Shown one piece after another: positions 1-64,000 of a stretch of DNA of 64,000 bases. Every line of letters begins with the position of its first letter. Positions within the stretch are counted from its first letter, which is position 1. The notes under the pieces were generated by a model. That model did no database searches, had not been told where the DNA came from, and worked only from the letters and a program-made list of their open reading frames with translations. The DNA is from a virus. The DNA lies in the IMG/VR virus record IMGVR_UViG_3300042864_001285; one strand, given 5' to 3'. The translations under genes were made by a program, and so were the position numbers.

Positions 1-1
1 T

Positions 2-1384
2 GTAAAAATTGAATCTGAAACTGACAATGCTTTCCGTGAAAAGGAAAAACAATTGTATTCCGGTGAAAACCGTAAGGATGTGATGTATTCAAACATTCCA
101 GAGATTCTTCTTGAGAATGTGATTGTTGACCACAAAACTCTCATTAAAGAAGTTGTGGATCACAATTCAGATCCAATCCGCAGAGAATGGTTCAACGAAG
201 ATAAAATGCGGGCAAACTTCAGTAAGTTCCGGAACGAATCGAACAAGGTTGTTTCTTACCTTGTGAAAGAATTCGAAATGCGTAAAAATGCTGAACAGCA
301 AACACGTGCAAAAATCTCCAAGACTGGTGAACTGAACCTTTCGAAGATTCACGAATACAAATTCACTGATGACATTTTCGCTAGGCTCACTAAAGTGCCT
401 AACGGCAAGTCTCATGGTCTTGTGATGTTCATTGACTGGTCGGGTTCTATGTGTGACCATATGTCACCGACAGTGAAACAACTCTTGAACCTTGTAATGT
501 TTTGTAAAAAGGTAAATATTCCTTTTGATGTATATGCATTCTCAACTTCTCAACTTCTGAGCCAAGTAAAGTTGAAAACACAGAAACTGAAAGTCGGTGA
601 TTTGCTTGTTCATCCATTTTCACTACTGAATATTCTTTCACACAAAATGAGTGCAAATGAATTCACCAAGATGGCATCATATCTCCTTGATTATGGTACA
701 GGTCGCCGTGGTACATGTTCAAACATGGAACCACCAGAAATTCTTCAACTTGGTGGAACGCCACTGAATGAGGCAGTGATCTCAGCATTCAAAGTTATTC
801 CGAAGTTCAAGGCAGAAAACAAACTTGAAATTGTGAATAGTGTGTTTCTGACTGACGGTGAAGGTTCTACAATCTATGGCCGTATCGATGCTATCGAGGG
901 TGAACGTTACGAATGTTCTTCAGTTGATACTAACTATAAAATGAGAAGTTTCTTCCGTGATCCGACCACTAAAGCATCAGTTGAAGTGATTGAGTGTTCT
1001 GGATATGGTCCACGTGGCGCGGCTCAAACTACTGCACTTCTGAAACTACTGAAACAGCGTACAGATGCAAACGTGATTGGTTTCTATGTTGCGAGAATAC
1101 GTGATGTTCGTCACGCACTTGTAATGTATTCACCGAAGTCGGAAGAAAGTAAAATTGATCACCGTGTGGCAGAGTTCCGTAAGAACAACTTTACGTATCT
1201 AAATAACGTTGGATACGATGAATATTACTTTATTCGTTCAGATAAACTGGACACTGATGAAGATGATGAATTCGAAGTTACTTCAACAACAACCCGTGGG
1301 CTTGTTTCTGCTTTCTCAAAGTACACAAGCAACCGTGTTTCAAATCGTATCGTGTTGAACCGCTTCATTAACTTGATTGCATAA
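2..1384 (+). CDS. vWA-domain protein (CobT-like), 5-prime truncated at window edge
   Basis: The frame is open from position 2 with no upstream stop, so the gene starts before the window. It has the MIDAS-like motif DWSGSM and a later LTDGEG vWA signature. A CobS-like AAA gene lies at 15391. Confidence 0.55.
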   Translation, partial: VKIESETDNAFREKEKQLYSGENRKDVMYSNIPEILLENVIVDHKTLIKEVVDHNSDPIRREWFNEDKMRANFSKFRNESNKVVSYLVKEFEMRKNAEQQTRAKISKTGELNLSKIHEYKFTDDIFARLTKVPNGKSHGLVMFIDWSGSMCDHMSPTVKQLLNLVMFCKKVNIPFDVYAFSTSQLLSQVKLKTQKLKVGDLLVHPFSLLNILSHKMSANEFTKMASYLLDYGTGRRGTCSNMEPPEILQLGGTPLNEAVISAFKVIPKFKAENKLEIVNSVFLTDGEGSTIYGRIDAIEGERYECSSVDTNYKMRSFFRDPTTKASVEVIECSGYGPRGAAQTTALLKLLKQRTDANVIGFYVARIRDVRHALVMYSPKSEESKIDHRVAEFRKNNFTYLNNVGYDEYYFIRSDKLDTDEDDEFEVTSTTTRGLVSAFSKYTSNRVSNRIVLNRFINLIA

Positions 1385-1385
1385 T

Positions 1386-1931
1386 ATGATTAGTATTTTA
1401 ACTGATGTTCTCTCTGAGGACTTCATTCAACAACTCCTAGCATGGAACGAGGAGACAAAGGCTGGTGATGTTTGGGCATCAAACCAGACGAAATGGGTGG
1501 ATGTCCTGAAGTATGCCACAGGAGGCACGATACTTTCGAGGGCGCTTCCGGACGAATGGAAGAATCCAATTTACTATGAGTTAGTAAACCGTGGTAAATT
1601 GGATTATCTTCCATATTCTTCAGCCGCCATTTTCTACATGGGCTTTCCGACCTCTTGTGTGAACTGGCATCCAGATTACGCAGACTATGATGCTATGTCA
1701 ATTTATCTCAATAAAGAATGGGACTCTAATTGGGGTGGTTGGTTTGCATGGACAGAGGAGAATAAGGGCAGAGATGATTATGGTATTAATCCAAAACAAG
1801 GGCAGTTCTATTCTCCGCAGTACAACACAGCCATTCACTCAACAGAAAGAGAATGGCACTCTACGACACCGATTTCAACAACGGCGCCTCTGAGATTGTC
1901 TATCCAGCTTTTCTTCTCTAAGAAGCCATGA
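1386..1931 (+). CDS. hypothetical protein; possible 2OG-Fe(II) oxygenase-like fold
   Basis: The ATG sits 2 nt after the upstream stop. WHPDYAD and IHSTE give a possible HxD...H arrangement, but this is weak. Confidence 0.3.
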   Translation: MISILTDVLSEDFIQQLLAWNEETKAGDVWASNQTKWVDVLKYATGGTILSRALPDEWKNPIYYELVNRGKLDYLPYSSAAIFYMGFPTSCVNWHPDYADYDAMSIYLNKEWDSNWGGWFAWTEENKGRDDYGINPKQGQFYSPQYNTAIHSTEREWHSTTPISTTAPLRLSIQLFFSKKP

Positions 1932-2323
1932 CGGTTCAGAAAAAGCAATTCAAAGCCGCACTTATCAAGTACCGTCAATCTGAGATGGAGAGTGCAGTCT
2001 GGTTCTGGATTAATCCGGGTTCCGGAGCACCACTCTCACCGAAGTTTGAAACACAAGAAGAAGCCGAATTTTGGTTCGAGAGTGTTGTCTCTATACACGA
2101 AGAAACGTATGATTTAATTGACCGCATTAAAAACGGCAAGTTCTACACGTTAAAAGGTAGAATTGACGTTGGTGATGTTATTTCTTCCAAAAAAGCAAAC
2201 GAATGCCCCTTTACAATGCACCTGAAAGATGATATACTCCAGTTAGAAATTCTTGCGACATCCTTTAAACATGCTAAGGAGCGTGCTGAAGAATACTTTG
2301 AAATTCTCGAATGGATAGATTAA
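1928..2323 (+). CDS. hypothetical protein (131 aa)
   Basis: The ORF overlaps the upstream gene by ATGA, and its codon usage is AT-rich like its neighbours. Confidence 0.45.
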   Translation: MTVQKKQFKAALIKYRQSEMESAVWFWINPGSGAPLSPKFETQEEAEFWFESVVSIHEETYDLIDRIKNGKFYTLKGRIDVGDVISSKKANECPFTMHLKDDILQLEILATSFKHAKERAEEYFEILEWID

Positions 2324-2520
2324 TGAATAATTTTACACTACTTGTCTTGCTACTCATCGGTATCGGAGTGTTTGTCTTTGGACCGCTTATCACTATCTGG
2401 TCACTCAACACAATCTTTTCCCTATCGATTGCGTATGAACTCGAAACATGGTTTGCAACTGTCTGGCTTTTAATGGTTACATTTGGTAGTCTGGCTTCTA
2501 CAATCAAAACAAAAAAATGA
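2311..2520 (+). CDS. small membrane protein (2 predicted TM helices)
   Basis: The translation has hydrophobic segments LLVLLLIGIGVFVFGPLITIW and WFATVWLLMVTFGSLA. Confidence 0.4.
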   Translation: MDRLMNNFTLLVLLLIGIGVFVFGPLITIWSLNTIFSLSIAYELETWFATVWLLMVTFGSLASTIKTKK

Positions 2521-2777
2521 TCTCAAAAAAAACAATCGAGATATTCGAGAGTGCTAATCGTGATTATCCGAAAGAAAATACGATCTACACTCCAGAACAA
2601 ATGAAGTATGGTTACACACAAAAAGTAATTGAACTTACACTGAGGAAAGCAGAGAGTGCTGTGGAGAGAGCCGACCTAAGGGGAAAGACATATACGACCT
2701 ACGATAAGGGAATAATGGACTTCTGTAGAAGCCAAATAAAAAAAGAGATTGAAAGCATACTGAATGAACCTAGCTGA
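2517..2777 (+). CDS. hypothetical protein (86 aa)
   Basis: This ORF is co-oriented with its neighbours in an overlapping tandem array. Confidence 0.4.
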   Translation: MISKKTIEIFESANRDYPKENTIYTPEQMKYGYTQKVIELTLRKAESAVERADLRGKTYTTYDKGIMDFCRSQIKKEIESILNEPS

Positions 2778-3003
2778 ATACTTCAAAGAGAACCGATATA
2801 AAGCGAGTTTCGAGATGGGTGAGCGAGTTTCCGGACGGAGCGAAGGTATACCCTTTATTGGTACAGTGGGGAACGACACAGAAATTTCTAAGGAAGAAGG
2901 ACCGAGAGTGACAGTGCATCTCGACCTTCCGTTTCCAAAGACTGGAAGCACCATTCTTTTCGTAAAGCCAAACACCATAAAGAGATTGAAAAGCTATGAC
3001 TAA
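2764..3003 (+). CDS. hypothetical protein (79 aa)
   Basis: The ORF sits in the same tandem array of co-oriented small genes. Confidence 0.4.
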   Translation: MNLAEYFKENRYKASFEMGERVSGRSEGIPFIGTVGNDTEISKEEGPRVTVHLDLPFPKTGSTILFVKPNTIKRLKSYD

Positions 3004-3205
3004 AAGATGGAGTATCACCTTCCCCGGAGAGTTTGGGCAAGATGTTGTAGAGACATTCACAGAGGAACAGATACTGAAGTCCTACTATACGTACTGGTCA
3101 ACTAAGATGATTGAGAATGGTAAAGGTGACGATATATCAAAAGAGAAGTGCATCGAAGACTGGTGCGTAGTCCATTGGGCGTGGGAAAATTCGAAAACCG
3201 TGTAG
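2996..3205 (+). CDS. hypothetical protein (69 aa)
   Basis: The ORF sits in the same tandem array of co-oriented small genes. Confidence 0.4.
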   Translation: MTKRWSITFPGEFGQDVVETFTEEQILKSYYTYWSTKMIENGKGDDISKEKCIEDWCVVHWAWENSKTV

Positions 3206-3361
3206 GGGGTCCGGAGAAAATCCGAGAGGAGAAGAAAACTTGAAAATGTGCTTCCGGCCCCAGAAAATAAATTTAGGGAAAAAAGAGTTTGGGCCATAGC
3301 ACAAAATTACTTACATAGTATTACCTTTAAGGTACAGTGGTCCAGATTTTTAAGCAGGCGC

Positions 3362-3385
3362 CAAGCCAAAAAAAGGACGCCGAAG
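3362..3385 (-). terminator. rho-independent terminator closing the minus-strand operon
   Basis: On the minus strand, a hairpin agggcgc-ttcg-gcgtcct is followed by a TTTTTTT run. Confidence 0.45.
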
Positions 3386-3402
3386 CGCCCTTCCCACCAA
3401 CT

Positions 3403-3513
3403 GGTGTCCAACCTTTAACCTGGTCTCCAGTACACCAGGTCCAGCAACACAACCACCACACCCAACACCAGCACCACCTTGAATGCAAGGTCTTCCCACT
3501 TGTTTTCTGAAAA
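3403..3513 (-). CDS. 36-aa membrane peptide (MSMFSENKWEDLAFKVVLVLGVVVVLLDLVYWRPG)
   Basis: It has a strong SD AAGGAG 4 nt before the ATG and a single TM helix. It is missing from the ORF track because it is under 60 aa. Confidence 0.4.
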
Positions 3514-3528
3514 CATACTCATTACTCC

Positions 3529-3750
3529 TTACTTGTTTGCGTTAATGTAAACCAAGGTACTCATAACCTCTTTTTTAGCCTTGGGGCTGAGGTGGCAGAG
3601 TGTACCAATGAGACCCTCAAGGTAGCCAACGGTGTAAGAGTTGGCGGCGTGGAGTTCCTCGCCACGGGCGAATTGGCGGTCCTGAATGGCAGCCACCAGT
3701 GCCTTGGCCAAGTCTTGATTTGTCATTTTGTTTCCTTTCAAATTCAACAT
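3529..3750 (-). CDS. hypothetical protein, candidate leaderless start
   Basis: The ATG lies 7 nt downstream of the minus-strand -10 CATAAT. An alternative internal start at 3726 has the SD AAGGAAA. Confidence 0.4.
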   Translation of the reverse strand: MLNLKGNKMTNQDLAKALVAAIQDRQFARGEELHAANSYTVGYLEGLIGTLCHLSPKAKKEVMSTLVYINANK

Positions 3751-3757
3751 GGAATGG

Positions 3758-3786
3758 ATTATGGCGGATGGGCGTGAAAATGGCAA
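3758..3786 (-). promoter_or_regulatory. sigma70-like promoter TTGCCA-N17-CATAAT (minus strand)
   Basis: The -35/-10 hexamers sit in reverse complement, followed by CCATTCC and an ATG. Confidence 0.5.
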
Positions 3787-3819
3787 CCTAGTACCTTAGT
3801 TCTCCAGCCAGAGGGAGGG

Positions 3820-4041
3820 TCAATCCAGGAGAACCATATATTCTCGGGCATAATGACGGCGAAACCAATCCAGCCCCTTTTGCATTCTCTTATAATCACC
3901 GACCATTTGGCAACCCATAATGGTATCATATACTGCCACAGCCTCTGGAGATAATGTAATTGATTCTCCAGAGAATGGATTGGTTACCACCTCATTTTCG
4001 GTTCCAACCATGCATTCGAATGGGAGTTTGATTTTGGACAT
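3820..4041 (-). CDS. hypothetical protein (73 aa)
   Basis: It is GC-rich and co-oriented with the 4058-4807 gene. Confidence 0.45.
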   Translation of the reverse strand: MSKIKLPFECMVGTENEVVTNPFSGESITLSPEAVAVYDTIMGCQMVGDYKRMQKGLDWFRRHYAREYMVLLD

Positions 4042-4057
4042 AATGTTTCCTTTCAGT

Positions 4058-4807
4058 TTAAACGGATGCCATCATAATGGCGGGATACTTTACAAAACCA
4101 GTGGTATCTTTTTTGGCTTTGCCTTTGGCATATAAGCCGATAACGGAGCCTTTTGGATCCAGAAAACGGAGGTCCGACTCATCGCCATTAAATACTGGCA
4201 TACTCAGATAATCAGCCGGCATTGGGAGGGTCTTTTTAATACCAAACACCACGGCTACATTATAACCTTGGGCAATAGCCTTTTCAACGTCCGAATCATT
4301 ACCATCGGCGGCTGAGAATGTCAGGTGATAATTGGGATAATCGGCAATTTTACGTCCGAGAATCTTGGTATAATCGTAGAATTGAATTTCAGGGAATGCC
4401 ATGAAAATGTTTTTATATTCCACGCCATTACGGATGGCGGCATACTTTTCAAAGGCTAGGTCCGAAGTGCCATTAAGGCGAATCACTGGAACCATATTGA
4501 TTTTAGCCGATTGTTTAATAGCCAATTCAATATCCTTGACCAGCCATTCCATAAAACCGGTGCGAGCCTCGAAAAACATTTGGGTTTTGCGGATTCGAGC
4601 CTGCTGGATAATGTTGGTGGTTTCACCTTTTTTGAACATACCGCCACGGCCAGCAAGGTTCAGGCAGGCAGCCGTGCAACCTTTGGTCCGTTTGGCGCAG
4701 GTCTCAAAACCGGACAGGTCGGCTGGAGCGAGGTGCAGGATGTAGGTATTGTAACCCTGAGCCAGGCCTTTGAGGACCTTAGGGTTACCAGTGGAGAGTA
4801 AATTCAT
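4058..4807 (-). CDS. hypothetical protein with N-terminal Cys cluster (C-x6-GC-x3-C)
   Basis: The 249-aa ORF in the GC-rich island has an AAAGG SD. It is driven by the minus promoter at 4838-4865. Confidence 0.6.
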   Translation of the reverse strand: MNLLSTGNPKVLKGLAQGYNTYILHLAPADLSGFETCAKRTKGCTAACLNLAGRGGMFKKGETTNIIQQARIRKTQMFFEARTGFMEWLVKDIELAIKQSAKINMVPVIRLNGTSDLAFEKYAAIRNGVEYKNIFMAFPEIQFYDYTKILGRKIADYPNYHLTFSAADGNDSDVEKAIAQGYNVAVVFGIKKTLPMPADYLSMPVFNGDESDLRFLDPKGSVIGLYAKGKAKKDTTGFVKYPAIMMASV

Positions 4808-4837
4808 TTTTTGACCTTTGCTTGATTTGATGGTTGG

Positions 4838-4865
4838 ATTATACCAGAACCAGAGGAAATGGCAA
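4838..4865 (-). promoter_or_regulatory. sigma70-like promoter TTGCCA-N16-TATAAT (minus strand)
   Basis: The reverse complement reads ttgccatttcctctggttctggtataat. Confidence 0.55.
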
Positions 4866-4897
4866 CCATCCGTGGAATAGTTGACCGGCTGGCTGGG

Positions 4898-5140
4898 TTA
4901 TTGTACGCCATGATACCGCAGGAGGGACCGACCTTGGTACCGTACATGGGAGAGGAGCCGCCCACCCATTACATTTTCAGGTCGGACCAAGCCTTGGGAA
5001 GGATGCAACCAAAGCACCGTTCCATCGGCATACACCTGGAAAATAGCCTCTTGACCATGGTACACCTCGGCGTAGAATCCGCCACGGGCTTTCCGGAGGT
5101 AGGAGCGGCAGTGCCGGAGGACTATATGGGGCTGGTACAT
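4898..5140 (-). CDS. small basic protein (80 aa)
   Basis: It lies about 24 nt downstream of the minus promoter at 5172-5199, with AAAAGG before the ATG. Confidence 0.3.
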   Translation of the reverse strand: MYQPHIVLRHCRSYLRKARGGFYAEVYHGQEAIFQVYADGTVLWLHPSQGLVRPENVMGGRLLSHVRYQGRSLLRYHGVQ

Positions 5141-5171
5141 TTTGCAACCTTTTCAATTTACTATGGAATGG

Positions 5172-5199
5172 ATTGTACCAGAACCAGCGAGAATGGCAA
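5172..5199 (-). promoter_or_regulatory. sigma70-like promoter TTGCCA-N16-TACAAT (minus strand)
   Basis: The reverse complement reads ttgccattctcgctggttctggtacaat, nearly identical to the copy at 5436-5463. Confidence 0.55.
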
Positions 5200-5214
5200 C
5201 CATCCTTTGGATAC

Positions 5215-5231
5215 TTGACCGGATTGGTCAA
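5215..5231. promoter_or_regulatory. palindrome TTGACC-N5-GGTCAA (operator-like)
   Basis: This is a perfect 6-5-6 inverted repeat. The same motif recurs at 6197-6213 and 6565-6581. Confidence 0.4.
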
Positions 5232-5428
5232 CCTTTGGCATGGGAGAGACCAACATTCCGAAGGGTGGCAGCCTTGGCTCCAAGGTTGGCGACCGAATAC
5301 TTGGCACCAGCCGACCAAGTCCGTTCCGACCTACGGGGGCGGGCAGGCTTGCAAATGGTAACCAATACACCGTCCAGCAGGTATTGGGCTTGGACCTTGC
5401 GGTCGGTTGGTTGAATTGATTTTATCAT
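5228..5428 (-). CDS. small protein (about 66 aa), candidate leaderless
   Basis: The ATG is exactly 7 nt (CCATTCC) after the minus-strand -10 TACAAT. Confidence 0.3.
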   Translation of the reverse strand: MIKSIQPTDRKVQAQYLLDGVLVTICKPARPRRSERTWSAGAKYSVANLGAKAATLRNVGLSHAKG

Positions 5429-5435
5429 GGAATGG

Positions 5436-5463
5436 ATTGTACCAGAACCAGCGAGAATGGCAA
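5436..5463 (-). promoter_or_regulatory. sigma70-like promoter TTGCCA-N16-TACAAT (minus strand)
   Basis: It is a near-duplicate of the 5172-5199 element and is divergent to the plus promoter at 5505-5532. Confidence 0.55.
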
Positions 5464-5504
5464 CCAATAGTTGACCGGAAGAATGGAGAACTATTGTGCT
5501 ATAT

Positions 5505-5532
5505 TGCCATTCTGGCCTGCTATGATATAATA
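5505..5532 (+). promoter_or_regulatory. sigma70-like promoter TTGCCA-N16-TATAAT
   Basis: The sequence reads ttgccattctggcctgctatgatataat and lies upstream of the 5563 gene. Confidence 0.55.
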
Positions 5533-5562
5533 ACATCATTGTAAACGAAACGAAAGTGAAAA

Positions 5563-5799
5563 ATGAAAGTAGTACAAACGTATTCAAGTGTGGAATGTAA
5601 TGAGTATTCTGTATTCAATTCTGACAATGTTCAGGTTGCATACTATATTGAACACTATGTTCACCCAATTGATGAAGAAGTATTAGAAACCCCGGTCTTC
5701 GAGATATATTATGATTACAATGAAGAAGACGATGAATACGAAAGTTCTCTTATTTCTGAGAATTTTGACGATATTCAGGAAATAATCGATTCGTTCTAA
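5563..5799 (+). CDS. very acidic small protein (78 aa, D/E/Y-rich)
   Basis: It follows its own promoter, then a terminator-like hairpin. Confidence 0.5.
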   Translation: MKVVQTYSSVECNEYSVFNSDNVQVAYYIEHYVHPIDEEVLETPVFEIYYDYNEEDDEYESSLISENFDDIQEIIDSF

Positions 5800-5805
5800 T
5801 CTAAT

Positions 5806-5826
5806 AACCCAGCAACGGGCTGGGTT
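5806..5826 (+). terminator. stem-loop aacccagc-aacg-gctgggtt fused to the next promoter (PeSL-like)
   Basis: An 8-bp stem sits immediately 5-prime of TTGCCT-N16-TATAAT. Confidence 0.4.
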
Positions 5827-5831
5827 ATCTC

Positions 5832-5859
5832 TTGCCTTCCCTGCTGGTTCTGGTATAAT
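5832..5859 (+). promoter_or_regulatory. sigma70-like promoter TTGCCT-N16-TATAAT
   Basis: The sequence reads ttgccttccctgctggttctggtataat. Confidence 0.5.
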
Positions 5860-5952
5860 TGGTACCATGATTCGAAGCGGAAGGCGGGGTGGACGTGGAG
5901 GCTGGGCGTCATAATAATAACCCAGCACTCCGGTCAAGTATATCCAAAATGG

Positions 5953-5980
5953 TTGCCAAACCTGCTGGAACCTGTAGAAT
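5953..5980 (+). promoter_or_regulatory. sigma70-like promoter TTGCCA-N16-TAGAAT
   Basis: An ATG follows 7 nt after the -10. Confidence 0.5.
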
Positions 5981-5987
5981 CCAAGAC

Positions 5988-6200
5988 ATGATGAACACAA
6001 AAACCTACACTGTAGAACACCACGACAAAACCATGGACTTCCATGTGATCCGCTGGTCCCCATTGTCCAACGGTGTCCACACTGGCGAGTCCGTAGAACG
6101 GTTCCAATGTGAGGATGAGGCCATGGAAGTGGCTCGAATCCTGAACCAAGCCGAGGAACTGAGCCTGTACCTGGACCAGTCCTGCGAATTTGATAGTTGA
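5988..6200 (+). CDS. small protein (70 aa), candidate leaderless
   Basis: The ATG lies 7 nt after TAGAAT with no SD. Its stop overlaps the TTGACC palindrome. Confidence 0.4.
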   Translation: MMNTKTYTVEHHDKTMDFHVIRWSPLSNGVHTGESVERFQCEDEAMEVARILNQAEELSLYLDQSCEFDS

Positions 6201-6220
6201 CCATTCCGGTCAAGTATTGG

Positions 6221-6248
6221 TTGACAATACTACCGGAACCTGTATAAT
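6221..6248 (+). promoter_or_regulatory. consensus sigma70 promoter TTGACA-N16-TATAAT
   Basis: Both hexamers are perfect. It is preceded by the palindrome TTGACC-attcc-GGTCAA at 6197-6213. Confidence 0.65.
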
Positions 6249-6280
6249 CCAATCCATATTGTGAAAGAAAAGGAAAGAAA

Positions 6281-6568
6281 ATGTCCCGTTTAATATCTGA
6301 GCGCACCGCCCATGCATGGTTTGATGAGATGCTGGACGACTGTGAAGGTCCGGTGGAACTGTGCGGAATGACCTATTCCGCTTCCGAGGTCCTGCGTGAG
6401 GTCGACCCGGTAGCCTATCGGTGCGGTTTTAACGACTACGTGGATTCCTTGACCGAGGAAGACGTTTTCGTGGAAGGTCTCACCGAGGATGAGATGGAGA
6501 CCGAGGATGAGGATGACGGTCAGCCGGACGAAGCCCAAGAGTGGGCGGATTTTGATGCTGATTGTTGA
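6281..6568 (+). CDS. highly acidic small protein (95 aa; C-terminal EDEMETEDEDDGQPDEAQEWADFDADC)
   Basis: It has an AAAGGAAAG SD and sits directly behind a consensus promoter. Confidence 0.55.
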   Translation: MSRLISERTAHAWFDEMLDDCEGPVELCGMTYSASEVLREVDPVAYRCGFNDYVDSLTEEDVFVEGLTEDEMETEDEDDGQPDEAQEWADFDADC

Positions 6569-6588
6569 CCTGTCCGGTCAAGTATTGG

Positions 6589-6617
6589 TTGCCAGAACCT
6601 GCTGGTTCTGGTATAAT
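6589..6617 (+). promoter_or_regulatory. sigma70-like promoter TTGCCA-N17-TATAAT
   Basis: It is preceded by the palindrome TTGACC-tgtcc-GGTCAA at 6565-6581. Confidence 0.55.
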
Positions 6618-6688
6618 CGATACCATATTCAAAAGCACCTCTCCCGGTGGTGTTTTTCAACATGGTATTGCAATTGAAAGGAAAATTA

Positions 6689-7569
6689 TGATTGAAGTGA
6701 AGTTTGTCGGTGGTAAATACGTTGCCAACATCAATGGCAAGGTGGTCAAGCGTGCCAAAAAGGAACACATGGACTATGTGATCCGCAAGGCTACAGGTGC
6801 CACCGGTGGTGCTCCTGTCAATGTCAAGGAGTCCCGCTTCACCATCAACCAGCGGTTCGGCTTTGTCTCCGACATGGTCGCCATGTTGGTGAAAGGTGAC
6901 CAGTCCTCGGTGGTTGTATCTGGTCCCGGTGGTCTCGGCAAGTCCCATACCGTCACCAAGGCACTGAATGATGCCGGCATGAAGGATGTCACCCTCCTGG
7001 ATGAATTCGAGGTCGGTGGCAAAATCAACACCACCAAGTCCTACCGTGTTATCAAGGGCTACTCCACTCCAAAGGGCCTGTACCGTACACTGTATGAAAA
7101 CAAGGACGGCGTGGTTGTTTTTGACGACTGCGACTCGGTGCTGAAGGATCCAGTGTCTCTGAACCTGCTCAAAGGTGCTCTGGACTCCTACTCCCGCCGT
7201 GTCATCTCATGGCGTGCCGACATGAAGGATGACGAACTCCCACAATCCTTTGAATTCAAAGGCCGGGTGGTGTTTATCTCTAACCTGTCCTCTGATTCGA
7301 TGGACCAAGCCATCATCACCCGTTCGATGGCTGTTGACCTGACAATGACAACGGAGCAAAAAGTGGAGCGTATGCGCCACCTGGTGTCCCTCCCAGAGTT
7401 TATGCCTGAGTATTCGAAGACAGAAAAGTCCGATGCACTGGACCTGATTGACAACCTCCAAGATGAGGTGAAAGAGTTGTCACTCCGTACACTCATCCAG
7501 ACCACTAAAATCCGCAAGTCTGCTGGTGCCAAGTGGAAAGACCTTGCAGAATACACCATCTGCGGTTGA
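6689..7569 (+). CDS. P-loop NTPase / AAA-type ATPase
   Basis: It has Walker A GPGGLGKSHT, Walker B VVVFDDCD and the SD GAAAGGAAAA. Its own sequence is GC-rich. Confidence 0.65.
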
Positions 7570-7590
7570 TTTTTACTATAAAGGAATGAT

Positions 7591-7723
7591 TATGACAAAC
7601 ACTCAAGCATTTGGTTGGAAGTATATGGTGAATTGGTTGGCTCGGAGAGAGCATAAAATTCCTGATATTACATTCACCGCCCGCACCACACACAAAATGA
7701 AAGCGACTAATGAGCAAATTTAA
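7591..7723 (+). CDS. small hypothetical protein (44 aa)
   Basis: An AAAGGA SD precedes the ATG. Confidence 0.25.
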
Positions 7724-7931
7724 AGACTTGATTATCGATATCGAATCGTGCATCACCAATGGTGATACGTTTGAGGACATTATTCAATTCGTTATGACCT
7801 CCACTGGATGTGACGAAAAGACAGCCACGGACCTGGTGTTCGAGGTCGAGGGCAACCTGTGCATGGAGGAGGAACGGAACTATTATGAGGACCAAATAGT
7901 GCTGATTGAAGGATTCTCCGAAGAGGAGTGA
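7710..7931 (+). CDS. small acidic hypothetical protein (73 aa)
   Basis: The ORF is co-oriented with its neighbours. Confidence 0.35.
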   Translation: MSKFKDLIIDIESCITNGDTFEDIIQFVMTSTGCDEKTATDLVFEVEGNLCMEEERNYYEDQIVLIEGFSEEE

Positions 7932-7947
7932 TGTTGCGTAGATGAGA

Positions 7948-7986
7948 CACCTGGTGGTTGCCAGGTGGTCTTTTTTAGAGTACAAT
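7948..7986 (+). promoter_or_regulatory. PeSL-like unit: terminator hairpin cacctgg-tggttg-ccaggtg + T6, with the -35 TTGCCA embedded in the hairpin and -10 TACAAT
   Basis: Stem-loop, T-run and TTGCCA-N17-TACAAT overlap. No ORF follows for about 400 nt. Confidence 0.5.
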
Positions 7987-8295
7987 GGATCCATTGGTTC
8001 GAACAGCAAGACTGGGGGTGGACGTAGAGGCTGCCTGATGGTTTTCCAATGGGCATCCAGCACCACTCTGAGACATTCTGAGACCCACACAGAGCAAAAC
8101 ATTCCAAACCGTGCTGGAACCCACTGGAACCCATTGGAACGTGCGGAAACGTGCTGTCACCTCTGAGACACTCTGTGAAATTTTCAGGCGTTGGCAGCCA
8201 GCAACTAAGACTAAATAGCAACCCAACACTTCCGACACACCGCGACACATCCAGCGACCTACTGACTGACTGGTCAGTTATTAAGGTCCTCAAAG

Positions 8296-8338
8296 ATATC
8301 CACAACTTATCCACAACTTATCCACACACTTATCCACA
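8296..8338 (+). repeat. four direct DnaA-box-like 9-mers (ATATCCACA, TTATCCACA x3) phased 11-12 bp apart
   Basis: Three exact matches to TTATCCACA begin at 8307, 8318 and 8330, and a one-mismatch copy begins at 8296. Confidence 0.6.
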
Positions 8339-8381
8339 GTCTCTTTTATACAACAGACGAAGTTTTCCGCAAAATATTCCA

Positions 8382-8409
8382 TTGCCATTCCTACCAGTAC
8401 CGCTATAAT
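8382..8409 (+). promoter_or_regulatory. sigma70-like promoter TTGCCA-N16-TATAAT
   Basis: An ATG follows 7 nt (ACCATCC) after the -10. Confidence 0.55.
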
Positions 8410-8416
8410 ACCATCC

Positions 8417-8659
8417 ATGACACAAACAAACACACCCAAACAATTCATTCAAGTCTCCGCACATAAGGACTCCAATAACTTTGCTCACTGGAGCAACCTG
8501 AGCCTAATGGCAAGCATGGGTCTGAATGCTGAACAAGCCCTCCGCCGTCTCCAGGCTATGGCTGATAACTATGCACTGAACGGATACACCATCGAATGGA
8601 TTCGGAATGATTTTGATTCGTTTGATGAAGAAATGTATGGAGATTTATTCAATGTATAA
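8417..8659 (+). CDS. hypothetical protein (80 aa), candidate leaderless
   Basis: It follows the promoter directly. From here onward the sequence is AT-rich. Confidence 0.5.
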   Translation: MTQTNTPKQFIQVSAHKDSNNFAHWSNLSLMASMGLNAEQALRRLQAMADNYALNGYTIEWIRNDFDSFDEEMYGDLFNV

Positions 8660-8867
8660 AGTTTCAAAACAAAACTATTTTCCCACTCTGAATTCTGCAT
8701 TAGAATCAGAAGGATTATTGGAATCTTGGGAACTTAACTTCCCTCCGCTCTCTTACGATTCTTCTTTCTCATATACTTTTGATGATGGTTCAAAGCACGG
8801 TCATTATGTTTCTCTCTATCGGGATTCTGATGGTCGTTATGAGCGCCCTGTTCATTATAAGCGGTAA
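8652..8867 (+). CDS. hypothetical protein (about 71 aa)
   Basis: The ATG overlaps the upstream stop. Confidence 0.35.
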   Translation: MYKVSKQNYFPTLNSALESEGLLESWELNFPPLSYDSSFSYTFDDGSKHGHYVSLYRDSDGRYERPVHYKR

Positions 8868-8870
8868 TTA

Positions 8871-9002
8871 TGTTTGATTTTTTTGGCTTTATACTTAATA
8901 TACTTAAAGCGGTTTTCATTTTTCTTTTTGTATTCATGTGGACAATCTTTATAATTCCCATATTTTACCATTTATTCAAATTCTTATTTCTCAATACTTG
9001 AC
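8871..9002 (+). CDS. 43-aa hydrophobic peptide (MFDFFGFILNILKAVFIFLFVFMWTIFIIPIFYHLFKFLFLNT)
   Basis: It overlaps the upstream stop by TAATTATG and is predicted to have 2 TM helices. It is not in the ORF track. Confidence 0.3.
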
Positions 9003-9030
9003 CGGACGGATGGAGAACTTTTCTAGTAGG

Positions 9031-9058
9031 TTGCCATTCTCTACGGAACCTGTATAAT
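9031..9058 (+). promoter_or_regulatory. sigma70-like promoter TTGCCA-N16-TATAAT
   Basis: TTGACCGG occurs at 8998-9005, just upstream. Confidence 0.55.
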
Positions 9059-9090
9059 TCTCTCTATTGAAACACAACAAGGACTTTTTT

Positions 9091-9258
9091 ATGAAACAAT
9101 ACTCTGTTTATTTTGACGGTTCATTCATTGAAGCTACTGGTTATTTTGAATCAGTTTCCAAGGTTCGTGCATTCTTGAAACTCCGTTATTCTAATACTAA
9201 CGGAATGACATTTCAAGCGGTTTATCCTGCTCTTGAACAAACTGTTTATGAGGTTTAA
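9091..9258 (+). CDS. hypothetical protein (55 aa)
   Basis: The SD ACAAGGAC precedes the ATG. Confidence 0.4.
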   Translation: MKQYSVYFDGSFIEATGYFESVSKVRAFLKLRYSNTNGMTFQAVYPALEQTVYEV

Positions 9259-9259
9259 T

Positions 9260-9454
9260 ATGAAAATTACTACTGCGATTTCTATCCTCGAAAAGGAACG
9301 GAACTTTCTCTCTATTGGTTTTCTTGAAGTCTTACAGGACATTCAGAAACATGGTCGTATGGTCTATTCTGAAAAGACTATGGAAGCGTTTTCTGTCTTT
9401 ATGGACGAAGGTGCTAAACTCTTTGCAACCGTTGATGAAAATGAGGAAGAATAA
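9260..9454 (+). CDS. hypothetical protein (64 aa)
   Basis: It overlaps the upstream gene by TAATATGA. Confidence 0.4.
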   Translation: MKITTAISILEKERNFLSIGFLEVLQDIQKHGRMVYSEKTMEAFSVFMDEGAKLFATVDENEEE

Positions 9455-9586
9455 TGTTTGTTATATCTGAAAAATTTGGTTTTCTCTATGAAGTATTCTA
9501 TTCTGGTACTTTTCTTGAAGCATTCTATACTCTCTCTGATGCTGAAGAATATGTAAACTTCACTAAATTTGAAATGGAGAATTATT

Positions 9587-9808
9587 ATGGCGCATGAAGT
9601 TTTCCGTTTCTGGTCACGGAGAGATACTGCCGCAGTGTTCACTAACATACCAGTTCATCTCCTGGATGAGTTTCGGTCCTATTACCCCGGTAAATACAAA
9701 ATCCGTTACCGTGGTCCACGTTCCCATCGGAGGAATGATTCTTGGATGAACCGTGCATCATATTGTCTCATGAAGGATGCAAAAACATTCTCGGCTTACC
9801 GTTATTAA
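9587..9808 (+). CDS. small basic protein (73 aa)
   Basis: The ATG follows an AT-rich leader. Confidence 0.35.
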   Translation: MAHEVFRFWSRRDTAAVFTNIPVHLLDEFRSYYPGKYKIRYRGPRSHRRNDSWMNRASYCLMKDAKTFSAYRY

Positions 9809-9823
9809 TAGGAGTATATAAAA

Positions 9824-10017
9824 TGAACGAACGAATTCTAGAACTTGCTGATAAGGCTGTTGAAGACATGCCCTCTGGTCCTTGGAACATTCCTGATGAA
9901 TTTTGCAAAAAATTCGCCGAGTTGATTGTTCGGGAATGTGTCAATGTTGTTAGTAAAGCAACTGCTAGTCCAACTGGATATCAGGCTCTTATGAAACATT
10001 TTGGAGTTGAAGAATGA
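9824..10017 (+). CDS. hypothetical protein, paralog A
   Basis: It has an AGGAG SD. The FAELIVRE...KHFGVEE pattern is shared with the next gene. Confidence 0.45.
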
Positions 10018-10244
10018 ATGAAATAATGAAAGAACTTTCAAATATTGCATACATGAACCACATGGAGAGGAATCCACATTCTTCTTTTGGTCGCCGATAC
10101 GATTATGATAAAGAGTTCGCCGAGTTAATTCTCAAAGAAACTATCTCCGTCCTACAAAAACGGTTCATGGGTGATTTGAACCGTGAGGACATGGAAGTCC
10201 GTAGGTGTATTGCAGACGTAAAAAAACATTTTGGGATTGAATGA
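10014..10244 (+). CDS. hypothetical protein, paralog B
   Basis: It overlaps the upstream gene by ATGA. The FAELILKE...KHFGIE pattern matches the upstream gene. Confidence 0.45.
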   Translation: MNEIMKELSNIAYMNHMERNPHSSFGRRYDYDKEFAELILKETISVLQKRFMGDLNREDMEVRRCIADVKKHFGIE

Positions 10245-10408
10245 TGGACGAACAAACTAAAGAATATTTTGATTATCTCGTTGCACTACGGGATTCTGGT
10301 GCCACCAATATGTGGGGTGCGGCACCGTATCTGGAAACTGAATTCGGTATTTCTCGCACCGAAGCTAGGAAGGTTCTGGTTGCATGGATTGAATCATTCA
10401 ATAAATGA
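10241..10408 (+). CDS. hypothetical protein (55 aa; YLVALRDSGATNMWGAAPYL motif)
   Basis: It overlaps the upstream gene by ATGA and is not in the ORF track. I preferred it over the antisense ORF 10273..10458. Confidence 0.35.
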   Translation: MMDEQTKEYFDYLVALRDSGATNMWGAAPYLETEFGISRTEARKVLVAWIESFNK

Positions 10409-10423
10409 GAACTTCTAGCTGAC

Positions 10424-10452
10424 TTGCCAAGTACCAAGGACTCTGGTACAAT
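10424..10452 (+). promoter_or_regulatory. sigma70-like promoter TTGCCA-N17-TACAAT
   Basis: The sequence reads ttgccaagtaccaaggactctggtacaat. Confidence 0.5.
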
Positions 10453-10482
10453 AGACACACAAACACTTGAAAAGGAAATCTC

Positions 10483-10893
10483 ATGGGTACACGTTCACTC
10501 ACTTTTGTTTATACCGACCATTATGGCTCTACCACTGGTCCTGAGCCTATTATCAATATGTACCGCCAGTTTGACGGCTACCCAACTGGTCATGGCTCCG
10601 AACTATCCGCATTCTTGAATCAGTTTGAAGCCATCACCAATGGTATTCCTGTTGGTGATACACGGAAACTGGCTAATGGCATGGGTTGCTTAGCCGCCCA
10701 ATTGGTAGCACATTTTAAAGTTGGTGCTGGTGGTTTCTATCTCTACCCAGTTTCATCCGATGATTGTGGTCAAGAATATGAATACCACATTTACTCCGAC
10801 CGTATCACCGTTTTTGGTTGGGAACGTGAGCACCTGTTTACTGGTCCATGGGTTCAATTCACTAAATTTTGCACTGAAAAGGAGAATGCATAA
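10483..10893 (+). CDS. hypothetical protein (136 aa)
   Basis: The SD AAAAGGAAA precedes the ATG. Confidence 0.5.
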   Translation: MGTRSLTFVYTDHYGSTTGPEPIINMYRQFDGYPTGHGSELSAFLNQFEAITNGIPVGDTRKLANGMGCLAAQLVAHFKVGAGGFYLYPVSSDDCGQEYEYHIYSDRITVFGWEREHLFTGPWVQFTKFCTEKENA

Positions 10894-11123
10894 TGCCGTA
10901 CGTAAACACCTATGTTGATTCTGAGGATATTCTTGATGAACTCTCTGATGATGAACTTATTACCGAACTGGAAAAACGGGGTAAGGACTATAATCTAAAT
11001 TTTGTTGATGGTGATAAAATGAAAGAGGTTCTCCAGTCACTCTATGAAAAGCGTAGGATTGGTAACGATTATCAATCTGAACTAGACCAATTGATTTACG
11101 GCATTCTCGGTAAAGTTATTTAA
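10893..11123 (+). CDS. hypothetical acidic protein (76 aa)
   Basis: It overlaps the upstream gene by TAATG. Confidence 0.45.
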   Translation: MPYVNTYVDSEDILDELSDDELITELEKRGKDYNLNFVDGDKMKEVLQSLYEKRRIGNDYQSELDQLIYGILGKVI

Positions 11124-11134
11124 AGGAGTATATT

Positions 11135-11554
11135 ATGGATGATTTTGATTTTGAAGATGGTCCGATTGTCATTTCATATGATAATGTGATGAGGGCGAAG
11201 GACTTTCTACCCATTACCCGTACACTGGCAATGGACCTCTCTGAGTCTGGTTATATTCGACCAGGTGATTTTCTAAAGGCACTCACGGATTCGGATGTAG
11301 ATGCACTTCTAAAAATTGCCGATAATGAGGAAAACCCACGCCTTTCGGAAATTCTATTGATTTCGGAGATGCTAGCCACCGGTGAAGGCCTCGAACAATC
11401 ACAAGACTCCGATGGGATTACACTCCGTATGAATTCATTCTGTGGTTTCCTTGCTATTGAAGGACTCTCCCGTAAAGGGTTAGTGAAGGTTTACCATGAG
11501 AATATCTCATTTGGCGAAGATTTTGGAAATAAAATTATTGTGGAAAAACTATGA
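11135..11554 (+). CDS. hypothetical protein (139 aa)
   Basis: The SD AGGAG precedes the ATG. Confidence 0.5.
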   Translation: MDDFDFEDGPIVISYDNVMRAKDFLPITRTLAMDLSESGYIRPGDFLKALTDSDVDALLKIADNEENPRLSEILLISEMLATGEGLEQSQDSDGITLRMNSFCGFLAIEGLSRKGLVKVYHENISFGEDFGNKIIVEKL

Positions 11555-11781
11555 CTGTACCTGTAGAACGTACTAGTGCGGTGATTCGAACTGAAAAGTT
11601 TCTTATCTCACTACTTGATCCAAAGAAAACACCACGTGTGCCTCTATCCGTTCGGAGGGATGCAAAGTCACTGCTCCGTCATTATCCATCGGAGTTTGAT
11701 ATGAATACGATTGCCGACCGTGAGGATGGTGTTGGTAACAAGATGTGTATTCACAAGATTTTTGGTAAGGATTATAAATGA
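11551..11781 (+). CDS. hypothetical protein (76 aa)
   Basis: It overlaps the upstream gene by ATGA. Confidence 0.45.
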   Translation: MTVPVERTSAVIRTEKFLISLLDPKKTPRVPLSVRRDAKSLLRHYPSEFDMNTIADREDGVGNKMCIHKIFGKDYK

Positions 11782-12215
11782 GATTTTTTCTTGATACTGA
11801 ATTTAATGGCTTTGGTGGTAAACTAATGTCGATGGCTCTGGTGCCAGAGAATGATTCTAAACCCGAATTCTATGTGGAACTGGAGATGAATGACCAGCTG
11901 GACCCATGGGTGCGCGAGAATGTGGTGCCTCACCTTTTTCAGCCTCCGGTTACTCGGCAAGAGTTTCAACTCTCATTCTCAAGGTACCTCCTGAATATTG
12001 AATATGACGAAATCATAATCGTTGCAGATTGGCCAGATGATATTCGATATTTCTGTGAAGCAATGATTACAGGTCCCGGTGAGAGAATTGTAATGCCAAC
12101 GAATATTAAGTTTGAACTCAACTTTAGTATTGAGTATGAATCATTGGTGCCACATAATGCACTTCATGATGCAAGAGCGATTCGTGATTCTTATATGAAA
12201 AGAGAATATAAATGA
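11778..12215 (+). CDS. DEDD-type 3-prime to 5-prime exonuclease (Rv2179c-like small exoribonuclease family)
   Basis: The N-terminus MRFFLDTEFNG carries the Exo I D-x-E motif. HNALHDA near the C-terminus is the H-x4-D motif. Confidence 0.55.
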   Translation: MRFFLDTEFNGFGGKLMSMALVPENDSKPEFYVELEMNDQLDPWVRENVVPHLFQPPVTRQEFQLSFSRYLLNIEYDEIIIVADWPDDIRYFCEAMITGPGERIVMPTNIKFELNFSIEYESLVPHNALHDARAIRDSYMKREYK

Positions 12216-12553
12216 GCCTTGATGTAAATTTGATGGTGGTGCAACCGGTGTCGATTTATTACAATAATATCACACACAATCTAGGTAAAATGGCCGGAGA
12301 GGTTAAACTCTCAAATGGCCTGTCACTGTATGATGTGATGTGGCGACCTGATGAGCACTCCTTGAAGTTTGCGAAAGATATATCCGAACTCCTGGATGAA
12401 GGATGGAATATTCTGCTATCTGACCCGGAACATTTTAAGACCTTTAACCCTGAGAATGGTTGGGGTTCATATGATGGTCTTCAGAATTTTGTATACAAGT
12501 ATCGTAATGCATGTTTCGATAATCCTGATGCTGAACTGAGTATATCAAGATGA
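12212..12553 (+). CDS. hypothetical protein (113 aa)
   Basis: It overlaps the upstream gene by ATGA. Confidence 0.45.
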   Translation: MSLDVNLMVVQPVSIYYNNITHNLGKMAGEVKLSNGLSLYDVMWRPDEHSLKFAKDISELLDEGWNILLSDPEHFKTFNPENGWGSYDGLQNFVYKYRNACFDNPDAELSISR

Positions 12554-13023
12554 ACAAAAAACCTAAACTATACATGCTGGTCGGTGTACCAGGTTCTGGA
12601 AAGTCCACTTGGGTGAAGAACCAAGAGTTTTGGATGAAAGATTGTGCGTACATTTCCACCGACAAGTATGTGGAAGAATGGGCTGAAAGTGTTGGTAAAA
12701 CCTATACCGAAGTGTTTGAAGAATACATGCCCGTAGCCGTTACAAGGATGGCAGGTGCCGTGAATGCCGCACGTGATGTGGGAAAGGACATTATCTGGGA
12801 CCAAACCTCTACCACTATTGCCACAAGGGCGAAGAAATTCCGAATGCTCCCGGAATATTATGCGATTGCTGTGGTTTTTCGGATCCCAGAGCCGGAAGAA
12901 CTCCAGAAAAGGCTTGCCAGCCGACCTGGAAAAGTGATACCATCGGAGGTACTACAATCTATGATTGATAGGTGGGAAGAACCCACATTGGAAGAAGGCT
13001 TTAATGAAATTTGGAGAACATAA
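12550..13023 (+). CDS. P-loop kinase resembling the N-terminal 5-prime kinase domain of T4 polynucleotide kinase (no phosphatase domain)
   Basis: Walker A VGVPGSGKST is present. The segment KVIPSEVLQSMIDRWEEP parallels T4 Pnk KAVPIDVLRSMYKSMRE (recalled). Confidence 0.5.
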   Translation: MNKKPKLYMLVGVPGSGKSTWVKNQEFWMKDCAYISTDKYVEEWAESVGKTYTEVFEEYMPVAVTRMAGAVNAARDVGKDIIWDQTSTTIATRAKKFRMLPEYYAIAVVFRIPEPEELQKRLASRPGKVIPSEVLQSMIDRWEEPTLEEGFNEIWRT

Positions 13024-13217
13024 TGACAGAAAAACTTGAAATTGATTGTGAAACGGCTGACCGTATTACTTTGTTGGCACTCAAAGACCACAGAAAATAC
13101 CTTAAAAAGGAATTGAAACGCCACAGGAAGGGTGAATGGTTGCATCCAGAGGATGTTGTGTACAATACACAATTACTTGAAGCACTGGATGTTATTATTG
13201 ATTATTATGGTGGTTAA
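13023..13217 (+). CDS. hypothetical protein (about 64 aa)
   Basis: It overlaps the upstream gene by TAATG. Confidence 0.4.
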   Translation: MTEKLEIDCETADRITLLALKDHRKYLKKELKRHRKGEWLHPEDVVYNTQLLEALDVIIDYYGG

Positions 13218-13418
13218 ATGAAAGAGCCAATCGTAAAATCTGATATCAATCGACACCTTCATGCCATGCTAGGCCGTTCCGAACTGGTTGATGGATGGTG
13301 GGATTCACCAAACAAGGCATTTGATGGTAAAACACCTAATGAGGTGTACCAAACTGGTGCGGAAGGTCGGCTGAGTGTTTATCAATACGTGATTGGTTGT
13401 TCCGATGAGCATTGGTGA
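13218..13418 (+). CDS. DUF2384-like (Xre/MbcA/ParS antitoxin toxin-binding domain) orphan protein
   Basis: GWWDSPNKAFDGKTPNEVYQTGAEGRLSVYQYVIG matches the W..PN.aLgG.TP.e...t..G...V...L..i..G signature as I remember it. Confidence 0.45.
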   Translation: MKEPIVKSDINRHLHAMLGRSELVDGWWDSPNKAFDGKTPNEVYQTGAEGRLSVYQYVIGCSDEHW

Positions 13419-13490
13419 AATGTTGTAAAAAAACAACAAAAGGCAATCTTTATGGTTGCCTTTTTTTTATATATGGTATATAATAGAGTT
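13419..13490 (+). repeat. PeSL-like cassette, copy 1 (two hairpins + T-run + TTGCCT-N17-TATAAT)
   Basis: The hairpin aaaggcaa-tctttatgg-ttgccttt is followed by T8, then TATAAT at 13479-13484. It is nearly identical to the copy at 14895-14975. Confidence 0.65.
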
Positions 13491-13509
13491 TTCAATAATT
13501 GGACCTAAA

Positions 13510-14895
13510 ATGGCAAAACAACATAGTGTAACAGTAGCGTTGAATCGTACAATGAAACTTATTTCCACCAATATGCGGTATTTTAGGGAAAGAGTTGCTC
13601 TTGATACATCTTTTCAATCTGAAAGTCGATGGGAAGAAAAACAAGCCACAGCATATATGACCTCACTTATTACTGGTATGGCACCATCAAAAATTGTTGT
13701 TGCTAATATCAAAGAGTGTATGGACAAATGCATGGTAGAATCAAAAGATTATGAATACTACAATGATTGGCTTCAAAAAGGTTTTGAATGGATTTCCATT
13801 GACGGAAATAACCGTACTATCACAATCGACCAATATCTGAATGGTTCTGTTAAATTAAAGCATGGTCAATATCCATTGCCCAATGGTGTCGTTGATATCA
13901 ATGATAAGAATGACACATACAAAAAGCATCCAAAAATTCTTTTAGATTTTATTGAAAGTAGTGTCGAGATTACTGTTGCTGAGTATGTTTCTGCCACACG
14001 TAATGATTTGTCCAATATTTTCATTAACGTGAATGATGGTGTTTCACTGAATGCACAAGAATTACGTAATGCACGTTTGGTGCCATTTGCTGGTTGGGTG
14101 CGTGACACTGTAAAGAAACATAAGAATGAATTCCGTAAAGTATTTACCACGGAAAAACAAGAGAAGCGCCGATTGATTGACGATTTTGTTGTTGGTCTTG
14201 CCATCTATTCTTCTTTTGGTGCTGAACATGGTGTTGCAAAATCTGATAAAGATAATGCATATGAAGATGATTCTGTTGTATCAAAACAAACTAAGAATGC
14301 AAGTTCTAGTATTGATTCGATGTGCAAGATTGTCAAGAAACATGCAACAACTGGATTTAAAGACCATTCGACAATGTTGAATTTCTATATGGTGATTGAT
14401 TATCTCCGTAAAAACAATTTTGGTATTATCGATGACGCAAAACTATTTCAATGGTTTATGCGTACAGAGAATCGCCGCCTTGGAAGTAAAAAGATTCTGG
14501 TAGAATCTCCAAAATCAGGTGAACTCCGTACATATGCATCATGTTGCAATACAATGTCAAAGTTAGAATTAACGGCACGTTATAAAGCCATTATGGAAGA
14601 CTTTGAAATTATTGAAAGCGGTATCGTAGCACAACGGGACTCTGAACGCCTTTTCACACCACAACAAAGGTATGAAGCATGGGCACGCCAAGCTGGTGTA
14701 TGTCCAATAACTGGTGAACATATTCCAGAGGAGGAAATTAACGACCATGAAAAATGGGCGGCAGACCACATTGTTCCACACACCTTTGGTGGTCCATCCA
14801 AAGGTACCGATGGTACAAATAACTGCCAATTGGTTGCGAAGTCTGCCAATCTTAAAAAAGGTAGTAAAATGACACTCGGAGAAGTTCTGGTCTAA
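13510..14895 (+). CDS. DUF262 (ParB/GmrS-like NTPase) + C-terminal HNH/His-Me nuclease fusion; GmrSD-family-like or free-standing HNH endonuclease
   Basis: IDGNNRT matches the DGQQR DUF262 motif. The C-terminus CPITGEH...DHIVPHTFGG...NCQLVAKSANLKKG is an HNH pattern. I placed the start at the ATG at 13510, downstream of the promoter, rather than at 13456. Confidence 0.6.
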   Translation: MAKQHSVTVALNRTMKLISTNMRYFRERVALDTSFQSESRWEEKQATAYMTSLITGMAPSKIVVANIKECMDKCMVESKDYEYYNDWLQKGFEWISIDGNNRTITIDQYLNGSVKLKHGQYPLPNGVVDINDKNDTYKKHPKILLDFIESSVEITVAEYVSATRNDLSNIFINVNDGVSLNAQELRNARLVPFAGWVRDTVKKHKNEFRKVFTTEKQEKRRLIDDFVVGLAIYSSFGAEHGVAKSDKDNAYEDDSVVSKQTKNASSSIDSMCKIVKKHATTGFKDHSTMLNFYMVIDYLRKNNFGIIDDAKLFQWFMRTENRRLGSKKILVESPKSGELRTYASCCNTMSKLELTARYKAIMEDFEIIESGIVAQRDSERLFTPQQRYEAWARQAGVCPITGEHIPEEEINDHEKWAADHIVPHTFGGPSKGTDGTNNCQLVAKSANLKKGSKMTLGEVLV

Positions 14896-14975
14896 GTGTT
14901 GTACCAAAACAACAAAGGCAATCTTTATGGTTGCCTTTTTTTTGGTTTCTGGTATAATAGAGTCTTATTCAATGT
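14895..14975 (+). repeat. PeSL-like cassette, copy 2 (direct repeat of 13419-13490)
   Basis: The hairpin aaaggcaa-tctttatgg-ttgccttt is followed by a T-run, then TTGCCT-N16-TATAAT at 14931-14958. Confidence 0.65.
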
Positions 14976-14987
14976 GAAAGGCATGTA

Positions 14988-15239
14988 ATGCGTACAAAAC
15001 AACTGATTTGGGGTCTGAATAACACTCAGAAGTTCCGTGCTATCGTGAATGGTGTTGGCTTCATTATGAAGGTGAAAGACCTTGAAGATAAATTTGTGTT
15101 CACCACACAGAGGGTTGCAGTATGGAATGCATTGGCAACCTGTGCAAGAGAAAACGTTAGTGGTTTTGGTACCACATACACCTACTATGATGAAAAGATG
15201 GTGGCCACTAAGGTGGATATACAGGTGAACCTTCTTTGA
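14988..15239 (+). CDS. hypothetical protein (83 aa)
   Basis: It lies downstream of the copy-2 promoter. Confidence 0.45.
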   Translation: MRTKQLIWGLNNTQKFRAIVNGVGFIMKVKDLEDKFVFTTQRVAVWNALATCARENVSGFGTTYTYYDEKMVATKVDIQVNLL

Positions 15240-15347
15240 AGGATGGACATACCTACTTATGCAACAAACAAGAATGGAAAGAGGTTAATATGGATATAAA
15301 CTGGTACATGATTGTTGTCTCCATGCAACATGTCTACCAAAAAATGG

Positions 15348-15376
15348 TTGCCATCTGGCAAAAACTGTGATATAAT
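15348..15376 (+). promoter_or_regulatory. sigma70-like promoter TTGCCA-N17-TATAAT
   Basis: It shares the ggttgcc and tataataga motifs with the PeSL copies. Confidence 0.5.
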
Positions 15377-15390
15377 AGAAACACCTTGTT

Positions 15391-16554
15391 ATGGAGAACT
15401 TTATGAATCGTAATGCAAAAGCATTCGTCCAAGCCGCATCTGAGATTTTCGGTGAGAATGCAATTTTGAGCCGTGACCAAATTCAACGTGTCGTTGATGA
15501 ACGGTCTGTTCCTTATCCCTTCTGGTTTGTCACTCGCCAAGAGTTTCGTTCTGGTCGTGGCCAATACCTTCTTCCTAATGCACCAAACGCCGTGTCATGT
15601 GATGTTGCAGTTGAAGAACCTGCCGTTGTCGAATTGACACAAACTGCCACTGTCCATGTTCTCCGTCAAAAGAAACTTGAAGACCATGCAGATACTTCTA
15701 TCCCTGAAAAATACCAAGGCTATGTCCCCTTTGGTTTCTACAAAGACCTGACCTCCATTGTACTCTCACAGGAATTCTTCCCTGTGTTCATTACTGGTAT
15801 GTCTGGTAATGGTAAGACACTCATGGTTGAACAAGTGTGTGCCACACTCAAACGTGAATGTATCCGTGTGAACATCTCCGTTGAGACTGATGAATCTGAC
15901 CTGATTGGTGGTCCAACACTTATCGATGGTAACGTGGTGTACCGTGATGGTCCTGTGATGACTGCCATGAAACGTGGTGCAATTCTCTTGATTGACGAAG
16001 TTGACCGTGGTTCAAACAAACTGATGTGCCTTCAAGGTATTCTTGAAGGCAAACCTTACTTCAACAAAAAGTCTGGTGAATACATCTATCCAAAACGTGG
16101 CTTCAACGTTGTTGCAACTGCTAACACCAAAGGCCGTGGCTCTGAAGAGGGTCGTTACCTGTCACAGATTCTTGATGATGCGTTCCTTGAGCGTTTCAAC
16201 ATCACCGTTGAACAGGAATATCCTGAAGCCAAGGTTGAACTCAAGATTCTCAAACCATTGTTGAATGATGATGAGTTTGCCGAGAACCTTGTGAAGTGGG
16301 CTGACGTTATTCGTAAAACATTCGCCGAAGGTGGTGTTGATGAGATTGTCTCCACTCGCCGTTTGGTACACATTGCAAAGACTTATTCAATCTTCAAAGA
16401 CCGTTCGAAGGCAATTCAACTCTGTGTGAATCGTTTTGACCAAGAAACCAAAGATTCGTTCCTTGACCTGTACTCGAAAGTTGATATCAAAGTGGCGGAG
16501 GCAAACACTGCACCTGTGATGCCGACCTCACCTGATGATGAAGTGCCATTCTAA
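15391..16554 (+). CDS. cobS: CobS-like MoxR/AAA_5 ATPase
   Basis: Walker A GMSGNGKT and Walker B LLIDEVD sit within an AAA_5-like core. The length is 387 aa, typical of phage cobS. Confidence 0.6.
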   Translation: MENFMNRNAKAFVQAASEIFGENAILSRDQIQRVVDERSVPYPFWFVTRQEFRSGRGQYLLPNAPNAVSCDVAVEEPAVVELTQTATVHVLRQKKLEDHADTSIPEKYQGYVPFGFYKDLTSIVLSQEFFPVFITGMSGNGKTLMVEQVCATLKRECIRVNISVETDESDLIGGPTLIDGNVVYRDGPVMTAMKRGAILLIDEVDRGSNKLMCLQGILEGKPYFNKKSGEYIYPKRGFNVVATANTKGRGSEEGRYLSQILDDAFLERFNITVEQEYPEAKVELKILKPLLNDDEFAENLVKWADVIRKTFAEGGVDEIVSTRRLVHIAKTYSIFKDRSKAIQLCVNRFDQETKDSFLDLYSKVDIKVAEANTAPVMPTSPDDEVPF

Positions 16555-16570
16555 ACTGTGGTATTTTTCC

Positions 16571-16609
16571 AACAGAGTGGTTGCCACCAGACTGTCACTC
16601 TGTTACAAT
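16571..16609 (+). promoter_or_regulatory. PeSL-like: hairpin aacagagtg...cactctgtt with TTGCCA in the loop, then TACAAT
   Basis: A 9-bp stem encloses TTGCCA-N17-TACAAT. Confidence 0.45.
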
Positions 16610-16643
16610 TGAATCTGGTAAACTTTTTCTCAAAGGATATATT

Positions 16644-16961
16644 ATGCGTACTACCACTAAAATCAACCGTCACGAAAAAATTGCTTGCGTTATGCTCTCT
16701 GGCAAGCCTGTCTCTCCCGCTGAGATTGAGGCTTGCTTCAAAGGCAGTGACCAAGAAGGTGTTCTCTATCGCCTCTCCACAAACATCTACAACATCCGCA
16801 AAGATGGTGGAATTGTCCGTGTTTACAAAGATGGTCGAAAAGTGACTGCATATCAGTTGGTAAACTTTGACGAATTCTCTCCTGAAGGTCGTTATATCGG
16901 TAAAACTAAAACCGCACAAGTTGCCGTACAAGTAACCGAACAAGTTGCTGAGACTGTGTAA
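16644..16961 (+). CDS. hypothetical protein (105 aa)
   Basis: The SD AAAGGA precedes the ATG. Confidence 0.45.
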   Translation: MRTTTKINRHEKIACVMLSGKPVSPAEIEACFKGSDQEGVLYRLSTNIYNIRKDGGIVRVYKDGRKVTAYQLVNFDEFSPEGRYIGKTKTAQVAVQVTEQVAETV

Positions 16962-17572
16962 TGGCAATCAATACTCCTAATTGGGGTATTGACCCATATA
17001 CCGATATCAATTTCACATATAAAGATATTGATATAGACCACATGAATCATATCAAAAAGGTTTTGTTTGCAAAATTAAATTTATTGTTTTCTGGACTTCC
17101 AAGTGAATTGAGTGGCTTTCTACGTGACAAAGCAATTCTCACGGGTGGTGCAATTTCTTCACTCATGCATGATGAACCACCTAAAGACTATGATTTGTAT
17201 CTACAGGACAAAAATGACATAATGTTCTTCAAACAATATGTCAATGACATGAATAAAGATTTTATTCAGGACGCCGATGAAAAATATGTTGAAGTGCAGG
17301 TCGAAGGTAAATTGGTGACTGCAAATGCCACCACATTTAAAAATGGCCTTCAAGTGATTACACTTGCTACTGCTGATTCACGAAGCACATTTGATTTTGT
17401 GCATTGTATGCCGTGGTATAAAATTTCAAGCCACACACTTTACATTTCGAAGAAGCAATACAATGCAATTCTAAACAAACAATTGATTAAGAATCCGCAT
17501 AAAAATGCATTTGCACTTTCACATAAACGTATTGAAAAATACACTGCCAAAGGATGGAGTTTCCCTAAATGA
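16961..17572 (+). CDS. nucleotidyltransferase-fold protein (pol-beta superfamily minimal motif)
   Basis: LTGGAISS followed about 15 residues later by DYDLYL fits the hG[GS]...DhDh pattern. Confidence 0.4.
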   Translation: MAINTPNWGIDPYTDINFTYKDIDIDHMNHIKKVLFAKLNLLFSGLPSELSGFLRDKAILTGGAISSLMHDEPPKDYDLYLQDKNDIMFFKQYVNDMNKDFIQDADEKYVEVQVEGKLVTANATTFKNGLQVITLATADSRSTFDFVHCMPWYKISSHTLYISKKQYNAILNKQLIKNPHKNAFALSHKRIEKYTAKGWSFPK

Positions 17573-17745
17573 TTCGTATTATTTTTGCATTCATTGTGGT
17601 CTTTTTGATTTTCTTTTTCGGAATCAAAGTGTTCACCCAACTAAGTGGTAAAGAAAAGTGGGTTCTAACAAAACTATTTGCATATAGCATGGTCTGTGCT
17701 ATAATCACTGTTGTGTTCCTTGCTTCTATTGTTGTTCTCTTTTAA
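17569..17745 (+). CDS. 58-aa membrane protein with 2 TM helices
   Basis: It overlaps the upstream gene by ATGA and is not in the ORF track. It lies immediately upstream of the SPFH gene. Confidence 0.4.
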   Translation: MIRIIFAFIVVFLIFFFGIKVFTQLSGKEKWVLTKLFAYSMVCAIITVVFLASIVVLF

Positions 17746-17754
17746 AGGATTATT

Positions 17755-18567
17755 ATGTCTCGCTTTCTGAAAATTTCTGTTATCGCCGCCGCTGTTGCTA
17801 TGACTGCCGCATGTACCCGTATTGAAACGGGTGAGGTTGGTGTTCGTGTTGGCTTTGATAAACAAGTTCAATCTGGTGAATTGCTTCCAGGTTCTTTCAA
17901 CCAAACTTTGATTGGTAATGTACTTACATTCCCCGTTAAGGATGTGAACGTGGTCTTGGAGAATATGACTCCAGTGGCTAAAGACAACTCTACCATGAAA
18001 GACTTTGATGCTGTAGTTGTTTACAACATCAATCCACAAACTGTTGCTGAATTGTACTCCACTAAGAATAAAAGTTTCCACGCTGAATTCAAGGGTGATA
18101 CATATGTGATGTATAATTATGTTGTGCAAAATGCTCGTAATGCTATCTACAAAGCCGCTCGAAAGTATGAAGCATTGGACATGGCAGATGCCCGATCCGA
18201 CATGGAGAACTTTATCAAGGACGAAATCGTTCGCAACTTGGCAGAAGAAAAGTTGGATGGTCCCATCACTATCAGCCAAGTTATGATTCGTAGCGTTGTA
18301 CCTGCTGATTCTGTTGTTGCATCGGCTAACGATTTGGTTCGTTCAAAGAATGAATTCAAACAAAAGACTGTTGAAGTTGAAACTGCAAAGAAAGAAGCTG
18401 AACGTATTGCCGCTTTGAATTCAAATGCTGGTGCTATTCAATACATGGATGCTCAAACACGTATGACCCTTGCTGAAGCCGCTAAGATTCAAGCACAAGG
18501 TATCGCCGCCTTTAAGGGTAACACATTGGTGATTGGTGCTGGCGCTAACGTGAACGTAGGTAAATAA
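17755..18567 (+). CDS. SPFH/Band-7 (prohibitin/stomatin-like) domain lipoprotein
   Basis: The N-terminal signal peptide ends in a lipobox-like AAC. The SPFH-like core is followed by a coiled-coil tail. Confidence 0.55.
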   Translation: MSRFLKISVIAAAVAMTAACTRIETGEVGVRVGFDKQVQSGELLPGSFNQTLIGNVLTFPVKDVNVVLENMTPVAKDNSTMKDFDAVVVYNINPQTVAELYSTKNKSFHAEFKGDTYVMYNYVVQNARNAIYKAARKYEALDMADARSDMENFIKDEIVRNLAEEKLDGPITISQVMIRSVVPADSVVASANDLVRSKNEFKQKTVEVETAKKEAERIAALNSNAGAIQYMDAQTRMTLAEAAKIQAQGIAAFKGNTLVIGAGANVNVGK

Positions 18568-18758
18568 TGAAACTCAAATGCGGACCAAAAGACTATTCCG
18601 GTAAAATGCAATGGCACGATTGGTTCGCATGGTTTCCTGTTACTGTGGCAAACAACGACTGTCGATGGCTTGAAACTGTTGACAGGCGTGGTAACATAGA
18701 GTACACTATGGATGGTCGTCCTTATTGGAACTTTGAATACAGAGCAAAAGGAATTTAA
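18567..18758 (+). CDS. hypothetical protein (63 aa)
   Basis: It overlaps the upstream gene by TAATG. Confidence 0.4.
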   Translation: MKLKCGPKDYSGKMQWHDWFAWFPVTVANNDCRWLETVDRRGNIEYTMDGRPYWNFEYRAKGI

Positions 18759-19100
18759 AATGGAATTTTTTCACTTCTATCTTGATGCATGGAAATTTTG
18801 TACAGACAATCACATTGATACAAACAATATTAAGCGCCAAGATTGGGCGACATGGGTGGTAGAAGTAGATGCGCCGGAGGAGATTTAAAATCAACAAAAG
18901 CAGGTCTGCCGTATCCAAAAGAATTGATAGATGGCTTGCTGAAATTGGAAGAGGTGAATCACGGAGTGGTTCCAGGAAAACTAGAAAAAAACATGTTATA
19001 TGGGCTGGCATCAACAATATGTCTAAATTTAGAGCAAAAAGAATTGGTCACAAAACACCACCAAAAAGATTACTGTGGTGGAAAAATGAAGGTATACAAA

Positions 19101-20098
19101 TGAATGATAATAACGGTGAAATTTTCTTAGGTGCAAATGATATTGCGGACCTGCTCATAAGCAAAATTTTAAAAGAGCGTTCTGAACGCCAACTTGAAAC
19201 CTTTCAAACTAGGTTGAGCATGTATGCGACCAAAAAAGAATGGTTGGATTACATCGACACAATTCAGGATCTCCGCCGTTTTCAATATGAAAATGGAACC
19301 GGATATTTCTTTAATGATGATTCTTTGTCTTATTTGTTTTTCAACATTCACTCTACACACGTATCTGTTGAACTTGTGGGTGATGATGAATTTGTTGAGA
19401 AGTATGAAAAACAATTCGAAAATGATTTTGAGTTTGTAACGAACCAAATCGAATGGATCTATGCCGCTGATGGTTCTTCTATTGAGATTCCACTCCGCCA
19501 TGACCGTATGCCAGTTGAAGAAATGTATCCGTTTCTTGAAGATCAAACACTCGCTGAATTCTATGACAACTTCATGCATTCATCTGCATCTATTCTGTTG
19601 TTGATTGGACCACCAGGTACTGGTAAGACTACATTCATTCGTGGTCTACTACAACACTCTGAAGCATCCGCTATTGTGTCTTATGATTCAAACGTGTTGG
19701 AAAAAGATTATGTGTTCGCCAACTTTATTGAAGGTGAAAAGAACGTTCTCGTTCTCGAAGATGCTGATATGTTCTTGAAAGCACGTGCTGAAGGTAACAC
19801 AATGATGCACAAGTTTCTAAACGTTGGTGATGGTCTTGTGACTACACGAAACAAGAAACTCATTTTCTCAACAAACCTCCCATCTGTTCGTGATATCGAT
19901 CCTGCACTGATTCGTCCAGGTCGTTGCTATGACATTATACACTTTGAAGAACTGACACAATCACAAGCTGAAAAGCTGGCAACAAAAGTTGGAACTAAAT
20001 TGAATCGTGAACGTATATCATGGTCCATTGCCGATGTGTTTTTTGAACAAAACACAAACATGAAAAAGCCTGTAGAAAGAAAAATGGGGTTTATATGA
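19101..20098 (+). CDS. classic AAA+ ATPase
   Basis: It has Walker A GPPGTGKT, Walker B VLVLEDAD and the Arg finger region RPGR. I placed the start at 19101, after the SD AAGG. Confidence 0.55.
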
Positions 20099-20295
20099 GA
20101 TATGAAATTTCTGATCAGTATCAACAATATCAATATTTTCTCGATGTTGAAGATATTCGTGAACTAAAACATGTAACACTTTCGATTAAATATCAAGGTG
20201 CTAAGTTTCCTGATGCCATCCAGTCTAAGGTTGAGTTTTTCCTGAACCCTGGTGAATGGAATCGACTGGTCGACACTCTGGCTAGCATTAAGTGA
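20095..20295 (+). CDS. hypothetical protein (66 aa)
   Basis: It overlaps the upstream gene by ATGA. Confidence 0.4.
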   Translation: MRYEISDQYQQYQYFLDVEDIRELKHVTLSIKYQGAKFPDAIQSKVEFFLNPGEWNRLVDTLASIK

Positions 20296-20300
20296 CCTAG

Positions 20301-20331
20301 GCGCTCCAGGACGTTCCTGGTGCGTCTTTTT
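20301..20331 (+). terminator. rho-independent terminator
   Basis: The hairpin gcgctccagg-acgtt-cctggtgcg is followed by TTTTT. Confidence 0.5.
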
Positions 20332-20365
20332 CTGTTGTTTTTTTGCAACAAACGTGAAATAACAC

Positions 20366-20394
20366 TTGCCATTCTACTTGGTTTATGTTATAAT
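20366..20394 (+). promoter_or_regulatory. sigma70-like promoter TTGCCA-N17-TATAAT
   Basis: The ATG at 20400 lies 5 nt after the -10. Confidence 0.5.
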
Positions 20395-20399
20395 ATATT

Positions 20400-20657
20400 A
20401 TGAACGCAAATTATTTTCGTATGTTAATCTCAGATGAGATTCGTGAAACTATCATGTGGTCCGGTCTCGCTGAAAATTTCCGTGATATCCGAACCAAAGA
20501 AGTTGATTCAAAAGGTAAAACCTTTTATCGCCTGAAAATGATTGAAGGTGAGATTTTGGTGTATTCACCGAAGGTCATCTATATCAATGGCCACAAAACC
20601 CATTCGGTACATGAGGCTAAACGGCACCTTCAATACAACTACATTGAAAAACTTTAG
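20400..20657 (+). CDS. hypothetical protein (85 aa)
   Basis: It follows the promoter directly. Confidence 0.45.
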   Translation: MNANYFRMLISDEIRETIMWSGLAENFRDIRTKEVDSKGKTFYRLKMIEGEILVYSPKVIYINGHKTHSVHEAKRHLQYNYIEKL

Positions 20658-20774
20658 ACATGGCATTCTATGGAATCCATGTTGCACTGCAACAAAAACT
20701 CCTATATAATCTAAGTAGTAACGCTAATGTAGATTACTATTTTTATTAACCCTCGCTAAATTTAGGAGAAAAAA

Positions 20775-20993
20775 ATGTTCGCAACAGACACATTCATCGA
20801 TACCGTCCAAGGTTCTAAAAAGTATTTTGTATCCGCTTTCATTACTGATGAAAAGATTCGCAAGCCATTAAATGCATTTGTTGATGCACAAACTGCATTC
20901 ACAAAACAAATCTTCAAATCATTTACTGAAGTTTCGAAACATATAACAGACGAAGCTACAAATGCTGTTCAAAAAGCGGCTAAAGCTGTCTAA
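20775..20993 (+). CDS. hypothetical protein (72 aa)
   Basis: The SD AGGAG precedes the ATG. Confidence 0.45.
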   Translation: MFATDTFIDTVQGSKKYFVSAFITDEKIRKPLNAFVDAQTAFTKQIFKSFTEVSKHITDEATNAVQKAAKAV

Positions 20994-21097
20994 ATAATTG
21001 GAGACAAACATGTCTTTAATTAAACAAACATTGGAAATGATTTGCGATTTTCTAACTGAATTTCGTAAGAATCCAAAGAATACAGGAATGTACTAAA

Positions 21098-21262
21098 ATG
21101 CAAGAAAAAATTGAACAAGAATTTGATAAGATGATTGCTGAAATGCAAGCATTGGAAAAAAGAATTCAAGAATTGAATGTTAGTGGTATTCGTGTGAACG
21201 AAGAATTATCCGCAACAGTTGAAATTTTAAAGAATCAGATTGATGCCGTGACACCTAAATAA
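21098..21262 (+). CDS. small coiled-coil protein (54 aa)
   Basis: The ATG follows GGAATG. It is not in the ORF track. Confidence 0.3.
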   Translation: MQEKIEQEFDKMIAEMQALEKRIQELNVSGIRVNEELSATVEILKNQIDAVTPK

Positions 21263-21344
21263 ATCATCTGAAACAATTCTGGTTTTATTATGGACAATTT
21301 TGAGTTATTCCTGGAACAGGTAAAGATATATCAAGAAATCGAAG

Positions 21345-21399
21345 AACGCCGAAAAAAGAGGCTTTATGCCTTGACATTCGGCGTTTTTTGTTTTATAAT
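21345..21399 (+). promoter_or_regulatory. PeSL-like: hairpin aacgccgaa...ttcggcgtt enclosing TTGACA, then TATAAT
   Basis: TTGACA-N17-TATAAT has both consensus hexamers. Confidence 0.55.
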
Positions 21400-21436
21400 G
21401 TCAGTTGGGTTTTATTTTTTTTATTGAGAGGTTATT

Positions 21437-21745
21437 ATGTCTACATTCGTTGAAGTTAATTCGATTGCACCTAAAAACTGCAAACTCATTGTCAATCTTG
21501 ACAATATCATTGAGATTGCTCCACTTGTTGCTGGTGGTTGTGTTCTTTATTTCTCCGCAATTGAAGCTGGCGGTCCACGTACCATGACGGTATCTGATGA
21601 CTATAAAGCATTCATGCAATTTGCAATGCAAACAGTTTCTGCTGATGATATTGCGAAACGTTTTCCCAAAGCAAAGCCTAATATGTCAAACATCAAAGCA
21701 CAAGAGGAAGGCAAGGGTGTTGAGTTTGATATTCCAAAATTATAA
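21437..21745 (+). CDS. hypothetical protein (102 aa)
   Basis: The SD GAGAGG precedes the ATG. Confidence 0.5.
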   Translation: MSTFVEVNSIAPKNCKLIVNLDNIIEIAPLVAGGCVLYFSAIEAGGPRTMTVSDDYKAFMQFAMQTVSADDIAKRFPKAKPNMSNIKAQEEGKGVEFDIPKL

Positions 21746-21750
21746 AATAA

Positions 21751-22038
21751 ATGAATAATTTATTTTTAGGTATATTTGGATGGATCAAAGATGATTATCG
21801 TACTCATCCTATTCGGTTTGCTATTGAGTTGCTTGCTTGGGCTATTTCTATTGGCTGTTCGATCACCATGGCTCTTACTGTGCCTAACCCACCACTTTTG
21901 GCGTTATACCCTATCTGGATTATTGGTTGTTCTCTGTATGCTTGGGCTGCTTATACTAGGAAATCTTTTGGGATGCTTGCTAACTACATGTTACTTGTAA
22001 CAATTGATTCAGTTGGTTTGATAAGAATGATTATGTGA
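21751..22038 (+). CDS. membrane protein (95 aa, multi-TM)
   Basis: The translation contains hydrophobic helices. Confidence 0.45.
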   Translation: MNNLFLGIFGWIKDDYRTHPIRFAIELLAWAISIGCSITMALTVPNPPLLALYPIWIIGCSLYAWAAYTRKSFGMLANYMLLVTIDSVGLIRMIM

Positions 22039-22049
22039 GTTATATGTAG

Positions 22050-22232
22050 ATGAAGTACAAACTTAATCAATATCTGAAATATTGGTGGAGCCTATGGGCA
22101 AAAGCGTTAGGTGAAAAAGCACATCCCAATGACCACAAAGCCGATAAGGTTGCCATCATACGCACTCTTATTGTATTATTGTATATCATCACAAATTTTT
22201 TTATTATTGCAGGCGTAATCCGCCATTGGTGA
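22050..22232 (+). CDS. small membrane protein (60 aa)
   Basis: The C-terminus has a TM helix. Confidence 0.4.
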   Translation: MKYKLNQYLKYWWSLWAKALGEKAHPNDHKADKVAIIRTLIVLLYIITNFFIIAGVIRHW

Positions 22233-22236
22233 AAAC

Positions 22237-22782
22237 ATGAACATCTTTTATCTTGACCCACATCCAAAAACTTGTGCTGAGATGCATATCTCAAAACATG
22301 TTGTAAAAATGATTATTGAGTATGCACAACTTATGTCTACTGCACACCGTGTACTTGACGGTGAAGAATACATCGATGCATCATCTGGCCGTAAAATCAA
22401 ACGCTGGCGCCTTGATGATGAACGTGAGCAACAGTTGATGAAAGCCTCACACATCAATCATCCTTCTGCTATCTGGTGCCGTGAAAATCTTGCAAACTAT
22501 ATGTGGCTCTACCGCATGTGGCTACACTTGCTAGAAGAATACACGTTTCGTTACGGTAAAATTCATGCATGTGCAAGGCTCAAAGATGCCCTCCGTTTTC
22601 CTCCAACCAAAATTGCAATCGGTGACTTCACTGAACCGACACCAGCGATGCCAAATGATATAAAAATTCCAGGTAATTCCTTGGCGTCTTATCACAACTA
22701 CTACAATATTTCGAAGCGTGGCTTTGCAACATGGCAAGGCAAAATCAATTCACGCCCAACTCCAACATGGTATCAACAATGA
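22237..22782 (+). CDS. denV: pyrimidine-dimer DNA glycosylase (T4 endonuclease V / DenV-like)
   Basis: The C-terminal RPTPTWY parallels T4 EndoV RPTWY (recalled). The size and N-terminal region are broadly compatible. Confidence 0.4.
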   Translation: MNIFYLDPHPKTCAEMHISKHVVKMIIEYAQLMSTAHRVLDGEEYIDASSGRKIKRWRLDDEREQQLMKASHINHPSAIWCRENLANYMWLYRMWLHLLEEYTFRYGKIHACARLKDALRFPPTKIAIGDFTEPTPAMPNDIKIPGNSLASYHNYYNISKRGFATWQGKINSRPTPTWYQQ

Positions 22783-23048
22783 GAAATACACAAACGGTGA
22801 TGGCCGTACTTCAGGAAGAATGTGCAGAAGTGATTCAAGCTGTATCTAAAATCAATCGTTTTGGTATGCACGGTGAATGGCAAGGCGTCACAAATAGACA
22901 GTCACTTGTTACAGAGATTGGTGATGTTTTAGCAATTATCAAAGTATTGATGGAAGAAACCGATATAAATATCACTGAGAACGATTTAAATGTCGCCATT
23001 CAGGCCAAACTTAAAAAACTTGAAATATTTTTACCATATGATACTTGA
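22779..23048 (+). CDS. mazG: MazG-like nucleoside triphosphate pyrophosphohydrolase
   Basis: It overlaps the upstream gene by ATGA. The EExxE-type motif QEECAEVIQA is present, and the size is about 89 aa. Confidence 0.55.
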   Translation: MRNTQTVMAVLQEECAEVIQAVSKINRFGMHGEWQGVTNRQSLVTEIGDVLAIIKVLMEETDINITENDLNVAIQAKLKKLEIFLPYDT

Positions 23049-23619
23049 TAATTTTTTCCCATCTACGATTGGTCGAGAAGACCATCCAGAATGGGTTGAT
23101 GTTCTTTTACCTAAAGTGAAGAACTATTTCGAAACACAACCATCGAATCAAGATTTTTATGCGAATGGTAAGACCACGCATAACATGAACTTAGATTTGC
23201 CTACGCATCCGGACTATGCCGAATTCTGTCAATTCATTATGGGTAAGGGTCGCAACTTTCTGGAACTACAAGGTTACGATCCAGGTCCAATCAAATTTAA
23301 TCCATACTTCTTTTTGAATCATTTCAAAGAAGGTTCGGCACATCCAAAACATGTACACTCACAATGTACTATCTCAGGTATTTTCTACCTGCAAACACCA
23401 CCAGGCTCCGCTGACATTAGGTTTTCACCTAATCAACCATTCAGAGATTTCTTTGATTACATGTTTCATGTAAAAGATCCAACCAACTGGTACGCATACA
23501 AACACTTTGATTACAAACCATATCCAGGTCTCTTGATGATGTGGCCTGCATGGCTTTACCATGAAGTGATGCCAAATCAATCCACCGATCCACGTATTTC
23601 AATTGTATTTAATTTATAA
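23038..23619 (+). CDS. 2OG-Fe(II) oxygenase superfamily protein
   Basis: HPKHVHSQ...ISGIFYL and a C-terminal HEV place it in the double-stranded beta-helix family. It is a common cyanophage accessory gene. Confidence 0.5.
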   Translation: MILDNFFPSTIGREDHPEWVDVLLPKVKNYFETQPSNQDFYANGKTTHNMNLDLPTHPDYAEFCQFIMGKGRNFLELQGYDPGPIKFNPYFFLNHFKEGSAHPKHVHSQCTISGIFYLQTPPGSADIRFSPNQPFRDFFDYMFHVKDPTNWYAYKHFDYKPYPGLLMMWPAWLYHEVMPNQSTDPRISIVFNL

Positions 23620-23900
23620 TGCCTACCTACACATTCAAAAACTCAAACACAGGTGAAGTTGAGGAACATATTCTTAAACTATCCGAATACGATAAATTCA
23701 AAGAAGATAACACACATCTGGAGCGTTACTTTGCTTCGGAAGATTTGCCTAGGTTCTCCGATGCGGCTCGTATGAGCGTTCCAGGAACCAAGTCTTACGA
23801 TTCTGCATTCGAGAAAGGGGTTATTCAACGTATTAAAGAGTCTGTCCCAGGAAACACGTTAGCAAAATCACACAAAACGAAAATGGGCAGGGAATGGTAA
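23619..23900 (+). CDS. hypothetical protein (93 aa)
   Basis: It overlaps the upstream gene by TAATG. Confidence 0.45.
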   Translation: MPTYTFKNSNTGEVEEHILKLSEYDKFKEDNTHLERYFASEDLPRFSDAARMSVPGTKSYDSAFEKGVIQRIKESVPGNTLAKSHKTKMGREW

Positions 23901-23923
23901 TCAACTAACAACAAGGGGTATTA

Positions 23924-24694
23924 ATGGCCAGTAGAAAATCTCCGGTACAAAAAAGAAATGATGTTATTAGTATGGATGAATATACACATACACATCAACC
24001 GGCAATAAACAATACACTAAAAATCAAATTAGATCATCTAAAAACGTTTGAGCCATTAACAGAAAATCAAAGGTTATTCTTTGATGCATACAAAAGAGGA
24101 GACTATTTCTTAGCACTCCATGGTGTAGCAGGCACCGGAAAAACATTCTGTGCATTGTATAAGGCACTAGAAGAAGTTCTCGATAAAAATAATCCATTTA
24201 AGAAAGTTATCATTGTTCGTTCTGCCGTACAAGGTCGGGAAATCGGTCACTTGCCAGGTGATGTAACGGAGAAAATGGAGATTTATCAACAACCATATGT
24301 TCAAATTTGTGATACACTTTTTGGTAGAAAAGATGGTTATCAAAGGTTGGCTGAACAAGGTTTTGTAGAATTCATCTCAACCTCATTCATTCGGGGTATG
24401 TCATTTGATGATGCAATTATTATTGTGGATGAAATGCAGAACATGACATTCGAGGAAATTGATACTGTAATGACACGTGTTGGTTACCGTTCAAAGATTA
24501 TTTGGTGTGGTGATTACCGCCAAACAGACTTAAACAAGAAGAAGAATGATGTATCTGGTATTCTCAAATTCTTTGATGTTGCATATCACATGAAAGCATT
24601 TACAAAGATTGAATTTACTGTTGATGATATCGTCCGTAGTTCTCTCGTTAAAGATTACATTATTGCCAAACTTAAATATGAGGATGCAGAATGA
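23924..24694 (+). CDS. phoH: PhoH-like ATPase
   Basis: It has Walker A GVAGTGKT, Walker B IIIVDEMQN and the PhoH-typical GDYRQTDL. Confidence 0.75.
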   Translation: MASRKSPVQKRNDVISMDEYTHTHQPAINNTLKIKLDHLKTFEPLTENQRLFFDAYKRGDYFLALHGVAGTGKTFCALYKALEEVLDKNNPFKKVIIVRSAVQGREIGHLPGDVTEKMEIYQQPYVQICDTLFGRKDGYQRLAEQGFVEFISTSFIRGMSFDDAIIIVDEMQNMTFEEIDTVMTRVGYRSKIIWCGDYRQTDLNKKKNDVSGILKFFDVAYHMKAFTKIEFTVDDIVRSSLVKDYIIAKLKYEDAE

Positions 24695-24939
24695 GTACCG
24701 AACATGATAAAATCAAACACAGCAAACGCATTCATGCTGATGAAACGGCAATAAAAAAACAGGTGAAGATTGCAAAGTCTCATGGTATTGAAGTGAAAGA
24801 GCCACACAAGCTGGCGAAACACCATGCATTAGACTGTGGTCGACCTGGTTGTATCATGTGTGGAAATCCACGCAAAATTTGGAAAGAAGAAACGATACAA
24901 GAGAAACGTTTCAAACAGATTGAGGTTGAATTAGAATAA
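24691..24939 (+). CDS. hypothetical basic protein (82 aa)
   Basis: It overlaps the upstream gene by ATGA. Confidence 0.45.
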   Translation: MSTEHDKIKHSKRIHADETAIKKQVKIAKSHGIEVKEPHKLAKHHALDCGRPGCIMCGNPRKIWKEETIQEKRFKQIEVELE

Positions 24940-24940
24940 T

Positions 24941-25600
24941 ATGTTTACACATTGCCCACCAATGGTCCTTCCTGACCTAAAATCGGAAACACACTCTGAC
25001 GGTAAACGTTATTACACCTCTCCGAGCGGTAAGCGTTTACCATCGGTCACGACCGTTGTTGGTGCAATGAAAAAGCAAGCCATCATGGAATGGCGGAATC
25101 GTGTTGGTGAAGTAGAAGCCAACCGAATTTCAAAACTTGCCACCGGTCGTGGAAATCGTGTGCATGATCTTGCAGAACGGTATCTAAAGAATGAAAAGAT
25201 TGATTGGGTTCGTGAAATGCCTGATGCTGTGGAGATGTTTCGCACACTGATTCCACACATACAAAAAATCAATAATATACATTACATAGAACAAGCACTC
25301 TGGTCTGAACGCATCGGTCTGGCTGGTCGTGTTGACCTGATTGCTGAATGGGATGGTGTTCTATCGGTTATTGACTTTAAAACATCGAAAAAGATTAAGA
25401 AATCGGAAGACATTCAAGATTATTTTGCACAATGTACTGCATATTCTGGAATGTATGAGGAACATGTTGGTGTCTCCATTGACCAGATTGTGATTGTTAT
25501 GGCTGTGGAAAATGAAAGTCCACTCATTTTTATTGAGAAAACTGATGACCACATCGGAACATTAGTGGAACATATTGATTTTTACCATAAAAACTCTTGA
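24941..25600 (+). CDS. PD-(D/E)XK nuclease (RecB/Cas4-like exonuclease family)
   Basis: GRVDLI...IDFKTSKK gives the D...D/E-x-K motif, and a QxxxY motif (QCTAY) is also present. Confidence 0.55.
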   Translation: MFTHCPPMVLPDLKSETHSDGKRYYTSPSGKRLPSVTTVVGAMKKQAIMEWRNRVGEVEANRISKLATGRGNRVHDLAERYLKNEKIDWVREMPDAVEMFRTLIPHIQKINNIHYIEQALWSERIGLAGRVDLIAEWDGVLSVIDFKTSKKIKKSEDIQDYFAQCTAYSGMYEEHVGVSIDQIVIVMAVENESPLIFIEKTDDHIGTLVEHIDFYHKNS

Positions 25601-25636
25601 CAACTAAATAAAGAACCTTTATAATAAAGGTTATGG

Positions 25637-25867
25637 TTGTATGAAGCAACTAGAAACGGATTCAAGACGCGGGGGCAGTGCCCGCCAGGTCCACCACAAG
25701 GATTTTATGTGGATGATACAGATAAACTAAAAGAGTTACAAGAAAACTTGGCCAAGGATCTAGTTCAACTAGAACAGAATAAATCAGTAACTGAAAATCA
25801 GTTAGATGATATAACCGAAATATACTCTAAAGTTTATGATATCGTTTCCAAAATAAAATCTTTATGA
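25637..25867 (+). CDS. possible small coiled-coil protein (TTG start)
   Basis: There is no in-frame ATG near the start, so this is weak. Confidence 0.2.
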   Translation: MYEATRNGFKTRGQCPPGPPQGFYVDDTDKLKELQENLAKDLVQLEQNKSVTENQLDDITEIYSKVYDIVSKIKSL

Positions 25868-26003
25868 TGGGCCTGACACAGGATCGATTGGGTCAAGAGT
25901 ACAGAAGTGGACAACTCACCAGAGTAGGTGTAAAAACTAAATCAAAGTAAAAGCAAACGAAAGTCGCTTTTTGATGGCTGCTTGATAGCCATCTAGGGTT
26001 TTT

Positions 26004-26041
26004 GACAGTTTATCCTCGTAACAGAATTAAACTGTCTTTTT
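26004..26041 (+). terminator. rho-independent terminator (gacagttta...taaactgtc + T5) overlapping the 3-prime end of the GIY-YIG gene
   Basis: A 9-bp stem is followed by a T-run. Confidence 0.45.
26013..26027 (+). repeat. 15-nt direct repeat TCCTCGTAACAGAAT (left copy)
   Basis: An identical copy lies at 26491-26505. The pair brackets the GIY-YIG gene. Confidence 0.6.
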
Positions 26042-26416
26042 GGTATATTGATTGTTTGATGATTTACCCACTTTGGCCTTGGACATTTTCTGCAAAGTTT
26101 CTTTTGAGTAAATGTTCTTTTTGCCCTTATTCCAAGGTGATGAACCGGAAGGACGACCATTTTTTAGATTGTAGTATTTTTTACCGAATTCAGATTCTTT
26201 AATCATGCGAAGAAATCTAGCTTCCTCTTTTATAGCAGACTTCCTATCATTAAAGGTTTTGATTATTTTACGTTTGAAGTCGTTGGGTCTATATTGATGT
26301 TCTCCGTTAAACCAGCGTGATGAAGACACATAACTATCTGCTATGTCACCCTCATGCACACCAACATAGAACATTTTTCGGCTTTTGTCGAACCAGACGT
26401 ATAAAAAGTATTGCAT
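26027..26416 (-). mobile_element. free-standing GIY-YIG homing endonuclease (Seg-like) with C-terminal NUMOD/NKG-type DNA-binding repeats
   Basis: YLYVWFDKSRKMFYVGVH...R...E is the GIY-YIG core. SPWNKGKK is present, and the protein is 129 aa. Confidence 0.6.
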
Positions 26417-26490
26417 TATAATCCTCCAAGATATAATGTATTTAGCAAATGCGAACTTTCAAGAACGCATTTGCAGGGTTTCGGTTGGTT

Positions 26491-26505
26491 TCCTCGTAAC
26501 AGAAT
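26491..26505 (+). repeat. 15-nt direct repeat TCCTCGTAACAGAAT (right copy)
   Basis: It is identical to the copy at 26013-26027. Confidence 0.6.
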
Positions 26506-26532
26506 AACCAACCACCACAACGAAAGGAAATA

Positions 26533-27087
26533 ATGCAAAGTAAACCAATACTTTTAAGCATACTATTTTCCGCAGTCATTATAACGTTGTCAATGGTAAA
26601 TATAAACTTATACAATTTACCATTCAAGGCCAGTTTTAGTTCTCTAGACAGAGAAACACAAAAACAAATAACATGCCTTGCCGACAATATTTATTTCGAA
26701 GCCGCACATGAACCTCTCAAAGGTAAGAAAGCTGTTGCTTTTGTCACCTTCAATAGAGTCATGTCTGGCAACTATGCTGATGATATTTGCGGAGTAGTTT
26801 ATCAAAAAACCGGTAGTGTTTGTCAGTTCTCTTGGTATTGTGAAAGCAAACATACCAATAATCGCTTGACAATTAGAAGCACTTCATTGTATAATGAGAT
26901 TCAACAGTTAGCTGTCAATATGGTTGTCAATTTTGAACGTTATGAAGACGTTACAAATGGTGCAACATATTACCATGCAGACTACGTGAATCCTCAATGG
27001 AATTTAAAAAGGATAGAGCAAATTGGAAGACACATCTTTTACAGAAGCAACAAAGACAAAATTGACAGAAACAAAGGAATCATCTAA
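26533..27087 (+). CDS. SleB-like cell-wall hydrolase (Hydrolase_2 family) with N-terminal TM/signal anchor
   Basis: LADNIYFEA...AVAFVTFNRV...ICGVVYQ...CQFSWYCE matches the SleB catalytic-domain pattern. Confidence 0.55.
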   Translation: MQSKPILLSILFSAVIITLSMVNINLYNLPFKASFSSLDRETQKQITCLADNIYFEAAHEPLKGKKAVAFVTFNRVMSGNYADDICGVVYQKTGSVCQFSWYCESKHTNNRLTIRSTSLYNEIQQLAVNMVVNFERYEDVTNGATYYHADYVNPQWNLKRIEQIGRHIFYRSNKDKIDRNKGII

Positions 27088-27088
27088 G

Positions 27089-27304
27089 ATGAATAAAGAA
27101 GTTATCACAGTAATCATTTGTATCACAGTAGCGATATGTTCTTCTATTGCCGCTTTTACAATTTACAATATCAATGATCGAAACAACATGGCAAAGAACA
27201 TTGAATCGGCTATTCAAAAAGGAATTGATCCGATTTCAGTGAAATGTGCATATGAAACAAATACAAATGCAGTTTGTATTGCGTATTCAATGGGCAAAAA
27301 ATAA
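27089..27304 (+). CDS. small single-TM membrane protein (holin/spanin candidate)
   Basis: It has an AAGGA SD and the TM helix VITVIICITVAICSSIAAFTIY. It is adjacent to the hydrolase. Confidence 0.4.
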   Translation: MNKEVITVIICITVAICSSIAAFTIYNINDRNNMAKNIESAIQKGIDPISVKCAYETNTNAVCIAYSMGKK

Positions 27305-27525
27305 TGGCTACGAAAGAGGAGCAACGGAATTTCTCGGCCATCATCGAAGAAATCGTAAAGATTAAGAGAATTGGCTATATGGATGCGGTACTACTTCATT
27401 GTCAGGAGACCGGATTTGAAGTGGAGATTGCGGCAACACTCCTTACTACACCGCTGAAATCTAAAATTTCTGATGAAGCACAAGCCGCAAATATGATTAA
27501 GAAAGTGAATAAGTTGTTCATATGA
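27304..27525 (+). CDS. hypothetical protein (73 aa)
   Basis: It overlaps the upstream gene by TAATG. Confidence 0.4.
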   Translation: MATKEEQRNFSAIIEEIVKIKRIGYMDAVLLHCQETGFEVEIAATLLTTPLKSKISDEAQAANMIKKVNKLFI

Positions 27526-28130
27526 ATGAAGCCGGTGGGTTTGAAGCATATGCGTTGTTTCATGCATTGAAACTACATTTCACTTCAAAATATGATTATG
27601 TGAAGTATTCTGGTAAGACAAATGTAACCAAAGAACAATTCATGCTCCGTAAGGATAAGTTTCAATTCTATAAACTATCCCGAAAATACAAGCGTGATGA
27701 ACTCTTTGGTTTCTTTGTCTCCAATATGCTAGTGAATCCGAAGATATGGGTGGGTGACCTCCTGTCCGAGGATGCCGAATCTGAGTACAAGGTGTGGCAA
27801 AAAACTCAACAATCTCTTTCCTATGTGTTCGAACAGGACCTCCACAGGCTGTTTGATTCGGTAAATAATCCGGAAGAATTACTGAAAGTGGTTGACGGGC
27901 AGTACCCCTTGTTGTATAATCTTTATATGCAAGGAAACACCACTAAAGAGACTTTAATTATCTTAAATGAGTTGTTAAACTTTTTGCCGATGTGGGTGAA
28001 AAAAATTGAAGATGACATTATCTTTCCAGAATTCGTAAAGAGTTGTGAGAAGTATAAACCATTTCTAAATTTTGATAAGCCTAAAATGCTTGATACACTC
28101 AAGAAAAACTTAAATCTGATCACAACATGA
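27522..28130 (+). CDS. gp59: gp59-like helicase loader
   Basis: KYDYVKY, RKDKFQFYKLSRKYKRDEL and IWVGDLLSEDAE parallel T4 gp59 KYDVIKY, RRDKYFFQKLSEKYKLKEL and AWIGDISDADA (recalled). Confidence 0.65.
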   Translation: MNEAGGFEAYALFHALKLHFTSKYDYVKYSGKTNVTKEQFMLRKDKFQFYKLSRKYKRDELFGFFVSNMLVNPKIWVGDLLSEDAESEYKVWQKTQQSLSYVFEQDLHRLFDSVNNPEELLKVVDGQYPLLYNLYMQGNTTKETLIILNELLNFLPMWVKKIEDDIIFPEFVKSCEKYKPFLNFDKPKMLDTLKKNLNLITT

Positions 28131-28606
28131 TTGATACAATATACATTGATATGGATGGCGTCATTGCCGATTTCTCGAAACGTTACAAGGAAAAGTTCCG
28201 TGTAACACCAGAGGAAACACGGAGCAATAAAGAATTCAATGGTTACTTTAAAAAGTTCATTGATGATGCAGAATTCAGCACACTTGATTTGATGTCAGAT
28301 GCGGAAGAACTGTTGCAGTTTTTGCATGAGTTGGATGTACACAAAGAAATTCTTTCGTCAACTGCACGACCTGAAAATCACGGAATGATTGCACCACAAA
28401 AACAAATGTGGTTGCTCAAGCACAACATTCACTATAAGGCAAACCTTGTTCCAGGTAAATCACTGAAATACAAGTACGCCACACCCAATTCCATAATCAT
28501 CGATGACACTCAATCTGTTATTGATGATTGGAACAAAGCCGGCGGTATTGGTATTCTTCACACAGATGCCAAATCTACCATCGCAATCCTCAAGATGTAT
28601 CTTTGA
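28127..28606 (+). CDS. HAD-superfamily phosphatase, NT5C-like 5-prime(3-prime)-deoxyribonucleotidase
   Basis: The N-terminus IYIDMDGVIADF carries HAD motif I DxDGV. The protein is about 159 aa. Confidence 0.5.
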   Translation: MIDTIYIDMDGVIADFSKRYKEKFRVTPEETRSNKEFNGYFKKFIDDAEFSTLDLMSDAEELLQFLHELDVHKEILSSTARPENHGMIAPQKQMWLLKHNIHYKANLVPGKSLKYKYATPNSIIIDDTQSVIDDWNKAGGIGILHTDAKSTIAILKMYL

Positions 28607-28688
28607 GTGTGCCTATATAATTCATACATTATGAAATATGTGGATAATTCGAAATACATTTAATACAACGTCATACAAGGAAAATACT

Positions 28689-29564
28689 ATGTCTTCATTC
28701 GCAAATCTCAAGAGCAGTTCTAGTAACCTAGACAAACTCGCCAAGGCTATTGAAAAACTCAATTCAGCCGAAACTCCCACCAAAGATGACAATTTCTGGA
28801 AACCAGAAGTCGATAAAGTCGGCAATGGTTATGCAGTTATTCGTTTCTTGCCTCAGCCATCGGTTGATGGTGATGATGCACTCCCGTGGGTAAAAGTATT
28901 CAATCACGGTTTCCAGGGTCCTGGTGGCTGGTACATTGAAAACTCTCTTACAACCTTGAATCAAAAAGATCCAGTTTCTGAATACAACTCTCAGTTGTGG
29001 AACTCTGGCATCGAAGCAAACAAGGAAGTTGCACGTAAACAAAAGCGCCGTCTGTCTTACATTGCAAATATCTACGTTGTTGAAGATTCTAAGAATCCTC
29101 AGAATCAAGGTAAAGTGTTTCTGTACAAGTTTGGTAAGAAAATCTTTGATAAGATTAACGAAGCGATGAATCCTGCTTTCGAAGATGAAAAGCCACTCAA
29201 CCCATTTGATATGTGGGAAGGTGCAAACTTCAAACTCAAGATTCGTAAAGTTGAGGGTTATCAGAACTATGATAAGTCTGAATTTGAGTCACCATCTGCA
29301 TTGTTGAATGACGATGCAAAGCTAGAAGCTATCTGGAAGAAAGAATACTCACTCAAAGAGTTTCTGTTGCCAGAAAACTTTAAGTCTTATGATGAGTTGA
29401 AGGCTCGCCTAGACAAGGTTCTCGGCCTTGATGGTTCACCAGTAGTTGCTAAGACTACAGTTGAACAAGCTAAAGCAATGCCACGTAAGCCAGTGATGGC
29501 GGATGCCGGTATTGCCGAAGATGATGATGATTTGGCTTATTTCTCTAAGCTAGCCGAAGAATAA
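28689..29564 (+). CDS. gp32: gp32 single-stranded DNA-binding protein
   Basis: GNGYAVIRFLP, NHGFQGPGGWYIE, GKVFLYKFGKKIFDKIN and WEGANFKLK parallel the T4 gp32 core (recalled). An acidic C-terminal tail is present. Confidence 0.75.
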   Translation: MSSFANLKSSSSNLDKLAKAIEKLNSAETPTKDDNFWKPEVDKVGNGYAVIRFLPQPSVDGDDALPWVKVFNHGFQGPGGWYIENSLTTLNQKDPVSEYNSQLWNSGIEANKEVARKQKRRLSYIANIYVVEDSKNPQNQGKVFLYKFGKKIFDKINEAMNPAFEDEKPLNPFDMWEGANFKLKIRKVEGYQNYDKSEFESPSALLNDDAKLEAIWKKEYSLKEFLLPENFKSYDELKARLDKVLGLDGSPVVAKTTVEQAKAMPRKPVMADAGIAEDDDDLAYFSKLAEE

Positions 29565-29613
29565 ACCTATCGAATTCGATAGGTTTGAAGCCCGCCGTGT
29601 GCGGGCTTTTTTT
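29564..29613. terminator. convergent-gene terminator: perfect 22-nt palindrome (centre GAATTC) + GC hairpin gcccgc-cgtgt-gcgggc + T7
   Basis: It sits between gp32 (+) and the minus-strand structural operon. Confidence 0.6.
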
Positions 29614-31084
29614 ATACTGGCGACATATAACCCTGCATCACATGTGCAAGTATCGGTGTCGTATCTCTCACTGTTGCGGTAGCAGGAATAGGCCTGTCAG
29701 GTAAATCAACTGAACTCGATGATGATGAAATAACAGGTGCAGCAGAGCCAGATGAACCAGAATCGTAACTTTGCAAATTCAAATTTTGATTTTCATCTAC
29801 CGCTTCATTCATTCTATTTGAAACAGGTGCTGCTGGAACCGGTGTTACAGTTTCAGGTATTGGTATACTCTTTATACCCATAGGTTTCACACCAAAAGCC
29901 GCTTTGCCTCCAGTTTCCTGTTCTAATTGCCTTGCTCTGTAATCATCTAAAGCAGCAGTGCCCCGGCCGGCTTCGGCGGTAGATTCTTCTACACCAGAGA
30001 GTAAAGGCTTAGCCGTTGTTGTGACTTTTGGTGTACCATCTGGATTATGAGTTTTACCGAACTCTCTATCCCAATTTCTAGCTCTGTCTTGATTTTTTCC
30101 TCCTGTTGTGTCGGGTCTAGGTGGAACAGAAGGTAACTGTGTTTCTGTTCGTAGTGGAACTTTAAGACCTTTTTGTGAGGCAATTTCTTTAAGTGTAGTT
30201 TCTCCGCCAAGATTTTGTAATTCTTTGAATGAGATTTTACCTTCTGCAAAATCATCTAATGCTTTTTGTGCCTCGTCTGGACCTTCTGTTATTCTTTTAG
30301 CGAGAAAATCATATCCACCCATACCTTTAATGTCATACTCGGAACCCATCAATGCTGCCTGAGCCCTTTCTGGTGTAAGTACCTTAGTATTTGGCATAAA
30401 ATCAGCTATTTTTTGTAATCCGTATGCTGCGGCTAAAACTGCACCTATAGTAAGAGTAAGTGGATTAATTAAAAACGGCACTAAAAGTTTCGCAAGAGAT
30501 AATAGTTTTTTTGAATTTTTAAATAAATCAAATAAACCTCCACCATCTTCTTCTTCTTTTTTGCTAACCAATGTTGTTGTACTACCCAAAGAAGTATATT
30601 CTTTTAATACTTTTAAGAACTCATTGTGTCTGCGTTGTTCTTCAACTTTTTGTTCTTCGGTAAATTGTTTGGCGGTATCTTTTCTTTTCATATCATCTTC
30701 ACGGGAACTCTGCATAAAGGCTAACATTCTGTTCAATACTTCAACAGCAGAACCGCCTAGCCCTCCACCCGGTGTGGACATTGATGATGGCATTTGTGTA
30801 TAACCAGACCTCTTGTTCTTATCACCAGCAAAGTAATTAATATCAGACTGTTTACGTCCTGTAAGTCTACCGAGAATTGCAGGTGCAAGTCTACTACCAC
30901 CTGTCATAAACTTTGCAATATTCATTGGATCAAATTTCTCTTTGATACCAGTTGCGCTTGCCTTGAACTTTGATGATATTGCACCAGAGAGTGAGGAGCC
31001 AATGCCTTTACCTGATGTTATATTATCAGTCATCATAGATGAAAGAGATTTACTTCTAATGTTGCTTGCTACTCTGTAATCCAT
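29612..31084 (-). CDS. virion/tail internal protein, tape-measure-like paralog 2 (TM helix, P/T/S-rich C-terminus)
   Basis: The N-terminal 90 aa are homologous to the 31086-32999 product (FDPMNIAKF.TGGS.LAPAI.GRL). A hydrophobic helix LLVPFLINPLTLTIGAVLAAAYGL is present. Confidence 0.5.
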   Translation of the reverse strand: MDYRVASNIRSKSLSSMMTDNITSGKGIGSSLSGAISSKFKASATGIKEKFDPMNIAKFMTGGSRLAPAILGRLTGRKQSDINYFAGDKNKRSGYTQMPSSMSTPGGGLGGSAVEVLNRMLAFMQSSREDDMKRKDTAKQFTEEQKVEEQRRHNEFLKVLKEYTSLGSTTTLVSKKEEEDGGGLFDLFKNSKKLLSLAKLLVPFLINPLTLTIGAVLAAAYGLQKIADFMPNTKVLTPERAQAALMGSEYDIKGMGGYDFLAKRITEGPDEAQKALDDFAEGKISFKELQNLGGETTLKEIASQKGLKVPLRTETQLPSVPPRPDTTGGKNQDRARNWDREFGKTHNPDGTPKVTTTAKPLLSGVEESTAEAGRGTAALDDYRARQLEQETGGKAAFGVKPMGIKSIPIPETVTPVPAAPVSNRMNEAVDENQNLNLQSYDSGSSGSAAPVISSSSSSVDLPDRPIPATATVRDTTPILAHVMQGYMSPV

Positions 31085-31085
31085 T

Positions 31086-32999
31086 TTAGTTTCCTATTCT
31101 CGGATTTAATTCACCCAATGGTGCTGAAGGTGATTGTATAGTTTTTTGTTTATTTGTAGTGTTGTTTTGAATAATCACTGGAGAACCACTTGCTGAACCT
31201 TGTGACATATCTTTTTTCATGTTGGCATTTTTCATAGAAGAATCATTTAATGAAGATCCAACAGTAGTATCATTTGTTTGTAATTTTGCTTTTGATGCTC
31301 GGTCGGCATCTAGAGCCACACCAACTTCTTCAGGAGAATTGTGTGCTTTATTACCACCAATACCAGAATAATACGATGAACCCTTTTTTAATTCAACCCT
31401 CACCTCTTTTATTGATCCGTCTTTTTGTTTAATCTTATCTATTCTATATGTATCAAAGGGCACACCAACTGAAGCAAACTCTTTTGAAAGTTGTAAAATT
31501 GCCTCATTTCTTGCATCTATTCCATTAGTTTTACCTTCTATGTAATTTGATACTTTTTTACGATTTATATCAATTAATCCTTTAGAAAACAAATGATCTT
31601 GCACAGTAGGTGTTAAGTAAGTGGTATTTGGATCTATCTTTAATTGTTCTATGAGACCTCGCATAGTTTTAGGTATAATTTGATACCTGCCCACTGCAAA
31701 TAAACGGTCTGGGTCATCGATTGGTAATTCTGATCTTCTAAGATATTCCGAAATTGTAATTTTACTAAAATCAACAGGTGCAATTGCTCCAAGAATTTTA
31801 TTATCTTTTGTACCTCTATTGTAGGCATTATATTCATTACCAGCAAAAGATTTTCCAGCAGAAGCGGTGCTTTCATATTTGGCAATATTGGTAGCCAAGG
31901 CTTCTTTTCCAGCGAGAACGGCTGTCACGGCGGCCGCACCAGTAATTACTTTTGAAGCCGATGGTTGTGTGGTTGGTATGGGTTCTTGTTTTTTTGCCGT
32001 ATCTGCGGCTTTTTTAGCATCAGCCGCATCCTTAATTCGTTTAGCATCAGCCGCATCTTTGGCTTTCTTGGCCGCATCAGCCGCATCTTTGGCTTTCTTG
32101 GCCGCACTGGCGGCATCAGCGGCATCCTTAGCCTTCTTGGCCGCACTGGCGGCATCAGCGGCATCCTTAGCCTTCTTGGCCGCACTGGCGGCATCAGCGG
32201 CATCTTTGGCATCTTTGGCTTTCTTGGCGGCATCGGCCGCATCTTTGGCATCTTTGGCTTTCTTGGCGGCATCGGCCGCATCTTTGGCATCTTTGGCTTT
32301 CTTGGCGGCATCGGCCGCATCTTTGGCCTGTGTGACTGGTTTTGGTGCTGTTTGTGCCGGCGGTGATGTTTGTGCAGGTGGTTTTGGTGCTGTTTGTGTG
32401 GGTGTGGAAGGAGTCGATGGGGTTGTTTCAGCCTTTTCTTGAACCTGTCGTTTCTTGGCTTCTTTAGCCATGTCTTTCATGGCTTTACGTTGTTTTTTTA
32501 TTGCATCCCTGAATACATTCATCACTTCTTTGTGATTATCTTCTTTCATGTATTCATTCATTTCATTATATGAATCGAATGTATCTTGTTCCTCTAAGTC
32601 CTTTTCCCTGGAATCTTGCATAAAGGACACAATTTTTTCTAATATTTCGGTGGCCTTTCCAGATCGACCACCACCCATACCTGAATTGAACTTCTCATAG
32701 TAGTTTGGGCGATGACTTCCAGTTTCATATTGTTTCTTGCCGGTGAAGTATCGAATGTCTTGTTTACTTCTACCCATGAGGCGACCAACGATTGCTGGTG
32801 CAAGTTTGCTACCACCAGTGAGGAACTTGGCGATATTCATCGGATCAAATCTCTCTTTCATGGCCATGGATTTGGCCATTGACCTATCTGACATAGTTCC
32901 ACGGAGAGATGAGACAATACCCTGGCCTGATGCCAGTCTATCTGTCATTAAATTAGCGAAGCCTTTTTTTCTTATTCTGGCGGCATCGTAGTAGTTCAT
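31086..32999 (-). CDS. tape-measure-like protein with TolA-like K/A/D 11-aa repeats and C-terminal SLT-like lytic transglycosylase motif
   Basis: About 20 AKKAKDAADAA repeats run from 31990 to 32340. AVGRYQIIPKT resembles the SLT GLMQIMPxT motif. It occupies the position of T4 gp29 relative to the hub genes. Confidence 0.5.
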   Translation of the reverse strand: MNYYDAARIRKKGFANLMTDRLASGQGIVSSLRGTMSDRSMAKSMAMKERFDPMNIAKFLTGGSKLAPAIVGRLMGRSKQDIRYFTGKKQYETGSHRPNYYEKFNSGMGGGRSGKATEILEKIVSFMQDSREKDLEEQDTFDSYNEMNEYMKEDNHKEVMNVFRDAIKKQRKAMKDMAKEAKKRQVQEKAETTPSTPSTPTQTAPKPPAQTSPPAQTAPKPVTQAKDAADAAKKAKDAKDAADAAKKAKDAKDAADAAKKAKDAKDAADAASAAKKAKDAADAASAAKKAKDAADAASAAKKAKDAADAAKKAKDAADAKRIKDAADAKKAADTAKKQEPIPTTQPSASKVITGAAAVTAVLAGKEALATNIAKYESTASAGKSFAGNEYNAYNRGTKDNKILGAIAPVDFSKITISEYLRRSELPIDDPDRLFAVGRYQIIPKTMRGLIEQLKIDPNTTYLTPTVQDHLFSKGLIDINRKKVSNYIEGKTNGIDARNEAILQLSKEFASVGVPFDTYRIDKIKQKDGSIKEVRVELKKGSSYYSGIGGNKAHNSPEEVGVALDADRASKAKLQTNDTTVGSSLNDSSMKNANMKKDMSQGSASGSPVIIQNNTTNKQKTIQSPSAPLGELNPRIGN

Positions 33000-33141
33000 C
33001 TAATTTTGCTCTCGTTTATCTTTTGTTTAATCTTCTGATTTTCTTCCTCAATATATTGTATAAGCATACCAACATATACATCACGTTCCCACGGTATCAT
33101 ATTCTCAAGTTCCGTAAGACTGTACTTATGGTGTTGCATCA
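32996..33141 (-). CDS. possible 47-aa protein overlapping the downstream start by ATGA
   Basis: It is not in the ORF track. There is no clear SD. Confidence 0.2.
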
Positions 33142-33189
33142 AAGAGAAATTAGTTTTGTAATAATTTCTCAAATTATCATGACCAAATG

Positions 33190-33915
33190 TTAACCGAAAA
33201 AACTTTCCAGTCCTTCAACGTCAAGAGTGTGTTCGAAGCCGCAACGTGAACACTTCATTTCAATTTTCTTTTCTATCTTTGGAAGATTTGCAAAGAAGTC
33301 CTCAATTTTGGAGAATTGTTGTTGATTGAGAGATTCAATGAATTCAACAATCTCCTTCGACTCAACTTCTTTTGCATAATAAAACTGTTCACCATCATAG
33401 ATGTATTCTACAGATTCAGCAATCATTTCAAATGCAATATCAGAAACACTTGTTAAATTGGATAATTTACTCAATATGGAAAACTCTGGATATTTTAGTT
33501 TAATCGAAATTGTTTCATTGAGTTGTATAACATCATTACCCTCCACTACACCTGAGACTTTAATGTCCAGTAAGTTCAGTGAAGTTTCCATGATGTTACC
33601 GCAAACTTTTTCATCAACTGTGTTATCACAACGGTATTTGTTTTCGACAACTTCACCGACAGACCTCGCACGGAGTTGCAAAAAGTAAAATTCAATATCG
33701 ATAACAGGAAGTTTCTCGATATCAATACCCTCTGTAACTGTGCAGTTATTTAGAACCTGTTTTACATTTTGTTCAATTGATTCCCTTTCTCCAGATTCCA
33801 TTGCCATGAGAAGATTCTTTTGCTCTTTCACAAGGAAAGGACGAAAGCGAATCTTCTTTTTTGATAATGGTAACTCCAAGTCATAAATCGGTGTGTCGAT
33901 TTTTGGTAAAGCCAT
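33190..33915 (-). CDS. baseplate hub-associated protein (gp26/gp51-like?) with C-terminal CxxC zinc ribbon
   Basis: TATAAATT and GGAG precede the ATG. The assignment rests only on its position next to the tube and hub genes. Confidence 0.35.
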   Translation of the reverse strand: MALPKIDTPIYDLELPLSKKKIRFRPFLVKEQKNLLMAMESGERESIEQNVKQVLNNCTVTEGIDIEKLPVIDIEFYFLQLRARSVGEVVENKYRCDNTVDEKVCGNIMETSLNLLDIKVSGVVEGNDVIQLNETISIKLKYPEFSILSKLSNLTSVSDIAFEMIAESVEYIYDGEQFYYAKEVESKEIVEFIESLNQQQFSKIEDFFANLPKIEKKIEMKCSRCGFEHTLDVEGLESFFG

Positions 33916-33931
33916 AATTTATATCTCCATT

Positions 33932-34600
33932 TTAAGGTGTAAGTCTATCTTCAAATTGTTGTCGTGTTTCAAACGGCTGTTGAACTAAGTCTCTACCTAG
34001 TAAAGACTCTGTTTGTATCTGTGAAGCAAACAATGAATTCGCAATAGTGGTTTCCAGCAATTCCATTCCAAGTGCTTCAAGAGAATTATTTCTCCAACTT
34101 GTGTATGCGAATGTTACAGTAAGTTTGTGGTGTCCATCTGACGACCAATCTAAATCCATCTGATTTACTGCAATCGGAAATGTGTCCAACATTGTAATAG
34201 AATATGACAGTTGATTCTTAACATCATATTGATTCACTGTGAGTGGAACAGCATAATCCGCTTTGTACTTTAGGTTGTAGTTGATTGTTGGATTGATCCA
34301 GTTCAACCATGCATCAAAGAATTTCTTTTCCGCCATATCATCACCGACAATGAATGTGAGACTCGTATCATTGTATGTTGTTTGATATGGAAACTTTTCT
34401 TCAACACCGTAAATTTTCATCGTTGTTGTTGAGATTGAACGACCAGGAAGTTCTGCGTTTTCACAACGCATATTCAGTGTTCTTCCAATTCCTCTGTATG
34501 GTAGAAGACCAATTGGAATTGGAACGTTTACGTCAAACCTACTTGGTCGTGCTAAGTCTGTATTAAAACTTGCTTTGAATTCTGCGATTGATCCTGCCAT
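33932..34600 (-). CDS. tail-tube family protein (gp19/gp54/gp48 fold)
   Basis: The N-terminus FNTDLARPSRFDVNV parallels gp19 FESGDFARPNLFQVEI. LDWSSDG...LTVTFAYTSW parallels LDWDSNNE...FEVTLALDYWE (recalled). Confidence 0.5.
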   Translation of the reverse strand: MAGSIAEFKASFNTDLARPSRFDVNVPIPIGLLPYRGIGRTLNMRCENAELPGRSISTTTMKIYGVEEKFPYQTTYNDTSLTFIVGDDMAEKKFFDAWLNWINPTINYNLKYKADYAVPLTVNQYDVKNQLSYSITMLDTFPIAVNQMDLDWSSDGHHKLTVTFAYTSWRNNSLEALGMELLETTIANSLFASQIQTESLLGRDLVQQPFETRQQFEDRLTP

Positions 34601-35202
34601 TAGTATACCCTACTTTGTGCTTTGGCTACCGATTCAGCATATACTTTAGAAATCGGTGCGCCCTTGAAAACGGCTGTGGGAAGAAATAGTGCTGTCTCCC
34701 ACTCTGGTGGTTGAATCGTCAGAATTTTAGATTTAATTTGACTATTCAGGTAACGCTTCAAACAAGGCCTAAACTCTTTGAAATTCTTCGATGCAGTTAG
34801 AATATCATAGGTTATACGAAGGCGTTTAGGTTCATCATTTTCATTTGTAATAGCAAAATTCATGAGTTTGTCCATGAACACAGCACGATACCTTGGAGGT
34901 AAATAATGCATGTTTAGACCTATGAATCCTTCAGCATCACGTTTAAGTGGTATCACCAAAGGAAATATGTCGTAGTAGGGTAAATCACCCTTAGTTAATG
35001 GATCGTAGAAAAAGTGATAAAGCCCACCTATCTGAAATCGGCCACCTTGCCTACCTTTTTCTTTTTCTATTTCTCTCGCCAATTTGATTGGAGATTTTAG
35101 GTCACGCATCTGGTTTTGTAACCACGTGACAGATTTTCTAGACAAGAATTCTTGTTCCAGAGCCGTTTTTTGTTGAGTAAGTTGTGTAAGTGTTGAAGCC
35201 AT
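34600..35202 (-). CDS. structural protein, possibly tail completion (gp3-like)
   Basis: The size and its position between the tube-family gene and the gp4-like gene support this. No diagnostic motif was found. Confidence 0.3.
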   Translation of the reverse strand: MASTLTQLTQQKTALEQEFLSRKSVTWLQNQMRDLKSPIKLAREIEKEKGRQGGRFQIGGLYHFFYDPLTKGDLPYYDIFPLVIPLKRDAEGFIGLNMHYLPPRYRAVFMDKLMNFAITNENDEPKRLRITYDILTASKNFKEFRPCLKRYLNSQIKSKILTIQPPEWETALFLPTAVFKGAPISKVYAESVAKAQSRVY

Positions 35203-35209
35203 CCACTAT

Positions 35210-36355
35210 TTAGTTTAGCCTTGGATGTATTTTTGTGAGCCAATCCAACTCTGTGCGACTATCGTTCCTTGTGTACCAGCCCGTACCTTTGGAAACATCA
35301 ATAATAGACTCAAAATATTCCTTATACATTGAGCCAATTTTACGAAAGTTGTAGTTCTTCTCAGCCCATTCCCGACACGCTTGTGGTGAAATTGTATCAA
35401 TATTCTTAGCCGCCCATACAAATTGTTCAAATGTGCGGCAACGGAAACCAGTAACTCCGTGCTGTACAGTCTCTGTAAATGCACCCCAATCAACCGTGAT
35501 GACAGGTGTTCCAGAGAGCATCGCCTCGATTGCTACATAACCAAAAGGCTCGTTATAGATTGTGGGGCAAAACAATCCTTTAGCTCCAGCCATTAGACGT
35601 TTACGGGTTTCAACATCAGCATAACCAACATATTCAACGTGAGCAGGCCATGTATCACCAAGATTACAATCTTGCGGTCCATAGCTTGTTCCAGCCAGCA
35701 CCAACTTAACGCCAAGTTGTTCACACACTTGAGCCGCAATATCAACACCTTTTGACCATACCATACGACCACACATCAGAAAATAATCTTCTTTCTTTTC
35801 AGTGTATTCGAATTCACTCAGGTCAAAACCAGATGGGATGACAACATCATAGAACTTATATTCAGCGGTTGCAACTTTGTCTGGACCTTGAAGACCGTGC
35901 ATCACTGCATACGATTCATATACTTTGTATGGTGCAAATGAGGACGGATAACCGATAGAAGGTTCAACGCAGAGCAATTCTGCATGTGCATCACAAACTG
36001 GTTTCTGTGCTATACCAAAAAAACAAAGGATAATGTCGTGTGGTTGTTTACGTTTTCCAATCTCTTTGATACAGTTTTCATTGAATGTTTTAAAAACTTC
36101 ATCTTCCTGATTGTATTTCAGTCCTTGATTCTTCCAGTCATATATACCATAAACCTTCTCGTTCAATGCACGTGTTGTGACAGTGACATGTTCATCACAG
36201 ATAACGTCAGAATCTTCACGACCATAATGAATGACATGCATTCCCATGTCTTTGTACATTTTACAGAAGTTAATCACTTTTTGAGTAAACGCACAAACCG
36301 TATACTCTTTTGTCGATGCCGTATGCGGAACCGACAATACATGGAGTCTAATCAT
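35210..36355 (-). CDS. GT-B glycosyltransferase (GT1/GT4-like)
   Basis: The C-terminal EPFGYVAIEAMLSGTPVITVDWGAFTETV matches the E-x7-E / EAMxxGxPVI nucleotide-sugar-binding signature. Confidence 0.6.
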   Translation of the reverse strand: MIRLHVLSVPHTASTKEYTVCAFTQKVINFCKMYKDMGMHVIHYGREDSDVICDEHVTVTTRALNEKVYGIYDWKNQGLKYNQEDEVFKTFNENCIKEIGKRKQPHDIILCFFGIAQKPVCDAHAELLCVEPSIGYPSSFAPYKVYESYAVMHGLQGPDKVATAEYKFYDVVIPSGFDLSEFEYTEKKEDYFLMCGRMVWSKGVDIAAQVCEQLGVKLVLAGTSYGPQDCNLGDTWPAHVEYVGYADVETRKRLMAGAKGLFCPTIYNEPFGYVAIEAMLSGTPVITVDWGAFTETVQHGVTGFRCRTFEQFVWAAKNIDTISPQACREWAEKNYNFRKIGSMYKEYFESIIDVSKGTGWYTRNDSRTELDWLTKIHPRLN

Positions 36356-36789
36356 TTTAATCCTAAATCATATTCTGTTAACACTTTAAAAGTCCAGCCA
36401 CGATCAAGACAGTATTCAGTTGCTGATTTCCATTTTGCTTCGTTGATTCCCCAAGTAACCACCTCTTGGATGTATTGTTTTGTGACTTTCTTCTTTTTCT
36501 CTGGTGGTTTAGTCTGTTTTGCTGGTTTTACTTCGATAATCATCACTCGGATTGTATCATCTTTTTGCTTAACTTTCACGTAAAAATCAGGAAAATAACG
36601 GTGAACACGGTTATCTACCGGAGATTTATATGGTATAGAGAACTCCTCAGAACCCCATTCGATAATGGTATCATTCGAGTCGAGCCAGTTCATCACTCGG
36701 CACTCCCATGTCGAACGATAAATGATATTTTTTGGGTCTCCACGATACTTTTGTGGGTTCCGAGGTGTAAATCTTCCACTGTATGCCAT
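36352..36789 (-). CDS. head completion protein gp4-like (PD-(D/E)XK-like core)
   Basis: YFPDFYVKV...IIEVKP is a PD-x-D...E-x-K pattern. The gene is about 145 aa and divergent from the baseplate operon, as T4 gene 4 is to 53-5. Confidence 0.35.
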   Translation of the reverse strand: MAYSGRFTPRNPQKYRGDPKNIIYRSTWECRVMNWLDSNDTIIEWGSEEFSIPYKSPVDNRVHRYFPDFYVKVKQKDDTIRVMIIEVKPAKQTKPPEKKKKVTKQYIQEVVTWGINEAKWKSATEYCLDRGWTFKVLTEYDLGLK

Positions 36790-36796
36790 ATAAATA
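36789..36796 (+). promoter_or_regulatory. T4-type late promoter box TATAAATA
   Basis: An exact TATAAATA lies about 35 nt upstream of the first plus-strand baseplate gene. Confidence 0.4.
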
Positions 36797-36830
36797 TGTA
36801 TATTACCTTTCTAAAATAACAAAAAAAACC

Positions 36831-37838
36831 ATGCCAATATCTATCCCAACCTCAATAGCAGGTATTTCAGTACCAGGTACCATCAACGGTCCTCTCCAGT
36901 TGCTGTATGGAAATAAGTATGAATTTGGAACTTATAGATATCCAAGAAATTTGGGTACAGATCCGACAAGAAGCCATGTAATTAGATTTACAAGCATGAA
37001 GCCGGATCCAAATGCTCAGCCAGCATCGGCCACGAAAGCCGTTGAGGTGGGCAGATTGCTTGGTGGGGGAGAAGTGTCGCAAGCTGGAAAAGTTGCCGCA
37101 GATGCAGTTAATGAATTGGTTGCGGCTGATGTTCAAAGAATACAACATGCAACAATTTCATTGTATATTCCAGACACAGTGAATGTACAATATTCGACAA
37201 ATTACAGCACTGAAATTGGGCTTACCTCAACGTTGGGTAGACCATTTTTTCTCGCACAAGCGGGTACATCGTTGGTAGATTTAGTTAAGAATAGAGGGGA
37301 TTCTGTTGAAAAGTTTGGAAATAATGTTGCTAATGATCCATATTTAAGGGCTGAGGCCGCAAGACGTTTAGGTACAAAACTCGGTTTGCGTGGAGATTTA
37401 CAACCACTTGCGCTAAGATCATTGGGTCAAGCATTTAATCCACAGTTACAAGTTTTATTTCAACAAGTAAATTTCAGGTCTTTCCAATTCGATTTCTTGT
37501 TTACACCCTACAGTAAAGAGGAAACAGAAACAGTAAATAAAATCATCAAGACTTTTAAATTTGCGGCCGCACCTGAAATCAAAAAAGGTTCTTTTGGTTT
37601 TGCAGAATCTTTATTTGTTGATGTTCCATATCCTTTTGAAATAGAGTTCTTGTACAAAGGAAAAGCAAACCCATACGTACACAAAATAGGTCGTAGTGTT
37701 TTAGAAAATATATCAGTAGATTATGGACCAAACGGATGGGCAACATTTAATGACGGATCACCTGTGCAAATAAGAATGTCACTTCAATTCACAGAAACTG
37801 TCATTGTTGATAAAAATAGAATTGGAGAAGGTTTCTAA
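36831..37838 (+). CDS. baseplate tail-tube cap/initiator family protein (gp48/gp54-like)
   Basis: The C-terminal FDFLFTPYSKEETETVNKIIKTFKFAAAPE resembles the conserved tube-family C-terminus. Confidence 0.4.
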   Translation: MPISIPTSIAGISVPGTINGPLQLLYGNKYEFGTYRYPRNLGTDPTRSHVIRFTSMKPDPNAQPASATKAVEVGRLLGGGEVSQAGKVAADAVNELVAADVQRIQHATISLYIPDTVNVQYSTNYSTEIGLTSTLGRPFFLAQAGTSLVDLVKNRGDSVEKFGNNVANDPYLRAEAARRLGTKLGLRGDLQPLALRSLGQAFNPQLQVLFQQVNFRSFQFDFLFTPYSKEETETVNKIIKTFKFAAAPEIKKGSFGFAESLFVDVPYPFEIEFLYKGKANPYVHKIGRSVLENISVDYGPNGWATFNDGSPVQIRMSLQFTETVIVDKNRIGEGF

Positions 37839-38488
37839 TGTATTATTTCGACACATTACCTAAAATAGTTACTCCGGACCAAAATGGTTATCCAATATTG
37901 ATGACCAATCTTTTGACTAGAGCCGCACTGGTTCAAGAATTGATAAACAATCCAATGCTTTTTTATCAATATGCAATACAAGAAGGTGATACACCAGAAA
38001 TCGTTGCAGACAAATATTATGGTGATCCATTTAAATACTGGATCGTATTGTTCTCAAATCAAATTTTAGATCCAATTTGGGAATGGCCAATGCCATATGC
38101 ATCGTTTCTAAAATACATTGATGCAAAATATATAACAGAAGCTGAAGCTGAGAATAAAACACCATTTGAATACGTAAACACAACAGTTTATCAATATGAA
38201 AAAGTAGTTACAACAACAGATAAAACAACCGATATATCAACGATAAAAAAAGTATCTATAACGCAAAGTGTTTATAATGCACTTTCAGAATCTACAGTAA
38301 CATATGATATACCGGATCCTCCAGTTGCAAACGGAACACAATGTATTGTATCAACAACAAAAAATATTGTAACATTATATGATTATGAAGAAGATTTGAA
38401 TGAATCTAGAAGACAAATAAAATTGTTAAATGAGGTCTACATTGGTGAGATGGAAGAACAACTTAAACTTCTGATGAGAGTTGAATAA
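37838..38488 (+). CDS. baseplate wedge protein gp53-like (LysM-like segment)
   Basis: YAIQEGDTPEIVADKYYGDPFKYWIV is LysM-like. The gene sits immediately upstream of the hub and gp5 genes. Confidence 0.35.
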   Translation: MYYFDTLPKIVTPDQNGYPILMTNLLTRAALVQELINNPMLFYQYAIQEGDTPEIVADKYYGDPFKYWIVLFSNQILDPIWEWPMPYASFLKYIDAKYITEAEAENKTPFEYVNTTVYQYEKVVTTTDKTTDISTIKKVSITQSVYNALSESTVTYDIPDPPVANGTQCIVSTTKNIVTLYDYEEDLNESRRQIKLLNEVYIGEMEEQLKLLMRVE

Positions 38489-39915
38489 TGAATAAAATTG
38501 AAGTTGCTGGTGGATCGTCTATTATTGCTCCTAAGCCACAGGAAACTGTGCAAACTGCTGGTTTAGTTTTAGCCGACCAGTTCAGTCTTGACGAAATATA
38601 TTTGATTACATCATCCGGTAAAACAAGCCTCAAAAACATGTTCATAGAAGTATCTTTTTATGAAGATATTTTTAAAGGTATAATGAGTGGTAATGTTTTA
38701 ATCACAGATTCTATTAGTCTAATTGATAGACTTGCCATGACAGGATTCGATTATTTAAAACTTAAATTTAAAAAATCCACAAAAGTATCAGAACAATATG
38801 TGACTGAAAAATACTTTAGAATTTACAGAGTGTCTGAAAGAATCTTGAACAATAATTCGACAGAAACATACACATTACATTTTTGCTCAGAAGAACTTTT
38901 ACTTTCAGAACAAACTAAAATAAGTAAATCATATTCTGGAAAAAAAATCTCAGATATGATTTATGACATACTTTATAATAAATTGAAAATTGATAAAAAA
39001 TATATTAGAATGCAGGAGACTGATGGGCTATATGATTTTGTAATACCATATAAGAAACCAATTGAAGCTATTAACTGGCTTGCAAGTTATGCAAAACCTG
39101 TCGGTAAAGACGGTGCAGATTTTTTATTCTTTGAAAATTCGGAAGGTTTTAATTTTTATTCATTGCAAAGTTTATTTACACAAAATGCATACACAAGGTA
39201 CTCATATATTCCCAGAAATTTAGGCAAATTACAAAACACAGGAGAACTCGGCAGAGATATCGTTGGTATTAAATCATACGTTTTCTTAGATACGTTTGAT
39301 AGTTTATATGGTACTGTAACCGGTGCATTTGCTAATAGAGTAATTACTATCGATCCGTTGACAAGAACCTATAGAGATACGGTGTTTGATTACTTAAAGT
39401 ATTTTAACAAATCTAAAAATTTAAATAATAGTCCAATAATACCACAACTTAAAAATAGGTTAGGCAAAACCGCAAATGAAAATTATGATGCGGTTTTAAA
39501 GGTATTGACTTCAAATGCCAATCAAAAGAAGTCAATAGGTATCAGTGATGAACCTTGGAATGTGGCAAATGATGTAAGAGTGGAAAATTATGTGCCAAAT
39601 CGAACAGCACAACTTTCACTTTCTCATTATTCGAGAATAAGATTATCCGTTTCTGGCGATCCAAATTTAACTGTTGGAATGATAATTCAAATAATTTTAC
39701 CATCCAAAAGAAGTGCTGATGGATCTGGAAATTATGTTGGAGAAATTGATCCGATAAATTCTGGAAAATACATGATTACGGCTGTTAGACATATTATAGA
39801 CCATCTTGGTAAATATGAATCTATACTAGAAGTTGTAAAAGATAGTTACGGAGCATCAGTGAACACTTATACAAATTCTGGTGACATGGAGAAAGCAATA
39901 AAGGGTGATGTATAA
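38488..39915 (+). CDS. baseplate hub protein (gp27/VgrG-N-like)
   Basis: It precedes the gp5 OB-domain gene and is about 475 aa. The call rests on position only. Confidence 0.35.
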   Translation: MNKIEVAGGSSIIAPKPQETVQTAGLVLADQFSLDEIYLITSSGKTSLKNMFIEVSFYEDIFKGIMSGNVLITDSISLIDRLAMTGFDYLKLKFKKSTKVSEQYVTEKYFRIYRVSERILNNNSTETYTLHFCSEELLLSEQTKISKSYSGKKISDMIYDILYNKLKIDKKYIRMQETDGLYDFVIPYKKPIEAINWLASYAKPVGKDGADFLFFENSEGFNFYSLQSLFTQNAYTRYSYIPRNLGKLQNTGELGRDIVGIKSYVFLDTFDSLYGTVTGAFANRVITIDPLTRTYRDTVFDYLKYFNKSKNLNNSPIIPQLKNRLGKTANENYDAVLKVLTSNANQKKSIGISDEPWNVANDVRVENYVPNRTAQLSLSHYSRIRLSVSGDPNLTVGMIIQIILPSKRSADGSGNYVGEIDPINSGKYMITAVRHIIDHLGKYESILEVVKDSYGASVNTYTNSGDMEKAIKGDV

Positions 39916-40949
39916 TGTCAGATTTTAAAAATAGAATTGGGCACGATGATTTCGTTTGGTGGATTGGTGTCGTTGAAGACCGTGTTGATCCATTAAATGT
40001 TGGTCGTTGTAAGGTTAGAATTTTTGGTTCACACACAGATAACTTACAAGAAATTCCAACAGCAGAGTTACCTTGGGCAACACCATTATATCCAGTTAAT
40101 GATTCTAGAACATTTTCCGCACCAATGGAAGGTGATTATGTTTTTGGCTTCTTTATGGACGGCCTATCATCACAAGCACCAGCAATGCTGGGTGTATTTC
40201 CTGCTATACCACAGCAAGATGTTGATGCTGTTGAGGGTAAAGGTTTTTACGCCAAAGCCAAATATACCAACTCAACACTAAATGAATCTGATGCAGTAAC
40301 ACCTATTGTTTACACTGACACACCTGCAATGAAACCGGTACGTGTAGGTGAGTCAACGGCTTCCGCACCATCGAATACATATAAGGGTACAGGAATTGAA
40401 AAGTCGGATAATTCACGGGCACACGTTTGTGATATTCCAGGTGTAATAAAATACCAGGCGGCAGTTGAGGCTTTAAAAAATTCCACAATATTTCAAGCAA
40501 TACGAAATAAAATTGAGGCTCTCACGTCCGGTGCTGCGGCATCATCACCAATAACAACACAAATATTGTCGGCTATTAAAGTTTTACGTGGAATTTTAAA
40601 AACAATTAACGAATTACTAGACTTTATTAATAATGTTATAAAAACAATAGCGGAATTTATAGCAAAAGTGCAACAAACAATTGCATGGTTTTTAAGCCTG
40701 CCTGCTAGATTACTTCAACAATTCAGTGATTGTTTGGCTAGTTTGTACGCCGCTTTGGCTGGTGTGTTTACCTCCGATGTAGATTCGGAAACCAGTACCT
40801 TCTCGCAACTTATAACCGAAGGAACTGTGTTAATTTCGGATGTTACAAAAACTATAGCTAATACAACAACAACAATCGCCAGTGCCTCCACCTTAGTATC
40901 TACGGCAGAAACAACTTTGAATCCGAACTCTTATTCAGGAAGAATTTAA
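39915..40949 (+). CDS. gp5: gp5-like baseplate hub protein: N-terminal OB-fold only, no lysozyme domain
   Basis: FVWWIGVVEDRVDPLNVGRCKVRIFGSHTDN...LPWATP parallels the T4 gp5 N-terminal OB domain (recalled). The C-terminal half is predicted helical. Confidence 0.45.
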   Translation: MSDFKNRIGHDDFVWWIGVVEDRVDPLNVGRCKVRIFGSHTDNLQEIPTAELPWATPLYPVNDSRTFSAPMEGDYVFGFFMDGLSSQAPAMLGVFPAIPQQDVDAVEGKGFYAKAKYTNSTLNESDAVTPIVYTDTPAMKPVRVGESTASAPSNTYKGTGIEKSDNSRAHVCDIPGVIKYQAAVEALKNSTIFQAIRNKIEALTSGAAASSPITTQILSAIKVLRGILKTINELLDFINNVIKTIAEFIAKVQQTIAWFLSLPARLLQQFSDCLASLYAALAGVFTSDVDSETSTFSQLITEGTVLISDVTKTIANTTTTIASASTLVSTAETTLNPNSYSGRI

Positions 40950-40951
40950 TT

Positions 40952-41728
40952 ATGGCAACACAAGCACAACTAGACCAACAAATTCTGGACACAAAACCGG
41001 ATGATTATTCATGGAATGAACCTCCATCAGATTGGAATGCTTCTCCTCCACTAAATAAAGTAATTGGTACGGAGTCTGGGCACTTTATCGAACTTGATGA
41101 TACACCAGAATACGAAAGAGTGCGTATTCAACATAGAACTGGCACATTCACTGAGATACAAGCAAACGGTCAACAAATCGTTAAAATTTTAGGTGATAAG
41201 TATGAAATCATAGCAAATGATAATAATGTTCTCATTAAGGGTATCTGCAACATTACGATAAACGGAGACTCTGTTGTACATGTACTAGGTGACGCATACA
41301 GTAAAGTCGAAGGTGATTCATATCAACAAGTGAATGGTAAAACAAAAGTAAATTCGACAGATAAGGTTGAAATCACATCAGGTGGAGATATTTCACTTTT
41401 TGCTGGTACCGCAACGGGTGTAATCACATTAAGAGCCGCTGAAGCCGTTAATATACAGAGTGATTTAAATGTTTCGGGCTCAATCATTTCGAAACAATCA
41501 GTTTCAGCGGTTGAAAATGTAACAGCCGGCATGAAATTAAGTTCAAATCTTGGTATCGATACTCTTGGACCAATATTTGGAGCAGTAAGTCTTTGGACAC
41601 CACTCACACAGGGTGCTATGGTGAGAGATACTTTAGGTACGATGATGACTATGCGAATGCAATACAATTCACATATACATAAAGCACCAAAGGGTCCAAC
41701 TTCCACACCTTTACGTAAAATGTTATAA
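40952..41728 (+). CDS. central spike beta-helix protein (gp5 C-terminal-like)
   Basis: It contains repetitive V/I-x-G-D beta-strand repeats (VLGDAYSKVEGDSYQQVNG...) and a C-terminal HxH. Confidence 0.45.
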   Translation: MATQAQLDQQILDTKPDDYSWNEPPSDWNASPPLNKVIGTESGHFIELDDTPEYERVRIQHRTGTFTEIQANGQQIVKILGDKYEIIANDNNVLIKGICNITINGDSVVHVLGDAYSKVEGDSYQQVNGKTKVNSTDKVEITSGGDISLFAGTATGVITLRAAEAVNIQSDLNVSGSIISKQSVSAVENVTAGMKLSSNLGIDTLGPIFGAVSLWTPLTQGAMVRDTLGTMMTMRMQYNSHIHKAPKGPTSTPLRKML

Positions 41729-41739
41729 TGGAGATTTGA

Positions 41740-42606
41740 ATGGCAGGAGCAAACGTATTTAACAGATTAAGTTTCAGTTTTGATACAGGTAAATTCGGTG
41801 ATGCAATTTACTTGAGTCAAGATACGAAAAACTTTCTAAACACACAACCCATATCGCTTGAGACATGGCAAAAAAATGACTTGGCCAATGGCACAATCAT
41901 TGCAACAAATTACTACAAGAATCCAGTTTTGAATGTATGTAATCAACTTCAATCTAGTACACAAAATTTGTACAACGTAATGGTGACGATTGTTACATAC
42001 GATACGGCTAATGGAGCAGGATTAGAATCATCGGCAAACACACTTTTATCCGAAATTAATTTATTCAAGCAACATACATCAAATGTCGCTGGTGTGACAA
42101 AAGCTGAATCTACCGTTCCAGAAGACGGTTCCCCTGTTGTCGAATATCCCGACTATGATACCGCTGTACAGGTAGGACAAAACTTATTGATGTTATTGAA
42201 TAACACCGATGGTATTCAAGATTCAACTCCGTTGCTAGGAAACATGACAAGTTTATTCATGGGAGATGAGATTGCTTCAAATAACGTAATTATTACTGCT
42301 GATTATCCAACGCTGAATTCTTCAATTTATTTGGATGGCACTGGAAATTTAGCATCAAACATATCGACCACACAAGCAAATTCGATAATTTCCCACTTAC
42401 AAACTGCGAGTGGAATGTTAAGTACACGAAGACTCCATGATTGGAACTTTTATCAACAAGGCCTAATATTACTGGAAGACTCTAATAAGGTTGATAATTT
42501 GGAAAATGTTGGAAATACACAACTGTATCTAATTAACAACCTCATAGGTACAGACAGTTATAAGCAAAAACTTTCATCTAATACTGCGAACACTAATACT
42601 TCATAA
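41740..42606 (+). CDS. virion structural protein (288 aa)
   Basis: It lies inside the baseplate operon. Confidence 0.4.
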   Translation: MAGANVFNRLSFSFDTGKFGDAIYLSQDTKNFLNTQPISLETWQKNDLANGTIIATNYYKNPVLNVCNQLQSSTQNLYNVMVTIVTYDTANGAGLESSANTLLSEINLFKQHTSNVAGVTKAESTVPEDGSPVVEYPDYDTAVQVGQNLLMLLNNTDGIQDSTPLLGNMTSLFMGDEIASNNVIITADYPTLNSSIYLDGTGNLASNISTTQANSIISHLQTASGMLSTRRLHDWNFYQQGLILLEDSNKVDNLENVGNTQLYLINNLIGTDSYKQKLSSNTANTNTS

Positions 42607-42696
42607 AATTTCGAAAATCTTGTTCCGGCCCTAGAATTTTTTAGCGCAAGTTCTTGGTTTTGAAAAAGTCATTTTACTCCTACGATAAATAATAAA

Positions 42697-43092
42697 ATGG
42701 TACAAACACTTAAAAAACTTTACTCAGATATAGATTTCAATTTCACTAGGACTCCTGGTAGAAATGATATCGCCTTGAGTTATGATGAAATGGCGGTCAT
42801 TCGTTCTGTCCGCTATTTACTTTTGACCAAAAATTATGAAAGACCATTTCAACCAAACATTGGTAGTAGAATCGAACAGTTGTTATTTGAATCAATTGAT
42901 TTTTTAACAGCACGAGATTTAAAAACTGAGATAGAAACCACTATCAATAACCATGAACCAAGGGTTAGATTGGTGCAGGTCACCATCGATGAACAGGTAG
43001 ATAACAATGCTTACAGTGTGGGAATAGAGTTTTTTATTGGAAATAATGTACAACCCACAGCAATCAATTTAATTCTTGAGAGAACACGATAA
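42697..43092 (+). CDS. gp25: baseplate wedge protein gp25 (GPW/gp25 family)
   Basis: The 131-aa protein has the GPW/gp25-type pattern (GSRIEQLLFE) and sits directly before gp6. Confidence 0.6.
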   Translation: MVQTLKKLYSDIDFNFTRTPGRNDIALSYDEMAVIRSVRYLLLTKNYERPFQPNIGSRIEQLLFESIDFLTARDLKTEIETTINNHEPRVRLVQVTIDEQVDNNAYSVGIEFFIGNNVQPTAINLILERTR

Positions 43093-45161
43093 TGGCAACA
43101 GCTAATTCAGGCCTACAGATTACGAATCTTGATTTTGGTGGTATTAAAGCTAGTTTAAAGGCTTTTCTATCTCAACAAGACACACTCAAAGACTATAATT
43201 TTGATGGTTCAGCACTCTCTGTTCTTGTCGATTTATTGGCATATAATACACAGTACAATGCATACTATTTAAACATGGTAGCAAACGAAATGTTCTTAGA
43301 CTCAGCTATTCAGCGTGGTTCTGTCGTTTCACATGCTAAACTATTAAATTACATTCCACAATCAGCAGTTGCACCAAAGGCTTTAGTTCATATCACAGTA
43401 AACGGTGTAACAACACCTACACTTACTTTACCAAAGTTCGCATCTTTCATTTCCGAAGCCATCGATGATGTAAATTATACATTCCTTACAACAGACTCAA
43501 CAACAGTAAACGTAACTTCAAATACTGCAACATTTACCGACATTATTATTTCACAGGGTATTGCATCATCATACAGTTTTACATACAATAGCACAACAAA
43601 TCCAAAACAATTATTTGAAATTCCAGACTCCGCTGTTGATACATCTACATTAATCGTTTCTGTGCAAGAATCTTCTTCAAATGCTGCGTCAGTAACATAT
43701 AATCTTTCAACAAACTACATCAATTTAACACCATCAAGCACTGTATATTTCTTAGAAGAAGGTATGAATGGAAAATATAACCTTTATTTTGGTGACGGGC
43801 TATTAGGACAATCTCTCGTAAACGGAAACATCGTTAATCTCACATACATTACAACATCTGGCACCTCAGCCTTTGGTGCAAACTCTTTCACATCTATGTC
43901 TAGTGTTGGTGGATTTTCCAATACTGTAGTAACATCTATTTCATCGGCAACACAAGGCTCAGACAAAGAAACAATCGAATCAATTAAATATACTGCACCT
44001 AAAGCATATGCGGCACAAGGGCGTGCTGTGACAAAAGAAGATTACATCTATCTAATTCAAAACAATTCTACCAATTTACCAATTGATTCCGTATCTGTTT
44101 GGGGTGGTGAAGAAAATGATCCTCCAGTTTATGGTCAAATTTTCTGTGCAGTTAAACCAGCCGGCGGTTTTACATTGACACCAACACAAAAAGAAAGACT
44201 TATTTCTGAAGTTATCAGACCAATTTCAGTCCTTACTGTGACACCAACAATTGTTGATCCTGATTATACTTACGTTAACATAAACACAAAAGTTTTATAT
44301 GATCCAAAGAAAACTACTTTGACTGGTGGACAAATTAAGGGTCAGGTTCTCACACAAATAAACCAATTTTCATCAGATACACTCAACACATTCAATTCGG
44401 TTTTTAAACTTCCTGAATTAATTTCTTATATTCAAAGTGCTGACACCTCTATTATAACAAATGAATGTTCTATAAGATTACAGAAAAAATTCTATCCAAA
44501 ATTAAATTCTAGATCAACATACATTTTTGATTTTGGTGTTCCCTTACAGAGAAATTATTATAACGCTGGTTTAAATAGTTCTCCAGATTTTTCTGAATCT
44601 GATCCAACAGCCGTTTCCGGGGTAAGAAATGGAATTTATTTTGAAGAGGTTCCCACAACAACTGGTGGTATTGCAACCATCAATGTTTTAAATCAGGGTT
44701 TCGGATACACAAAAATACCAACTGTTACTATAACAGGTGACGGAGAAGGCGCCACAGCATTTGCAGTCTTAGCATCTGGTCGAGTGAACAGTATTGTCGT
44801 TACAAATCCCGGCTTCAATTACACGGAGGCGTTCGTAACAATAACACCACAGGACGGAGACACTTCAGGTGGGTTGGCATATGCATCACCAATTTTGGAG
44901 GGTGTCGAAGGTACACTAAGAACATATTATTATTTAAATAATATCAAAACTATTTCCAATGCTAATGCAGGAACAATTAATTATTCCACAGGTAAAGTTA
45001 CACTTATAGATTTTTCACCACTAACGGTCAATAATGATTTAGGTCGTTTTACAATTTCTGTGGTACCAGATTCAACCATTGTTTCATCTACATATAATAG
45101 AATTATCGCTACAGATAGTTTTGATCCAGAAGCAATCACAGTAAATGTTAGTATACAATAA
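43092..45161 (+). CDS. gp6: baseplate wedge protein gp6 (baseplate J family)
   Basis: It overlaps the upstream gene by TAATG and is 689 aa. The N-terminus has the baseplate J-like pattern. Confidence 0.55.
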   Translation: MATANSGLQITNLDFGGIKASLKAFLSQQDTLKDYNFDGSALSVLVDLLAYNTQYNAYYLNMVANEMFLDSAIQRGSVVSHAKLLNYIPQSAVAPKALVHITVNGVTTPTLTLPKFASFISEAIDDVNYTFLTTDSTTVNVTSNTATFTDIIISQGIASSYSFTYNSTTNPKQLFEIPDSAVDTSTLIVSVQESSSNAASVTYNLSTNYINLTPSSTVYFLEEGMNGKYNLYFGDGLLGQSLVNGNIVNLTYITTSGTSAFGANSFTSMSSVGGFSNTVVTSISSATQGSDKETIESIKYTAPKAYAAQGRAVTKEDYIYLIQNNSTNLPIDSVSVWGGEENDPPVYGQIFCAVKPAGGFTLTPTQKERLISEVIRPISVLTVTPTIVDPDYTYVNINTKVLYDPKKTTLTGGQIKGQVLTQINQFSSDTLNTFNSVFKLPELISYIQSADTSIITNECSIRLQKKFYPKLNSRSTYIFDFGVPLQRNYYNAGLNSSPDFSESDPTAVSGVRNGIYFEEVPTTTGGIATINVLNQGFGYTKIPTVTITGDGEGATAFAVLASGRVNSIVVTNPGFNYTEAFVTITPQDGDTSGGLAYASPILEGVEGTLRTYYYLNNIKTISNANAGTINYSTGKVTLIDFSPLTVNNDLGRFTISVVPDSTIVSSTYNRIIATDSFDPEAITVNVSIQ

Positions 45162-48118
45162 TGACTACTGATTTCGCCAAAAAAACCTCGTTAAAGGTTC
45201 CTTATCAGCTACCTGAGTTTATCAGGTCGGACGATAACTATCAAACATTTGTTGCATTTATCCAGGCATATTATGAATGGATGGAACAACAAAACATAGG
45301 TTTAGGTAAAGAAGGTGTCATCTATGGCACACAGAATCTTTTAAACTATCAAGATTTAAATTTTGTAGAACCTGGTGAAACATTTAATAAGTTTATTGAT
45401 TACTATATCAATCAATTTTTACCAAATTTTCCCGTAGATTGTCTTGCGGACAAAAGCAAACTGATTAGAGCGGCTAAAGAACTATACTCACGTAAAGGTA
45501 CACCAGCATCTTATCAATTTTTGTTCCGTGCTTTATACAATTCCGATGCCGATATTTTCCTCACACGTGATGTTATTTTCAAGGCATCTGATGGTAAATG
45601 GTACGTATCAAAAAGTCTGAGGCTTGCCACAAACGATGAACAATGGCTTTCAATTGAAAACTATAGATTATTTGGTGTAACTTCAAAATCCATTGCTACT
45701 ATTGAGAGGGGTGTTTCTGTTGGAAATAGAACAGAAATTTACATTTCAAACATTGAAAGACTTTTTCAATCAGGTGAAGATGTTGTTGTAGTTGATAACA
45801 ACAATCAAATTTTATATTTTAAAGATTCTAAAGTTGTTCCTGAAAACACAGTTGGTGCAACAAAACTACAGGCAAAAATCCTAGGTTCTATTTCTGCCAT
45901 CAACATTGATTCTAAAAAACGTGGACAACTTTATAAGGGCAGATCCGATACATATTCTGGAGACCCAGTAGTTTTTTATGGTGGTCTAAACACACCAACA
46001 GGTATTGGTGCATCAGCATTTGTTTATGAAACAACATCAGGTTCTCTCCGTGATATTACTCTTGTTGATGGTTCATATGGGTATAGACAAGATCCAAACA
46101 CATTCATTAGAATATCTGGCGGTGGAGGTTCAGGTGCTATTGCAAACGTTTCTTCTGTTGATCCTGCCGGTGAAATAAATGTCGCATTTATTCCACAAAA
46201 CTTCATGAGCAACTCACTATTTGCTGCAACAAGAATTGATGCAAGTTCTTATCCATTTTTCCCAGCAAACGTGGCAGCAAACTCAGTGTGTTCTCTCGCA
46301 AATGCATTTACATTTACCGGATTCTCAACATATCCAATTGCTACCGTTTTATTAAACAATGGTGGTGGAGGATACACCTCGCTACCATCAGTCAGAGCAT
46401 TTTCATTATTCGATACAACTGATCCGCAGACAACAGAGAACTTGAAAATAAAAGGTTATCTTGCAAGTCTTGGTATTCTAGGACCAATTCAAATTGTTAC
46501 ACCTGGAACAGGTTATGCAAACGGTGATATCATCACCTTCACCAACTCTGCTGGTGGTGTAGGTGCAAATGCGAACGTCACTGTTAATGCAACAGGTTCA
46601 ATTATTAAAACTGAATATAATTTCTCAAACACAACAACAAATGTAACGACATATCCAAAAGGAGGTTTGGGATATATACAGACAAACCTACCGACATTGA
46701 ATGTTGTATCATCTGGTGGTTCTGGTGCAGTTATTAGAGTGAACACTGTTCTTGGTGATGGTGCTCAATTAACTCCAGTGTCTGATGAACGTGGTATCGG
46801 TGCGATTACATCGTTTGTTATTGAAAATTTTGGTGAAGATTACATTGAAGCACCTAGAGTTTCACTCAAAGTTCGTGACTTGGTTGTTACGAACGTTTCA
46901 CCCACAAATATCATTAAGAACGGTGATTTAATTTATCAAGGTGCAAACGTAAATACTGCCGTATTTAAAGCATATGTTGATTCAATTACATTGTTAGAAT
47001 CTGATGCCATTCAGGCAAATTCAAAATATGTTCTAAGAGTTTATAACTACAGTTCAAATACCAAAACAAACCTCCAGTTAAAGTCTACAGACCGTGCTTT
47101 GGGTGCAAATCTTTTCCTTGATTTAGCGAATACCTACACAACACAAAACGTATCCTCTGGTGAATTCATCTATCAAAATGGTATCAGAACATATGGTAAC
47201 GGTGCGGCTGTGGCAACAGCAAAGTTCTTAAACGGTTTGATTATTGGTACAGGTCAATATCTGAATGATGATGGTTTCCCAAGTTCAAATCAAATTTTGG
47301 AGAATGAAGACTATAATAATTTCACCTATAATTTGGTTGTACAGAAGTCATTTGATGCGTACAAAGAAGTTCTTTATAAATTATTGCATCCATCAGGCAC
47401 AAAAGTTATTCCAATCAATGCGCTTAAGTCTCAAGAAACAATTGATATTCATAAAGAATCATTCCAATCTAATACACATACATTAGGTTTTTATACTGGT
47501 GATCCAGGTTCAAATGCAGCTATGTATTCTACTTTCGAGAATACAAGTAACAACATTATTAAATTTGATGCGTTGGTTGGTGCAAACATTGCAAACATCG
47601 CTTTACCAGGCTCATTAGTTTCTTTGATATATGGATACGGACCAAATGTATTCTCGGAAATTATTTCTGTGAATCATGTAAGTAACACCGCTGTGATTCG
47701 TGACAATGTATACTTATCTTTTGCAAACGTTGCAACAGCAAACGTTCTCACCTCCAACAATAGAATAAATATACGGTCAGTGACGAATCAGTATGATGTT
47801 ATCAACAACGGTGAGTACAGTAACACGGCAAACAAGATGCGTGATATTGTGTTTATTGGAGATAGAATTAGAGTTGTAAATGGTGCAAGTACATTCCACG
47901 GTACAGTAACGTATGTTGAATATTCAAACAACGTTATTTTTGCCAACACAACAATACCATTCTCATCCAATTCTGCAAACATTTCAATTGGTAGAACATT
48001 AGTAACATCGAATGTAGAATTCTATAACTCTCTTGGTACAATCTATTATCCAGAACTGTTAACACAGGATAATAGAGAGATTACGACACAAGACGGAAGA
48101 ACAATAATTTTAGGATAA
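45161..48118 (+). CDS. large baseplate wedge protein (gp7-like by position)
   Basis: It is 985 aa and follows gp6. Confidence 0.35.
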   Translation: MTTDFAKKTSLKVPYQLPEFIRSDDNYQTFVAFIQAYYEWMEQQNIGLGKEGVIYGTQNLLNYQDLNFVEPGETFNKFIDYYINQFLPNFPVDCLADKSKLIRAAKELYSRKGTPASYQFLFRALYNSDADIFLTRDVIFKASDGKWYVSKSLRLATNDEQWLSIENYRLFGVTSKSIATIERGVSVGNRTEIYISNIERLFQSGEDVVVVDNNNQILYFKDSKVVPENTVGATKLQAKILGSISAINIDSKKRGQLYKGRSDTYSGDPVVFYGGLNTPTGIGASAFVYETTSGSLRDITLVDGSYGYRQDPNTFIRISGGGGSGAIANVSSVDPAGEINVAFIPQNFMSNSLFAATRIDASSYPFFPANVAANSVCSLANAFTFTGFSTYPIATVLLNNGGGGYTSLPSVRAFSLFDTTDPQTTENLKIKGYLASLGILGPIQIVTPGTGYANGDIITFTNSAGGVGANANVTVNATGSIIKTEYNFSNTTTNVTTYPKGGLGYIQTNLPTLNVVSSGGSGAVIRVNTVLGDGAQLTPVSDERGIGAITSFVIENFGEDYIEAPRVSLKVRDLVVTNVSPTNIIKNGDLIYQGANVNTAVFKAYVDSITLLESDAIQANSKYVLRVYNYSSNTKTNLQLKSTDRALGANLFLDLANTYTTQNVSSGEFIYQNGIRTYGNGAAVATAKFLNGLIIGTGQYLNDDGFPSSNQILENEDYNNFTYNLVVQKSFDAYKEVLYKLLHPSGTKVIPINALKSQETIDIHKESFQSNTHTLGFYTGDPGSNAAMYSTFENTSNNIIKFDALVGANIANIALPGSLVSLIYGYGPNVFSEIISVNHVSNTAVIRDNVYLSFANVATANVLTSNNRINIRSVTNQYDVINNGEYSNTANKMRDIVFIGDRIRVVNGASTFHGTVTYVEYSNNVIFANTTIPFSSNSANISIGRTLVTSNVEFYNSLGTIYYPELLTQDNREITTQDGRTIILG

Positions 48119-48121
48119 AAA

Positions 48122-49690
48122 ATGGCAACAGTAAAAATCACGGACTTACCAGCAATTACTACAGTCAATTCCAACACGGCAAATACCGTGCTGGTTGGTG
48201 TTGACATTCCAACCAATATTACTGGTAAGATTACACTCACAACACTGGCTGCCGGTCTTTATTCAAATAATAACCTTGTTGTTGGTAACAATCACACAGT
48301 TTTACCAAATGTTATAGCACAGTTCACAGGAAATTCCAGTGTGTACACGCAAGTTAACCATGAGAACTTGAATCCAAATGGTTCGGGAGACTTTGTTATT
48401 ACTGCTGACGATGGTAATGACACAGACCATTTCTTGGACATGGGTTTGAATGGTTCGGCATATTCGGACCCAACATTCTCAGCAACAAAAGAACATGATG
48501 GTTATCTGTATATTTCATCTTCAGGAGCTAACAAAGGTAACTTAGCGATTGGTACAACAAACGCAACAGGTAAAGTTAACTTTGTTGTTGGCGGTCTACA
48601 AACACAAAACATTGTTGGCTACATCGACTCGACTGGTATCTGGTCAAACTCAATCAACTCAGTTGTGACTGCAAATGCCACATCAGCTAACTCAGTAATC
48701 AATACAAGAGTGTCGGCAAACGTTGCTACTCTCCGTGGTGAAATTACCTCCAACGTTTCAACACTCAATGGCTCTATTACTTCCAATAACACAACACAAA
48801 CTACTTTTGCACAAGCCGCTTTCAACAAAGCAAACTCGGCAATCGCAAATACTAATGGTGTACTCACTGCTGGTGATTTTTATATATCAGGTGATGGCTT
48901 TGTCAATGGAACATTTGTATTAGCGAACTCAACATTCGGTGCAACAGAAGCGGCACTCACCATCAAAGCAACAGCAACTGTGCAACCGCTTTCTCAATCG
49001 GGAACAATGATACATGTTACTGGTAGAGCAAATATACCTGCTCGTATCATATATGATTCATTCAGTACAGATGGTTCGGCTTATAGCTTAGTTGCTGGTC
49101 GTTCTGCACGTGGTACAGTAGCATCACCAACAGCAACACAGAACAATGATGTGTTGATGCGAATGGCTGGTAACGGTTGGGGCACAACAGGTTTTGCACC
49201 ACTTGGTGTTGGTCGTATTGATGTCGTTGCAACAGAAAATTACACAGACACTGCACGTGGTTCGAAAATTGTTTTCTATAATATTCCGAATGGTTCGAAC
49301 ACTGTACAAGAAATTGCATCTTTCAATGGCGATGCTGTACACTTTGACGGTTATGTTTACCCAGAAAAAGGTTTCATTTATGCACCCCGTCTTTTTGCAG
49401 CCGCACAAACTGCAATTACAATTGACTTTGCAAACAATGCTGTTCTCCGTGCCAACGTTGCAGCCGATTATGCGGTGTCTTTCTCAAACTTTGTTCCAGG
49501 TAAACAAGTGGAACTTTGGATGACAAATACTTCGGGGTCAAACAGAACTTTCACACACGGTTGTTCAGCACTCAACTCAACAACAAACTCAACTACGTTC
49601 GTACACCCATCAACATCAACAATCGTTGCAAAGTATATGTGTTTCGGAACAGATACTGCGAACGTTCTTGTTCAGGTTGTAGGCGCTTAA
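48122..49690 (+). CDS. baseplate/fibre structural protein (522 aa)
   Basis: The fibre-like N-terminus MATVKITDLPAITTV is followed by N/T/S-rich beta-repeat composition. Confidence 0.4.
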   Translation: MATVKITDLPAITTVNSNTANTVLVGVDIPTNITGKITLTTLAAGLYSNNNLVVGNNHTVLPNVIAQFTGNSSVYTQVNHENLNPNGSGDFVITADDGNDTDHFLDMGLNGSAYSDPTFSATKEHDGYLYISSSGANKGNLAIGTTNATGKVNFVVGGLQTQNIVGYIDSTGIWSNSINSVVTANATSANSVINTRVSANVATLRGEITSNVSTLNGSITSNNTTQTTFAQAAFNKANSAIANTNGVLTAGDFYISGDGFVNGTFVLANSTFGATEAALTIKATATVQPLSQSGTMIHVTGRANIPARIIYDSFSTDGSAYSLVAGRSARGTVASPTATQNNDVLMRMAGNGWGTTGFAPLGVGRIDVVATENYTDTARGSKIVFYNIPNGSNTVQEIASFNGDAVHFDGYVYPEKGFIYAPRLFAAAQTAITIDFANNAVLRANVAADYAVSFSNFVPGKQVELWMTNTSGSNRTFTHGCSALNSTTNSTTFVHPSTSTIVAKYMCFGTDTANVLVQVVGA

Positions 49691-49702
49691 TAGGATTATA
49701 TA

Positions 49703-51079
49703 ATGTCAGCAAATAATGGAATTGTAACATATCAAAACGGCACATATCAAACTACTGCCGTTTATTATTCACCTATTGCATCTGTTGCAATAACCGGCCA
49801 AGCACTCGGCACTTTTTATTGTTTCCTATCCCGTGTGAAATCTTGGCCAACAGAATCTTTACCGCCTGCGCCTACACAGGATCAAAAGTATTTAAAAGAA
49901 ACATTTAAAAATATGTTTGTTGCGAAAAAAATAACATCTAATGATATGTCTCCTGTCGTTGAAAGAATCGACTGGACTTCAGGAGAAGTTTATGATTATT
50001 ATAGAGATGATGTTGATATGTTTGCACTCGACACGAACGGAACTATTTTAAAACGTTTCTATGTTAGAAATCGTTTCGACCAAGTTTTTAAATGCCTTTG
50101 GAATAATAATGGTGGAGTTACAACAACAGAACCATACTTCGAGCCAGGAACTTTTAATGCAAACCAGATTTTCCAAGGTGCCGATGATTATAAATGGAAA
50201 TACATGTACACCATTACTTCTGGTAGTAAACTAAAGTTTATGGATGATGCATGGATGCCAGTTCCAATAACCTCTCGCATACCAAATCCATTTTCCACGT
50301 TTGCTGGTTCCGGTAGTATCGATGTAATTAATGTAACAAATGGTGGAACAGGATATGATCCTTCGAATGCTACTATTACTGTCACTGTTACTGGTGATGG
50401 GCTTTATGCAACAGCAAATGCTACAGTAGTTTCAAATTCTATAACAGATATTGTTGTAGCAAATACTGGATCAAATTATTCATATGCAAACGTAACGATA
50501 TCATCGTCTTTAGGTTCAGGTGCCATAGCTATTGCGCCAGCATCACCCATTGGTGGACATGCATATAATCCTATATCTGAACTAGGTACTAGACATATTA
50601 TGATGACTGCAAGATTTACCAAGGAAGAAGGTGGTAAATTACCCACCGATATTGACTTCAGACAACTTGGGCTTCTTGTAAACCCATATGCTTACTTCGG
50701 AACTACAACCGGTATAGCAAATGCGGAGATTTACAAAACGACCACCGATTTTGTTATGTCACAAGGTTTTGGTTTATATACGCCAGATGAAACAGTGTAT
50801 CAATCTCCGAATGGTTTATTGGCTTCAGCAACATTTACTGCAACAGTTTTAAGTTTTGATTCTGCACCCAATACTTTAAGGCTAATAAATACACAGGGAG
50901 TTGCCAATAATAGTGCGTTAATTTATGGCGCATCAACGGGAACAGCAAGAGTTGTTGTTCAACAACAAACACCAGATTTTATACCGTTTTCAGGTTATTT
51001 AACTTACTTAGAAAATAGAGAACCAGTACAAAGAAACACAGATGGTTCGGAAATATTTAAATTGGTTTTAGGATACTAA
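49703..51079 (+). CDS. structural protein (458 aa)
   Basis: It lies in the late operon and has a TVTVTGDG...VVANTGSNYSYANVTIS beta-repeat region. Confidence 0.4.
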   Translation: MSANNGIVTYQNGTYQTTAVYYSPIASVAITGQALGTFYCFLSRVKSWPTESLPPAPTQDQKYLKETFKNMFVAKKITSNDMSPVVERIDWTSGEVYDYYRDDVDMFALDTNGTILKRFYVRNRFDQVFKCLWNNNGGVTTTEPYFEPGTFNANQIFQGADDYKWKYMYTITSGSKLKFMDDAWMPVPITSRIPNPFSTFAGSGSIDVINVTNGGTGYDPSNATITVTVTGDGLYATANATVVSNSITDIVVANTGSNYSYANVTISSSLGSGAIAIAPASPIGGHAYNPISELGTRHIMMTARFTKEEGGKLPTDIDFRQLGLLVNPYAYFGTTTGIANAEIYKTTTDFVMSQGFGLYTPDETVYQSPNGLLASATFTATVLSFDSAPNTLRLINTQGVANNSALIYGASTGTARVVVQQQTPDFIPFSGYLTYLENREPVQRNTDGSEIFKLVLGY

Positions 51080-51088
51080 AGGACAAAA

Positions 51089-54000
51089 ATGCTTAACTTC
51101 AATGTCGATCCATACTACGACGATTTCGATCCAAACAACCATTACCATAGAGTTCTGTTCCGTCCAGGTCGTGCAGTGCAGGCTAGAGAATTAACACAAT
51201 CTCAAACCATACTCCAAGACCAGATTAGTAAGTTTGCTAATCACATTTTTAAACAGAATACTCCTGTTTCCGGTGGCCAGGTTACAATAAACACAAATGC
51301 CGTTTATTTGAGACTGAATACCACTTATAATGACAATGATATTACAGCATCAGATTTTTTAAATCAAATCATTACAGACGGTACTGGTACAATTTATGCT
51401 AAAGTTGTAGCTACAGAAGAAGCAACATCCACAGATTCTCCAACACTTATTGTTACATACCTATCAGGTAAACAATTCTCCGCTTCTGATATAATCTATT
51501 CATCAACCACATCAACAACGGCACAAATTGTTCCAACCGATTTTACGGGACTATCTTGTACGGCGTCCGTTTCTGAGGGTGTTTTCTACATCATAAATGG
51601 TTATTCTTTCTCTGATGTACAAAATGATGATGGAACATATTCACGTTACTCAATTGGTAACTTTGTTTCTCTACAACCACAAACTATCATTGTTCAAAAA
51701 TATGGAAATACACCAACGAAACGTATTGGTTTATCCATTTCCGAATTTGTTTCCGACTATGTGACAGATCCAGCTTTGTTGGATCCTGCTGTTGGTGCCA
51801 CAAACTATCAAGCACCTGGTGCAGACCGTTACACAATTACGTTAACATTGGACACCAAAAATCTTACTCTTGGTTCCGATTCTGGATTTATCGAACTCAC
51901 ACGCATTACGGAAGGCACAGTACAGCGCCTTGTTGATGGTACAGTTTATGGTGTTATCAACGATTACTTTGCAAAAAGAACATATGATACAAACGGAGAC
52001 TTTGTTGTTCAAGATTTTAAAGTTATTCCAAAAGCGAACACAACAGCAGGCAGTTCAAATACAACATATCAATTGCAAGTTGGTAAAGGTGTTGCATACA
52101 ACAAAGGTTATCGTGTAGAAAATACACTCGATACGACACTAGAAACGACACGTGCTAGAACCACCGCATCGATTAACAATAACTTCCTGTCTGTAGATTA
52201 TGGTAACTTTTTGTATGTGAACAACGCAAATGGTGTGTTTGATACCTCTGCGATTGTTGCTGTTGATTTTCACTGTATCAACGCAAACAGTTCACTTGTG
52301 ACAACAAACACAACAACTTATAATTCAACTAAAGTTGGTTCAGGATACCTACGTGGATTGTCACACTATTCTGCAACAGATGCCGCAAACACACAATCAT
52401 ATGTGTATAAAGCATATGTCTCCGATTTCCAAAGTTCTGTATTGACCGGCGCCGTATCTTCCGCAACACCTGCGGGTAACGTTGTTTTCACTGACACAAC
52501 CGGTAAGTTTAATGGAACAGTAGCAAATACCTACTTCAACGTAACACTTACAATTGATTCTGGACCAGGTGCTGGTTACTCTGGAAGAATTGTTAGCTAT
52601 AATGAAGCGACAAAAACTGCAACAGTTGAAAATCCTTTCACAGTTGCACCAACTTCAAGTTCAACCTTCTCATTGAGGTTTGATACTAAAAATTATAACA
52701 TGATGGTTGTTCCAACTTCCACAGGTTTCAATAGGTCTGCATCTGCTGGTATTGATCCTATTGTCGGTAAAGTGCCAAACAATGTAAGCAACGGAAATAC
52801 AACTCTCTTTAACGGTGTATCTCCGGAACTATTGTTCAATGTAGGTTATCCATATCTCTTTAACTTGTCTGACACATCTTACAGTTCTTGGAAAACAACA
52901 AGAGCAGTTTCGTTTGCATCTGGTGTGGCGCAGTTCAACTTAGGCACTGCCGATTTAACATTTAACGGCACATCATCCGCAATTCAATCTTCGTCTGAAG
53001 TACAGACTAACTGGATTGTTGTTGTTACTGATGGACAATCTAGTGGTTTTGGTACAGGTAACGTTATCAACTTCACAACAGGTTCGGGAACACGTAAGAT
53101 CGAACTAGATTCAACGAAAAAGATTGCTACACTCACAGCAGGATCATCCACATTTACTGCTACAATCATTGCAAAAGTTGCAGTCACAAACGCTGGAACA
53201 ACATCACTTGCATTGAAATCTAAAAATCTTTTCACAGCAAATACAACTGGCGTCAACTTAACTGGCACAAACGTTGGTGGCGTTCGTGTTGACTTAACCA
53301 ATGCACAGGTTTACATTCCATATGTAAACTTGGTTACTCCAGGTTCAAAACAATCATTGTATATCTCTGACGTTAAGCGAATCGTTAAAATTATTGATAC
53401 TGGAACACCAACTACTATTCCAACAAATGCAATGTTGACGAATTCTGCATATGATGTTACCAATAATTTCTTGTTTGATAATGGTCAAACAGATTCATAC
53501 TATGGTCATTCATCATTTAGATTGAAACCTGGTGGACCTCAACCTAAAGGTGCATTATTAGTATTGTTGGACTATTATCTACATTCTGGTGGTGATGGTT
53601 ATTTCTCAGTGAACTCATACCTTGGTGCTGGAGATGGTGGTGTATCAACCAGTCCAGAAAACTATGCTGAAATTAGTTCTTATACAAGTAAAGCCGGTAC
53701 AACATATACGTTGAGGGATGCAATTGACTTCAGACTTTCACAAGTGAATGCACAATCCACTTTTGCTTTCCGATATTCTGGTTCAATTGCAACAACTGGT
53801 GGTACACTTCTACCACAAGATTTGTCAAATTTCATAACCGATTACACATATTATCTTGGTAGAAAAGACCTGCTTGTTCTAACAAAAGATAATAATTTTA
53901 CAATTGTTAATGGTAAACCAGCAAACAATCCAACTTTCCCGACAACACCGGATGGAAGTTTGCTACTAGGAAAAATTACACTCGATCCTTATACCGCATA

Positions 54001-57000
54001 TTTACCAGGTGATTCAAATTACCGTGTTATGCCAAACCTTTCATTTGAAAAGGTACAACACAGACGTTGGGCAATGTCTGATATTTCGGACCTACAAACA
54101 CGTGTTAACAATATTGAATATTACACTTCACTGAGTTTGTTGGAAAAACAAGCGGCAGATTTGCAGGTGCCTGATGCAAGAGGTTTGAATCGTTTCAAGA
54201 ACGGTATTCTTGTTGATAACTTCACAAGTTTTTCAACAGCAGACACAGGAAATTCAGACTATTCCGCAAAAATTAATAAACGTCTTTCGTTAATGACTGC
54301 AACAGATTGGGTTTTGAATGCTCCTTTGTTTGCTAAAGATGGTTTCAATGCATATGGAAGTCTTTCTGCGGCCGCACAAACAACATTAGGATACAAATAC
54401 CACACATCAACTGGTGGCGCTTCATCATTAATCACTTTACCGTACACAACAGCCAATTTGGCTGTACAAAAATTAGCGAGTAGCACTGTCAGTTTGAATC
54501 CATTTGCAGTTACTATTGGTGAAGGCTTACTTGATATTAATCCGCCTTTGGATATGTGGATTTCTACAACGAGAGATCCAGATATTCTTATCACTGATCC
54601 AAATATGTCAATCTATCAGGCAGGTACAACCCTCAATCAGTTGGCGGCTACGGATTGGCAAGGAATTGCTGGCACAACTTATAGCGCAACAACTCAGGTT
54701 GGAAATAGAGTTACAGTAAGTACATACCAGAGTCAAGCACAACAAACCATTTCTGGAAACTATGATAAAGTTTCATCATTGAATGGAACTTATTTGACCG
54801 ATGTGACCTTGTTGCCATATATTCGTGGCCAAAATTTAATTGTTCGTGCGAAAGGTATGAAGATTAATACCCCTGTTTCCGTATTTTTTGATAATGTAAA
54901 AGTAAATGATTATTTTATTCAGCCAAATGCAATAACATTAACAAATGTTAACGGAACATTCGATGAAGGTGATGTGGTAGGTTTCTTCACAGCAGGAACA
55001 TTTACACCAACAGGTCGGGTTTTATCTGCAACGAAACTGAGTTCGACTTCTGTAAGACTGTATATTTCTTCTGATAAAAAATCATCTACATACAGCACAA
55101 ATGCGATAATGCAGAATGCGAGATTTGACCAAACTGGAACATACATAGCTAATACAGCTTTTGGAACATATTCGAATGCAACAGCTACACAAATTTCTTT
55201 GAGTGGTGAAATTCAAGCATCAACCGGATCAGCATCAACTTTACCTGGTGGCGGAACATATTACTCCAGTGTAACATCACTTACACTTGGTCCAACAGCA
55301 TCTTCTGTAACAGATTTTTATGTTGGTTCGAAAGTTAATATCACCACCGTAAATCAAAGAGCGATTGTAACCAGAGCAGTAATTGGACAACAATGGGTGG
55401 GTGATTGGGAAAGTGCAGCGTGGCTTGAAGATGTTTACGGTGATATCACAACATGGGAGAATAAAAATGAATATTATTCTGCCACAATTACAGCATACAA
55501 TGGTACAACAAAAGTTGCCACACTTGGAACACCAGTAAATATTTCTCTTGGCACAAACCAAACAACCTTTGGTGCACCTTCCGTAAGAGGTAGAATTAAT
55601 TCTGGTTATTCTATTTCTGGAACAACATTCTTAATTTCACAGGCTGGAAGTTTAGGACAAGTTCCTATGCTCTCAACGGACGAACAGGGTAATTTTTCAG
55701 GCATTTTCCAAGTGCCGGCCAACACATTCAAGACGGGTGATAGACTGTTGAGGGTTGATAATCGATCAACTGATTTTGATCCTAATTCGGCTACAACATT
55801 TGCACAAGGTATTTTTACTGCATCCTCACTTGCAACAAAGAGTCAGTCACTAAATTTTGGTGCTACAGTGCAGGCGGCCGCCAAGTCTACCGTGTTCACA
55901 TCAATACAGAATCGTGATAATGTATTAATTAATCAATTTTCTTACACTGTTGATCCTGTTGCACAGACATTCATCATTGATAAAGCAACGTATCCAAATG
56001 GTGCATTCATCAGTTCTATTAAGGTTTACTTCAAATCTAAACCAACTGCAACAAATTCACCGGCAGTGAGATTGTTTATTACTGATACTGTGAATGGTTA
56101 TCCTGATGGTCAAGCACTTGATGGAACATTGGTGGTTAGGACTGCACAGCAAATTAATGTTTCAAACGCACCTCAATATTTGGATGCTTCAACATATACG
56201 GAATTCACATTTGATGCTCCCGTTTATATCAGACCAGGCAATTTGTATGCATTTGTGTTACAAACAACAACTCCGGATTATGAAATTTGGGTTGGTGCAC
56301 AAAATGCTATTGCAGTTCCTTCTTCAGTTAAGAATCTTCCAACTGATGCAACACCAACATCACTGACAAAAATTGGTGGAACACCATATATTGGCTCATT
56401 ATTTGAATCTCAAAATGGTATTACTTGGACTGCCGATCAAACAAAACAAATGATGTTTGTAATTGATAATTGTGTGTTCAATACATTGTCTGCACCAACA
56501 GTACAGTACATCGTACCAAAACAAGTACCAATGAGAAAATTGATAAACACAGATTTGGAATATTTTGCAAACACAGGAAATAATTTGACAAACTTGGATG
56601 GTAACTACTTTGGTAGAGATGTTCGTGCTGATGCCTTTAACGTAACGGTTACTGATTTCACCCCAACAGGAACATCACTCTCTTATACTTACACATCTAG
56701 ACTATATTCAGACTATTCAACCGATTCAACAAGAGATGTTCAGCCAGGCAGATATGCTACTACAATGCAAGATCATATCTATTTGGATGATGGAAAAGGT
56801 CCAAGAGTTATTGATAGTAATTCAGCATCTTCGTTTGTATTAACTGCATCAATGACAACAACAGATAAGTATGTTTCTCCTGTTGTTGCTGATGATGGAA
56901 CATCTGTTTATGTTATCAAGTATTCCATTAATAATATGTCGTTGGCTAATACAGATATTAATGTGACATCCGGTAATACCATTGGTGTAACAGCAAACTA

Positions 57001-57652
57001 TTCTTCAACACCACCAGCAGTTACAATCTCCGCACCAACAGCAGGTGATGGCACACAAGCATTTGCTACCGCAAACTTGGTATATAACCCAGCAACAACT
57101 GGTTTCTATGTTGATAAGATTAATATTACAACTCCAGGCTCCGGTTATATTGAAACACCAACAATTACTATCGCATCAAACGGTACAATTTCTGCCACAG
57201 CAACCGTTTCGGGTGAAACGTCAGCCAAAGGTGGTAACGGATTGGCAAGATATATAACAAAACCTGTTGTATTGTCCTTCGATAACATATCCGGTGATTT
57301 GAGAGTATACTATACTGCATATAAACCACTAGGTTCACAAGTTTATGTTTACTATAAAGTATTGAACAATAACGATACTGTTGCTTTGAATGACCAAAAC
57401 TGGAAATTAATGACGAATATTGGTGAATCTCCAAATTCATTCTCATTAAGTCGAGAAGACATTAGAGAGTATGTTGCTGCACCAGGTACTGGTGGCCAGG
57501 CAGATAATCAAATTTCTTATACAAGTACCAGCGGTTCCACATTTACAACATTTGGCCAATTTGCAATTAAGATTGTTCTTGCAACATCAGATACAACAAA
57601 GACTCCAATCGTGCATGACCTACGTGTTCTAGCGTTACCATCAGGTATTTAA
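51089..57652 (+). CDS. giant virion structural/fibre protein (2187 aa)
   Basis: It is a single uninterrupted ORF with the SD AAGGA. Its T/S/N/G-rich composition is typical of fibre or adhesin proteins. Confidence 0.55.
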   Translation: MLNFNVDPYYDDFDPNNHYHRVLFRPGRAVQARELTQSQTILQDQISKFANHIFKQNTPVSGGQVTINTNAVYLRLNTTYNDNDITASDFLNQIITDGTGTIYAKVVATEEATSTDSPTLIVTYLSGKQFSASDIIYSSTTSTTAQIVPTDFTGLSCTASVSEGVFYIINGYSFSDVQNDDGTYSRYSIGNFVSLQPQTIIVQKYGNTPTKRIGLSISEFVSDYVTDPALLDPAVGATNYQAPGADRYTITLTLDTKNLTLGSDSGFIELTRITEGTVQRLVDGTVYGVINDYFAKRTYDTNGDFVVQDFKVIPKANTTAGSSNTTYQLQVGKGVAYNKGYRVENTLDTTLETTRARTTASINNNFLSVDYGNFLYVNNANGVFDTSAIVAVDFHCINANSSLVTTNTTTYNSTKVGSGYLRGLSHYSATDAANTQSYVYKAYVSDFQSSVLTGAVSSATPAGNVVFTDTTGKFNGTVANTYFNVTLTIDSGPGAGYSGRIVSYNEATKTATVENPFTVAPTSSSTFSLRFDTKNYNMMVVPTSTGFNRSASAGIDPIVGKVPNNVSNGNTTLFNGVSPELLFNVGYPYLFNLSDTSYSSWKTTRAVSFASGVAQFNLGTADLTFNGTSSAIQSSSEVQTNWIVVVTDGQSSGFGTGNVINFTTGSGTRKIELDSTKKIATLTAGSSTFTATIIAKVAVTNAGTTSLALKSKNLFTANTTGVNLTGTNVGGVRVDLTNAQVYIPYVNLVTPGSKQSLYISDVKRIVKIIDTGTPTTIPTNAMLTNSAYDVTNNFLFDNGQTDSYYGHSSFRLKPGGPQPKGALLVLLDYYLHSGGDGYFSVNSYLGAGDGGVSTSPENYAEISSYTSKAGTTYTLRDAIDFRLSQVNAQSTFAFRYSGSIATTGGTLLPQDLSNFITDYTYYLGRKDLLVLTKDNNFTIVNGKPANNPTFPTTPDGSLLLGKITLDPYTAYLPGDSNYRVMPNLSFEKVQHRRWAMSDISDLQTRVNNIEYYTSLSLLEKQAADLQVPDARGLNRFKNGILVDNFTSFSTADTGNSDYSAKINKRLSLMTATDWVLNAPLFAKDGFNAYGSLSAAAQTTLGYKYHTSTGGASSLITLPYTTANLAVQKLASSTVSLNPFAVTIGEGLLDINPPLDMWISTTRDPDILITDPNMSIYQAGTTLNQLAATDWQGIAGTTYSATTQVGNRVTVSTYQSQAQQTISGNYDKVSSLNGTYLTDVTLLPYIRGQNLIVRAKGMKINTPVSVFFDNVKVNDYFIQPNAITLTNVNGTFDEGDVVGFFTAGTFTPTGRVLSATKLSSTSVRLYISSDKKSSTYSTNAIMQNARFDQTGTYIANTAFGTYSNATATQISLSGEIQASTGSASTLPGGGTYYSSVTSLTLGPTASSVTDFYVGSKVNITTVNQRAIVTRAVIGQQWVGDWESAAWLEDVYGDITTWENKNEYYSATITAYNGTTKVATLGTPVNISLGTNQTTFGAPSVRGRINSGYSISGTTFLISQAGSLGQVPMLSTDEQGNFSGIFQVPANTFKTGDRLLRVDNRSTDFDPNSATTFAQGIFTASSLATKSQSLNFGATVQAAAKSTVFTSIQNRDNVLINQFSYTVDPVAQTFIIDKATYPNGAFISSIKVYFKSKPTATNSPAVRLFITDTVNGYPDGQALDGTLVVRTAQQINVSNAPQYLDASTYTEFTFDAPVYIRPGNLYAFVLQTTTPDYEIWVGAQNAIAVPSSVKNLPTDATPTSLTKIGGTPYIGSLFESQNGITWTADQTKQMMFVIDNCVFNTLSAPTVQYIVPKQVPMRKLINTDLEYFANTGNNLTNLDGNYFGRDVRADAFNVTVTDFTPTGTSLSYTYTSRLYSDYSTDSTRDVQPGRYATTMQDHIYLDDGKGPRVIDSNSASSFVLTASMTTTDKYVSPVVADDGTSVYVIKYSINNMSLANTDINVTSGNTIGVTANYSSTPPAVTISAPTAGDGTQAFATANLVYNPATTGFYVDKINITTPGSGYIETPTITIASNGTISATATVSGETSAKGGNGLARYITKPVVLSFDNISGDLRVYYTAYKPLGSQVYVYYKVLNNNDTVALNDQNWKLMTNIGESPNSFSLSREDIREYVAAPGTGGQADNQISYTSTSGSTFTTFGQFAIKIVLATSDTTKTPIVHDLRVLALPSGI

Positions 57653-57653
57653 T

Positions 57654-57881
57654 ATGTTAGTTGACGTAAGAGAATCTAAATTTGTACGTGACACTAAATC
57701 TATGGCGCTGTTGAACAAAGACAGTGCCGCTAGAGATGAATATTATTCTAAAGTTAGAATGATGACCTTGCAAAAAGAAGAAATAAATAACATAAAGACT
57801 GAGATTGCGTCAGTGAAATCTGACGTAAATGATATCAAAGAACTACTGAAGCAATTAATAGGCAAAGGCAGCAATGGCTAA
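57654..57881 (+). CDS. small coiled-coil protein (75 aa), possible fibre assembly factor
   Basis: It is heptad-rich and immediately precedes the fibre gene. Its stop overlaps the next ATG. Confidence 0.4.
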
Positions 57882-60800
57882 TCAAATTACACCTCTAAGT
57901 TATGCCAACACGTTTGGTGATTGGGTAACTACAACCAATAAAGTGTTGGCGGAAACCAATGATATTGGTGCGAACAATTATACCAAAAATACCGGTACTT
58001 TTATTATCAATTCCGCCGGAACTGGTTTACAAGTTGCAAATGATGCAATTGTTCAAGGTTCTTTTCAAGTTACTGGCACCGGTTCTTCTGCGACAATTCA
58101 GAATAACTTAACAGTTTCTCAGGGCACAATATTTGCGGCGAACACAATAGGTCTTGGACTTAACGTTGCAGGTGTGGCTAACATCGCAAACTTACAGGTT
58201 CTAGGGACGGGCTTGAATAATGCAGGTGGTCCTAGCCTTTATGTTGCAAATAATACTATCCTTAATGGTAACACAACACTTGCAAACAATTTAGTTGTTG
58301 GTGGTAATACAAGAGTTGCCAACATTATTTCAAATACTTGGGTACAATCCGCAACACTTTATACATCAACAGCTTATACACAAAACTTAACTGCAAACTT
58401 AGAAATTAATGCTGGTTGGGCAAACGTTGCTGGTGCAGTTAACGCAAGAACAATTTCAGCTAACGTATCTGTTAACACAGCATCATTATATACATCCAGT
58501 AATGCGTATGTAATGTCGTTGAATTCGAATTCATACGTTACCACATCTAATGTATATTCATTGACGGCTAACGTTGATAGTTTATCGGCTAACGTTTTTG
58601 TTAACACCGCCACGTTATATACGTCTAGCAATGCATATGTAATGTCATTGAATTCTAATAGCTATGTTACAACAACGGAGGCATTCACTACAAGGCTTCA
58701 AGTTGGTAACATGGTTGCCAACACTGGTATTACAACTGCTGGTCTTGTTGCCAATAACACCGTGGTAACAGCCGGTTTAGTTGCCAATAACACCGTGGTA
58801 ACAGCCGGTTTAGTTGCCAATAACACCGTGGTAACAGCCGGTTTAGTTGCCAATAATACGGTCAACACAAACTTCTTAAGTGCTAATTCATTTGTTAACA
58901 CAGCATCATTATATACATCCAGTAATGCGTATGTAATGTCATTGAATTCTAATAGCTATGTTACCACATCCAATGTATATTCATTAACAGCCAACGTTAA
59001 TAGTGTGTCAGCTAACGTTTTTGTTAACACGGCCACATTATATACGTCTAGCAATGCATATGCAATGTCGTTAAACTCCAACAGTTATGTTACCACAACA
59101 GAAACATTTACAACCAGATTACAGGCTGGTAATATTGTTGCTAATACTGGAGTTATAACAACTGCCGTTGTTGCCAACACGGGCGTTGTGACCGCTGGTT
59201 TAGTGGCTAATAGTACCATTGTGACCGCTGGTTTAGTGGCTAATAGTACCATTGTGACCGCTGGTTTAGTGGCTAATAGTACCATTATAACTGCTGCTCT
59301 GGTTGCTAATACTGGTGTTAATACAAATTTCTTGAGTGCCAATTCTTTTGTCAATACAGCTTCACTCTATACATCTAGCAATGCATATGTAATGTCGTTG
59401 AATTCGAATTCATACGTTACCACATCTAATGTATATTCATTGACGGCTAACGTTGATAGTTTATCGGCTAACATTTTTGTTAACACTAGAATTGTTTATG
59501 CGGATACGGCAAACATTAAAGGTATTACTGCTAACTCATACGTTAACACTGGCATTCTCTATGCTAATACCGTAGATTCAACAACATTGGCCGCCAATAG
59601 TTCCATCACATCACTTGGAACTTTGAACGTTGCTGGATCGGCAGTTTTGGCTGGTCAATTGAATGTAGATTCCGTTTCCGCCAACACAATGGTGAACACA
59701 GCATCATTATATACATCCAGTACTGCGTATGTAATGTCATTGAATTCAAATTCATATGTAACAACAACAGAATCATTCTCCACCAGAATTCAAGGTGGAA
59801 ATATTGTTGCTAACACTGGATTAATTGGTGGTACAATCACGGCTAACACTATACTATCTGGTGGTTCTGCTAACATTGTTGGTATTGCTAACGCAAACAC
59901 TATGAACACTGGCACATTGTCTGCGGTGACAACAGTTATTGGTGGTACAATCACTGCTAACACACAACTAAATGCCGATTCGGCTAACATTGTTGGCCTA
60001 CTGGATGCCGGCTCCGCTAGAATTGCTACGATAATTGCCAACACATCCTTAGTCGGTGGTACAATCACGGCTAATACCCAATTGAATGTTGGTTCAGCTA
60101 ACGTAGTTGGTTTATTAGATGCCGGCTCCGCTAGAATTGCTACGATAATTGCCAACACATCCTTAGTCGGTGGTACAATCACGGCTAACACCACACTCTC
60201 TGGTGGTTCAGCAAACATTATTAACGCTATCAATGCCGCTTCGGCTAATATTGTTGGTATTGCTAACGCAAACACTATGAACGCTGGTTCAATTTCAGCA
60301 GTCACACATGTATATACGAACAGATTAACATCCAATGGTATAGCTAACCTACAATCTGCAAACGTACAATATATTTCTGTTGTTGATAACATTAACGTAA
60401 AGTTCTTGACTGCTAATACAGACATTTACACTGCAAATATCAACGTAAATAACATCTTTGCAAACAACTCAATTATTGCTGGTAAAGATTTAACTGTTAA
60501 AGGTAACTTTGTTATCGATGGTGGCACAGTTTATAACTCCGCAGAGTTTGACTTGTACGGTGCAACACCAATCACAGCATCACAAACCGCACAATTCGGT
60601 GTACAACGACAGTTATCGACAACTTCTGGTATAACACCAACAAACTTTGTTGGTGATGGAACTACAACTGTAACATGTAACCATGCCGGTGCAGTTACAG
60701 TAGCCACTGGACAATCCATAACAGTTGCAGGTGCAACAGGTACACAACAAACTAAATTGAATGGTACTTGGACTGTAACAAATGTAAACTCGACTTCATT

Positions 60801-63800
60801 TACTTTTGTTGTTACTGTTAATGTTTCAGCGGGAACACTTACAACAAATCTTGGAACAAGTACAATTGGTCCAGCTTTCTCACCAAATGCTTATATTAGA
60901 TTTGATAATGCTGATAGCATGTGGAAAATACGTGAGATTTCTGGTGCTAACCCTAACACATTTAATACAATCGTTACTGAAAAGTATACAGCTAACGTAA
61001 ACAATGCTGGTATTGTTCAGTTGAACGACACTGATACAAGCACAAGTACAACACAAGCCGCTACAGCAAACAGAATCAATCAGATGAGGTTGGATGTAAA
61101 TTCAAGAATTTCTTCCAACGTTGTTAACTCCGGTGCAGTTCTTGGTGTTGCACAACAGTATTCAACAACAATTACAGCCGCAGACCCTGGTGCAGGTTTC
61201 TTCCGACTGAACAATGCTACAATTTCTTCTGCAACCGCTGGTTACTTTGATAACCTTGACACATATGGTAATGATATTTCTACCATACTTACAGAATGGG
61301 GTCAATCAAACAGTGCAATCAAAGGTTACATCAGACTTTCTGTGTTTGGTTCACCAACATCGAAATATGCAGTATTTGCTATAGGTACAGTAACAGATTC
61401 AACAGGCTTCAGAACAGTTGTTCTCACATACGTTTCTGGTGTGGGCACATTCACTGACAATGATTTAGTGATGGTGCAATTCACTAGAGCAGGTAACATT
61501 GGACCACAAGGACCTATTGGACCAATCGGACCTATTGGACCAATCGGACCTATTGGACCAATCGGACCTATTGGACCACAAGGACCTATTGGACCACAAG
61601 GACCTATTGGACCAATCGGACCTATCGGACCACAAGGACCTATTGGACCCATTGGTAATACTGGACCACAGGGACCCATCGGACCAATCGGACCCATCGG
61701 ACCACAAGGACCTATTGGACCAATCGGACCTATTGGACCACAAGGACCTATTGGACCAATCGGGCCTATCGGACCACAAGGACCTATCGGACCCATTGGT
61801 AATACTGGACCACAGGGACCCATCGGACCAATCGGACCTATTGGACCACAGGGACCTATTGGACCAATCGGGCCTATCGGACCACAGGGACCTATTGGAC
61901 CTATTGGACCTATTGGACCACAAGGACCTATTGGACCTATTGGACCTATTGGACCTATTGGACCACAAGGACCTATCGGACCCATTGGTAATACTGGACC
62001 ACAGGGACCTATTGGACCTATTGGTAATATTGGACCACAGGGACCTATCGGACCCATCGGACCTATTGGACCTATTGGACCAATCGGACCTATTGGACCA
62101 CAAGGACCTATCGGACCCATAGGTGCACAAGGTACCACAAGTTTCAACGTATGTAATACAACAAACATTGTAAGTTGTATAAGTGGCACAGGCGGTGGAG
62201 GTACCAACAACTTCTTTGCTGGATTCTGTGCTGGCCGCTGCAACACCACTGGCGGCGACAGTAACAACTTCATTGGTCGCTGTGCTGGTTTCTTCAACAC
62301 CACCGGTAACTACAACACCTTCTTTGGTAACTCTGCTGGTCTCTGCAACACCACTGGCAGAGACAACTTCTTTGCTGGTCAATGTGCTGGTTTCAGCAAC
62401 ACCACCGGTAGCTACAACACCTTCATTGGTCGCTGTGCCGGCCGCAACAACACCACTGGCTCCCACAACACCTTCATTGGTCAAGGTGCTGGTCAATGCA
62501 ACACCACTGGCGTCAGCAACAACTTTATTGGCAGGTATGCTGGTCTCCGCAACACCGGGGGCGTCAGCAACAACTTCTTTGGTCGTTATGCTGGTCAATA
62601 CAACACAACCGGCAGCAACAACAACTTCTTTGGTCAAGATGCTGGTCTCTGCAACACCACTGGCTCCCACAACACCTTCATTGGTCAAGATGCTGGTCGC
62701 TTCAACACAGGGGGCAACCACAACAACTTTGCTGGTAATTGTGCTGGTCGCAGTAACACCACTGGCTGCTACAACAACTTCTTTGGTATCTGTGCTGGTG
62801 CAAGTAACACCACCGGCAGCTTGAACAACTTCTTTGGTCGTTGTGCCGGCCGCAACAACACCACTGGTAGTAACAACAACTTTTTTGGTTCATATGCTGG
62901 TCGCTTCAACACCACCGGTTGCAGCAATATTTTCATTGGTAACGATGCTGGTTACTGCAACACCACTGGCAGCTTCAACAACTTTTTTGGTTTCTGTGCT
63001 GGTTGCAAAAATACCACTGCTTGCCACAACACGTTTATTGGTTACCGTGCTGGTCTATACAATACCACTGGCGAACATAACTTCTTTGCTGGTTTCTGTG
63101 CTGGTTTCACCAACACCACTGGCAGCAACAACAACTTCATTGGTCGGAGTGCTGGTCTCTGCAACACCACCGGCAGTCACAACAACTTCTTTGGAGAAGC
63201 TGGTCGCTTCAACACCACCGGCAGCTACAACAACTTCTTTGGTTGCTGTGCCGGCCGCAACAACACCACTGGTAGTAACAACAACTTTATTGGTTATGAT
63301 GCTGGACGTTACAACACCACTGGCGCACATAACAACTTCTTTGGCCAAGCTGGTCGCTGCAACACAACCGGCAGCTACAACAACTTCTTTGGTGTCAATG
63401 CTGGTCTCAATAACACCACTGGTAGTAACAACAACTTTTTTGGCCAAAGTGCTGGTCGCTTAAACACCACTGGCCGCTACAACAACTTCTTTGGTTACTA
63501 TGCTGGTCGTAACAACACCACTGGCTGCCACAACACCTTCATTGGTTATGGTGCTGGTTGCTGTAACACCACAGGCGCCGATAACAACTTCATTGGTCAA
63601 TATGCCGGGCGTTGCAACACTACTGGCTCCAACAACTTATTATTTGGATGCGTTTCTGGTGTAGGCGCCGCTGGTCTTGCCAACATTACGACAGAATCTA
63701 ACCGTATTATTATGGGCAATTCTGCCCATACTTGCGCCCAAATACAAATTGCATGGACCGTAGTTTCTGATATTCGTGATAAGTGTGTATTCAGACCTGT

Positions 63801-64000
63801 ACCACATGGGCGTGGCTTCTTCCAGAAAATCAATCCAATCGAGTTCGCATTTAAAGATCGAACCACTGGTTGTTTAACAGATGCTGAAGGAAAAACACGT
63901 TACGGTTTCTCTGCTCAAGAAATTCTTGAAGCTGAAGGTGATCACAACGTTATTGTTTCGACAGAAAATGTTGATAAATTACAGATCACTAATGATTATA
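57877..64000 (+). CDS. tail fibre with collagen-like triple-helix region, 17-aa NTTG repeats and C-terminal S74 intramolecular-chaperone-like domain (3-prime truncated)
   Basis: Frame 1 is open from the ATG at 57877 to the window end. It is absent from the ORF track only because no stop falls inside the window. GPI/GPQ triplets run 61492-62133. Sequences SDIRDK and [10 protein letters not shown] are near the end. Confidence 0.65.
58474..59700 (+). repeat. tandem near-identical units of about 420-455 nt, with two internal 3 x 33-nt triplications, inside the fibre gene
   Basis: Units begin near 58474, 58897 and 59353, and a diverged copy begins near 59695. Triplications lie at about 58771-58869 and 59186-59290. 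Confidence 0.6.
61492..62133 (+). repeat. collagen-like G-X-Y region (about 71 triplets; GPI, GPQ, GNT)
   Basis: Uninterrupted Gly recurs at every third residue. Confidence 0.7.
62200..63640 (+). repeat. about 28 tandem 17-aa (51-nt) repeats, consensus NNFFGxxAGxxNTTGSx
   Basis: The period is regular, consistent with a beta-helix or beta-solenoid fibre shaft. Confidence 0.6.

Follow-up and report, generated by a model that had tools for sequence, protein, structure and literature searches.

Probable sigma70-type early promoters in PeSL-like cassettes of an uncultured aquatic T4-type myovirus

Near-consensus promoter sequences recur in one part of a 64,000-nt viral sequence (IMG/VR record IMGVR_UViG_3300042864_001285; the whole stretch is referred to as the window), and the question was whether they belong to mobile regulatory cassettes of the promoter-early stem-loop (PeSL) type, as a sequence-only reading of positions 3758-21399 had proposed. 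The sites are probably sigma70-type early promoters, read by the host RNA polymerase and carried in PeSL-like recombining cassettes; elements of this kind are known, and the phage group is new for them. The phage is an uncultured aquatic T4-type myovirus, with gp6/7/8-like baseplate proteins, a gp48-like protein, CobS and RNase H as its T4-type context.

Exact matches to TTGCCW-N16/17-TAYAAT were counted in the 64-kb window and in dinucleotide shuffles. Fifteen were found against 0.09 expected, a count reached in 0 of 100 shuffles, and all were confined to 4838-20394; TTGACA-N16/17-TAYAAT occurred three times (6221, 21371 and 25597) against 0.16 expected. A weight matrix self-trained on the window's own promoter sites returned 24 sites scoring at least 16 (about 0.2 expected), every one at 3758-27920; the structural half of the window has none. 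The promoter family is thus real, and the scan that had been suggested for it agrees. The figure of at least 19 copies was too high on a strict count: between 3758 and 21399, TTGCCA or TTGACA paired with TATAAT or TACAAT gives 14 copies, and admitting TTGCCT as a -35 gives 17, so that 19 is attained only with the one-mismatch -10 boxes at 5953 (TAGAAT) and 3786(-) (CATAAT). Across the clade there are 523 unique matches, with 226 TTGCCA and 179 TTGACA; TTGCCA is the preferred -35 hexamer of the clade.

Conservation extends past the hexamers. The spacer CTGGTTCTGG is present in five promoters (4865-, 5199-, 5463-, 5832 and 6589) and GGAACCTG in three (5953, 6221 and 9031), confirming the recurrence of spacer sequences noticed earlier. 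In the class with 16-nt spacers a conserved GGWWC element adjoins the -10, and this element, together with the TGG flanking the -35, is kept even in distant relatives. T4 early promoters, which are read by the unmodified host sigma70 RNA polymerase, are likewise conserved well past both hexamers and cluster before small non-essential early genes; their consensus differs in its GTTTAC-type -35 boxes and in UP-like regions rich in A/T, whereas in the sites described here TGG precedes the -35 and the spacer element, GGWWC, is rich in G+C.

Four predicted promoters lie on the (-) strand. The first (3758..3786, TTGCCA-N17-CATAAT followed by CCATTCCATG; weight-matrix score 22.8) faces an ORF at 3529-3750, which may instead start at an SD-led ATG at 3726. 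The second (4838..4865, TTGCCA-N16-TATAAT), with modules CCGGTCAA and AATAACCCAGC upstream, precedes a GP88-family gene (4058-4807; SD, ATG 31 nt past the -10). The third (5172..5199, TTGCCA-N16-TACAAT) has the palindrome TTGACC-N5-GGTCAA (5215-5231) ahead of it and the ORF 4898-5140 downstream. The fourth (5436..5463, TTGCCA-N16-TACAAT) is followed after 8 nt by the ATG of a candidate leaderless ORF (5228-5428), the TGA stop of which lies inside the TTGACC of the next cassette. Its -35 (5458-5463) stands back to back with that of a (+) promoter (5504..5531, TTGCCA-N16-TATAAT; -35 at 5504-5509), 40 nt away, so the opposed pair that had been placed within 60 nt (5436/5505) was recovered. The common upstream region (5464..5503) carries the palindrome CAATAGTT-N16-AACTATTG, which holds TTGACCGG-N4-ATGGAGAAC. 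Downstream of 5504..5531 is the ORF 5563-5799 (SD, ATG at +32).

The remaining cassettes are on the (+) strand. At 5804..5859 a hairpin, ATAACCCAGC-N5-GCTGGGTTAT (5804-5828), directly precedes TTGCCT-N16-TATAAT (5832-5859), and downstream is a conserved element at 5866-5905 that is non-coding and not a gene; a predicted promoter at 5953..5980 (TTGCCA-N16-TAGAAT) then serves a candidate leaderless ORF (5988-6200, ATG 8 nt past the -10). The TGA of that ORF lies inside the palindrome TTGACC-N5-GGTCAA at 6197-6213, which is followed by the 7-nt GTATTGG and TTGACA-N16-TATAAT (6221-6248; cassette 6197..6248), and the ORF downstream (6281-6568) has its own TGA inside the next such palindrome (6565-6581). 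The promoter of this cassette (6565..6617), TTGCCA-N17-TATAAT at 6589-6617, holds a hairpin, CCAGAACC-TGCT-GGTTCTGG, in its spacer and is separated by a 5'UTR hairpin from a P-loop ATPase gene (293 aa, 6688-7569). At 7948..7986 the -35 TTGCCA sits in the loop/3' arm of a terminator-like hairpin, CACCTGG-N6-CCAGGTG with U6 (7948-7977), and the conserved non-coding element recurs downstream (7997-8035). TTGCCA-N16-TATAAT recurs at 8382..8409, before a candidate leaderless ORF (8417-8659, ATG 8 nt past the -10), and at 9031..9058, with TTGACCGG-N4-ATGGAGAAC upstream and the ORF 9091-9258 downstream. A long hairpin (10363-10420, z -2.4) is found ahead of TTGCCA-N17-TACAAT at 10424..10452, which precedes the ORF 10483-10893.

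Further along, the cassette at 13421..13484 combines a GTTGT-N6-ACAAC hairpin, a terminator-like hairpin (AAAGGCAATC-N5-GGTTGCCTTT with U8) carrying the -35 TTGCCT in its 3' arm, and a -10 ending at 13484. The right copy of this duplicated hairpin-terminator-promoter cassette (14898..14958) is followed by the ORF 14988-15239, and a GmrSD_N/HNH nuclease gene (13510-14895) lies between the two copies. TTGCCA-N17-TATAAT at 15348..15376, with its -35 in a small hairpin (TTGCCA-TC-TGGCAA) and GTTGT-N6-GCAAC upstream, precedes a CobS-like AAA gene (15403-16554), and TTGCCA-N17-TACAAT at 16581..16609 precedes the ORF 16644-16961. The cassette 20299..20394 comprises a strong terminator-like hairpin with a U-rich tail (20299-20327), a GTTGT-N7-GCAAC hairpin (20333-20350) and TTGCCA-N17-TATAAT (20366-20394), the latter 6 nt before the ATG of a candidate leaderless ORF (20400-20657). 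In the last one (21340..21399) a terminator-like hairpin, CGCCGAA...TTCGGCG with U6 (21340-21390), surrounds the -35 TTGACA; the -10 TATAAT ends at 21399 and the ORF 21437-21745 follows.

All 20 promoters are aimed at an ORF or an RNA gene, and the cassettes are interspersed with small ORFans in what is the variable early part of this T4-type genome. In the window the ATG lies either 26-38 nt past the -10, with an SD, or 6-8 nt past it. The same two modes were found for the first ORF-opening ATG of 448 unique clade promoters (51 at 6-8 nt, one at 9-12 nt, then a broad peak at 27-38 nt), a bimodal spacing that would place the predicted transcription start, 6-8 nt past the -10, where a sigma70 promoter predicts it. 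About 11% of the clade's promoters have the closer ATG, which implies candidate leaderless mRNAs. In the leaderless phage mRNA made from lambda PRM, the cI start codon is at the transcript 5' end, and the candidate start codons at a fixed 6-8 nt are alike; PRM serves a single regulatory gene, whereas here the leaderless start would be a recurrent design in a T4-like clade.

Hairpin stability was assessed by folding the RNA of each site and of 200 shuffles. Of the six hairpins named earlier, five were far better than shuffles: 5804-5828 (-15.6 kcal/mol, z -3.9), 7948-7967 (-17 kcal/mol, z -3.7), 13439-13463 (-18 kcal/mol, z -4.7), 14914-14938 (-18 kcal/mol, z -3.5) and 21340-21390 (-27.9 kcal/mol, z -6.5); the sixth, at 16571, was no better (z -1.1). 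With the folds of the 6565 (-26.5 kcal/mol, z -5.3) and 20299 (-25.1 kcal/mol, z -6.1) cassettes and the hairpin at 6197, z ranged from -3.0 to -6.5 over eight sites. A U tract follows at 7948 (U6), 13439 (U8), 14914 (U8), 20299 and 21340 (U6) and is absent behind the 5804, TTGACC-N5-GGTCAA and GTTGT hairpins. Since 16571 folds at chance level and the others have no U tract, the term terminator fits only those five sites and had been misapplied at 5806. The embedding of the -35 in a hairpin loop or 3' arm was upheld at 7948, 13439, 14914 and 21340.

The intergenic connectors, 75-120 nt long, run from stop codon through hairpin or palindrome, -35, spacer and -10 to the next start codon. About five of them would hold a canonical intrinsic terminator with the -35 in its 3' arm or loop and the U tract serving as the spacer, so that termination and re-initiation would be combined in one compact cassette. 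Such dense promoters in the variable early region would make nearly each small gene or short group its own transcription unit. Because the cassettes have 30-75 nt of similarity in common, crossover between them would be possible for the phage's homologous recombination, and single-ORF modules could be deleted, inserted or swapped with a working promoter retained, as in the PeSL mechanism of Arbiol et al. (2010; PMC2839356).

Alignment to relatives 86-98% identical revealed at least six indel events in which a gene between two cassettes corresponds to a single chimeric cassette, joining the left portion of one window cassette to the right portion of the other. The window segments flanked by two cassettes are 4888..5166 (ORF 4898-5140, missing from relatives), 4878..5427, 5531..5831 (ORF 5563-5799, missing in L035 and L018) and 13487..14897 (the nuclease gene); the single cassette of the relatives aligns to both flanks, with an overlap of 29-74 nt. 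Conversely, in L016, L017 and L018 two copies of the 6589 cassette enclose an additional ORF of about 300 bp, and gene order is shuffled in L009. The chimeric junctions carry the signature of PeSL recombination, the probable cause of these indels.

Homing, and not cassette recombination, may have brought in the 1.4-kb HNH nuclease insertion. On this account, which is possible although doubtful, the nuclease gene's own homing carried or copied the flanking homology and the insertion is no evidence for cassette shuffling. The product has an HNH_4 domain (22.7 bits, cut-off 22), phrog HNH/endonuclease VII matches and a GmrSD_N-like N-terminus below the Pfam cut-off; the gene is confined to the population of the window, the diverged relatives that align over the 14898 junction all have one cassette and no nuclease gene, and a close homologue was not found in IMG/VR. 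The GmrSD-like architecture, however, suggests a restriction-type nuclease and not a classical free-standing homing endonuclease, and the duplication spans precisely the terminator-promoter cassette, as in the smaller nuclease-free events.

The upstream palindromes may have another function. In sub-family A (TTGACC-N5-GGTCAA, 5804) the hairpins may be palindromes that bind protein and not terminators, and it is conceivable, if rather unlikely, that TTGACC-N5-GGTCAA (6-7 nt before the -35), GTTGT-N6-ACAAC, TGGAGAACT and the symmetric GGWWC(C) by the -10 are bound as operators or activator sites by a dimeric regulator, of phage or host origin, instead of forming RNA stem-loops. The cassettes would then be regulated promoters, e.g. 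for timed early-gene shut-off, which is compatible with recombining promoter cassettes. In addition to the missing U tracts, the half-site CCGGTCAA stands alone where no hairpin is possible (4881, 5471, 5930 and 8998), the palindrome keeps its 6-7-nt distance from the -35 in at least 15 unique cassettes of relatives, the mutual reverse complements GGAACC and GGTTCC share one spacer position, and the GTTGT-type hairpins are weak (A/U-rich stems of 5-6 bp). Published PeSL stem-loops are likewise weak and variable, however (PMC2839356); the compensatory change to CCGACC/GGTCGG in L023 and L030 suits a hairpin at least equally, and no candidate regulator was identified.

Least probable, and improbable to us, is that the sites are promoters and terminators only, similar through functional constraint, with indels made by illegitimate or microhomology recombination or by nucleases and looking cassette-bounded because the indels that survive affect whole genes and break between them. 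Breakpoints in intergenic cassettes would also follow from nothing more than selection for intact genes, and the wide conservation of the TGG/GGWWC motif means that similarity need not reflect recent exchange. Variable junctions were no more frequent with a promoter (12/16) than without one (27/40; Fisher p=0.75), and since about 45 of 68 mapped indel events fell at promoter-less start/stop overlaps (overlaps of 1-12 nt), cassettes account for a minority of plasticity. Illegitimate recombination would nevertheless not yield precise chimeras repeatedly, as in these six or more events, and the paralogous cassettes 5199(-) and 5463(-) have cores identical over 37 nt where the L035 orthologue differs, which suggests exchange or duplication within the lineage. 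The proposal that PeSL cassettes drive modular shuffling thus holds for architecture and chimeric junctions and fails for cassettes as preferred sites of plasticity.

PeSLs were defined by a stem-loop upstream of, overlapping, between or after the -35/-10 boxes (PMC2839356). The units of RB49/phi1 (Arbiol et al., 2010; PMC2839356) resemble those described here in their near-consensus sigma70 boxes, variable stem-loop position, dense clustering between ORFans where a T4-type genome is hyperplastic, and a gene between two units facing one chimeric unit in a relative. They have no sequence homology to the present cassettes, in which TTGCCA replaces TTGACA as the preferred -35, sub-family A lacks AT-richness upstream (40-60% AT 5' of the -35 vs 52% locally) and poly-G/poly-C stems, some units have no SD and an ATG at the predicted +1, and a preferential tie to variable junctions is missing; the units were compared at the level of sequence. 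PeSLs differ in flavour from one T4-like lineage to the next, as described for T4/PST and KVP40/nt-1 (Comeau et al., 2014; PMC4122927), which belong to another host group and clade. The nt-1 stem A3-4G3-loop-C3T3-4 is much like AAAGGCAATC-loop-GGTTGCCTTT, and nt-1/KVP40 PeSLs include degenerate -35 variants, TTGYVH (PMC4122927); Mot-box (PmSL) variants were not seen among the cassettes here.

The emphasis of the sequence-only reading on cyanophages was not sustained. The gp6-like baseplate protein places the closest cultured relatives among Pelagibacter and Methylophilales myophages (HTVC008M, Melnitz), the original PeSL paper (PMC2839356) does not mention cyanophages, the second (PMC4122927) covers the pairs T4/PST and KVP40/nt-1, and the S-PM2 paper states that the PeSL density of other T4-like phages is absent from S-PM2. 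The lineage is an uncultured freshwater or aquatic one, nearer pelagimyophages, Melnitz and cyanomyophages. New details are the TTGCCA preference, the GGWWC element of the 16-nt-spacer class and the recurrent candidate leaderless starts. For Melnitz and pelagimyophages (Buchholz et al., 2022; PMC9004378), promoters were predicted with BPROM, composite cassettes, recombination at cassettes and leaderless genes being undescribed, and an early promoter was placed directly 5' of a two-piece tmRNA. The same arrangement is found in the window beyond the range read earlier, where TTGACA-N17-TATAAT at 25597..25625 (+) lies immediately 5' of a permuted tmRNA gene (25635-25985).

The promoter family noticed in the sequence-only reading was confirmed. 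TTGCCW-N16/17-TAYAAT was matched 15 times in the window (0.09 expected) and TTGACA-N16/17-TAYAAT three times (0.16 expected); 17 of these 18 matches fell in 4838-21399, and most promoters agreed with the consensus at 10-12 of 12 positions. A weight matrix was built from the window sites, with the threshold set where a first-order Markov null yields ~0.2 sites, and the scan returned 24 sites, all within 3758-27920 and none in the structural half of the window. The at least 19 copies of TTGCCA/TTGACA-N16/17-TATAAT (or TACAAT) previously counted in 3758-21399 were reduced to 14 on a strict reading, and 19 was reached if TTGCCT and -10 boxes with one mismatch were admitted. Promoters 4865, 5199, 5463 and the weaker 3786 are on the minus strand and the remainder on the plus strand; 5463(-) and 5504(+) stand back to back with their -35 hexamers 40 nt apart, in agreement with the opposed pair described before. 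Every promoter faces an ORF or an RNA gene, and the neighbourhood of the sites is made up of ORFs of 45-290 aa, mostly without family matches. The T4 late-promoter motif TATAAATA was not enriched in count (2 matches, 3.8 expected).

The cassettes are of two flavours. Members of sub-family A (3786-9031) have ~60-75 nt in common, which comprise an upstream CCGGTCAA(G/C)TAT or TGGAGAACTWT, then TGG-TTGCCA-TTC, a spacer with CTGGTTCTGG or CGGAACCTG at its end, and TATAAT followed by CCAnnCCAT. The CCGGTCAA(G/C)TAT module often completes the palindrome TTGACC-N5-GGTCAA (3 copies, 0.05 expected), or has AATAACCCAGC before it. Since the TGA of the upstream ORF falls within TTGACC (at 6198, 6566 and 5230(-)), the connector, of 75-120 nt, extends exactly from stop codon to start codon. 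In sub-family B (13456, 14931, 15348, 20366 and 21371) the spacer is T-rich and of 17 nt (16 nt at 14931); it is the U tract of a predicted terminator, and the -35 lies inside the 3' arm or the loop of that terminator. A small GTTGT-N6-ACAAC hairpin is often present upstream of sub-family B promoters (11 occurrences, 2.9 expected; 4 of the 11 adjoin promoters). The sub-family A block is compositionally distinct, with 48% G+C (3500-8500) versus 39% in 8500-22000. A minus-strand gene group (3415-5428) lies inside the 3500-8500 block; the early region is otherwise plus-strand.

Hairpins were assessed by folding against shuffled sequences. Those at 5804, 6197, 6565 (plus the spacer hairpin), 7948, 13439, 14914, 20299 and 21340 were above the shuffles (z -3.0 to -6.5). 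Among them, 20299, 6197 and 6565 plus the spacer hairpin are additional to the set proposed from sequence, of which 5804, 7948, 13439, 14914 and 21340 were upheld (z -3.5 to -6.5) and 16571 was not (z -1.1). The palindrome hairpin at 5215(-) was within chance (z -0.9), and promoters 8382 and 25597 have no hairpin. A canonical hairpin with U tract was found at 7948, 13439, 14914, 20299 and 21340 only, the U tract being absent after 5804 and after the TTGACC and GTTGT hairpins; two of the original terminator calls fail, and 7948, 13439, 14914 and 21340, with their U tracts, are retained as predicted terminators. Across 1-30 kb, Rfam scanned by E-value gave nothing credible on the cassettes, and matches to DapZ and MicX over the 13.4-kb terminator were discarded, with scores far under the gathering scores. 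A further terminator-like hairpin, AAAGCACC-TCTCCC-GGTGGTG followed by U5, is located at 6627-6655 (+), downstream of promoter 6589 in the 5'UTR of the gene for a 293-aa ATPase; it is kept in L013 and L016, two of the related loci from metagenomes, and may be an attenuator or the source of a short transcript.

PHROG and Pfam scans of the window detected a CobS-like AAA protein (15391-16554), RNase H (11778-12215), a baseplate tail-tube cap with gp6-, gp7- and gp8-like baseplate wedge proteins (36783-51079) and a glycosyltransferase; the phage is a T4-type myovirus. An annotated close relative is absent, because megablast against cultured phages (50,697 records) matched just 137 bp of CobS, to Synechococcus phages. 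With the gp6-like protein as tblastn query, amino acid identity was 41.9% to Pelagibacter phage HTVC008M, 36% to Methylophilales phage Melnitz and 30-37% to Synechococcus phages; judged by this protein, HTVC008M and then Melnitz are the nearest cultured phages. Identical sequence is present in several metagenome assemblies (L002-L006, 99.9-100% identity over up to 17.6 kb), and IMG/VR holds relatives at graded divergence. A relative of the 293-aa ATPase (74% identical) was found on L119 (CAIVQI010000123.1), an 8.9-kb contig binned in the MAG 'uncultured Bacteroidetes bacterium LaPlata_bin-2831'; this hit, from the bacterial-genome scan, probably reflects an artefact of binning rather than a Bacteroidetes host.

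Among cultured T4-like phages, promoter-early stem-loops (PeSLs) have so far been described for three pairs with enterobacteria and vibrios as hosts, namely RB49/phi1 (Arbiol et al., 2010; PMC2839356), T4/PST and KVP40/nt-1 (Comeau et al., 2014; PMC4122927). In the published order, an upstream stop codon is followed by an AT-rich stretch, stem-loop, sigma70-like boxes, Shine-Dalgarno (SD) and ATG; five placements of the stem-loop with respect to the boxes are allowed, ~100 bp are conserved, and PeSLs are located in hyperplastic regions, where they flank indels (PMC2839356). In sequence, the window cassettes match all of these elements except the AT-rich stretch. Near-consensus sigma70-like hexamers with ~17-nt spacing are present, the connector has the PeSL layout (with a variant lacking an SD in 4-5 cases, where the ATG is 6-8 nt past the -10), and the cassettes cluster near small ORFans in hyperplastic regions of a T4-type genome. 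The AT-rich stretch is lacking in both sub-families: the 30 nt upstream are 40-63% AT in sub-family A (52% locally, 61% genome-wide) and 53-73% in sub-family B, slightly over the 61% background. The cassettes had also been likened to those of T4-type phages, especially cyanophages. That emphasis is without basis, because the original PeSL paper makes no mention of cyanophages (PMC2839356) and the S-PM2 paper reports that the PeSL density of other T4-like phages is absent from S-PM2; the nearest cultured relatives of the window are moreover Pelagibacter and Methylophilales phages. That the cassettes represent PeSLs from a new lineage, with lineage-specific features, is partly supported. What is new is the PeSL architecture, together with recombination junctions at nucleotide level, in an uncultured aquatic lineage and from metagenome-assembled relatives alone, which widens the scope of the proposal that single genes pass between T4-type phages as modules ready for expression.

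For the recombination signature, blastn alignments of window 1-26000 with 17 loci of relatives (73-98% identity) were chained, and 68 indel or replacement events were listed. Cassettes bound the events at 4888..5166 (277 bp; ORF 4898-5140; overlap in the relative of 57 nt), 4878..5427 (548 bp; two ORFs; overlap of 51-59 nt), 4903..5831 (927 bp), 5531..5831 (299 bp; ORF 5563-5799; overlap of 29 nt, the whole promoter) and 13487..14897 (1.4 kb; GmrSD_N/HNH nuclease gene; overlap of 47-74 nt). The reverse case is seen in L016, L017 and L018, which have an extra ORF of ~300 bp between duplicated 6589 cassettes; L017 also has 260 bp inserted at the 6221 cassette, and in L009 the gene order is shuffled. 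In the alignments, the single cassette of the relative consists of the left part of one window cassette and the right part of the other, with the switch point inside the -35 to -10 core or the predicted terminator, so that both the cassette-bounded indels and the single chimeric cassette of PeSLs are found here. Both ends of the window-only segment 4888..5166 are within promoter cores; this segment would be the product of integrating a circle of one ORF plus one cassette, or the substrate for its excision.

Survivorship of indels that leave genes intact is sufficient to explain the intergenic breakpoints, but does not account for the precise chimeric cassettes. The nuclease gene at 13510-14895 may have been transferred through its own activity: it is confined to the window's own population, where it lies between duplicated predicted terminator-promoter cassettes, and none of the diverged relatives aligned across its junction has it. 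It encodes, on the plus strand, a 461-aa protein with a GmrSD_N-like N-terminus (under the Pfam cut-off) and an HNH_4 domain; IMG/VR searches with this ORF gave no close relative, and those with 4898-5140, also lineage-specific, gave none. A MITE-like mobile element was rejected, as terminal inverted repeats and target duplications are lacking and the repeats are always gene-oriented as promoters.

Exchange through the cassettes themselves, the reading favoured by the chimeras, does not make them hot spots. Across 56 gene junctions, 12 of 16 with a promoter were variable versus 27 of 40 without (Fisher p=0.75), and ~45 of the 68 events are at promoter-less start/stop overlaps, with an overlap of at most 12 nt. 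Turnover therefore occurs at almost every gene boundary in the clade; the cassettes give long homology at some boundaries and are not the main or preferred route. The PeSL interpretation was thus borne out for architecture and recombination signature and not for the driving role that it implied, which tempers the PeSL idea: with turnover equally frequent at cassette-less junctions, cassettes look like one route among several. A 1-kb segment (17558-18567) with the gene for an SPFH/Band 7 protein (17755-18567) is missing from L040, L046, L047 and L065, and its breakpoints are at promoter-less gene junctions.

The motif was present in nearly all related loci at 0.1-1 per kb. Among 523 unique matches the -35 was TTGCCA in 226 and TTGACA in 179; TTGCCA is at least as common as TTGACA in the clade. 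In the class with a 16-nt spacer, YGG-WW-C-(CTG or TGG) stands directly 5' of TATAAT and is kept even at 57-80% CobS identity, with GGAACC, GGTTCC and GGTACC interchangeable; to our knowledge, no sigma70 contact accounts for this conservation. TTGACC-N5-GGTCAA is found 6-7 nt upstream of the -35 in at least 15 unique cassettes, and L023 and L030 have the pairing-preserving variants TCGACC...GGTCGG and CCGACC...GGTCGG. By-products are a promoter model (TGG-TTGCCA-N16/17-TAYAAT) for annotating early genes of the clade, a predicted set of leaderless early genes and the candidate spacer element as a possible regulatory site.

The leaderless set was derived from the distance between -10 and start codon. 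In the window, the ATG is 26-38 nt past the -10 with a Shine-Dalgarno in 12 cases, and 6-8 nt past it at 5428(-), 5988, 8417 and 20400, as well as at a 15-codon mini-ORF at 5867. For 448 unique promoters from the window and 119 related loci, the distance to the first ATG with an ORF of 40 codons or more was then counted, and was sharply bimodal: 51 lay at 6-8 nt and 1 at 9-12 nt, with a broad peak over 27-38 nt. Protein conservation of the short-distance ORFs begins at residue 1 in relatives, and the gap of 6-7 nt between -10 and ATG is constant in length and variable in sequence. We infer that the short-distance genes would give leaderless mRNAs with the 5' end at the A of the ATG; the spacing would put the transcription start at the position predicted for a sigma70 promoter. 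It thereby bears indirectly on the start site 7+/-1 nt downstream of the -10 boxes that the sequence-only reading predicted, and gives indirect support for promoter activity with host sigma70 RNA polymerase. Literature searches on leaderless early genes in T4-like phages turned up no relevant work other than the Melnitz paper.

A conserved non-coding element of ~40 nt, ATTCGAA-AGCAG-ACTGGGGTGGACGYGGAGGCTG, occurs at 5866-5905 and 7997-8035 and in L001, L011, L012, L013, L021, L025 and L027. In every one of these genomes its start coincides with the +1 predicted for a promoter (5832 and 7958 in the window); it contains no ORF, and RNAalifold (-2.85 kcal/mol) gave no supported consensus fold. 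A DnaA-box cluster is located 220-600 nt downstream of the element in several of the genomes. In the window, the ORF-poor 8050-8340, downstream of promoter 7958, has three perfect tandem copies of the 9-mer TTATCCACA (8307, 8318 and 8330), the E. coli-type DnaA-box consensus, preceded by ATATCCACA and the short repeats CTGAGACA (x3) and CTGGAACCCA (x2-3). Clusters of 2-4 TTWTCCACA are kept in many relatives, distant ones included (L011, L012, L023, L025, L027, L030, L076 and L091), and may serve as an origin of replication or titrate DnaA. We know of no transcription-activated origin recruiting host DnaA in T4-like phages, and literature searches on DnaA boxes in these phages likewise gave nothing of relevance apart from the Melnitz paper.

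A joint reading of these features is tentative, and on balance we consider it rather unlikely. Sub-family A cassettes would be complete connectors, with the stop codon in the palindrome, the conserved symmetric element GGWWC(C) roughly between -20 and -15, and translation starting at +1. Of the early promoters in the clade, about one in nine would give leaderless mRNAs, and promoters 5832 and 7958 would feed the 40-nt element near the DnaA boxes as a possible transcription-activated origin. If the leaderless connectors are real, genes would be swappable as bare ORFs without any 5'UTR.

For the gene at 16961-17572 (+; 203 aa), a precomputed table lists Pfam Gad2 (PF26128) and our own Pfam scan gave no family at E<=0.01; the Gad2 annotation is uncertain. 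A permuted (two-piece) tmRNA gene was detected at 25635-25985 (+) with Rfam (RF04321, 91.3 bits, gathering score 47; alpha_tmRNA, 46.2 bits), although ARAGORN reported no tRNA or tmRNA. This gene begins ~10 nt past promoter 25597-25625, and the arrangement of a promoter followed by a two-piece tmRNA has been published for Melnitz-like phages (PMC9004378).

Follow-up and report, generated by a model that had tools for sequence, protein, structure and literature searches.

A DnaA-box array in a putative modular non-coding control locus of an uncultured T4-like phage lineage

On the prevailing view, T4-type phages need no host DnaA to replicate or to transcribe their early genes, which raises the question of what four tandem DnaA boxes are doing in 430 nt of non-coding DNA that is retained in an otherwise densely coding T4-like phage. 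A conserved array of this kind, with optimal spacing, would mean that very abundant environmental phages read, use or neutralise a host replication-initiation signal. We examined the locus in the window, a 64,000-nt stretch of the IMG/VR virus record IMGVR_UViG_3300042864_001285, alongside its relatives (Table 1). The best explanation of these sequence comparisons is that positions 7987-8416, in the early (hyperplastic) region of an uncultured lineage of T4-like phages, form a non-coding control locus that is both conserved and modular. The locus carries no coding signature and is flanked by two early promoters, P1 and P2, both of which are kept across the aligned relatives.

Table 1. Features of the locus and its surroundings in the window.
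Feature	Position	Strand	Details
Copy A of the RNA motif (paralogous)	5832..5904	+	TTGCCT-16-TATAAT (5832-5859), TTCGAA (5871-5876), hairpin GC(ggaag)GC (5877-5885), core GGGGTGGACGTGGAGGCTG (5886-5904)
Intrinsic-terminator-like hairpin and T-run	7948..7977	+	CACCTGGTGGTTGCCAGGTG; 8 pairs, 5 GC
Early promoter P1	7958..7986	+	TTGCCA(7958)-17-TACAAT(7986); hexamers kept in all relatives
Copy B of the RNA motif	7998..8033	+	TTCGAA (7998-8003), hairpin CAG(caaga)CTG (8004-8014), invariant core GGGGTGGACGTAGAGGCTG (8015-8033)
Variable body, short repeats of 10-11 bp period	8044..8160	+	CTGGAAC x2, TTGGAAC, GCGGAAAC, GTGCTG
CTCTGAGAC(A) direct repeats	8066..8178	+	exact at 8066 and 8161; 1-mismatch at 8076
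Conserved non-coding block	8161..8258	+	includes ACTAAGACTAAATAG (8204-8218) and GCGACACATCCAGCGAC (8242-8258)
Exchangeable cassette	8259..8381	+	palindrome CTGACTGGTCAG (8266-8277), DnaA-box array, spacer
Four DnaA boxes, head-to-tail	8296..8338	+	ATATCCACA ac TTATCCACA ac TTATCCACA cac TTATCCACA; starts 8296 (1 mismatch), 8307, 8318 and 8330 (exact); sense relative to P1/P2
Weak DnaA-like site	8363..8371	+	TTTTCCGCA, 2 mismatches; between array and P2 -35 element
Early promoter P2	8382..8409	+	TTGCCA(8382)-16-TATAAT(8409); 11/12 match; kept in all relatives
80-aa gene	8417..8659	+	first gene served by P2; coding substitution pattern

The initial annotation had described about 400 nt without a credible open reading frame, and this description holds, as the four ORFs of 74-143 aa found there match no Pfam or PHROG family. 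Substitutions in these ORFs are flat over the codon positions when compared with relatives (e.g. 22/25/26), whereas the flanking genes show a third-position excess (10/3/25 and 22/17/35). A hidden protein gene in 7987-8416 was rejected given the absence of both family matches and a codon-position signal. The small ORFs downstream of P1, like those downstream of a paralogous RNA motif (copy A, described below), differ in frame among relatives. The locus lies inside a GC-rich island, which we place at about 4500-8500 in agreement with the annotation. The block is part of a large T4-like phage clade, so its suggested descent from a plasmid or another replicon lacks support; a plasmid origin was rejected, the sole plasmid match being 40 nt of the box repeat in a Clostridium plasmid. 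Phage isolates gave no near match to the block when searched, and fragments of 8161-8258 reappear in the more distant genomes L153, L164 and L128.

Both promoters had been predicted. The one at 7948-7986 was read as a PeSL promoter facing into the non-coding stretch, and indeed a stem-loop terminator overlaps a sigma-70-type promoter here, ahead of about 430 nt of non-coding DNA. The hairpin itself (7948-7967) is kept in all relatives, terminates the 73-aa gene at 7710-7931 and forms the stem-loop half of the cassette, with the P1 -35 element sitting within its loop and 3' arm. PeSLs are defined as a promoter plus a stem-loop, and cassette exchange happens at such elements (PMC2839356). As in the PeSL cassettes of the T4-type phages RB49/phi1 (PMC2839356), 7948-7986 combines a strong sigma-70-like early promoter with a stem-loop terminator in an intergenic position, within a hyperplastic region and mosaic surroundings. 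A PeSL usually stands ahead of an ORFan that has a Shine-Dalgarno sequence, whereas the P1 PeSL precedes 430 nt of non-coding DNA with an RNA motif. The stretch closes with P2, as had been annotated. P1 and P2 belong to a family of 12 promoters, TTGCCA-N16/17-TAYAAT, spread over 4838-20394 in the window, and no intrinsic terminator was found between the two. The ATG of the 80-aa gene lies 7 nt past the P2 -10 element, so that its mRNA is probably leaderless.

About 11 nt past the P1 -10 element begins the RNA motif (copy B, 36 nt), in which TTCGAA is followed by a covarying hairpin and then by GGGGTGGACGTRGAGGCTG. The motif, of which 22 instances were collected, is present in two copies per genome and also in unrelated phages. 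Copy A was found in L119 and L122 too, and no DnaA boxes lie downstream of it. Of 17 distinct linkers, 16 form a flush stem of 2 bp or more, and the stems total 40 bp compared with 7.7 +/- 3.0 in shuffles. In other motif-bearing phages an intrinsic terminator closes a short motif RNA somewhat further downstream. Rfam 15 covariance models gave no relevant match over 7940-8430 (E<=10), over 5000-12000 (E<=1) or in six foreign motif loci, ARAGORN found no tRNA or tmRNA, and the motif was absent from 185,000 bacterial genomes. A tmRNA-like RNA, hammerhead/HDV ribozymes, an ops/RfaH element, HK022 put, 6S RNA and a CRISPR-repeat mimic were all set aside for want of evidence that they fit. We regard the motif as a previously unreported, candidate new phage RNA element.

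The DnaA-box array lies about 300 nt past P1, with 43 bp between it and P2. As annotated, it contains three exact boxes and one 1-mismatch copy in a single orientation, with box starts 11, 11 and 12 bp apart and spacers of 2, 2 and 3 bp, and the only further exact box in the 64 kb is at 28639 on the - strand. Scoring was against the TTATCCACA (TTWTNCACA) consensus, which may not be the host's own DnaA-box preference; on this score four or more same-strand boxes (<=1 mismatch) in a span of 45 bp were seen in 0/300 simulated 64-kb sequences (Markov-1), and a cluster of at least three boxes in 1/300. TRF calls the array an 11-bp tandem repeat. Same-orientation boxes 2-3 bp apart are the preferred pair geometry for cooperative binding by E. 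coli DnaA (PMC11317965), and the spacers of the array have this geometry, as do those of the relatives throughout. The cluster joins consensus 9-mers and pair spacing with evolutionary conservation of the boxes.

This conservation is seen in 8 distinct relatives, which have 2-5 in-phase boxes, without exception on the sense strand and with spacers of 2-3 bp (L119, L120, L122, L123, L191, L248 and L128 are among the box-bearing genomes). What the relatives keep is the bases of the boxes; the spacers differ in sequence (ac, gc, gt, gg, ag), and the flanks too have diverged. Degenerate boxes (TTCTCAACA, TTCTCCACA, TTATTCACA, TTACTCACA, TTATCAACA) come after the strong ones in several relatives, in phase and in the direction of P2. 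Three box pairs are also present in L161, a separate T4-like lineage, where they start about 55 nt past the same promoter-proximal RNA motif. Since the boxes are kept while spacers and flanks diverged, and since L161 independently has boxes, DnaA binding looks selected, and the data strongly suggest that the boxes are a selected, putative binding site for host DnaA. Arrays of this kind are thus not confined to the one lineage: at least one other uncultured lineage has them, and an isolate, Vibrio phage CZ01, has a similar cluster. Tandem-box arrays in viral contigs were non-coding in 110/117 cases; a general rule that such boxes mark origins was rejected, their neighbours being heterogeneous (terminase, CobS-like ATPase and others).

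The boxes are nevertheless exchangeable. The sister phages L118, L188, L189 and L190 carry, in place of the box cassette, a 14-bp palindrome (CACTACCTATAGTG) in 3-4 copies; the boundaries of the replacement are sharp, and the flanks are about 95% identical. The left boundary is GCGACACATCCAGCGAC, and similarity to L118 and L120 ends exactly at 8258. A swap of boxes for palindromes at such boundaries suggests an exchangeable protein-binding module, and because it occurs between sisters with nearly identical flanks, DnaA is not indispensable to the locus. The allelic swap amounts to a natural experiment on the function of the module. An L118-specific 148-aa ORF was considered as a gene linked to cassette type; it has no obvious DNA-binding character, the available flanks are short, and the candidate was dropped. 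A metagenome scan with the left-boundary 17-mer returned true relatives in 2/120 matches, which shows that the pattern is too short for that database.

Of the possible roles of the array we tentatively favour, at somewhat less than an even chance, a DnaA-loaded block or operator acting on transcription from P1 and P2. Host DnaA would load onto the boxes as an oligomer, which would stall or terminate RNA polymerase arriving from P1; such a roadblock would set the 3' end of the non-coding RNA and keep P2 insulated. Spreading onwards over the weaker in-phase boxes towards P2, DnaA may also tune P2, and early expression would thereby be coupled to the level of host DnaA (ATP-DnaA). In phages with the palindrome cassette, another DNA-binding protein would fill this role. 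Work on asnC by Schaefer and Messer in 1988 reportedly found that a DnaA/DnaA-box complex can block transcribing RNA polymerase. The double DnaA-box sites of E. coli (dnaA, nrd and purH, and the asnC terminator) resemble the array in having same-orientation pairs of consensus 9-mers, 2-3 bp apart, in promoter-adjacent non-coding DNA (PMC11317965). In these systems bound DnaA can halt the polymerase. The phage array differs from them in belonging to a lytic T4-like phage, in having four boxes here and up to five to seven in relatives, and in lying within a transcribed non-coding stretch where it can be swapped for another repeat cassette.

A block or operator is favoured by the non-random and conserved boxes, by the lack of a terminator and of an unwinding element (DUE), and by neighbours that are not initiators. 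Several observations point the other way. The 4-7 strong boxes exceed typical promoter operators, the DnaA roadblocks described in E. coli are only partial, P2 is near-consensus and needs no activator, and the CZ01 cluster runs antisense to the genes around it. A block or operator leaves the repeats of 10-11 bp period (CTGGAAC etc.) unexplained, and these look iteron-like. The distance from array to P2 ranges from about 43 to 100 bp across the relatives, which implies that there is no fixed activator or repressor geometry.

The main rival is a transcription-primed, DnaA-assisted origin of the T4 oriE/ColE1 kind, which we consider possible but doubtful. The P1 or P2 transcript would then serve as R-loop or primer, DnaA would open 8339-8381 or load a helicase on the displaced strand, and the CTGGAAC-type repeats would be iterons. 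The layout of an early promoter, evenly spaced short direct repeats and then a DnaA-box array lends itself to this reading. By analogy with R1 of E. coli oriC, the orientation of the boxes puts the expected unwinding side towards 8339-8381, locally the most AT-rich part. T4 oriE, too, depends on an early promoter; it belongs to a conserved stretch of non-coding DNA and carries 12-nt repeats at even spacing, whose role is unproven there as well (PMC3016281). An early promoter and phased short repeats are present here. Unlike the phage locus, however, oriE has no DnaA boxes, T4 replication is not known to use DnaA, and the two share neither sequence nor positional homology.

An AT-rich DUE had been claimed, and this did not hold up: the AT content of the region is 0.519 compared with 0.606 for the window (0.52 against 0.61 genome-wide), its most AT-rich 40 bp (8344-8383, AT 0.70) are at the 83rd percentile, and its least stable 30-mer is at the 86th. 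T4 oriF-type origins require a DUE (PMC3016281), and the combination of promoter and downstream DUE that marks T4 R-loop origins (oriF/oriG type) is missing. The G-rich, GC-rich motif directly after P1 (7991-8070, AT 0.42-0.45) could nucleate an RNA-DNA hybrid, but the RNA downstream of it is C/A-rich with a GC skew of -0.26, which is unfavourable for a long R-loop. The DnaA-trio rule asks for (NAN)x>=3 on the correct strand, no more than 16 bp from a box (PMC8287927). The window fails this rule with a run of only 2, whereas relatives, with runs of 3-6, formally satisfy the box-spacer-(NAN)x3 pattern, a very permissive one. Nor is there a strand-bias or gene-orientation switch at the locus, or an initiator or loader gene nearby. 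T4 origins are plastic between relatives, so that a cassette swap would be tolerable; against this, it is a palindrome array that replaces the boxes in sister phages, and exchange for a palindromic, operator-like repeat is more easily reconciled with a generic protein block or operator than with an origin that loads a helicase.

The repeats called iteron-like in the initial annotation are indeed short and phased, but their units are 7-10 bp and come without a Rep gene, whereas iteron-type origins have 17-22-bp iterons and an adjacent cognate Rep. ColE1/pBR322-type and iteron-plasmid origins (RK2, F, P1, pSC101) share with the locus a promoter-driven RNA upstream, one-orientation DnaA boxes downstream and short phased repeats; they differ in their Rep gene, long iterons and AT-rich 13-mers, and plasmid similarity is confined to the box repeat. 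Of the origin-like architecture proposed earlier, boxes, repeats and promoters stand, whereas the unwinding element and plasmid kinship are unsupported. An origin is possible without being best supported, and a canonical one is not supported; of the initial interpretation as a whole, the alternative that the region recruits host DnaA survives best. With a probability well below even, the locus would be a T4-type origin that co-opts host DnaA, in which the structured G-rich RNA would prime or nucleate an R-loop, a DnaA oligomer on the phased boxes would open the DNA or load a helicase, and sisters could swap the initiator-binding cassette. If true, this would give the T4 superfamily its first DnaA-dependent origin, and the cassette swap would be a natural exchange of origin specificity.

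A further DnaA-box region in a virulent phage is the injection-stop (iss) region of T5, compared here through its published description. This long stretch of conserved non-coding DNA combines repeats and palindromes with about 8 DnaA boxes, paired at a distance of 3 bp, and its function is hypothetical (bioRxiv 10.1101/866236). The T5 boxes are inverted-repeat pairs in the terminal repeat, whereas the phage locus has a single head-to-tail array between two early promoters in a circularly permuted T4-type genome.

It is unlikely that the locus acts chiefly as RNA, with P1 making an ncRNA of about 300-400 nt or a long 5' leader of the 80-aa gene, the boxes being incidental or acting at the RNA level, and repeated CUGGAAC, GCGGAAAC and CUCUGAGAC motifs binding or sponging a protein. 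The conserved 5' motif with its covarying hairpin would suit such an RNA, as would the lack of a terminator before P2, an A/C-rich strand predicted to be weakly structured, and the four to five GGA-containing units in all close relatives. The body itself argues otherwise. Although all relatives keep the 10-11 bp period, the repeat units change identity among them (CTGTGGT in L122). In the window CTGGAACCCA is repeated 2.7 times at 8114-8140, and the two exact copies of CTCTGAGAC are the only ones in the 64 kb. An imperfect long hairpin is possible (8044-8053 with 8130-8139, and 8056-8063 with 8111-8118), but a conserved fold of 8040-8260 was rejected as RNAalifold found no covariation. Single folds of the L119 and L122 bodies are no better than shuffles, and the fold of the whole P1 RNA has z = -1.3. 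That the 9-mers are the exact DnaA DNA consensus, and that the cassette alternates with a DNA palindrome, argues for a role of the cassette at the DNA level.

Less probable still is a datA-like decoy, in which the replicated array would titrate host DnaA or alter its nucleotide state and so shut down host oriC. The boxes are tandem, consensus and optimally spaced, and phage DNA attains a high copy number, as a decoy would need. However, simple titration would not call for the conserved placement and orientation of the array with respect to P1 and P2, some sister phages are without boxes altogether, and T4-like phages usually halt host replication by other means. Functionless debris of PeSL-mediated recombination, with the boxes as a slipped 11-bp tandem repeat, would suit the TRF call and a region that is mosaic between relatives and bounded by PeSL-type promoters, but is very improbable for a repeat unit that is the exact DnaA consensus and is kept in 8 relatives and an independent lineage despite diverged spacers and flanks, within 430 nt of non-coding DNA that a densely coding phage has retained.

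Among the neighbouring genes there is no replication initiator or helicase loader. The adjoining ATPase is a generic AAA+ protein and a homologue of T4 NrdC.10; its AlphaFold model (pLDDT 93) matches generic AAA+ structures (dynein AAA, CbbQ/NorQ, Vps4, RuvB, RFC, ORC) with TM <= 0.51, and on these grounds a role as initiator or helicase loader was rejected. Long fusion homologues of the ATPase carry no informative domains. The other neighbours are small ORFans, and GP88, about 3 kb upstream, looks like a TIM-barrel-like or radical-SAM-like enzyme.

The non-coding stretch between the early promoters P1 and P2 carries four DnaA boxes on one strand, separated by 2, 2 and 3 bp. Only one exact box lies elsewhere in the 64-kb window, and Markov-1 simulations of the window gave a same-strand four-box cluster in 0 of 300 runs and a three-box cluster in 1 of 300. 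The hairpin at P1 together with the promoter fits the published definition of a PeSL, a stem-loop terminator fused with a strong early promoter (PMC2839356). No intrinsic terminator for the P1 transcript was found before P2, and the gene downstream of P2 has a leaderless-looking start, its ATG lying 7 nt past the -10 element. Four ORFs (74-143 aa) inside the locus gave no family matches and, against five relatives, accumulate substitutions evenly over codon positions (22/25/26, 28/29/31 and 35/37/42), whereas in the flanking genes third positions have, as expected, the most substitutions (10/3/25 and 22/17/35). The initial annotation was right in describing boxes of one orientation, repeated motifs and promoters flanking about 400 nt with no credible ORF. 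Its moderately AT-rich stretch was not borne out, the AT fraction being 0.519 for the locus versus 0.606 for the phage. Because the most AT-rich 40 bp (8344-8383, AT 0.70) reaches only the 83rd percentile, a segment of unwinding-element (DUE) grade is absent.

Relatives were gathered via the neighbouring ATPase, DNA patterns, a metagenome scan and exact-protein look-ups, and were then aligned, which resolves the locus into six modules (L-numbers denote other contigs or genomes, mostly from IMG/VR). Most relatives have CTGGAAC/GTGCTG as the repeat unit of the body; L122 has CTGTGGT. The cassette has a DnaA-box form in the window, L119, L120/L135, L122/L121/L207, L123, L191, L248 and, in a different gene context, L128. 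This form has 2-5 boxes, without exception in sense orientation and with 2-3 bp between neighbours; the leading boxes are exact and are often followed by in-phase degenerate copies (TTCTCAACA, TTCTCCACA, TTATTCACA, TTACTCACA, TTATCAACA), while the spacer bases vary (ac, gc, gt, gg, ag). L118, L188, L189 and L190 lack DnaA boxes and carry in their place the inverted repeat CACTACCTATAGTG (CACTA-N4-TAGTG) in 3-4 copies, 23-32 bp apart, within flanks about 95% identical to the window. Since boxes are kept while spacer bases differ, comparison of the cassette forms argues that they are under selection as boxes. As the palindrome array replaces them in sister phages, the locus can, on this evidence, use another DNA-binding protein and still work, whether in the same way or in a different one.

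Features of the locus, its neighbourhood and related sites (window positions unless a contig is named)
Feature	Position	Strand	Remarks
DnaA-like box ATATCCACA	8296	+	
Exact DnaA boxes TTATCCACA	8307, 8318, 8330	+	
Hairpin + T-run	7948-7967 (hairpin)		Ends 73-aa gene 7710-7931; overlaps P1
P1	TTGCCA(7958)-17-TACAAT(7986)		
P2	TTGCCA(8382)-16-TATAAT(8409)		11/12 match
Repeat CTGGAACCCA x2.7	8114-8140		
Repeat CTCTGAGAC	8066, 8076, 8161		Only 8066 and 8161 exact in window
Module 1, PeSL + P1			Kept in all relatives
Module 2, 36-nt block	7998-8033		Directly after P1; nearly invariant, most distant relatives included
Module 3, body	8044-8160		Short repeats; 10-11 bp period constant, unit sequence variable
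Module 4, conserved block	8161-8258		3' end GCGACACATCCAGCGAC
Module 5, cassette	8259-8381		Sharp boundaries; window similarity to both L118 and L120 ends precisely at 8258
Module 6, P2 + leaderless-looking start			
AAA+ ATPase (phrog_1250)	6562-7569		T4 NrdC.10 homologue; >6000 metagenomic relatives
GP88-family protein (PF17338)	4058-4807	-	Cys-x6-Cys-x3-Cys cluster
Palindrome cassettes	L118 ~1660-1810; L188 ~3280-3400; L189 ~2800-2920; L190 ~2470-2580		
Vibrio phage CZ01 boxes	19.3-19.67 kb (PV740454.1)		One orientation: TTATCCAC, AATCCACA, TTATCCACA, TTTATCCACA, TTATGCACA, TTATCCACA, TTACCCACA
18/36-nt unit ATTGGACCACAAGGACCT x33	61498-62117		Gly-Pro-rich, collagen-like if translated
51-nt tandem unit x28	62205-63636		
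33-nt and 114-nt tandem repeats	58747-60238		

The block after P1 is an RNA motif with a second copy in the window (5871-5904; TTCGAA, hairpin, GGGGTGGACGTGGAGGCTG), directly after the early promoter at 5832-5859; there the next promoter follows about 50 nt further on and DnaA boxes are absent. As L119 (~4950-5000) and L122 (~4690-4740) also have this copy besides the one at P1, the motif occurs twice per genome. Its exact core, GGTGGACGTRGAGGCTG, was found in 25 IMG/VR contigs. About a dozen contigs otherwise without DNA similarity to the window (L137, L139, L147, L151-L155, L160 and L161, with L164 and L175 from a second pattern search) again place the motif 7-11 nt past a TATAAT -10 element, in L175 as two tandem copies. 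L151, L155 and L160 have an intrinsic terminator about 80-130 nt from the motif start, with TTGACA in its loop, so that the motif there heads a small RNA. In all instances a short hairpin joins TTCGAA to the G-rich core and is flush with both. Of 17 distinct linker sequences, 16 form a stem of 2 bp or more, seven stem sequences are used (GC/GC, CAG/CTG, GGA/TCC, AG/CT, CT/AG, CA/TG and CAGT/ACTG), and the base pairs summed over linkers come to 40, versus 7.7 ± 3.0 (maximum 19) in 5000 shuffles. Because the stems covary, we take the hairpin as a structured element, in RNA or single-stranded form. There is no conserved reading frame across the instances, no matching Rfam family, and no match to the motif 22-mer in 185,579 bacterial and archaeal species (one genome each). 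As a candidate for a new family of phage RNAs, the motif appears to be undescribed so far. A short stem-loop, GTTGT-(T-rich loop)-ACAAC, lies between the boxes and P2 in L122 (~7965-7985), L248 and L191 and also after the motif in the unrelated L147; the window lacks it.

L161, a T4-like contig from an independent lineage with an endonuclease V gene, has the promoter and motif and, starting about 55 nt further on, three sense-oriented DnaA-box pairs with 2-bp spacers. NrdC.10-like ATPase and GP88 genes adjoin the motif/box locus both here, where they are adjacent (7964-9585), and in the window, where they lie about 1.8 kb apart. The same order of promoter, motif and double boxes indicates an association that persisted or arose in two lineages. 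The Straboviridae isolate Vibrio phage CZ01 (L186) has about seven DnaA-like boxes in an intergenic region of 370 bp that carries no annotation; they run antisense to the small early genes on either side. A further group of viral contigs is represented by L033 (11122-11141), where an exact box pair with a 2-bp spacer lies beside a very AT-rich stretch, in the short intergenic gap preceding the gene for a CobS-like AAA ATPase; L001, L060, L069 and L080 are similar. Among IMG/VR contigs, 117 contain the exact 20-mer made up of two boxes and an AC spacer, 110 of these arrays being non-coding. Plasmid and lambdoid contexts are likewise known to contain DnaA boxes. T5 has them in a non-coding region, in a hypothetical role (bioRxiv 10.1101/866236). 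We found no paper linking them with T4-like phages; the array is a new form of an element already known elsewhere.

In vivo, the pairs that E. coli DnaA prefers have 2-3 bp between their boxes, and most of them mark regulated genes (PMC11317965). The array has exactly this geometry, and DnaA probably binds it. Our tentative preference is that the array serves as a DnaA nucleoprotein block or operator acting on P1 and P2 transcription. Besides the geometry and its link to regulated genes, this is favoured because the array lies in the path of a terminator-less transcript just upstream of P2, weaker in-phase boxes run from it towards P2, the L161 boxes start about 55 nt past the motif, in other phages a terminator closes off a short motif RNA a little further on, and a palindromic operator-like array can replace the boxes. 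Bound DnaA would stop read-through from P1, thereby defining a non-coding RNA and insulating P2, and would also tune P2; early expression would thus be coupled to host DnaA status.

A replication origin of the oriE or ColE1 type is the main alternative, somewhat less likely than the block or operator. At oriC R1, box orientation indicates the side of expected unwinding; by analogy, that side would be 8339-8381, locally the most AT-rich. The layout of early promoter, evenly spaced short repeats and DnaA boxes recalls plasmid origins and T4 oriE, which likewise depends on an early promoter and contains 12-nt repeats at even intervals, their role unproven (PMC3016281). However, the locus lacks the DUE that T4 oriF-type origins require (PMC3016281), and the window fails even a permissive DnaA-trio rule (PMC8287927), which relatives pass. 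Past the motif, the RNA is rich in C and A (GC skew -0.26), and neither skew nor gene orientation switches at the locus. The adjacent ATPase, as modelled (pLDDT 93; best matches dynein AAA, CbbQ/NorQ, Vps4, RuvB, RFC and ORC, TM <=0.51), is a generic AAA+ protein, and a low-confidence model of the GP88 protein resembles TIM-barrel or radical-SAM-type enzymes. Sister phages replace the boxes with palindromes, and nothing in the locus beyond the box repeat resembles a plasmid, contrary to the replicon source first suggested. Of the proposed origin-like architecture, the promoter, phased repeats and boxes are present and the AT-rich DUE is not.

That the locus acts as a protein-binding RNA or long leader is improbable; no conserved fold was found in the body of the P1 transcript (RNAalifold covariation term +0.51), with fold z-scores of -0.3 and -0.8 in diverged relatives. 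A DnaA decoy, for which the array would again be the binding site, is very unlikely, and recombination debris is barely credible.

The source is an uncultured T4-like myovirus encoding baseplate wedge, tail tube cap, CobS-like and endonuclease VII-like proteins. Its tail protein has <=28% identity to any isolate and matches mostly cyanophages, pelagiphages and other 'far-T4' phages; at the DNA level, isolates match only 137 nt of cobS. Small genes, most of them on the + strand, make up the first ~20 kb, an early region of hyperplastic type; a family of sigma-70-type promoters separates them (TTGCCA-N16/17-TAYAAT; 12 copies with the exact pattern at 4838-20394). At 8409-8419, 5980-5990, 5436-5426 (- strand) and 5859-5869, and in L128 (~3590-3605) and L154, the -10 hexamer is followed after exactly 7 nt by an ATG, without a Shine-Dalgarno sequence and often as TAYAAT-nCCATyCC-ATG, which suggests translation from leaderless mRNAs for several early genes of the clade. 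Other genes, among them 6281, have a long AAAGGAAAG leader. L118/L157, a close relative, lacks a 479-aa ORF (13456-14895) with an endonuclease VII-like C-terminus, which probably represents a mobile nuclease gene. A 637-aa ORF (31086-32999, - strand) without a PHROG match contains a 39/78-nt tandem repeat (GCATCTTTGGCTTTCTTGGC...) at 32044-32327. Long tandem repeats within and around large ORFs at 58470-63636 probably represent tail-fibre-type repeat proteins.

Follow-up and report, generated by a model that had tools for sequence, protein, structure and literature searches.

A presence/absence cassette bounded by promoter-early stem-loops carries a predicted GmrSD-like DUF262-HNH nuclease gene in an uncultured T4-like phage

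Two kinds of described system come closest to the locus reported here: phage gene cassettes bounded by promoter-early stem-loops (PeSLs), and the GmrSD/BrxU type IV restriction enzymes. Phage RB49 has a PeSL on either side of ORF192, phi1 has a single PeSL at that place, and minicircles have been demonstrated (PMC2839356). The pattern has been extended to the pairs T4/PST and KVP40/nt-1 (PMC4122927). As for the enzymes, nearly 100% of GmrS sequences have a conserved DGQQR motif (PMC4619093), and Q101 of this motif is needed for defence by BrxU (PMC8565348).

The stretch of DNA analysed here (hereafter the window, 64,000 nucleotides) comes from an uncultured aquatic T4-like myovirus lineage, whose nearest isolates are Melnitz and HTVC008M at 36-42% identity in gp6. 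When the locus was compared at the nucleotide level with 50,697 phage records, the only matches were short ones in cobS, at 77-79% identity; by this search the phage appears to have no cultured close relative. We propose that the locus is a PeSL-bounded cassette carrying a GmrSD-like nuclease aimed at the DNA of the host or of rival phages, and we give this reading as a whole a probability of about 0.6. The two observations on which it is built, the presence or absence of the cassette as a PeSL-bounded unit and the domain architecture of the protein, are held with high confidence. The features of the locus are as follows.

13218..13418, plus strand: g66 (66 aa), the upstream neighbour, on the left side of the insertion site in filled (nuclease-bearing) and empty genomes alike.
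13419..13509, plus strand: left PeSL, including the 5' UTR of the nuclease gene; small hairpin 13421-13438, terminator hairpin 13439-13463, T-run to 13468, -35 box TTGCCT 13456-13461, -10 box TATAAT 13479-13484.
13439..13468, plus strand: first copy of the perfect 30-nt core of the repeat, sequence AAAGGCAATCTTTATGGTTGCCTTTTTTTT, within which the crossover must fall.
13469..14943, plus strand: cassette unit missing from the closest relatives, 1,475 bp; the start-to-start spacing of the repeats is also 1475.
13510..14895, plus strand: nuclease gene, 461 aa, with ATG at 13510 and stop codon at 14893-14895.
14896..14987, plus strand: right PeSL, including the 5' UTR of g83; small hairpin 14897-14914 (variant TGTTGTACCAAAACAACA), terminator hairpin and T-run 14914-14943, -35 box 14931-14936, -10 box 14953-14958.
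14914-14943: copy 2 of the perfect 30-nt direct repeat.
14988..15239, plus strand: g83 (83 aa), the downstream neighbour, itself a PeSL-led module.
15391..16554, plus strand: gene for a cobS-like AAA+ ATPase (phrog_249, E 7e-109).

The 461-aa gene lies where the original prediction had placed it, with the motif IDGNNRT at residues 97-103, and the flanking direct repeats of about 60 bp announced there are real. When the two copies are aligned, 45 of 50 and 63 of 75 columns are identical (84% over about 75 nt), around the perfect 30-nt core. When up to 3 mismatches are allowed, a 27-nt probe matches exactly these 2 copies in the 64 kb, against 0 expected from 100 shuffles. In each copy, TGTTGT-N6-ACAACA forms a small hairpin, and a terminator-like hairpin of 11 pairs leads into a T-run. 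In both copies, the -35 box TTGCCT sits in the 3' arm of the terminator-like hairpin and an extended -10 box follows the hairpin (TGGTATAAT and TGGTATATAAT, respectively). The layout TTGCCT-N16/17-TATAAT with a TG extension, combined with the hairpin, corresponds to the terminator plus sigma-70-like early promoter by which PeSLs, composite elements of about 60-70 bp, are recognised. Folding z-scores are -4.7 and -3.8, with 0 of 200 shuffles folding equally well. The hairpin-terminator-promoter arrangement expected on both sides of the gene is thus recovered.

The surroundings also match the variable early region in which PeSLs are described. At least 20 TGGTTGCCA-N17-TATAAT elements, many with hairpins, lie between 4.8 and 21.4 kb, and this stretch is rich in small ORFs and in indels relative to close relatives. 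The early accessory neighbourhood includes a Gad2-like gene. Rfam scans of the locus and of bacterial-looking contigs returned nothing at the gathering threshold, with sub-threshold, terminator-driven matches only. Scans for the hairpin core in GTDB genomes and, in search of another cassette context, for the cassette-specific promoter string in JGI contigs gave no match.

Related phages without the gene had been predicted to carry a single PeSL, and such genomes exist. The order g66, single PeSL, g83, with no nuclease gene, is found in the closest relatives, nine IMG/VR contigs (L006-L013 and L032) with flanks up to 100% identical, and in several JGI contigs, and the single PeSL is an exact chimera of the two window copies. 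In L008, for example, the flanks match the window at 96-100% identity. The PeSL there consists of the 5' part of the left copy, up to the T-run, and of the right copy from the hairpin onward, each at 100% identity. Therefore, the filled and empty states differ by one 1,475-bp unit, with a crossover inside the shared hairpin. The boundaries of the unit are arbitrary within the 30-nt core, and drawing it from 13439 is equivalent. Besides the 461-aa ORF, the only gene found inside it, the unit comprises a single hairpin core, a spacer, -10 box and 5' UTR of its own, and a small 3' hairpin that is likewise its own.

L001-L003 also have the 1,475-bp unit and its two PeSLs, set in a different flank background. 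Compared with the window, these loci are 97% identical in the unit at the nucleotide level, about 84% in g66 and 90% in cobS, the identity jumping at the left PeSL. Since the flanks of L001 resemble those of the empty L011, and the flanks of the window those of the empty L008, the filled/empty polymorphism exists on two backgrounds. g66 homologues adjoin the site in L001-L013. At the insertion site, L004 has neither the nuclease gene nor g83, and a 40%-identical g83 homologue lies elsewhere in it. g66 gives a weak match to Xre_MbcA_ParS_C (23.4 bits, cut-off 24.5). We considered a toxin-antitoxin pair formed by g66 and the nuclease and rejected it, g66 being equally present in nuclease-less genomes.

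We propose homologous recombination within the 30-50 nt common to the PeSLs as the way in which the filled and empty states turn into each other. This could proceed through excision and integration of a minicircle or through unequal exchange between genomes. The junction sequence predicted for a circle or a recombinant is ACCAAAACAACAAAGGCAATCTTTATGGTTGCCTTTTTTTTATATATGG, and that predicted for a circle or a tandem is ACCAAAACAACAAAGGCAATCTTTATGGTTGCCTTTTTTTTATATATGGTATATAAT. The cassette junctions appear to fit gain and loss alike, and the direction of the event in the window lineage is one that we infer. The window g66 is mosaic with respect to L008 (86-94% identity over 13200-13399), so the cassette may have come by ordinary flanking recombination from a filled donor and not as a minicircle.

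The two-PeSL state could instead be ancestral, the nuclease gene having long been inherited vertically and the empty relatives being independent deletions between the direct repeats. Such a deletion would yield exactly the chimeric single PeSL that is observed, and excision of this kind is the event shown experimentally for PeSLs (PMC2839356). In addition, homologues near cobS in many distant T4-like phages point to a family of long standing in this region. On the other side, at least five distinct empty backgrounds are found (L006/7, L008, L009/10, L011, L012, L013/32), with the two filled ones nested among them, and the cassette diverges by 3% between the filled backgrounds when their flanks diverge by 10-16%. 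Moreover, in more distant relatives the gene sits elsewhere and lacks flanking repeats, and in the more distant L015 and L182 the same hairpin and g83 promoter precede the g83 homologues with no nuclease gene. We consider an ancestral two-PeSL state improbable.

A much less probable alternative is that the hairpins serve as sites for a dedicated site-specific recombinase, in an integron-like manner, rather than as substrates of general homologous recombination. This was left open by the PeSL authors (PMC2839356, PMC4122927). At least 13 loci, with flanking genes at 40-100% identity, share one identical hairpin core, and the same hairpin module recurs in a third gene context (L172, L173, L177, L181), in phages whose cobS is just 65-68% identical. 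However, its roles as terminator and -35 box fully explain the conservation of the core, and no integrase or recombinase family match was obtained among the window proteins scanned, a subset of the ORFs. For T4-type recombination, less than 50 bp is enough (cited in PMC2839356), a demand that the 45/50 homology between the copies easily satisfies.

The protein encoded by the cassette is divided as follows.

About residues 30-190: ParB/DUF262-like domain, with motifs FQSExRW (35-41), DGNNR (98-102) and NxGxxLNxQELRN (175-187).
About residues 190-370: helical middle domain.
About residues 380-455: Cas9-type HNH domain, with D419, H420, N438 and N447.

The original prediction named DUF262, HNH and DUF1524 as the profiles to be compared with the protein. 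HNH is found above the cut-off (HNH_4 in Pfam, 22.7 bits, cut-off 22), DUF262 is reached through the family, and DUF1524 is absent, with no Pfam match even at E<=1. The window sequence alone scores 23.4 bits (E 7.5e-5) against GmrSD_N/DUF262, below the curated cut-off of 33.2, and the DUF262 call is therefore sub-threshold for it. Across the family, 18 of 48 members match GmrSD_N (best E 1.4e-9) and 44 of 48 match HNH; these matches support the assignment for the window nuclease. The N-terminal domain adopts the ParB/Srx fold of DUF262. The C-terminus matches the HNH_4, HNH and Cas9 HNH profiles and shows what defines the Cas9-type HNH domain (PF13395), namely a beta-beta-alpha-metal fold with a catalytic D-H and two Asn. 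Twelve residues, D98, G99, N100, N101, R102, Q183, E184, N187, D419, H420, N438 and N447, are invariant in 48 aligned sequences of 30-99% identity. All family members examined thus keep the residues for nucleotide binding as well as those of the nuclease active site. Scans with Pfam, PHROG and NCBIfam profiles found DUF262 and HNH only, and none of the NUMOD, IENR1/IENR or HTH DNA-binding modules. No paralogue was found elsewhere in the window. Profiles and structure together support a single-chain, GmrSD-like nuclease made of a ParB/DUF262 nucleotide-binding domain, a helical domain and an HNH domain of the Cas9 type, whose active site is intact. From these features, the protein is probably an active NTP-dependent DNA endonuclease.

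The family forms at least 307 clusters of full-length proteins at 50% identity, seen on phage-like contigs only. Among its 262 proteins with 400 residues or more, 186 have DGNNR and just 1 has DGQQR. Between the window and L001, the nuclease gene shows 42 nucleotide differences, 37 of them at third codon positions, and 3 amino-acid changes; it is under purifying selection. Family-specific peptide patterns, which set the reach of the search, confirmed no bacterial relative in 185,579 species genomes. A peptide-pattern search of IMG/VR returned no close relative of the nuclease, and this collection yielded empty sites only.

cobS is the conserved anchor of the neighbourhood, the nuclease family nearly always adjoining it. 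Where present, the gene lies within about 3 kb of cobS, on either side and at no fewer than four different positions. The original prediction had named as one counter-case the same gene without repeats at a conserved syntenic position. Distant relatives touch on this, since their homologues lack flanking repeats, but they occupy several positions close to cobS and the nearest relatives of the window are without the gene. Around the homologues in L004, L086, L088 and L091, the direct repeats detected are short, chance-like matches only. Thus, the PeSL bracket is specific to the window lineage, and the repeat-less homologues near cobS indicate that the family has long resided in the variable region.

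This distribution also brings to mind a free-standing, intronless homing endonuclease. The enzyme would cut a site in or near cobS of nuclease-less relatives, break repair would copy the gene with flanking markers, and the PeSL duplication would reflect the original insertion only. Free-standing homing genes sit beside their target gene, and the proximity to the highly conserved cobS just described is of this kind. The HNH nuclease encoded here keeps its active site intact, and the gene is present or absent at one intergenic site among very close relatives and sporadic at large, being missing from the best 80 cobS loci of IMG/VR. The cassette is also better conserved between the two backgrounds than its flanks (97% versus 84-90%), and the mosaic patch of g66 adjoins the insert. 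In its intergenic position, independent transcription, sporadic occurrence among close relatives and location beside a conserved gene, it resembles the Seg GIY-YIG and Mob HNH genes of T-even phages.

Several observations argue against homing. A homing target or an immunity allele would show as columns that set the filled genomes apart. Comparison of the two independent filled lineages with the empty ones gives no such column in g66, the PeSL or g83 and two scattered ones in cobS, a number that random pairs also reach. In the filled genome, the right PeSL still contains the whole empty-site sequence from the hairpin core downstream, and therefore insertion destroys no target there. Unlike Seg and Mob enzymes, the protein has none of the typical NUMOD, IENR or HTH modules and contains a DUF262 NTPase-type sensor domain that is invariant across a large, well-conserved family. 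Selfish endonucleases usually decay, and the strong purifying selection and numerous full-length clusters point the other way, though not decisively. Overall, we regard homing as unlikely, if less so than an ancestral two-PeSL state.

On the reading of a cassette-borne nuclease aimed at foreign DNA, the locus is an early-gene cassette complete in itself, set in the variable (hyperplastic) early region of the phage. Host RNA polymerase would transcribe the nuclease gene early in infection. Terminators on both sides would insulate the cassette, so that its gain or loss would leave transcription of g83 and cobS as before. The N-terminal domains would bind DNA, and binding or hydrolysis of an NTP would license cleavage by the HNH domain. 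With asparagines in place of both glutamines of DGQQR, nucleotide handling may differ from that of BrxU. The presumed target is DNA with or without a feature that sets it apart from the phage genome, belonging either to a co-infecting phage or to the host chromosome. Neither an immunity protein nor a methylase nor any other partner is encoded in the cassette, so self-protection would come from the enzyme's own specificity. No DNA-modification gene was identified in the 64-kb window, which therefore offers no pointer to the feature sensed. A packaging-associated HNH role was rejected: the gene is dispensable in close relatives, and T4-type terminases are not known to use an HNH.

A target in host or competitor DNA, as opposed to a homing role, is a tentative proposal for the nuclease, and one for which we would not claim even odds. 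More speculative still is a general picture in which virulent aquatic T4-like phages carry their own "type IV-like restriction enzyme": an early, NTP-gated DUF262(DGNNR)-HNH protein that destroys marked host or rival DNA and is traded as a minicircle equipped with promoter and terminator.

The mechanism, PeSL shuffling, is already known, and the cargo is an uncharacterised phage nuclease family, a variant of a known enzyme type. The locus offers an unusually clean natural before-and-after pair for this shuffling, with flanks up to 100% identical and a crossover confined to 30 nt, and the pair lies outside the cultured coliphages, Yersinia phages and vibriophages in which the mechanism was described. 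The polymorphism on two backgrounds and the reuse of the hairpin in a third context make PeSL exchange testable in metagenomic reads and environmental phage populations. The locus also delimits a large family of single-chain DUF262-HNH nucleases. If these proteins sense modification, lytic phages would be using bacterial type IV restriction logic for their own ends, and a compact NTP-gated HNH nuclease would be added to the enzyme toolbox. If they home, they would form a new architectural class of homing endonucleases.

The helical domain of the window nuclease is of the DNA-binding kind found in SspE, NsnA and GmrSD, and the PADLOC NsnA profile matches residues 14-253. However, the other DUF262 sensor proteins, NsnA of Menshen (DUF262+ParBDB), SspE and DndB, have partner proteins (NsnB/C, SspABCD and DndCDE, respectively) or DUF1524, whereas the window nuclease is solitary with a fused HNH. 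Neither NsnB (ABC ATPase) nor NsnC (effector) was found beside it, the neighbours being g66, g83 and cobS. The same full-length architecture occurs in the T4-like cyanophages S-SSM7 (gp035) and Sf-FS3 (ORF32), at 25% identity over 92% of the length. These proteins are annotated as "HNH endonuclease" and "HNH Cas9-type domain", and the combination of DUF262 with a Cas9-type HNH was noted in Sf-FS3 (PMC12284385). Both are very distant and lie away from cobS, and a PeSL bracket is not reported for them.

The likeness to GmrSD and BrxU put forward in the original prediction is supported, with qualifications. Profiles and structure agree on DUF262 joined to HNH, and the catalytic D-H...N...N logic is common to the window HNH and the DUF1524 of GmrSD. 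Two defining features fail: the nuclease domain is a Cas9-type HNH (HNH_4/HNH) where theirs is DUF1524 (DHIYP-type), and the motif, invariant in the aligned family, is DGNNR where GmrS has DGQQR. The protein is also about 120 residues shorter than the single-chain GmrSD/BrxU enzymes, and it comes from lytic T4-like phages, theirs from bacterial defence islands. GmrSD-family enzymes show NTP-stimulated cleavage of modified DNA (hmC, glc-hmC or 5mC); for the window protein, modification-dependent cleavage is a candidate role, as are homing and exclusion.

The cassette itself differs from known PeSL cassettes in some details. Its stem is AAAGGCAA...TTGCCTTT where known PeSLs are of the G/C-N type, the position of the -35 box within the 3' arm of the hairpin is peculiar to it, and its repeat includes the extra small upstream hairpin. 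Like the RB49/phi1, T4/PST and KVP40/nt-1 cassettes, it sits in a variable early region, its PeSLs each unite a terminator hairpin and a sigma-70-like early promoter, and it is transcriptionally insulated. As in the described pairs (PMC2839356, PMC4122927), two PeSLs in one phage face a single one in a close relative, and the crossover falls inside the shared element.

The window derives from a T4-like myovirus, with genes for gp59, gp32, PhoH, a cobS-like ATPase and the baseplate proteins gp6, gp53 and one of the T4_baseplate family. A nucleotide-level search found no close cultured phage; judged by gp6, Methylophilales phage Melnitz and Pelagibacter phage HTVC008M come nearest among isolates (36-42% amino-acid identity). 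The nuclease gene lies between two small genes, g66 and g83, in the following order:

13218-13418, + strand, g66, upstream neighbour of the nuclease gene (66 aa)
13510-14895, + strand, nuclease gene (461 aa)
14988-15239, + strand, g83, downstream neighbour of the nuclease gene (83 aa)
15391-16554, + strand, cobS-like gene after g83 (AAA+ ATPase)

Both intergenic spaces flanking the nuclease gene contain the same composite element. From 5' to 3', a small hairpin (TGTTGT-N6-ACAACA) precedes an 11-pair hairpin, after which come eight consecutive T. TTGCCT in the 3' arm of the 11-pair hairpin is the -35 box, and a TG-extended TATAAT is located 16-17 nt 3' of it. A 30-nt core is identical in the two copies (13439-13468 and 14914-14943), as are 45 of the first 50 alignment columns and 63 of all 75. 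The original prediction of a 461-aa gene between near-identical repeats is thus borne out. Only these two copies were recovered in the 64 kb with a 27-nt probe allowing up to 3 mismatches (0 in 100 shuffles), and the hairpins of both fold much better than shuffled controls. About 20 more promoter elements (TGGTTGCCA-N17-TATAAT), many with hairpins, are distributed across the surrounding 4.8-21.4 kb. By this anatomy and the presence of further elements nearby, the flanking elements fit the published description of PeSLs (promoter-early stem-loops), terminator-promoter cassettes found in variable regions of T4-type genomes (PMC2839356, PMC4122927).

A second class of PeSL-like repeats is present on both strands of region 4800-10500, in at least 10 copies, with a TTGACC-loop-GGTCAA hairpin followed by TGGTTGCCA-N17-TGGTATAAT. 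These copies diverge from about position 5480, and a 368-bp unit is enclosed by two of them (6191-6226 and 6559-6594), which are 89% identical. In addition, a promoter-like pattern scan revealed a tandem pair of near-identical 114-nt units at 60035-60260 (+), probably repeats within the coding sequence of a tail-fibre-like gene.

A mobile DUF262+HNH nuclease cassette bounded by PeSLs predicts an empty site with a single PeSL in related phages. We obtained the best 80 IMG/VR loci via the cobS-like protein and mapped the window's proteins onto them. None of these 80 loci has the nuclease gene within 7 kb. In nine of them (L006-L013 and L032; amino-acid identity of cobS 91-97%), the gene order is the same but the nuclease gene is missing, and about 97 nt separate g66 from g83. 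These T4-like relatives carry a single PeSL, which supports the cassette originally proposed. L008, the closest empty relative, has flanks with 96-100% nucleotide identity to the window. Its single element is 100% identical to the left PeSL from the g66 stop codon through the T-run, and 100% identical to the right PeSL from the hairpin through the g83 start codon. Therefore, the window and L008 differ by exactly one 1,475-bp unit, with a crossover somewhere inside the shared 30 nt. The same configuration, two PeSLs plus a gene versus a single PeSL, is seen with ORF192 of RB49 compared to phi1, a case in which the flanking PeSLs were shown to recombine and to yield minicircles (PMC2839356). PeSL exchange is already known as a mobility mechanism, and the locus will not surprise specialists; it offers a very clean example of a PeSL cassette, with a well-delimited phage nuclease family.

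In the more distant locus L004, the g66 homologue is directly followed by the cobS leader. The nuclease unit and the PeSL-g83 unit are both absent there, and a g83 homologue (40% identical) is located elsewhere. Around the single PeSL of L012, L013 and L015, the 5' UTR changes to another sequence (…aaccatacacagcaacaaagga…) 3' of the conserved TATAATAGA, so the PeSL -10 box is a recurrent breakpoint. Past this switch, the g83 coding sequence is 98% identical in L013 and only 40% in L012.

Three metagenome contigs (L001-L003) are filled, with a 99%-identical protein, both PeSLs and the 1,475-bp unit as in the window. The unit is 97% identical to that of the window, for flanks at about 84% (g66), 69-97% (kinase gene) and 90% (cobS), and the identity profile jumps at the left PeSL. 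The flanks of L001 resemble those of empty L011, and the flanks of the window those of empty L008. Thus, the cassette, a presence/absence polymorphism on two backgrounds, postdates its flanks, which speaks for its spread rather than for many separate losses; deletions surely also occur. The window g66 is mosaic with respect to L008 (86-94% identity over 13200-13399). A donor that was filled beforehand may therefore have passed the cassette to the window genome through ordinary recombination, and the minicircle step is one that we infer.

The exact hairpin core, with 11 identical upstream bases, is also found in phages with cobS only 65-68% identical (L172, L173, L177 and L181). Its neighbours in these phages are an RNA-ligase-like 340-aa gene on one side and a 60-aa gene on the other (e.g. 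L173 7919-7990), and its promoter is a different one, with another -10 region. The hairpin module is thus a portable homology patch common to different lineages and gene contexts. Without a promoter, this 25-nt hairpin with its T-run recurs in three contigs of about 45% GC and bacterial appearance (L170 6330-6354 (-), L174 374-398 and L171 680-704 (-)). One copy adjoins a 948-aa SNF2 helicase gene and another is flanked by a SpoU-type methyltransferase on one side and, on the other, by a 98-aa gene beside gatB/gatA. These could represent a host terminator or convergence. The hairpin core had no match in GTDB species genomes and Rfam returned no family on these contigs.

The nuclease gene is the only gene of the cassette. 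g66 scores 23.4 bits, just short of the cut-off of 24.5, for the C-terminal domain of the Xre/MbcA/ParS antitoxin. It was rejected as a cognate partner of the nuclease because it is found in filled and empty genomes alike. A tiny ORF of about 27 aa (15287-15370, +; MDINWYMIVV...) lies across the cobS promoter, has a conserved counterpart in L004 (MEINWYKLFF...) and could be either a genuine micro-gene or simply a conserved leader. Two genes 3' of cobS, a 203-aa gene (16961-17572, +) has orthologues in L001, L002, L168 and L169 with a precomputed Pfam match to the anti-Gabija protein Gad2 (PF26128). A Pfam scan of the window's own gene gave no match. If the Gad2 match is real, the neighbourhood of the cassette is one of counter-defence.

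Word-indexed search retrieved 104 homologues of the nuclease and exhaustive profile search 307 clusters at 50% identity (E<=1e-30), almost all of 440-500 aa with end-to-end matches. All readable contexts are contigs of T4-like phages, and no relative was confirmed among 185,579 prokaryotic species genomes in a scan limited by its patterns. The gene is located 0.1-1.4 kb 3' of the cobS-like gene in 21 of the 23 IMG/VR loci with enough upstream sequence, as well as in L086, L088 and L091. Homologues at these three loci and at L096-L131 are 41-50% identical to the nuclease. In the window's own clade, the gene is upstream of cobS, at two different positions. Around the homologues in L004, L086, L088 and L091, the other loci examined for this, no flanking repeats were found beyond short chance-like matches. 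In view of the cobS linkage at varied positions and the absence from the 80 best cobS loci, the family is old in the cobS neighbourhood, sporadic and locally mobile. Conservation of gene order, a functional link and a homing target are all candidate explanations of this adjacency. In L088 (1-2503) and L091 (1-3618), a DruA-like protein (PF14236, Druantia) and a 736-760-aa ORF are encoded immediately upstream of the cobS-like gene.

Of the 42 nucleotide differences that separate the nuclease gene of the window from that of L001, 37 fall at third codon positions and only three amino acids change, a substitution pattern indicating that the family is functional. As a transcription unit, the cassette is early, complete and insulated, and its nuclease has intact nucleotide-binding-type and HNH catalytic motifs and is under purifying selection. 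The enzyme would be produced early and, by analogy with BrxU, GmrSD and SspE, its HNH cleavage would be coupled to the sensing of DNA and to the binding or hydrolysis of a nucleotide. Because the cassette holds no immunity or modification gene, the enzyme's own specificity would have to spare the phage genome, either through recognition of a DNA feature or through a rare specific site. The second mode, homing, would account for the cobS linkage and the sporadic distribution. It appears the less probable of the two: no filled-specific polymorphism was seen near the insertion site or in cobS, the protein has a sensor-type domain and the family is large and conserved, all of which tends to speak for the first mode. 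We tentatively favour, with a probability of about 40%, recognition of a DNA feature carried by host or rival-phage DNA and not by the phage itself, as in type IV systems. Nothing pointing to phage DNA modification was identified in the 64 kb examined.

In Pfam, HNH_4 is just above threshold and GmrSD_N/DUF262 below it, so that the domains originally proposed are recovered unequally, and DUF1524 is absent. PADLOC matches the DUF262 protein NsnA (E 1.2e-12). Among 48 aligned homologues, HNH is matched by 44, HNH_4 by 41 and GmrSD_N by 18, and the family profile matches Cas9 HNH domains in the PDB (6.6e-9). The AlphaFold2 model derived from this alignment is confident (pLDDT 89.6, pTM 0.81), and Foldseek agrees with the other evidence on architecture. 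D98-G-N-N-R102, Q183, E184 and N187 of the second DUF262 motif, F35 and W41 of the FQSExRW motif, and the HNH residues D419, H420, N438 and N447 are invariant in the 48 homologues. From profiles, model and invariant residues, the protein has the architecture of GmrSD, which combines a ParB-type NTPase domain with a helical DNA-binding-type domain and a His-Me nuclease.

Cyanophages S-SSM7 and Sf-FS3 encode distant homologues (25% identity), and the DUF262 and Cas9-HNH combination in Sf-FS3 has already been remarked on, with no function assigned to it (PMC12284385). D98-G-N-N-R102 is the counterpart of D98-G-Q-Q-R102 of BrxU, which positions the gamma-phosphate (PMC8565348). The predicted resemblance to GmrSD and BrxU therefore holds for the architecture but extends neither to DUF1524 nor to DGQQR. 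DGQQR is conserved in nearly all GmrS domains (PMC4619093), whereas, among the 262 family proteins with 400 or more residues, 186 have DGNNR and only 1 has DGQQR. Because of these two differences, the protein is best called GmrSD-like rather than a GmrSD.
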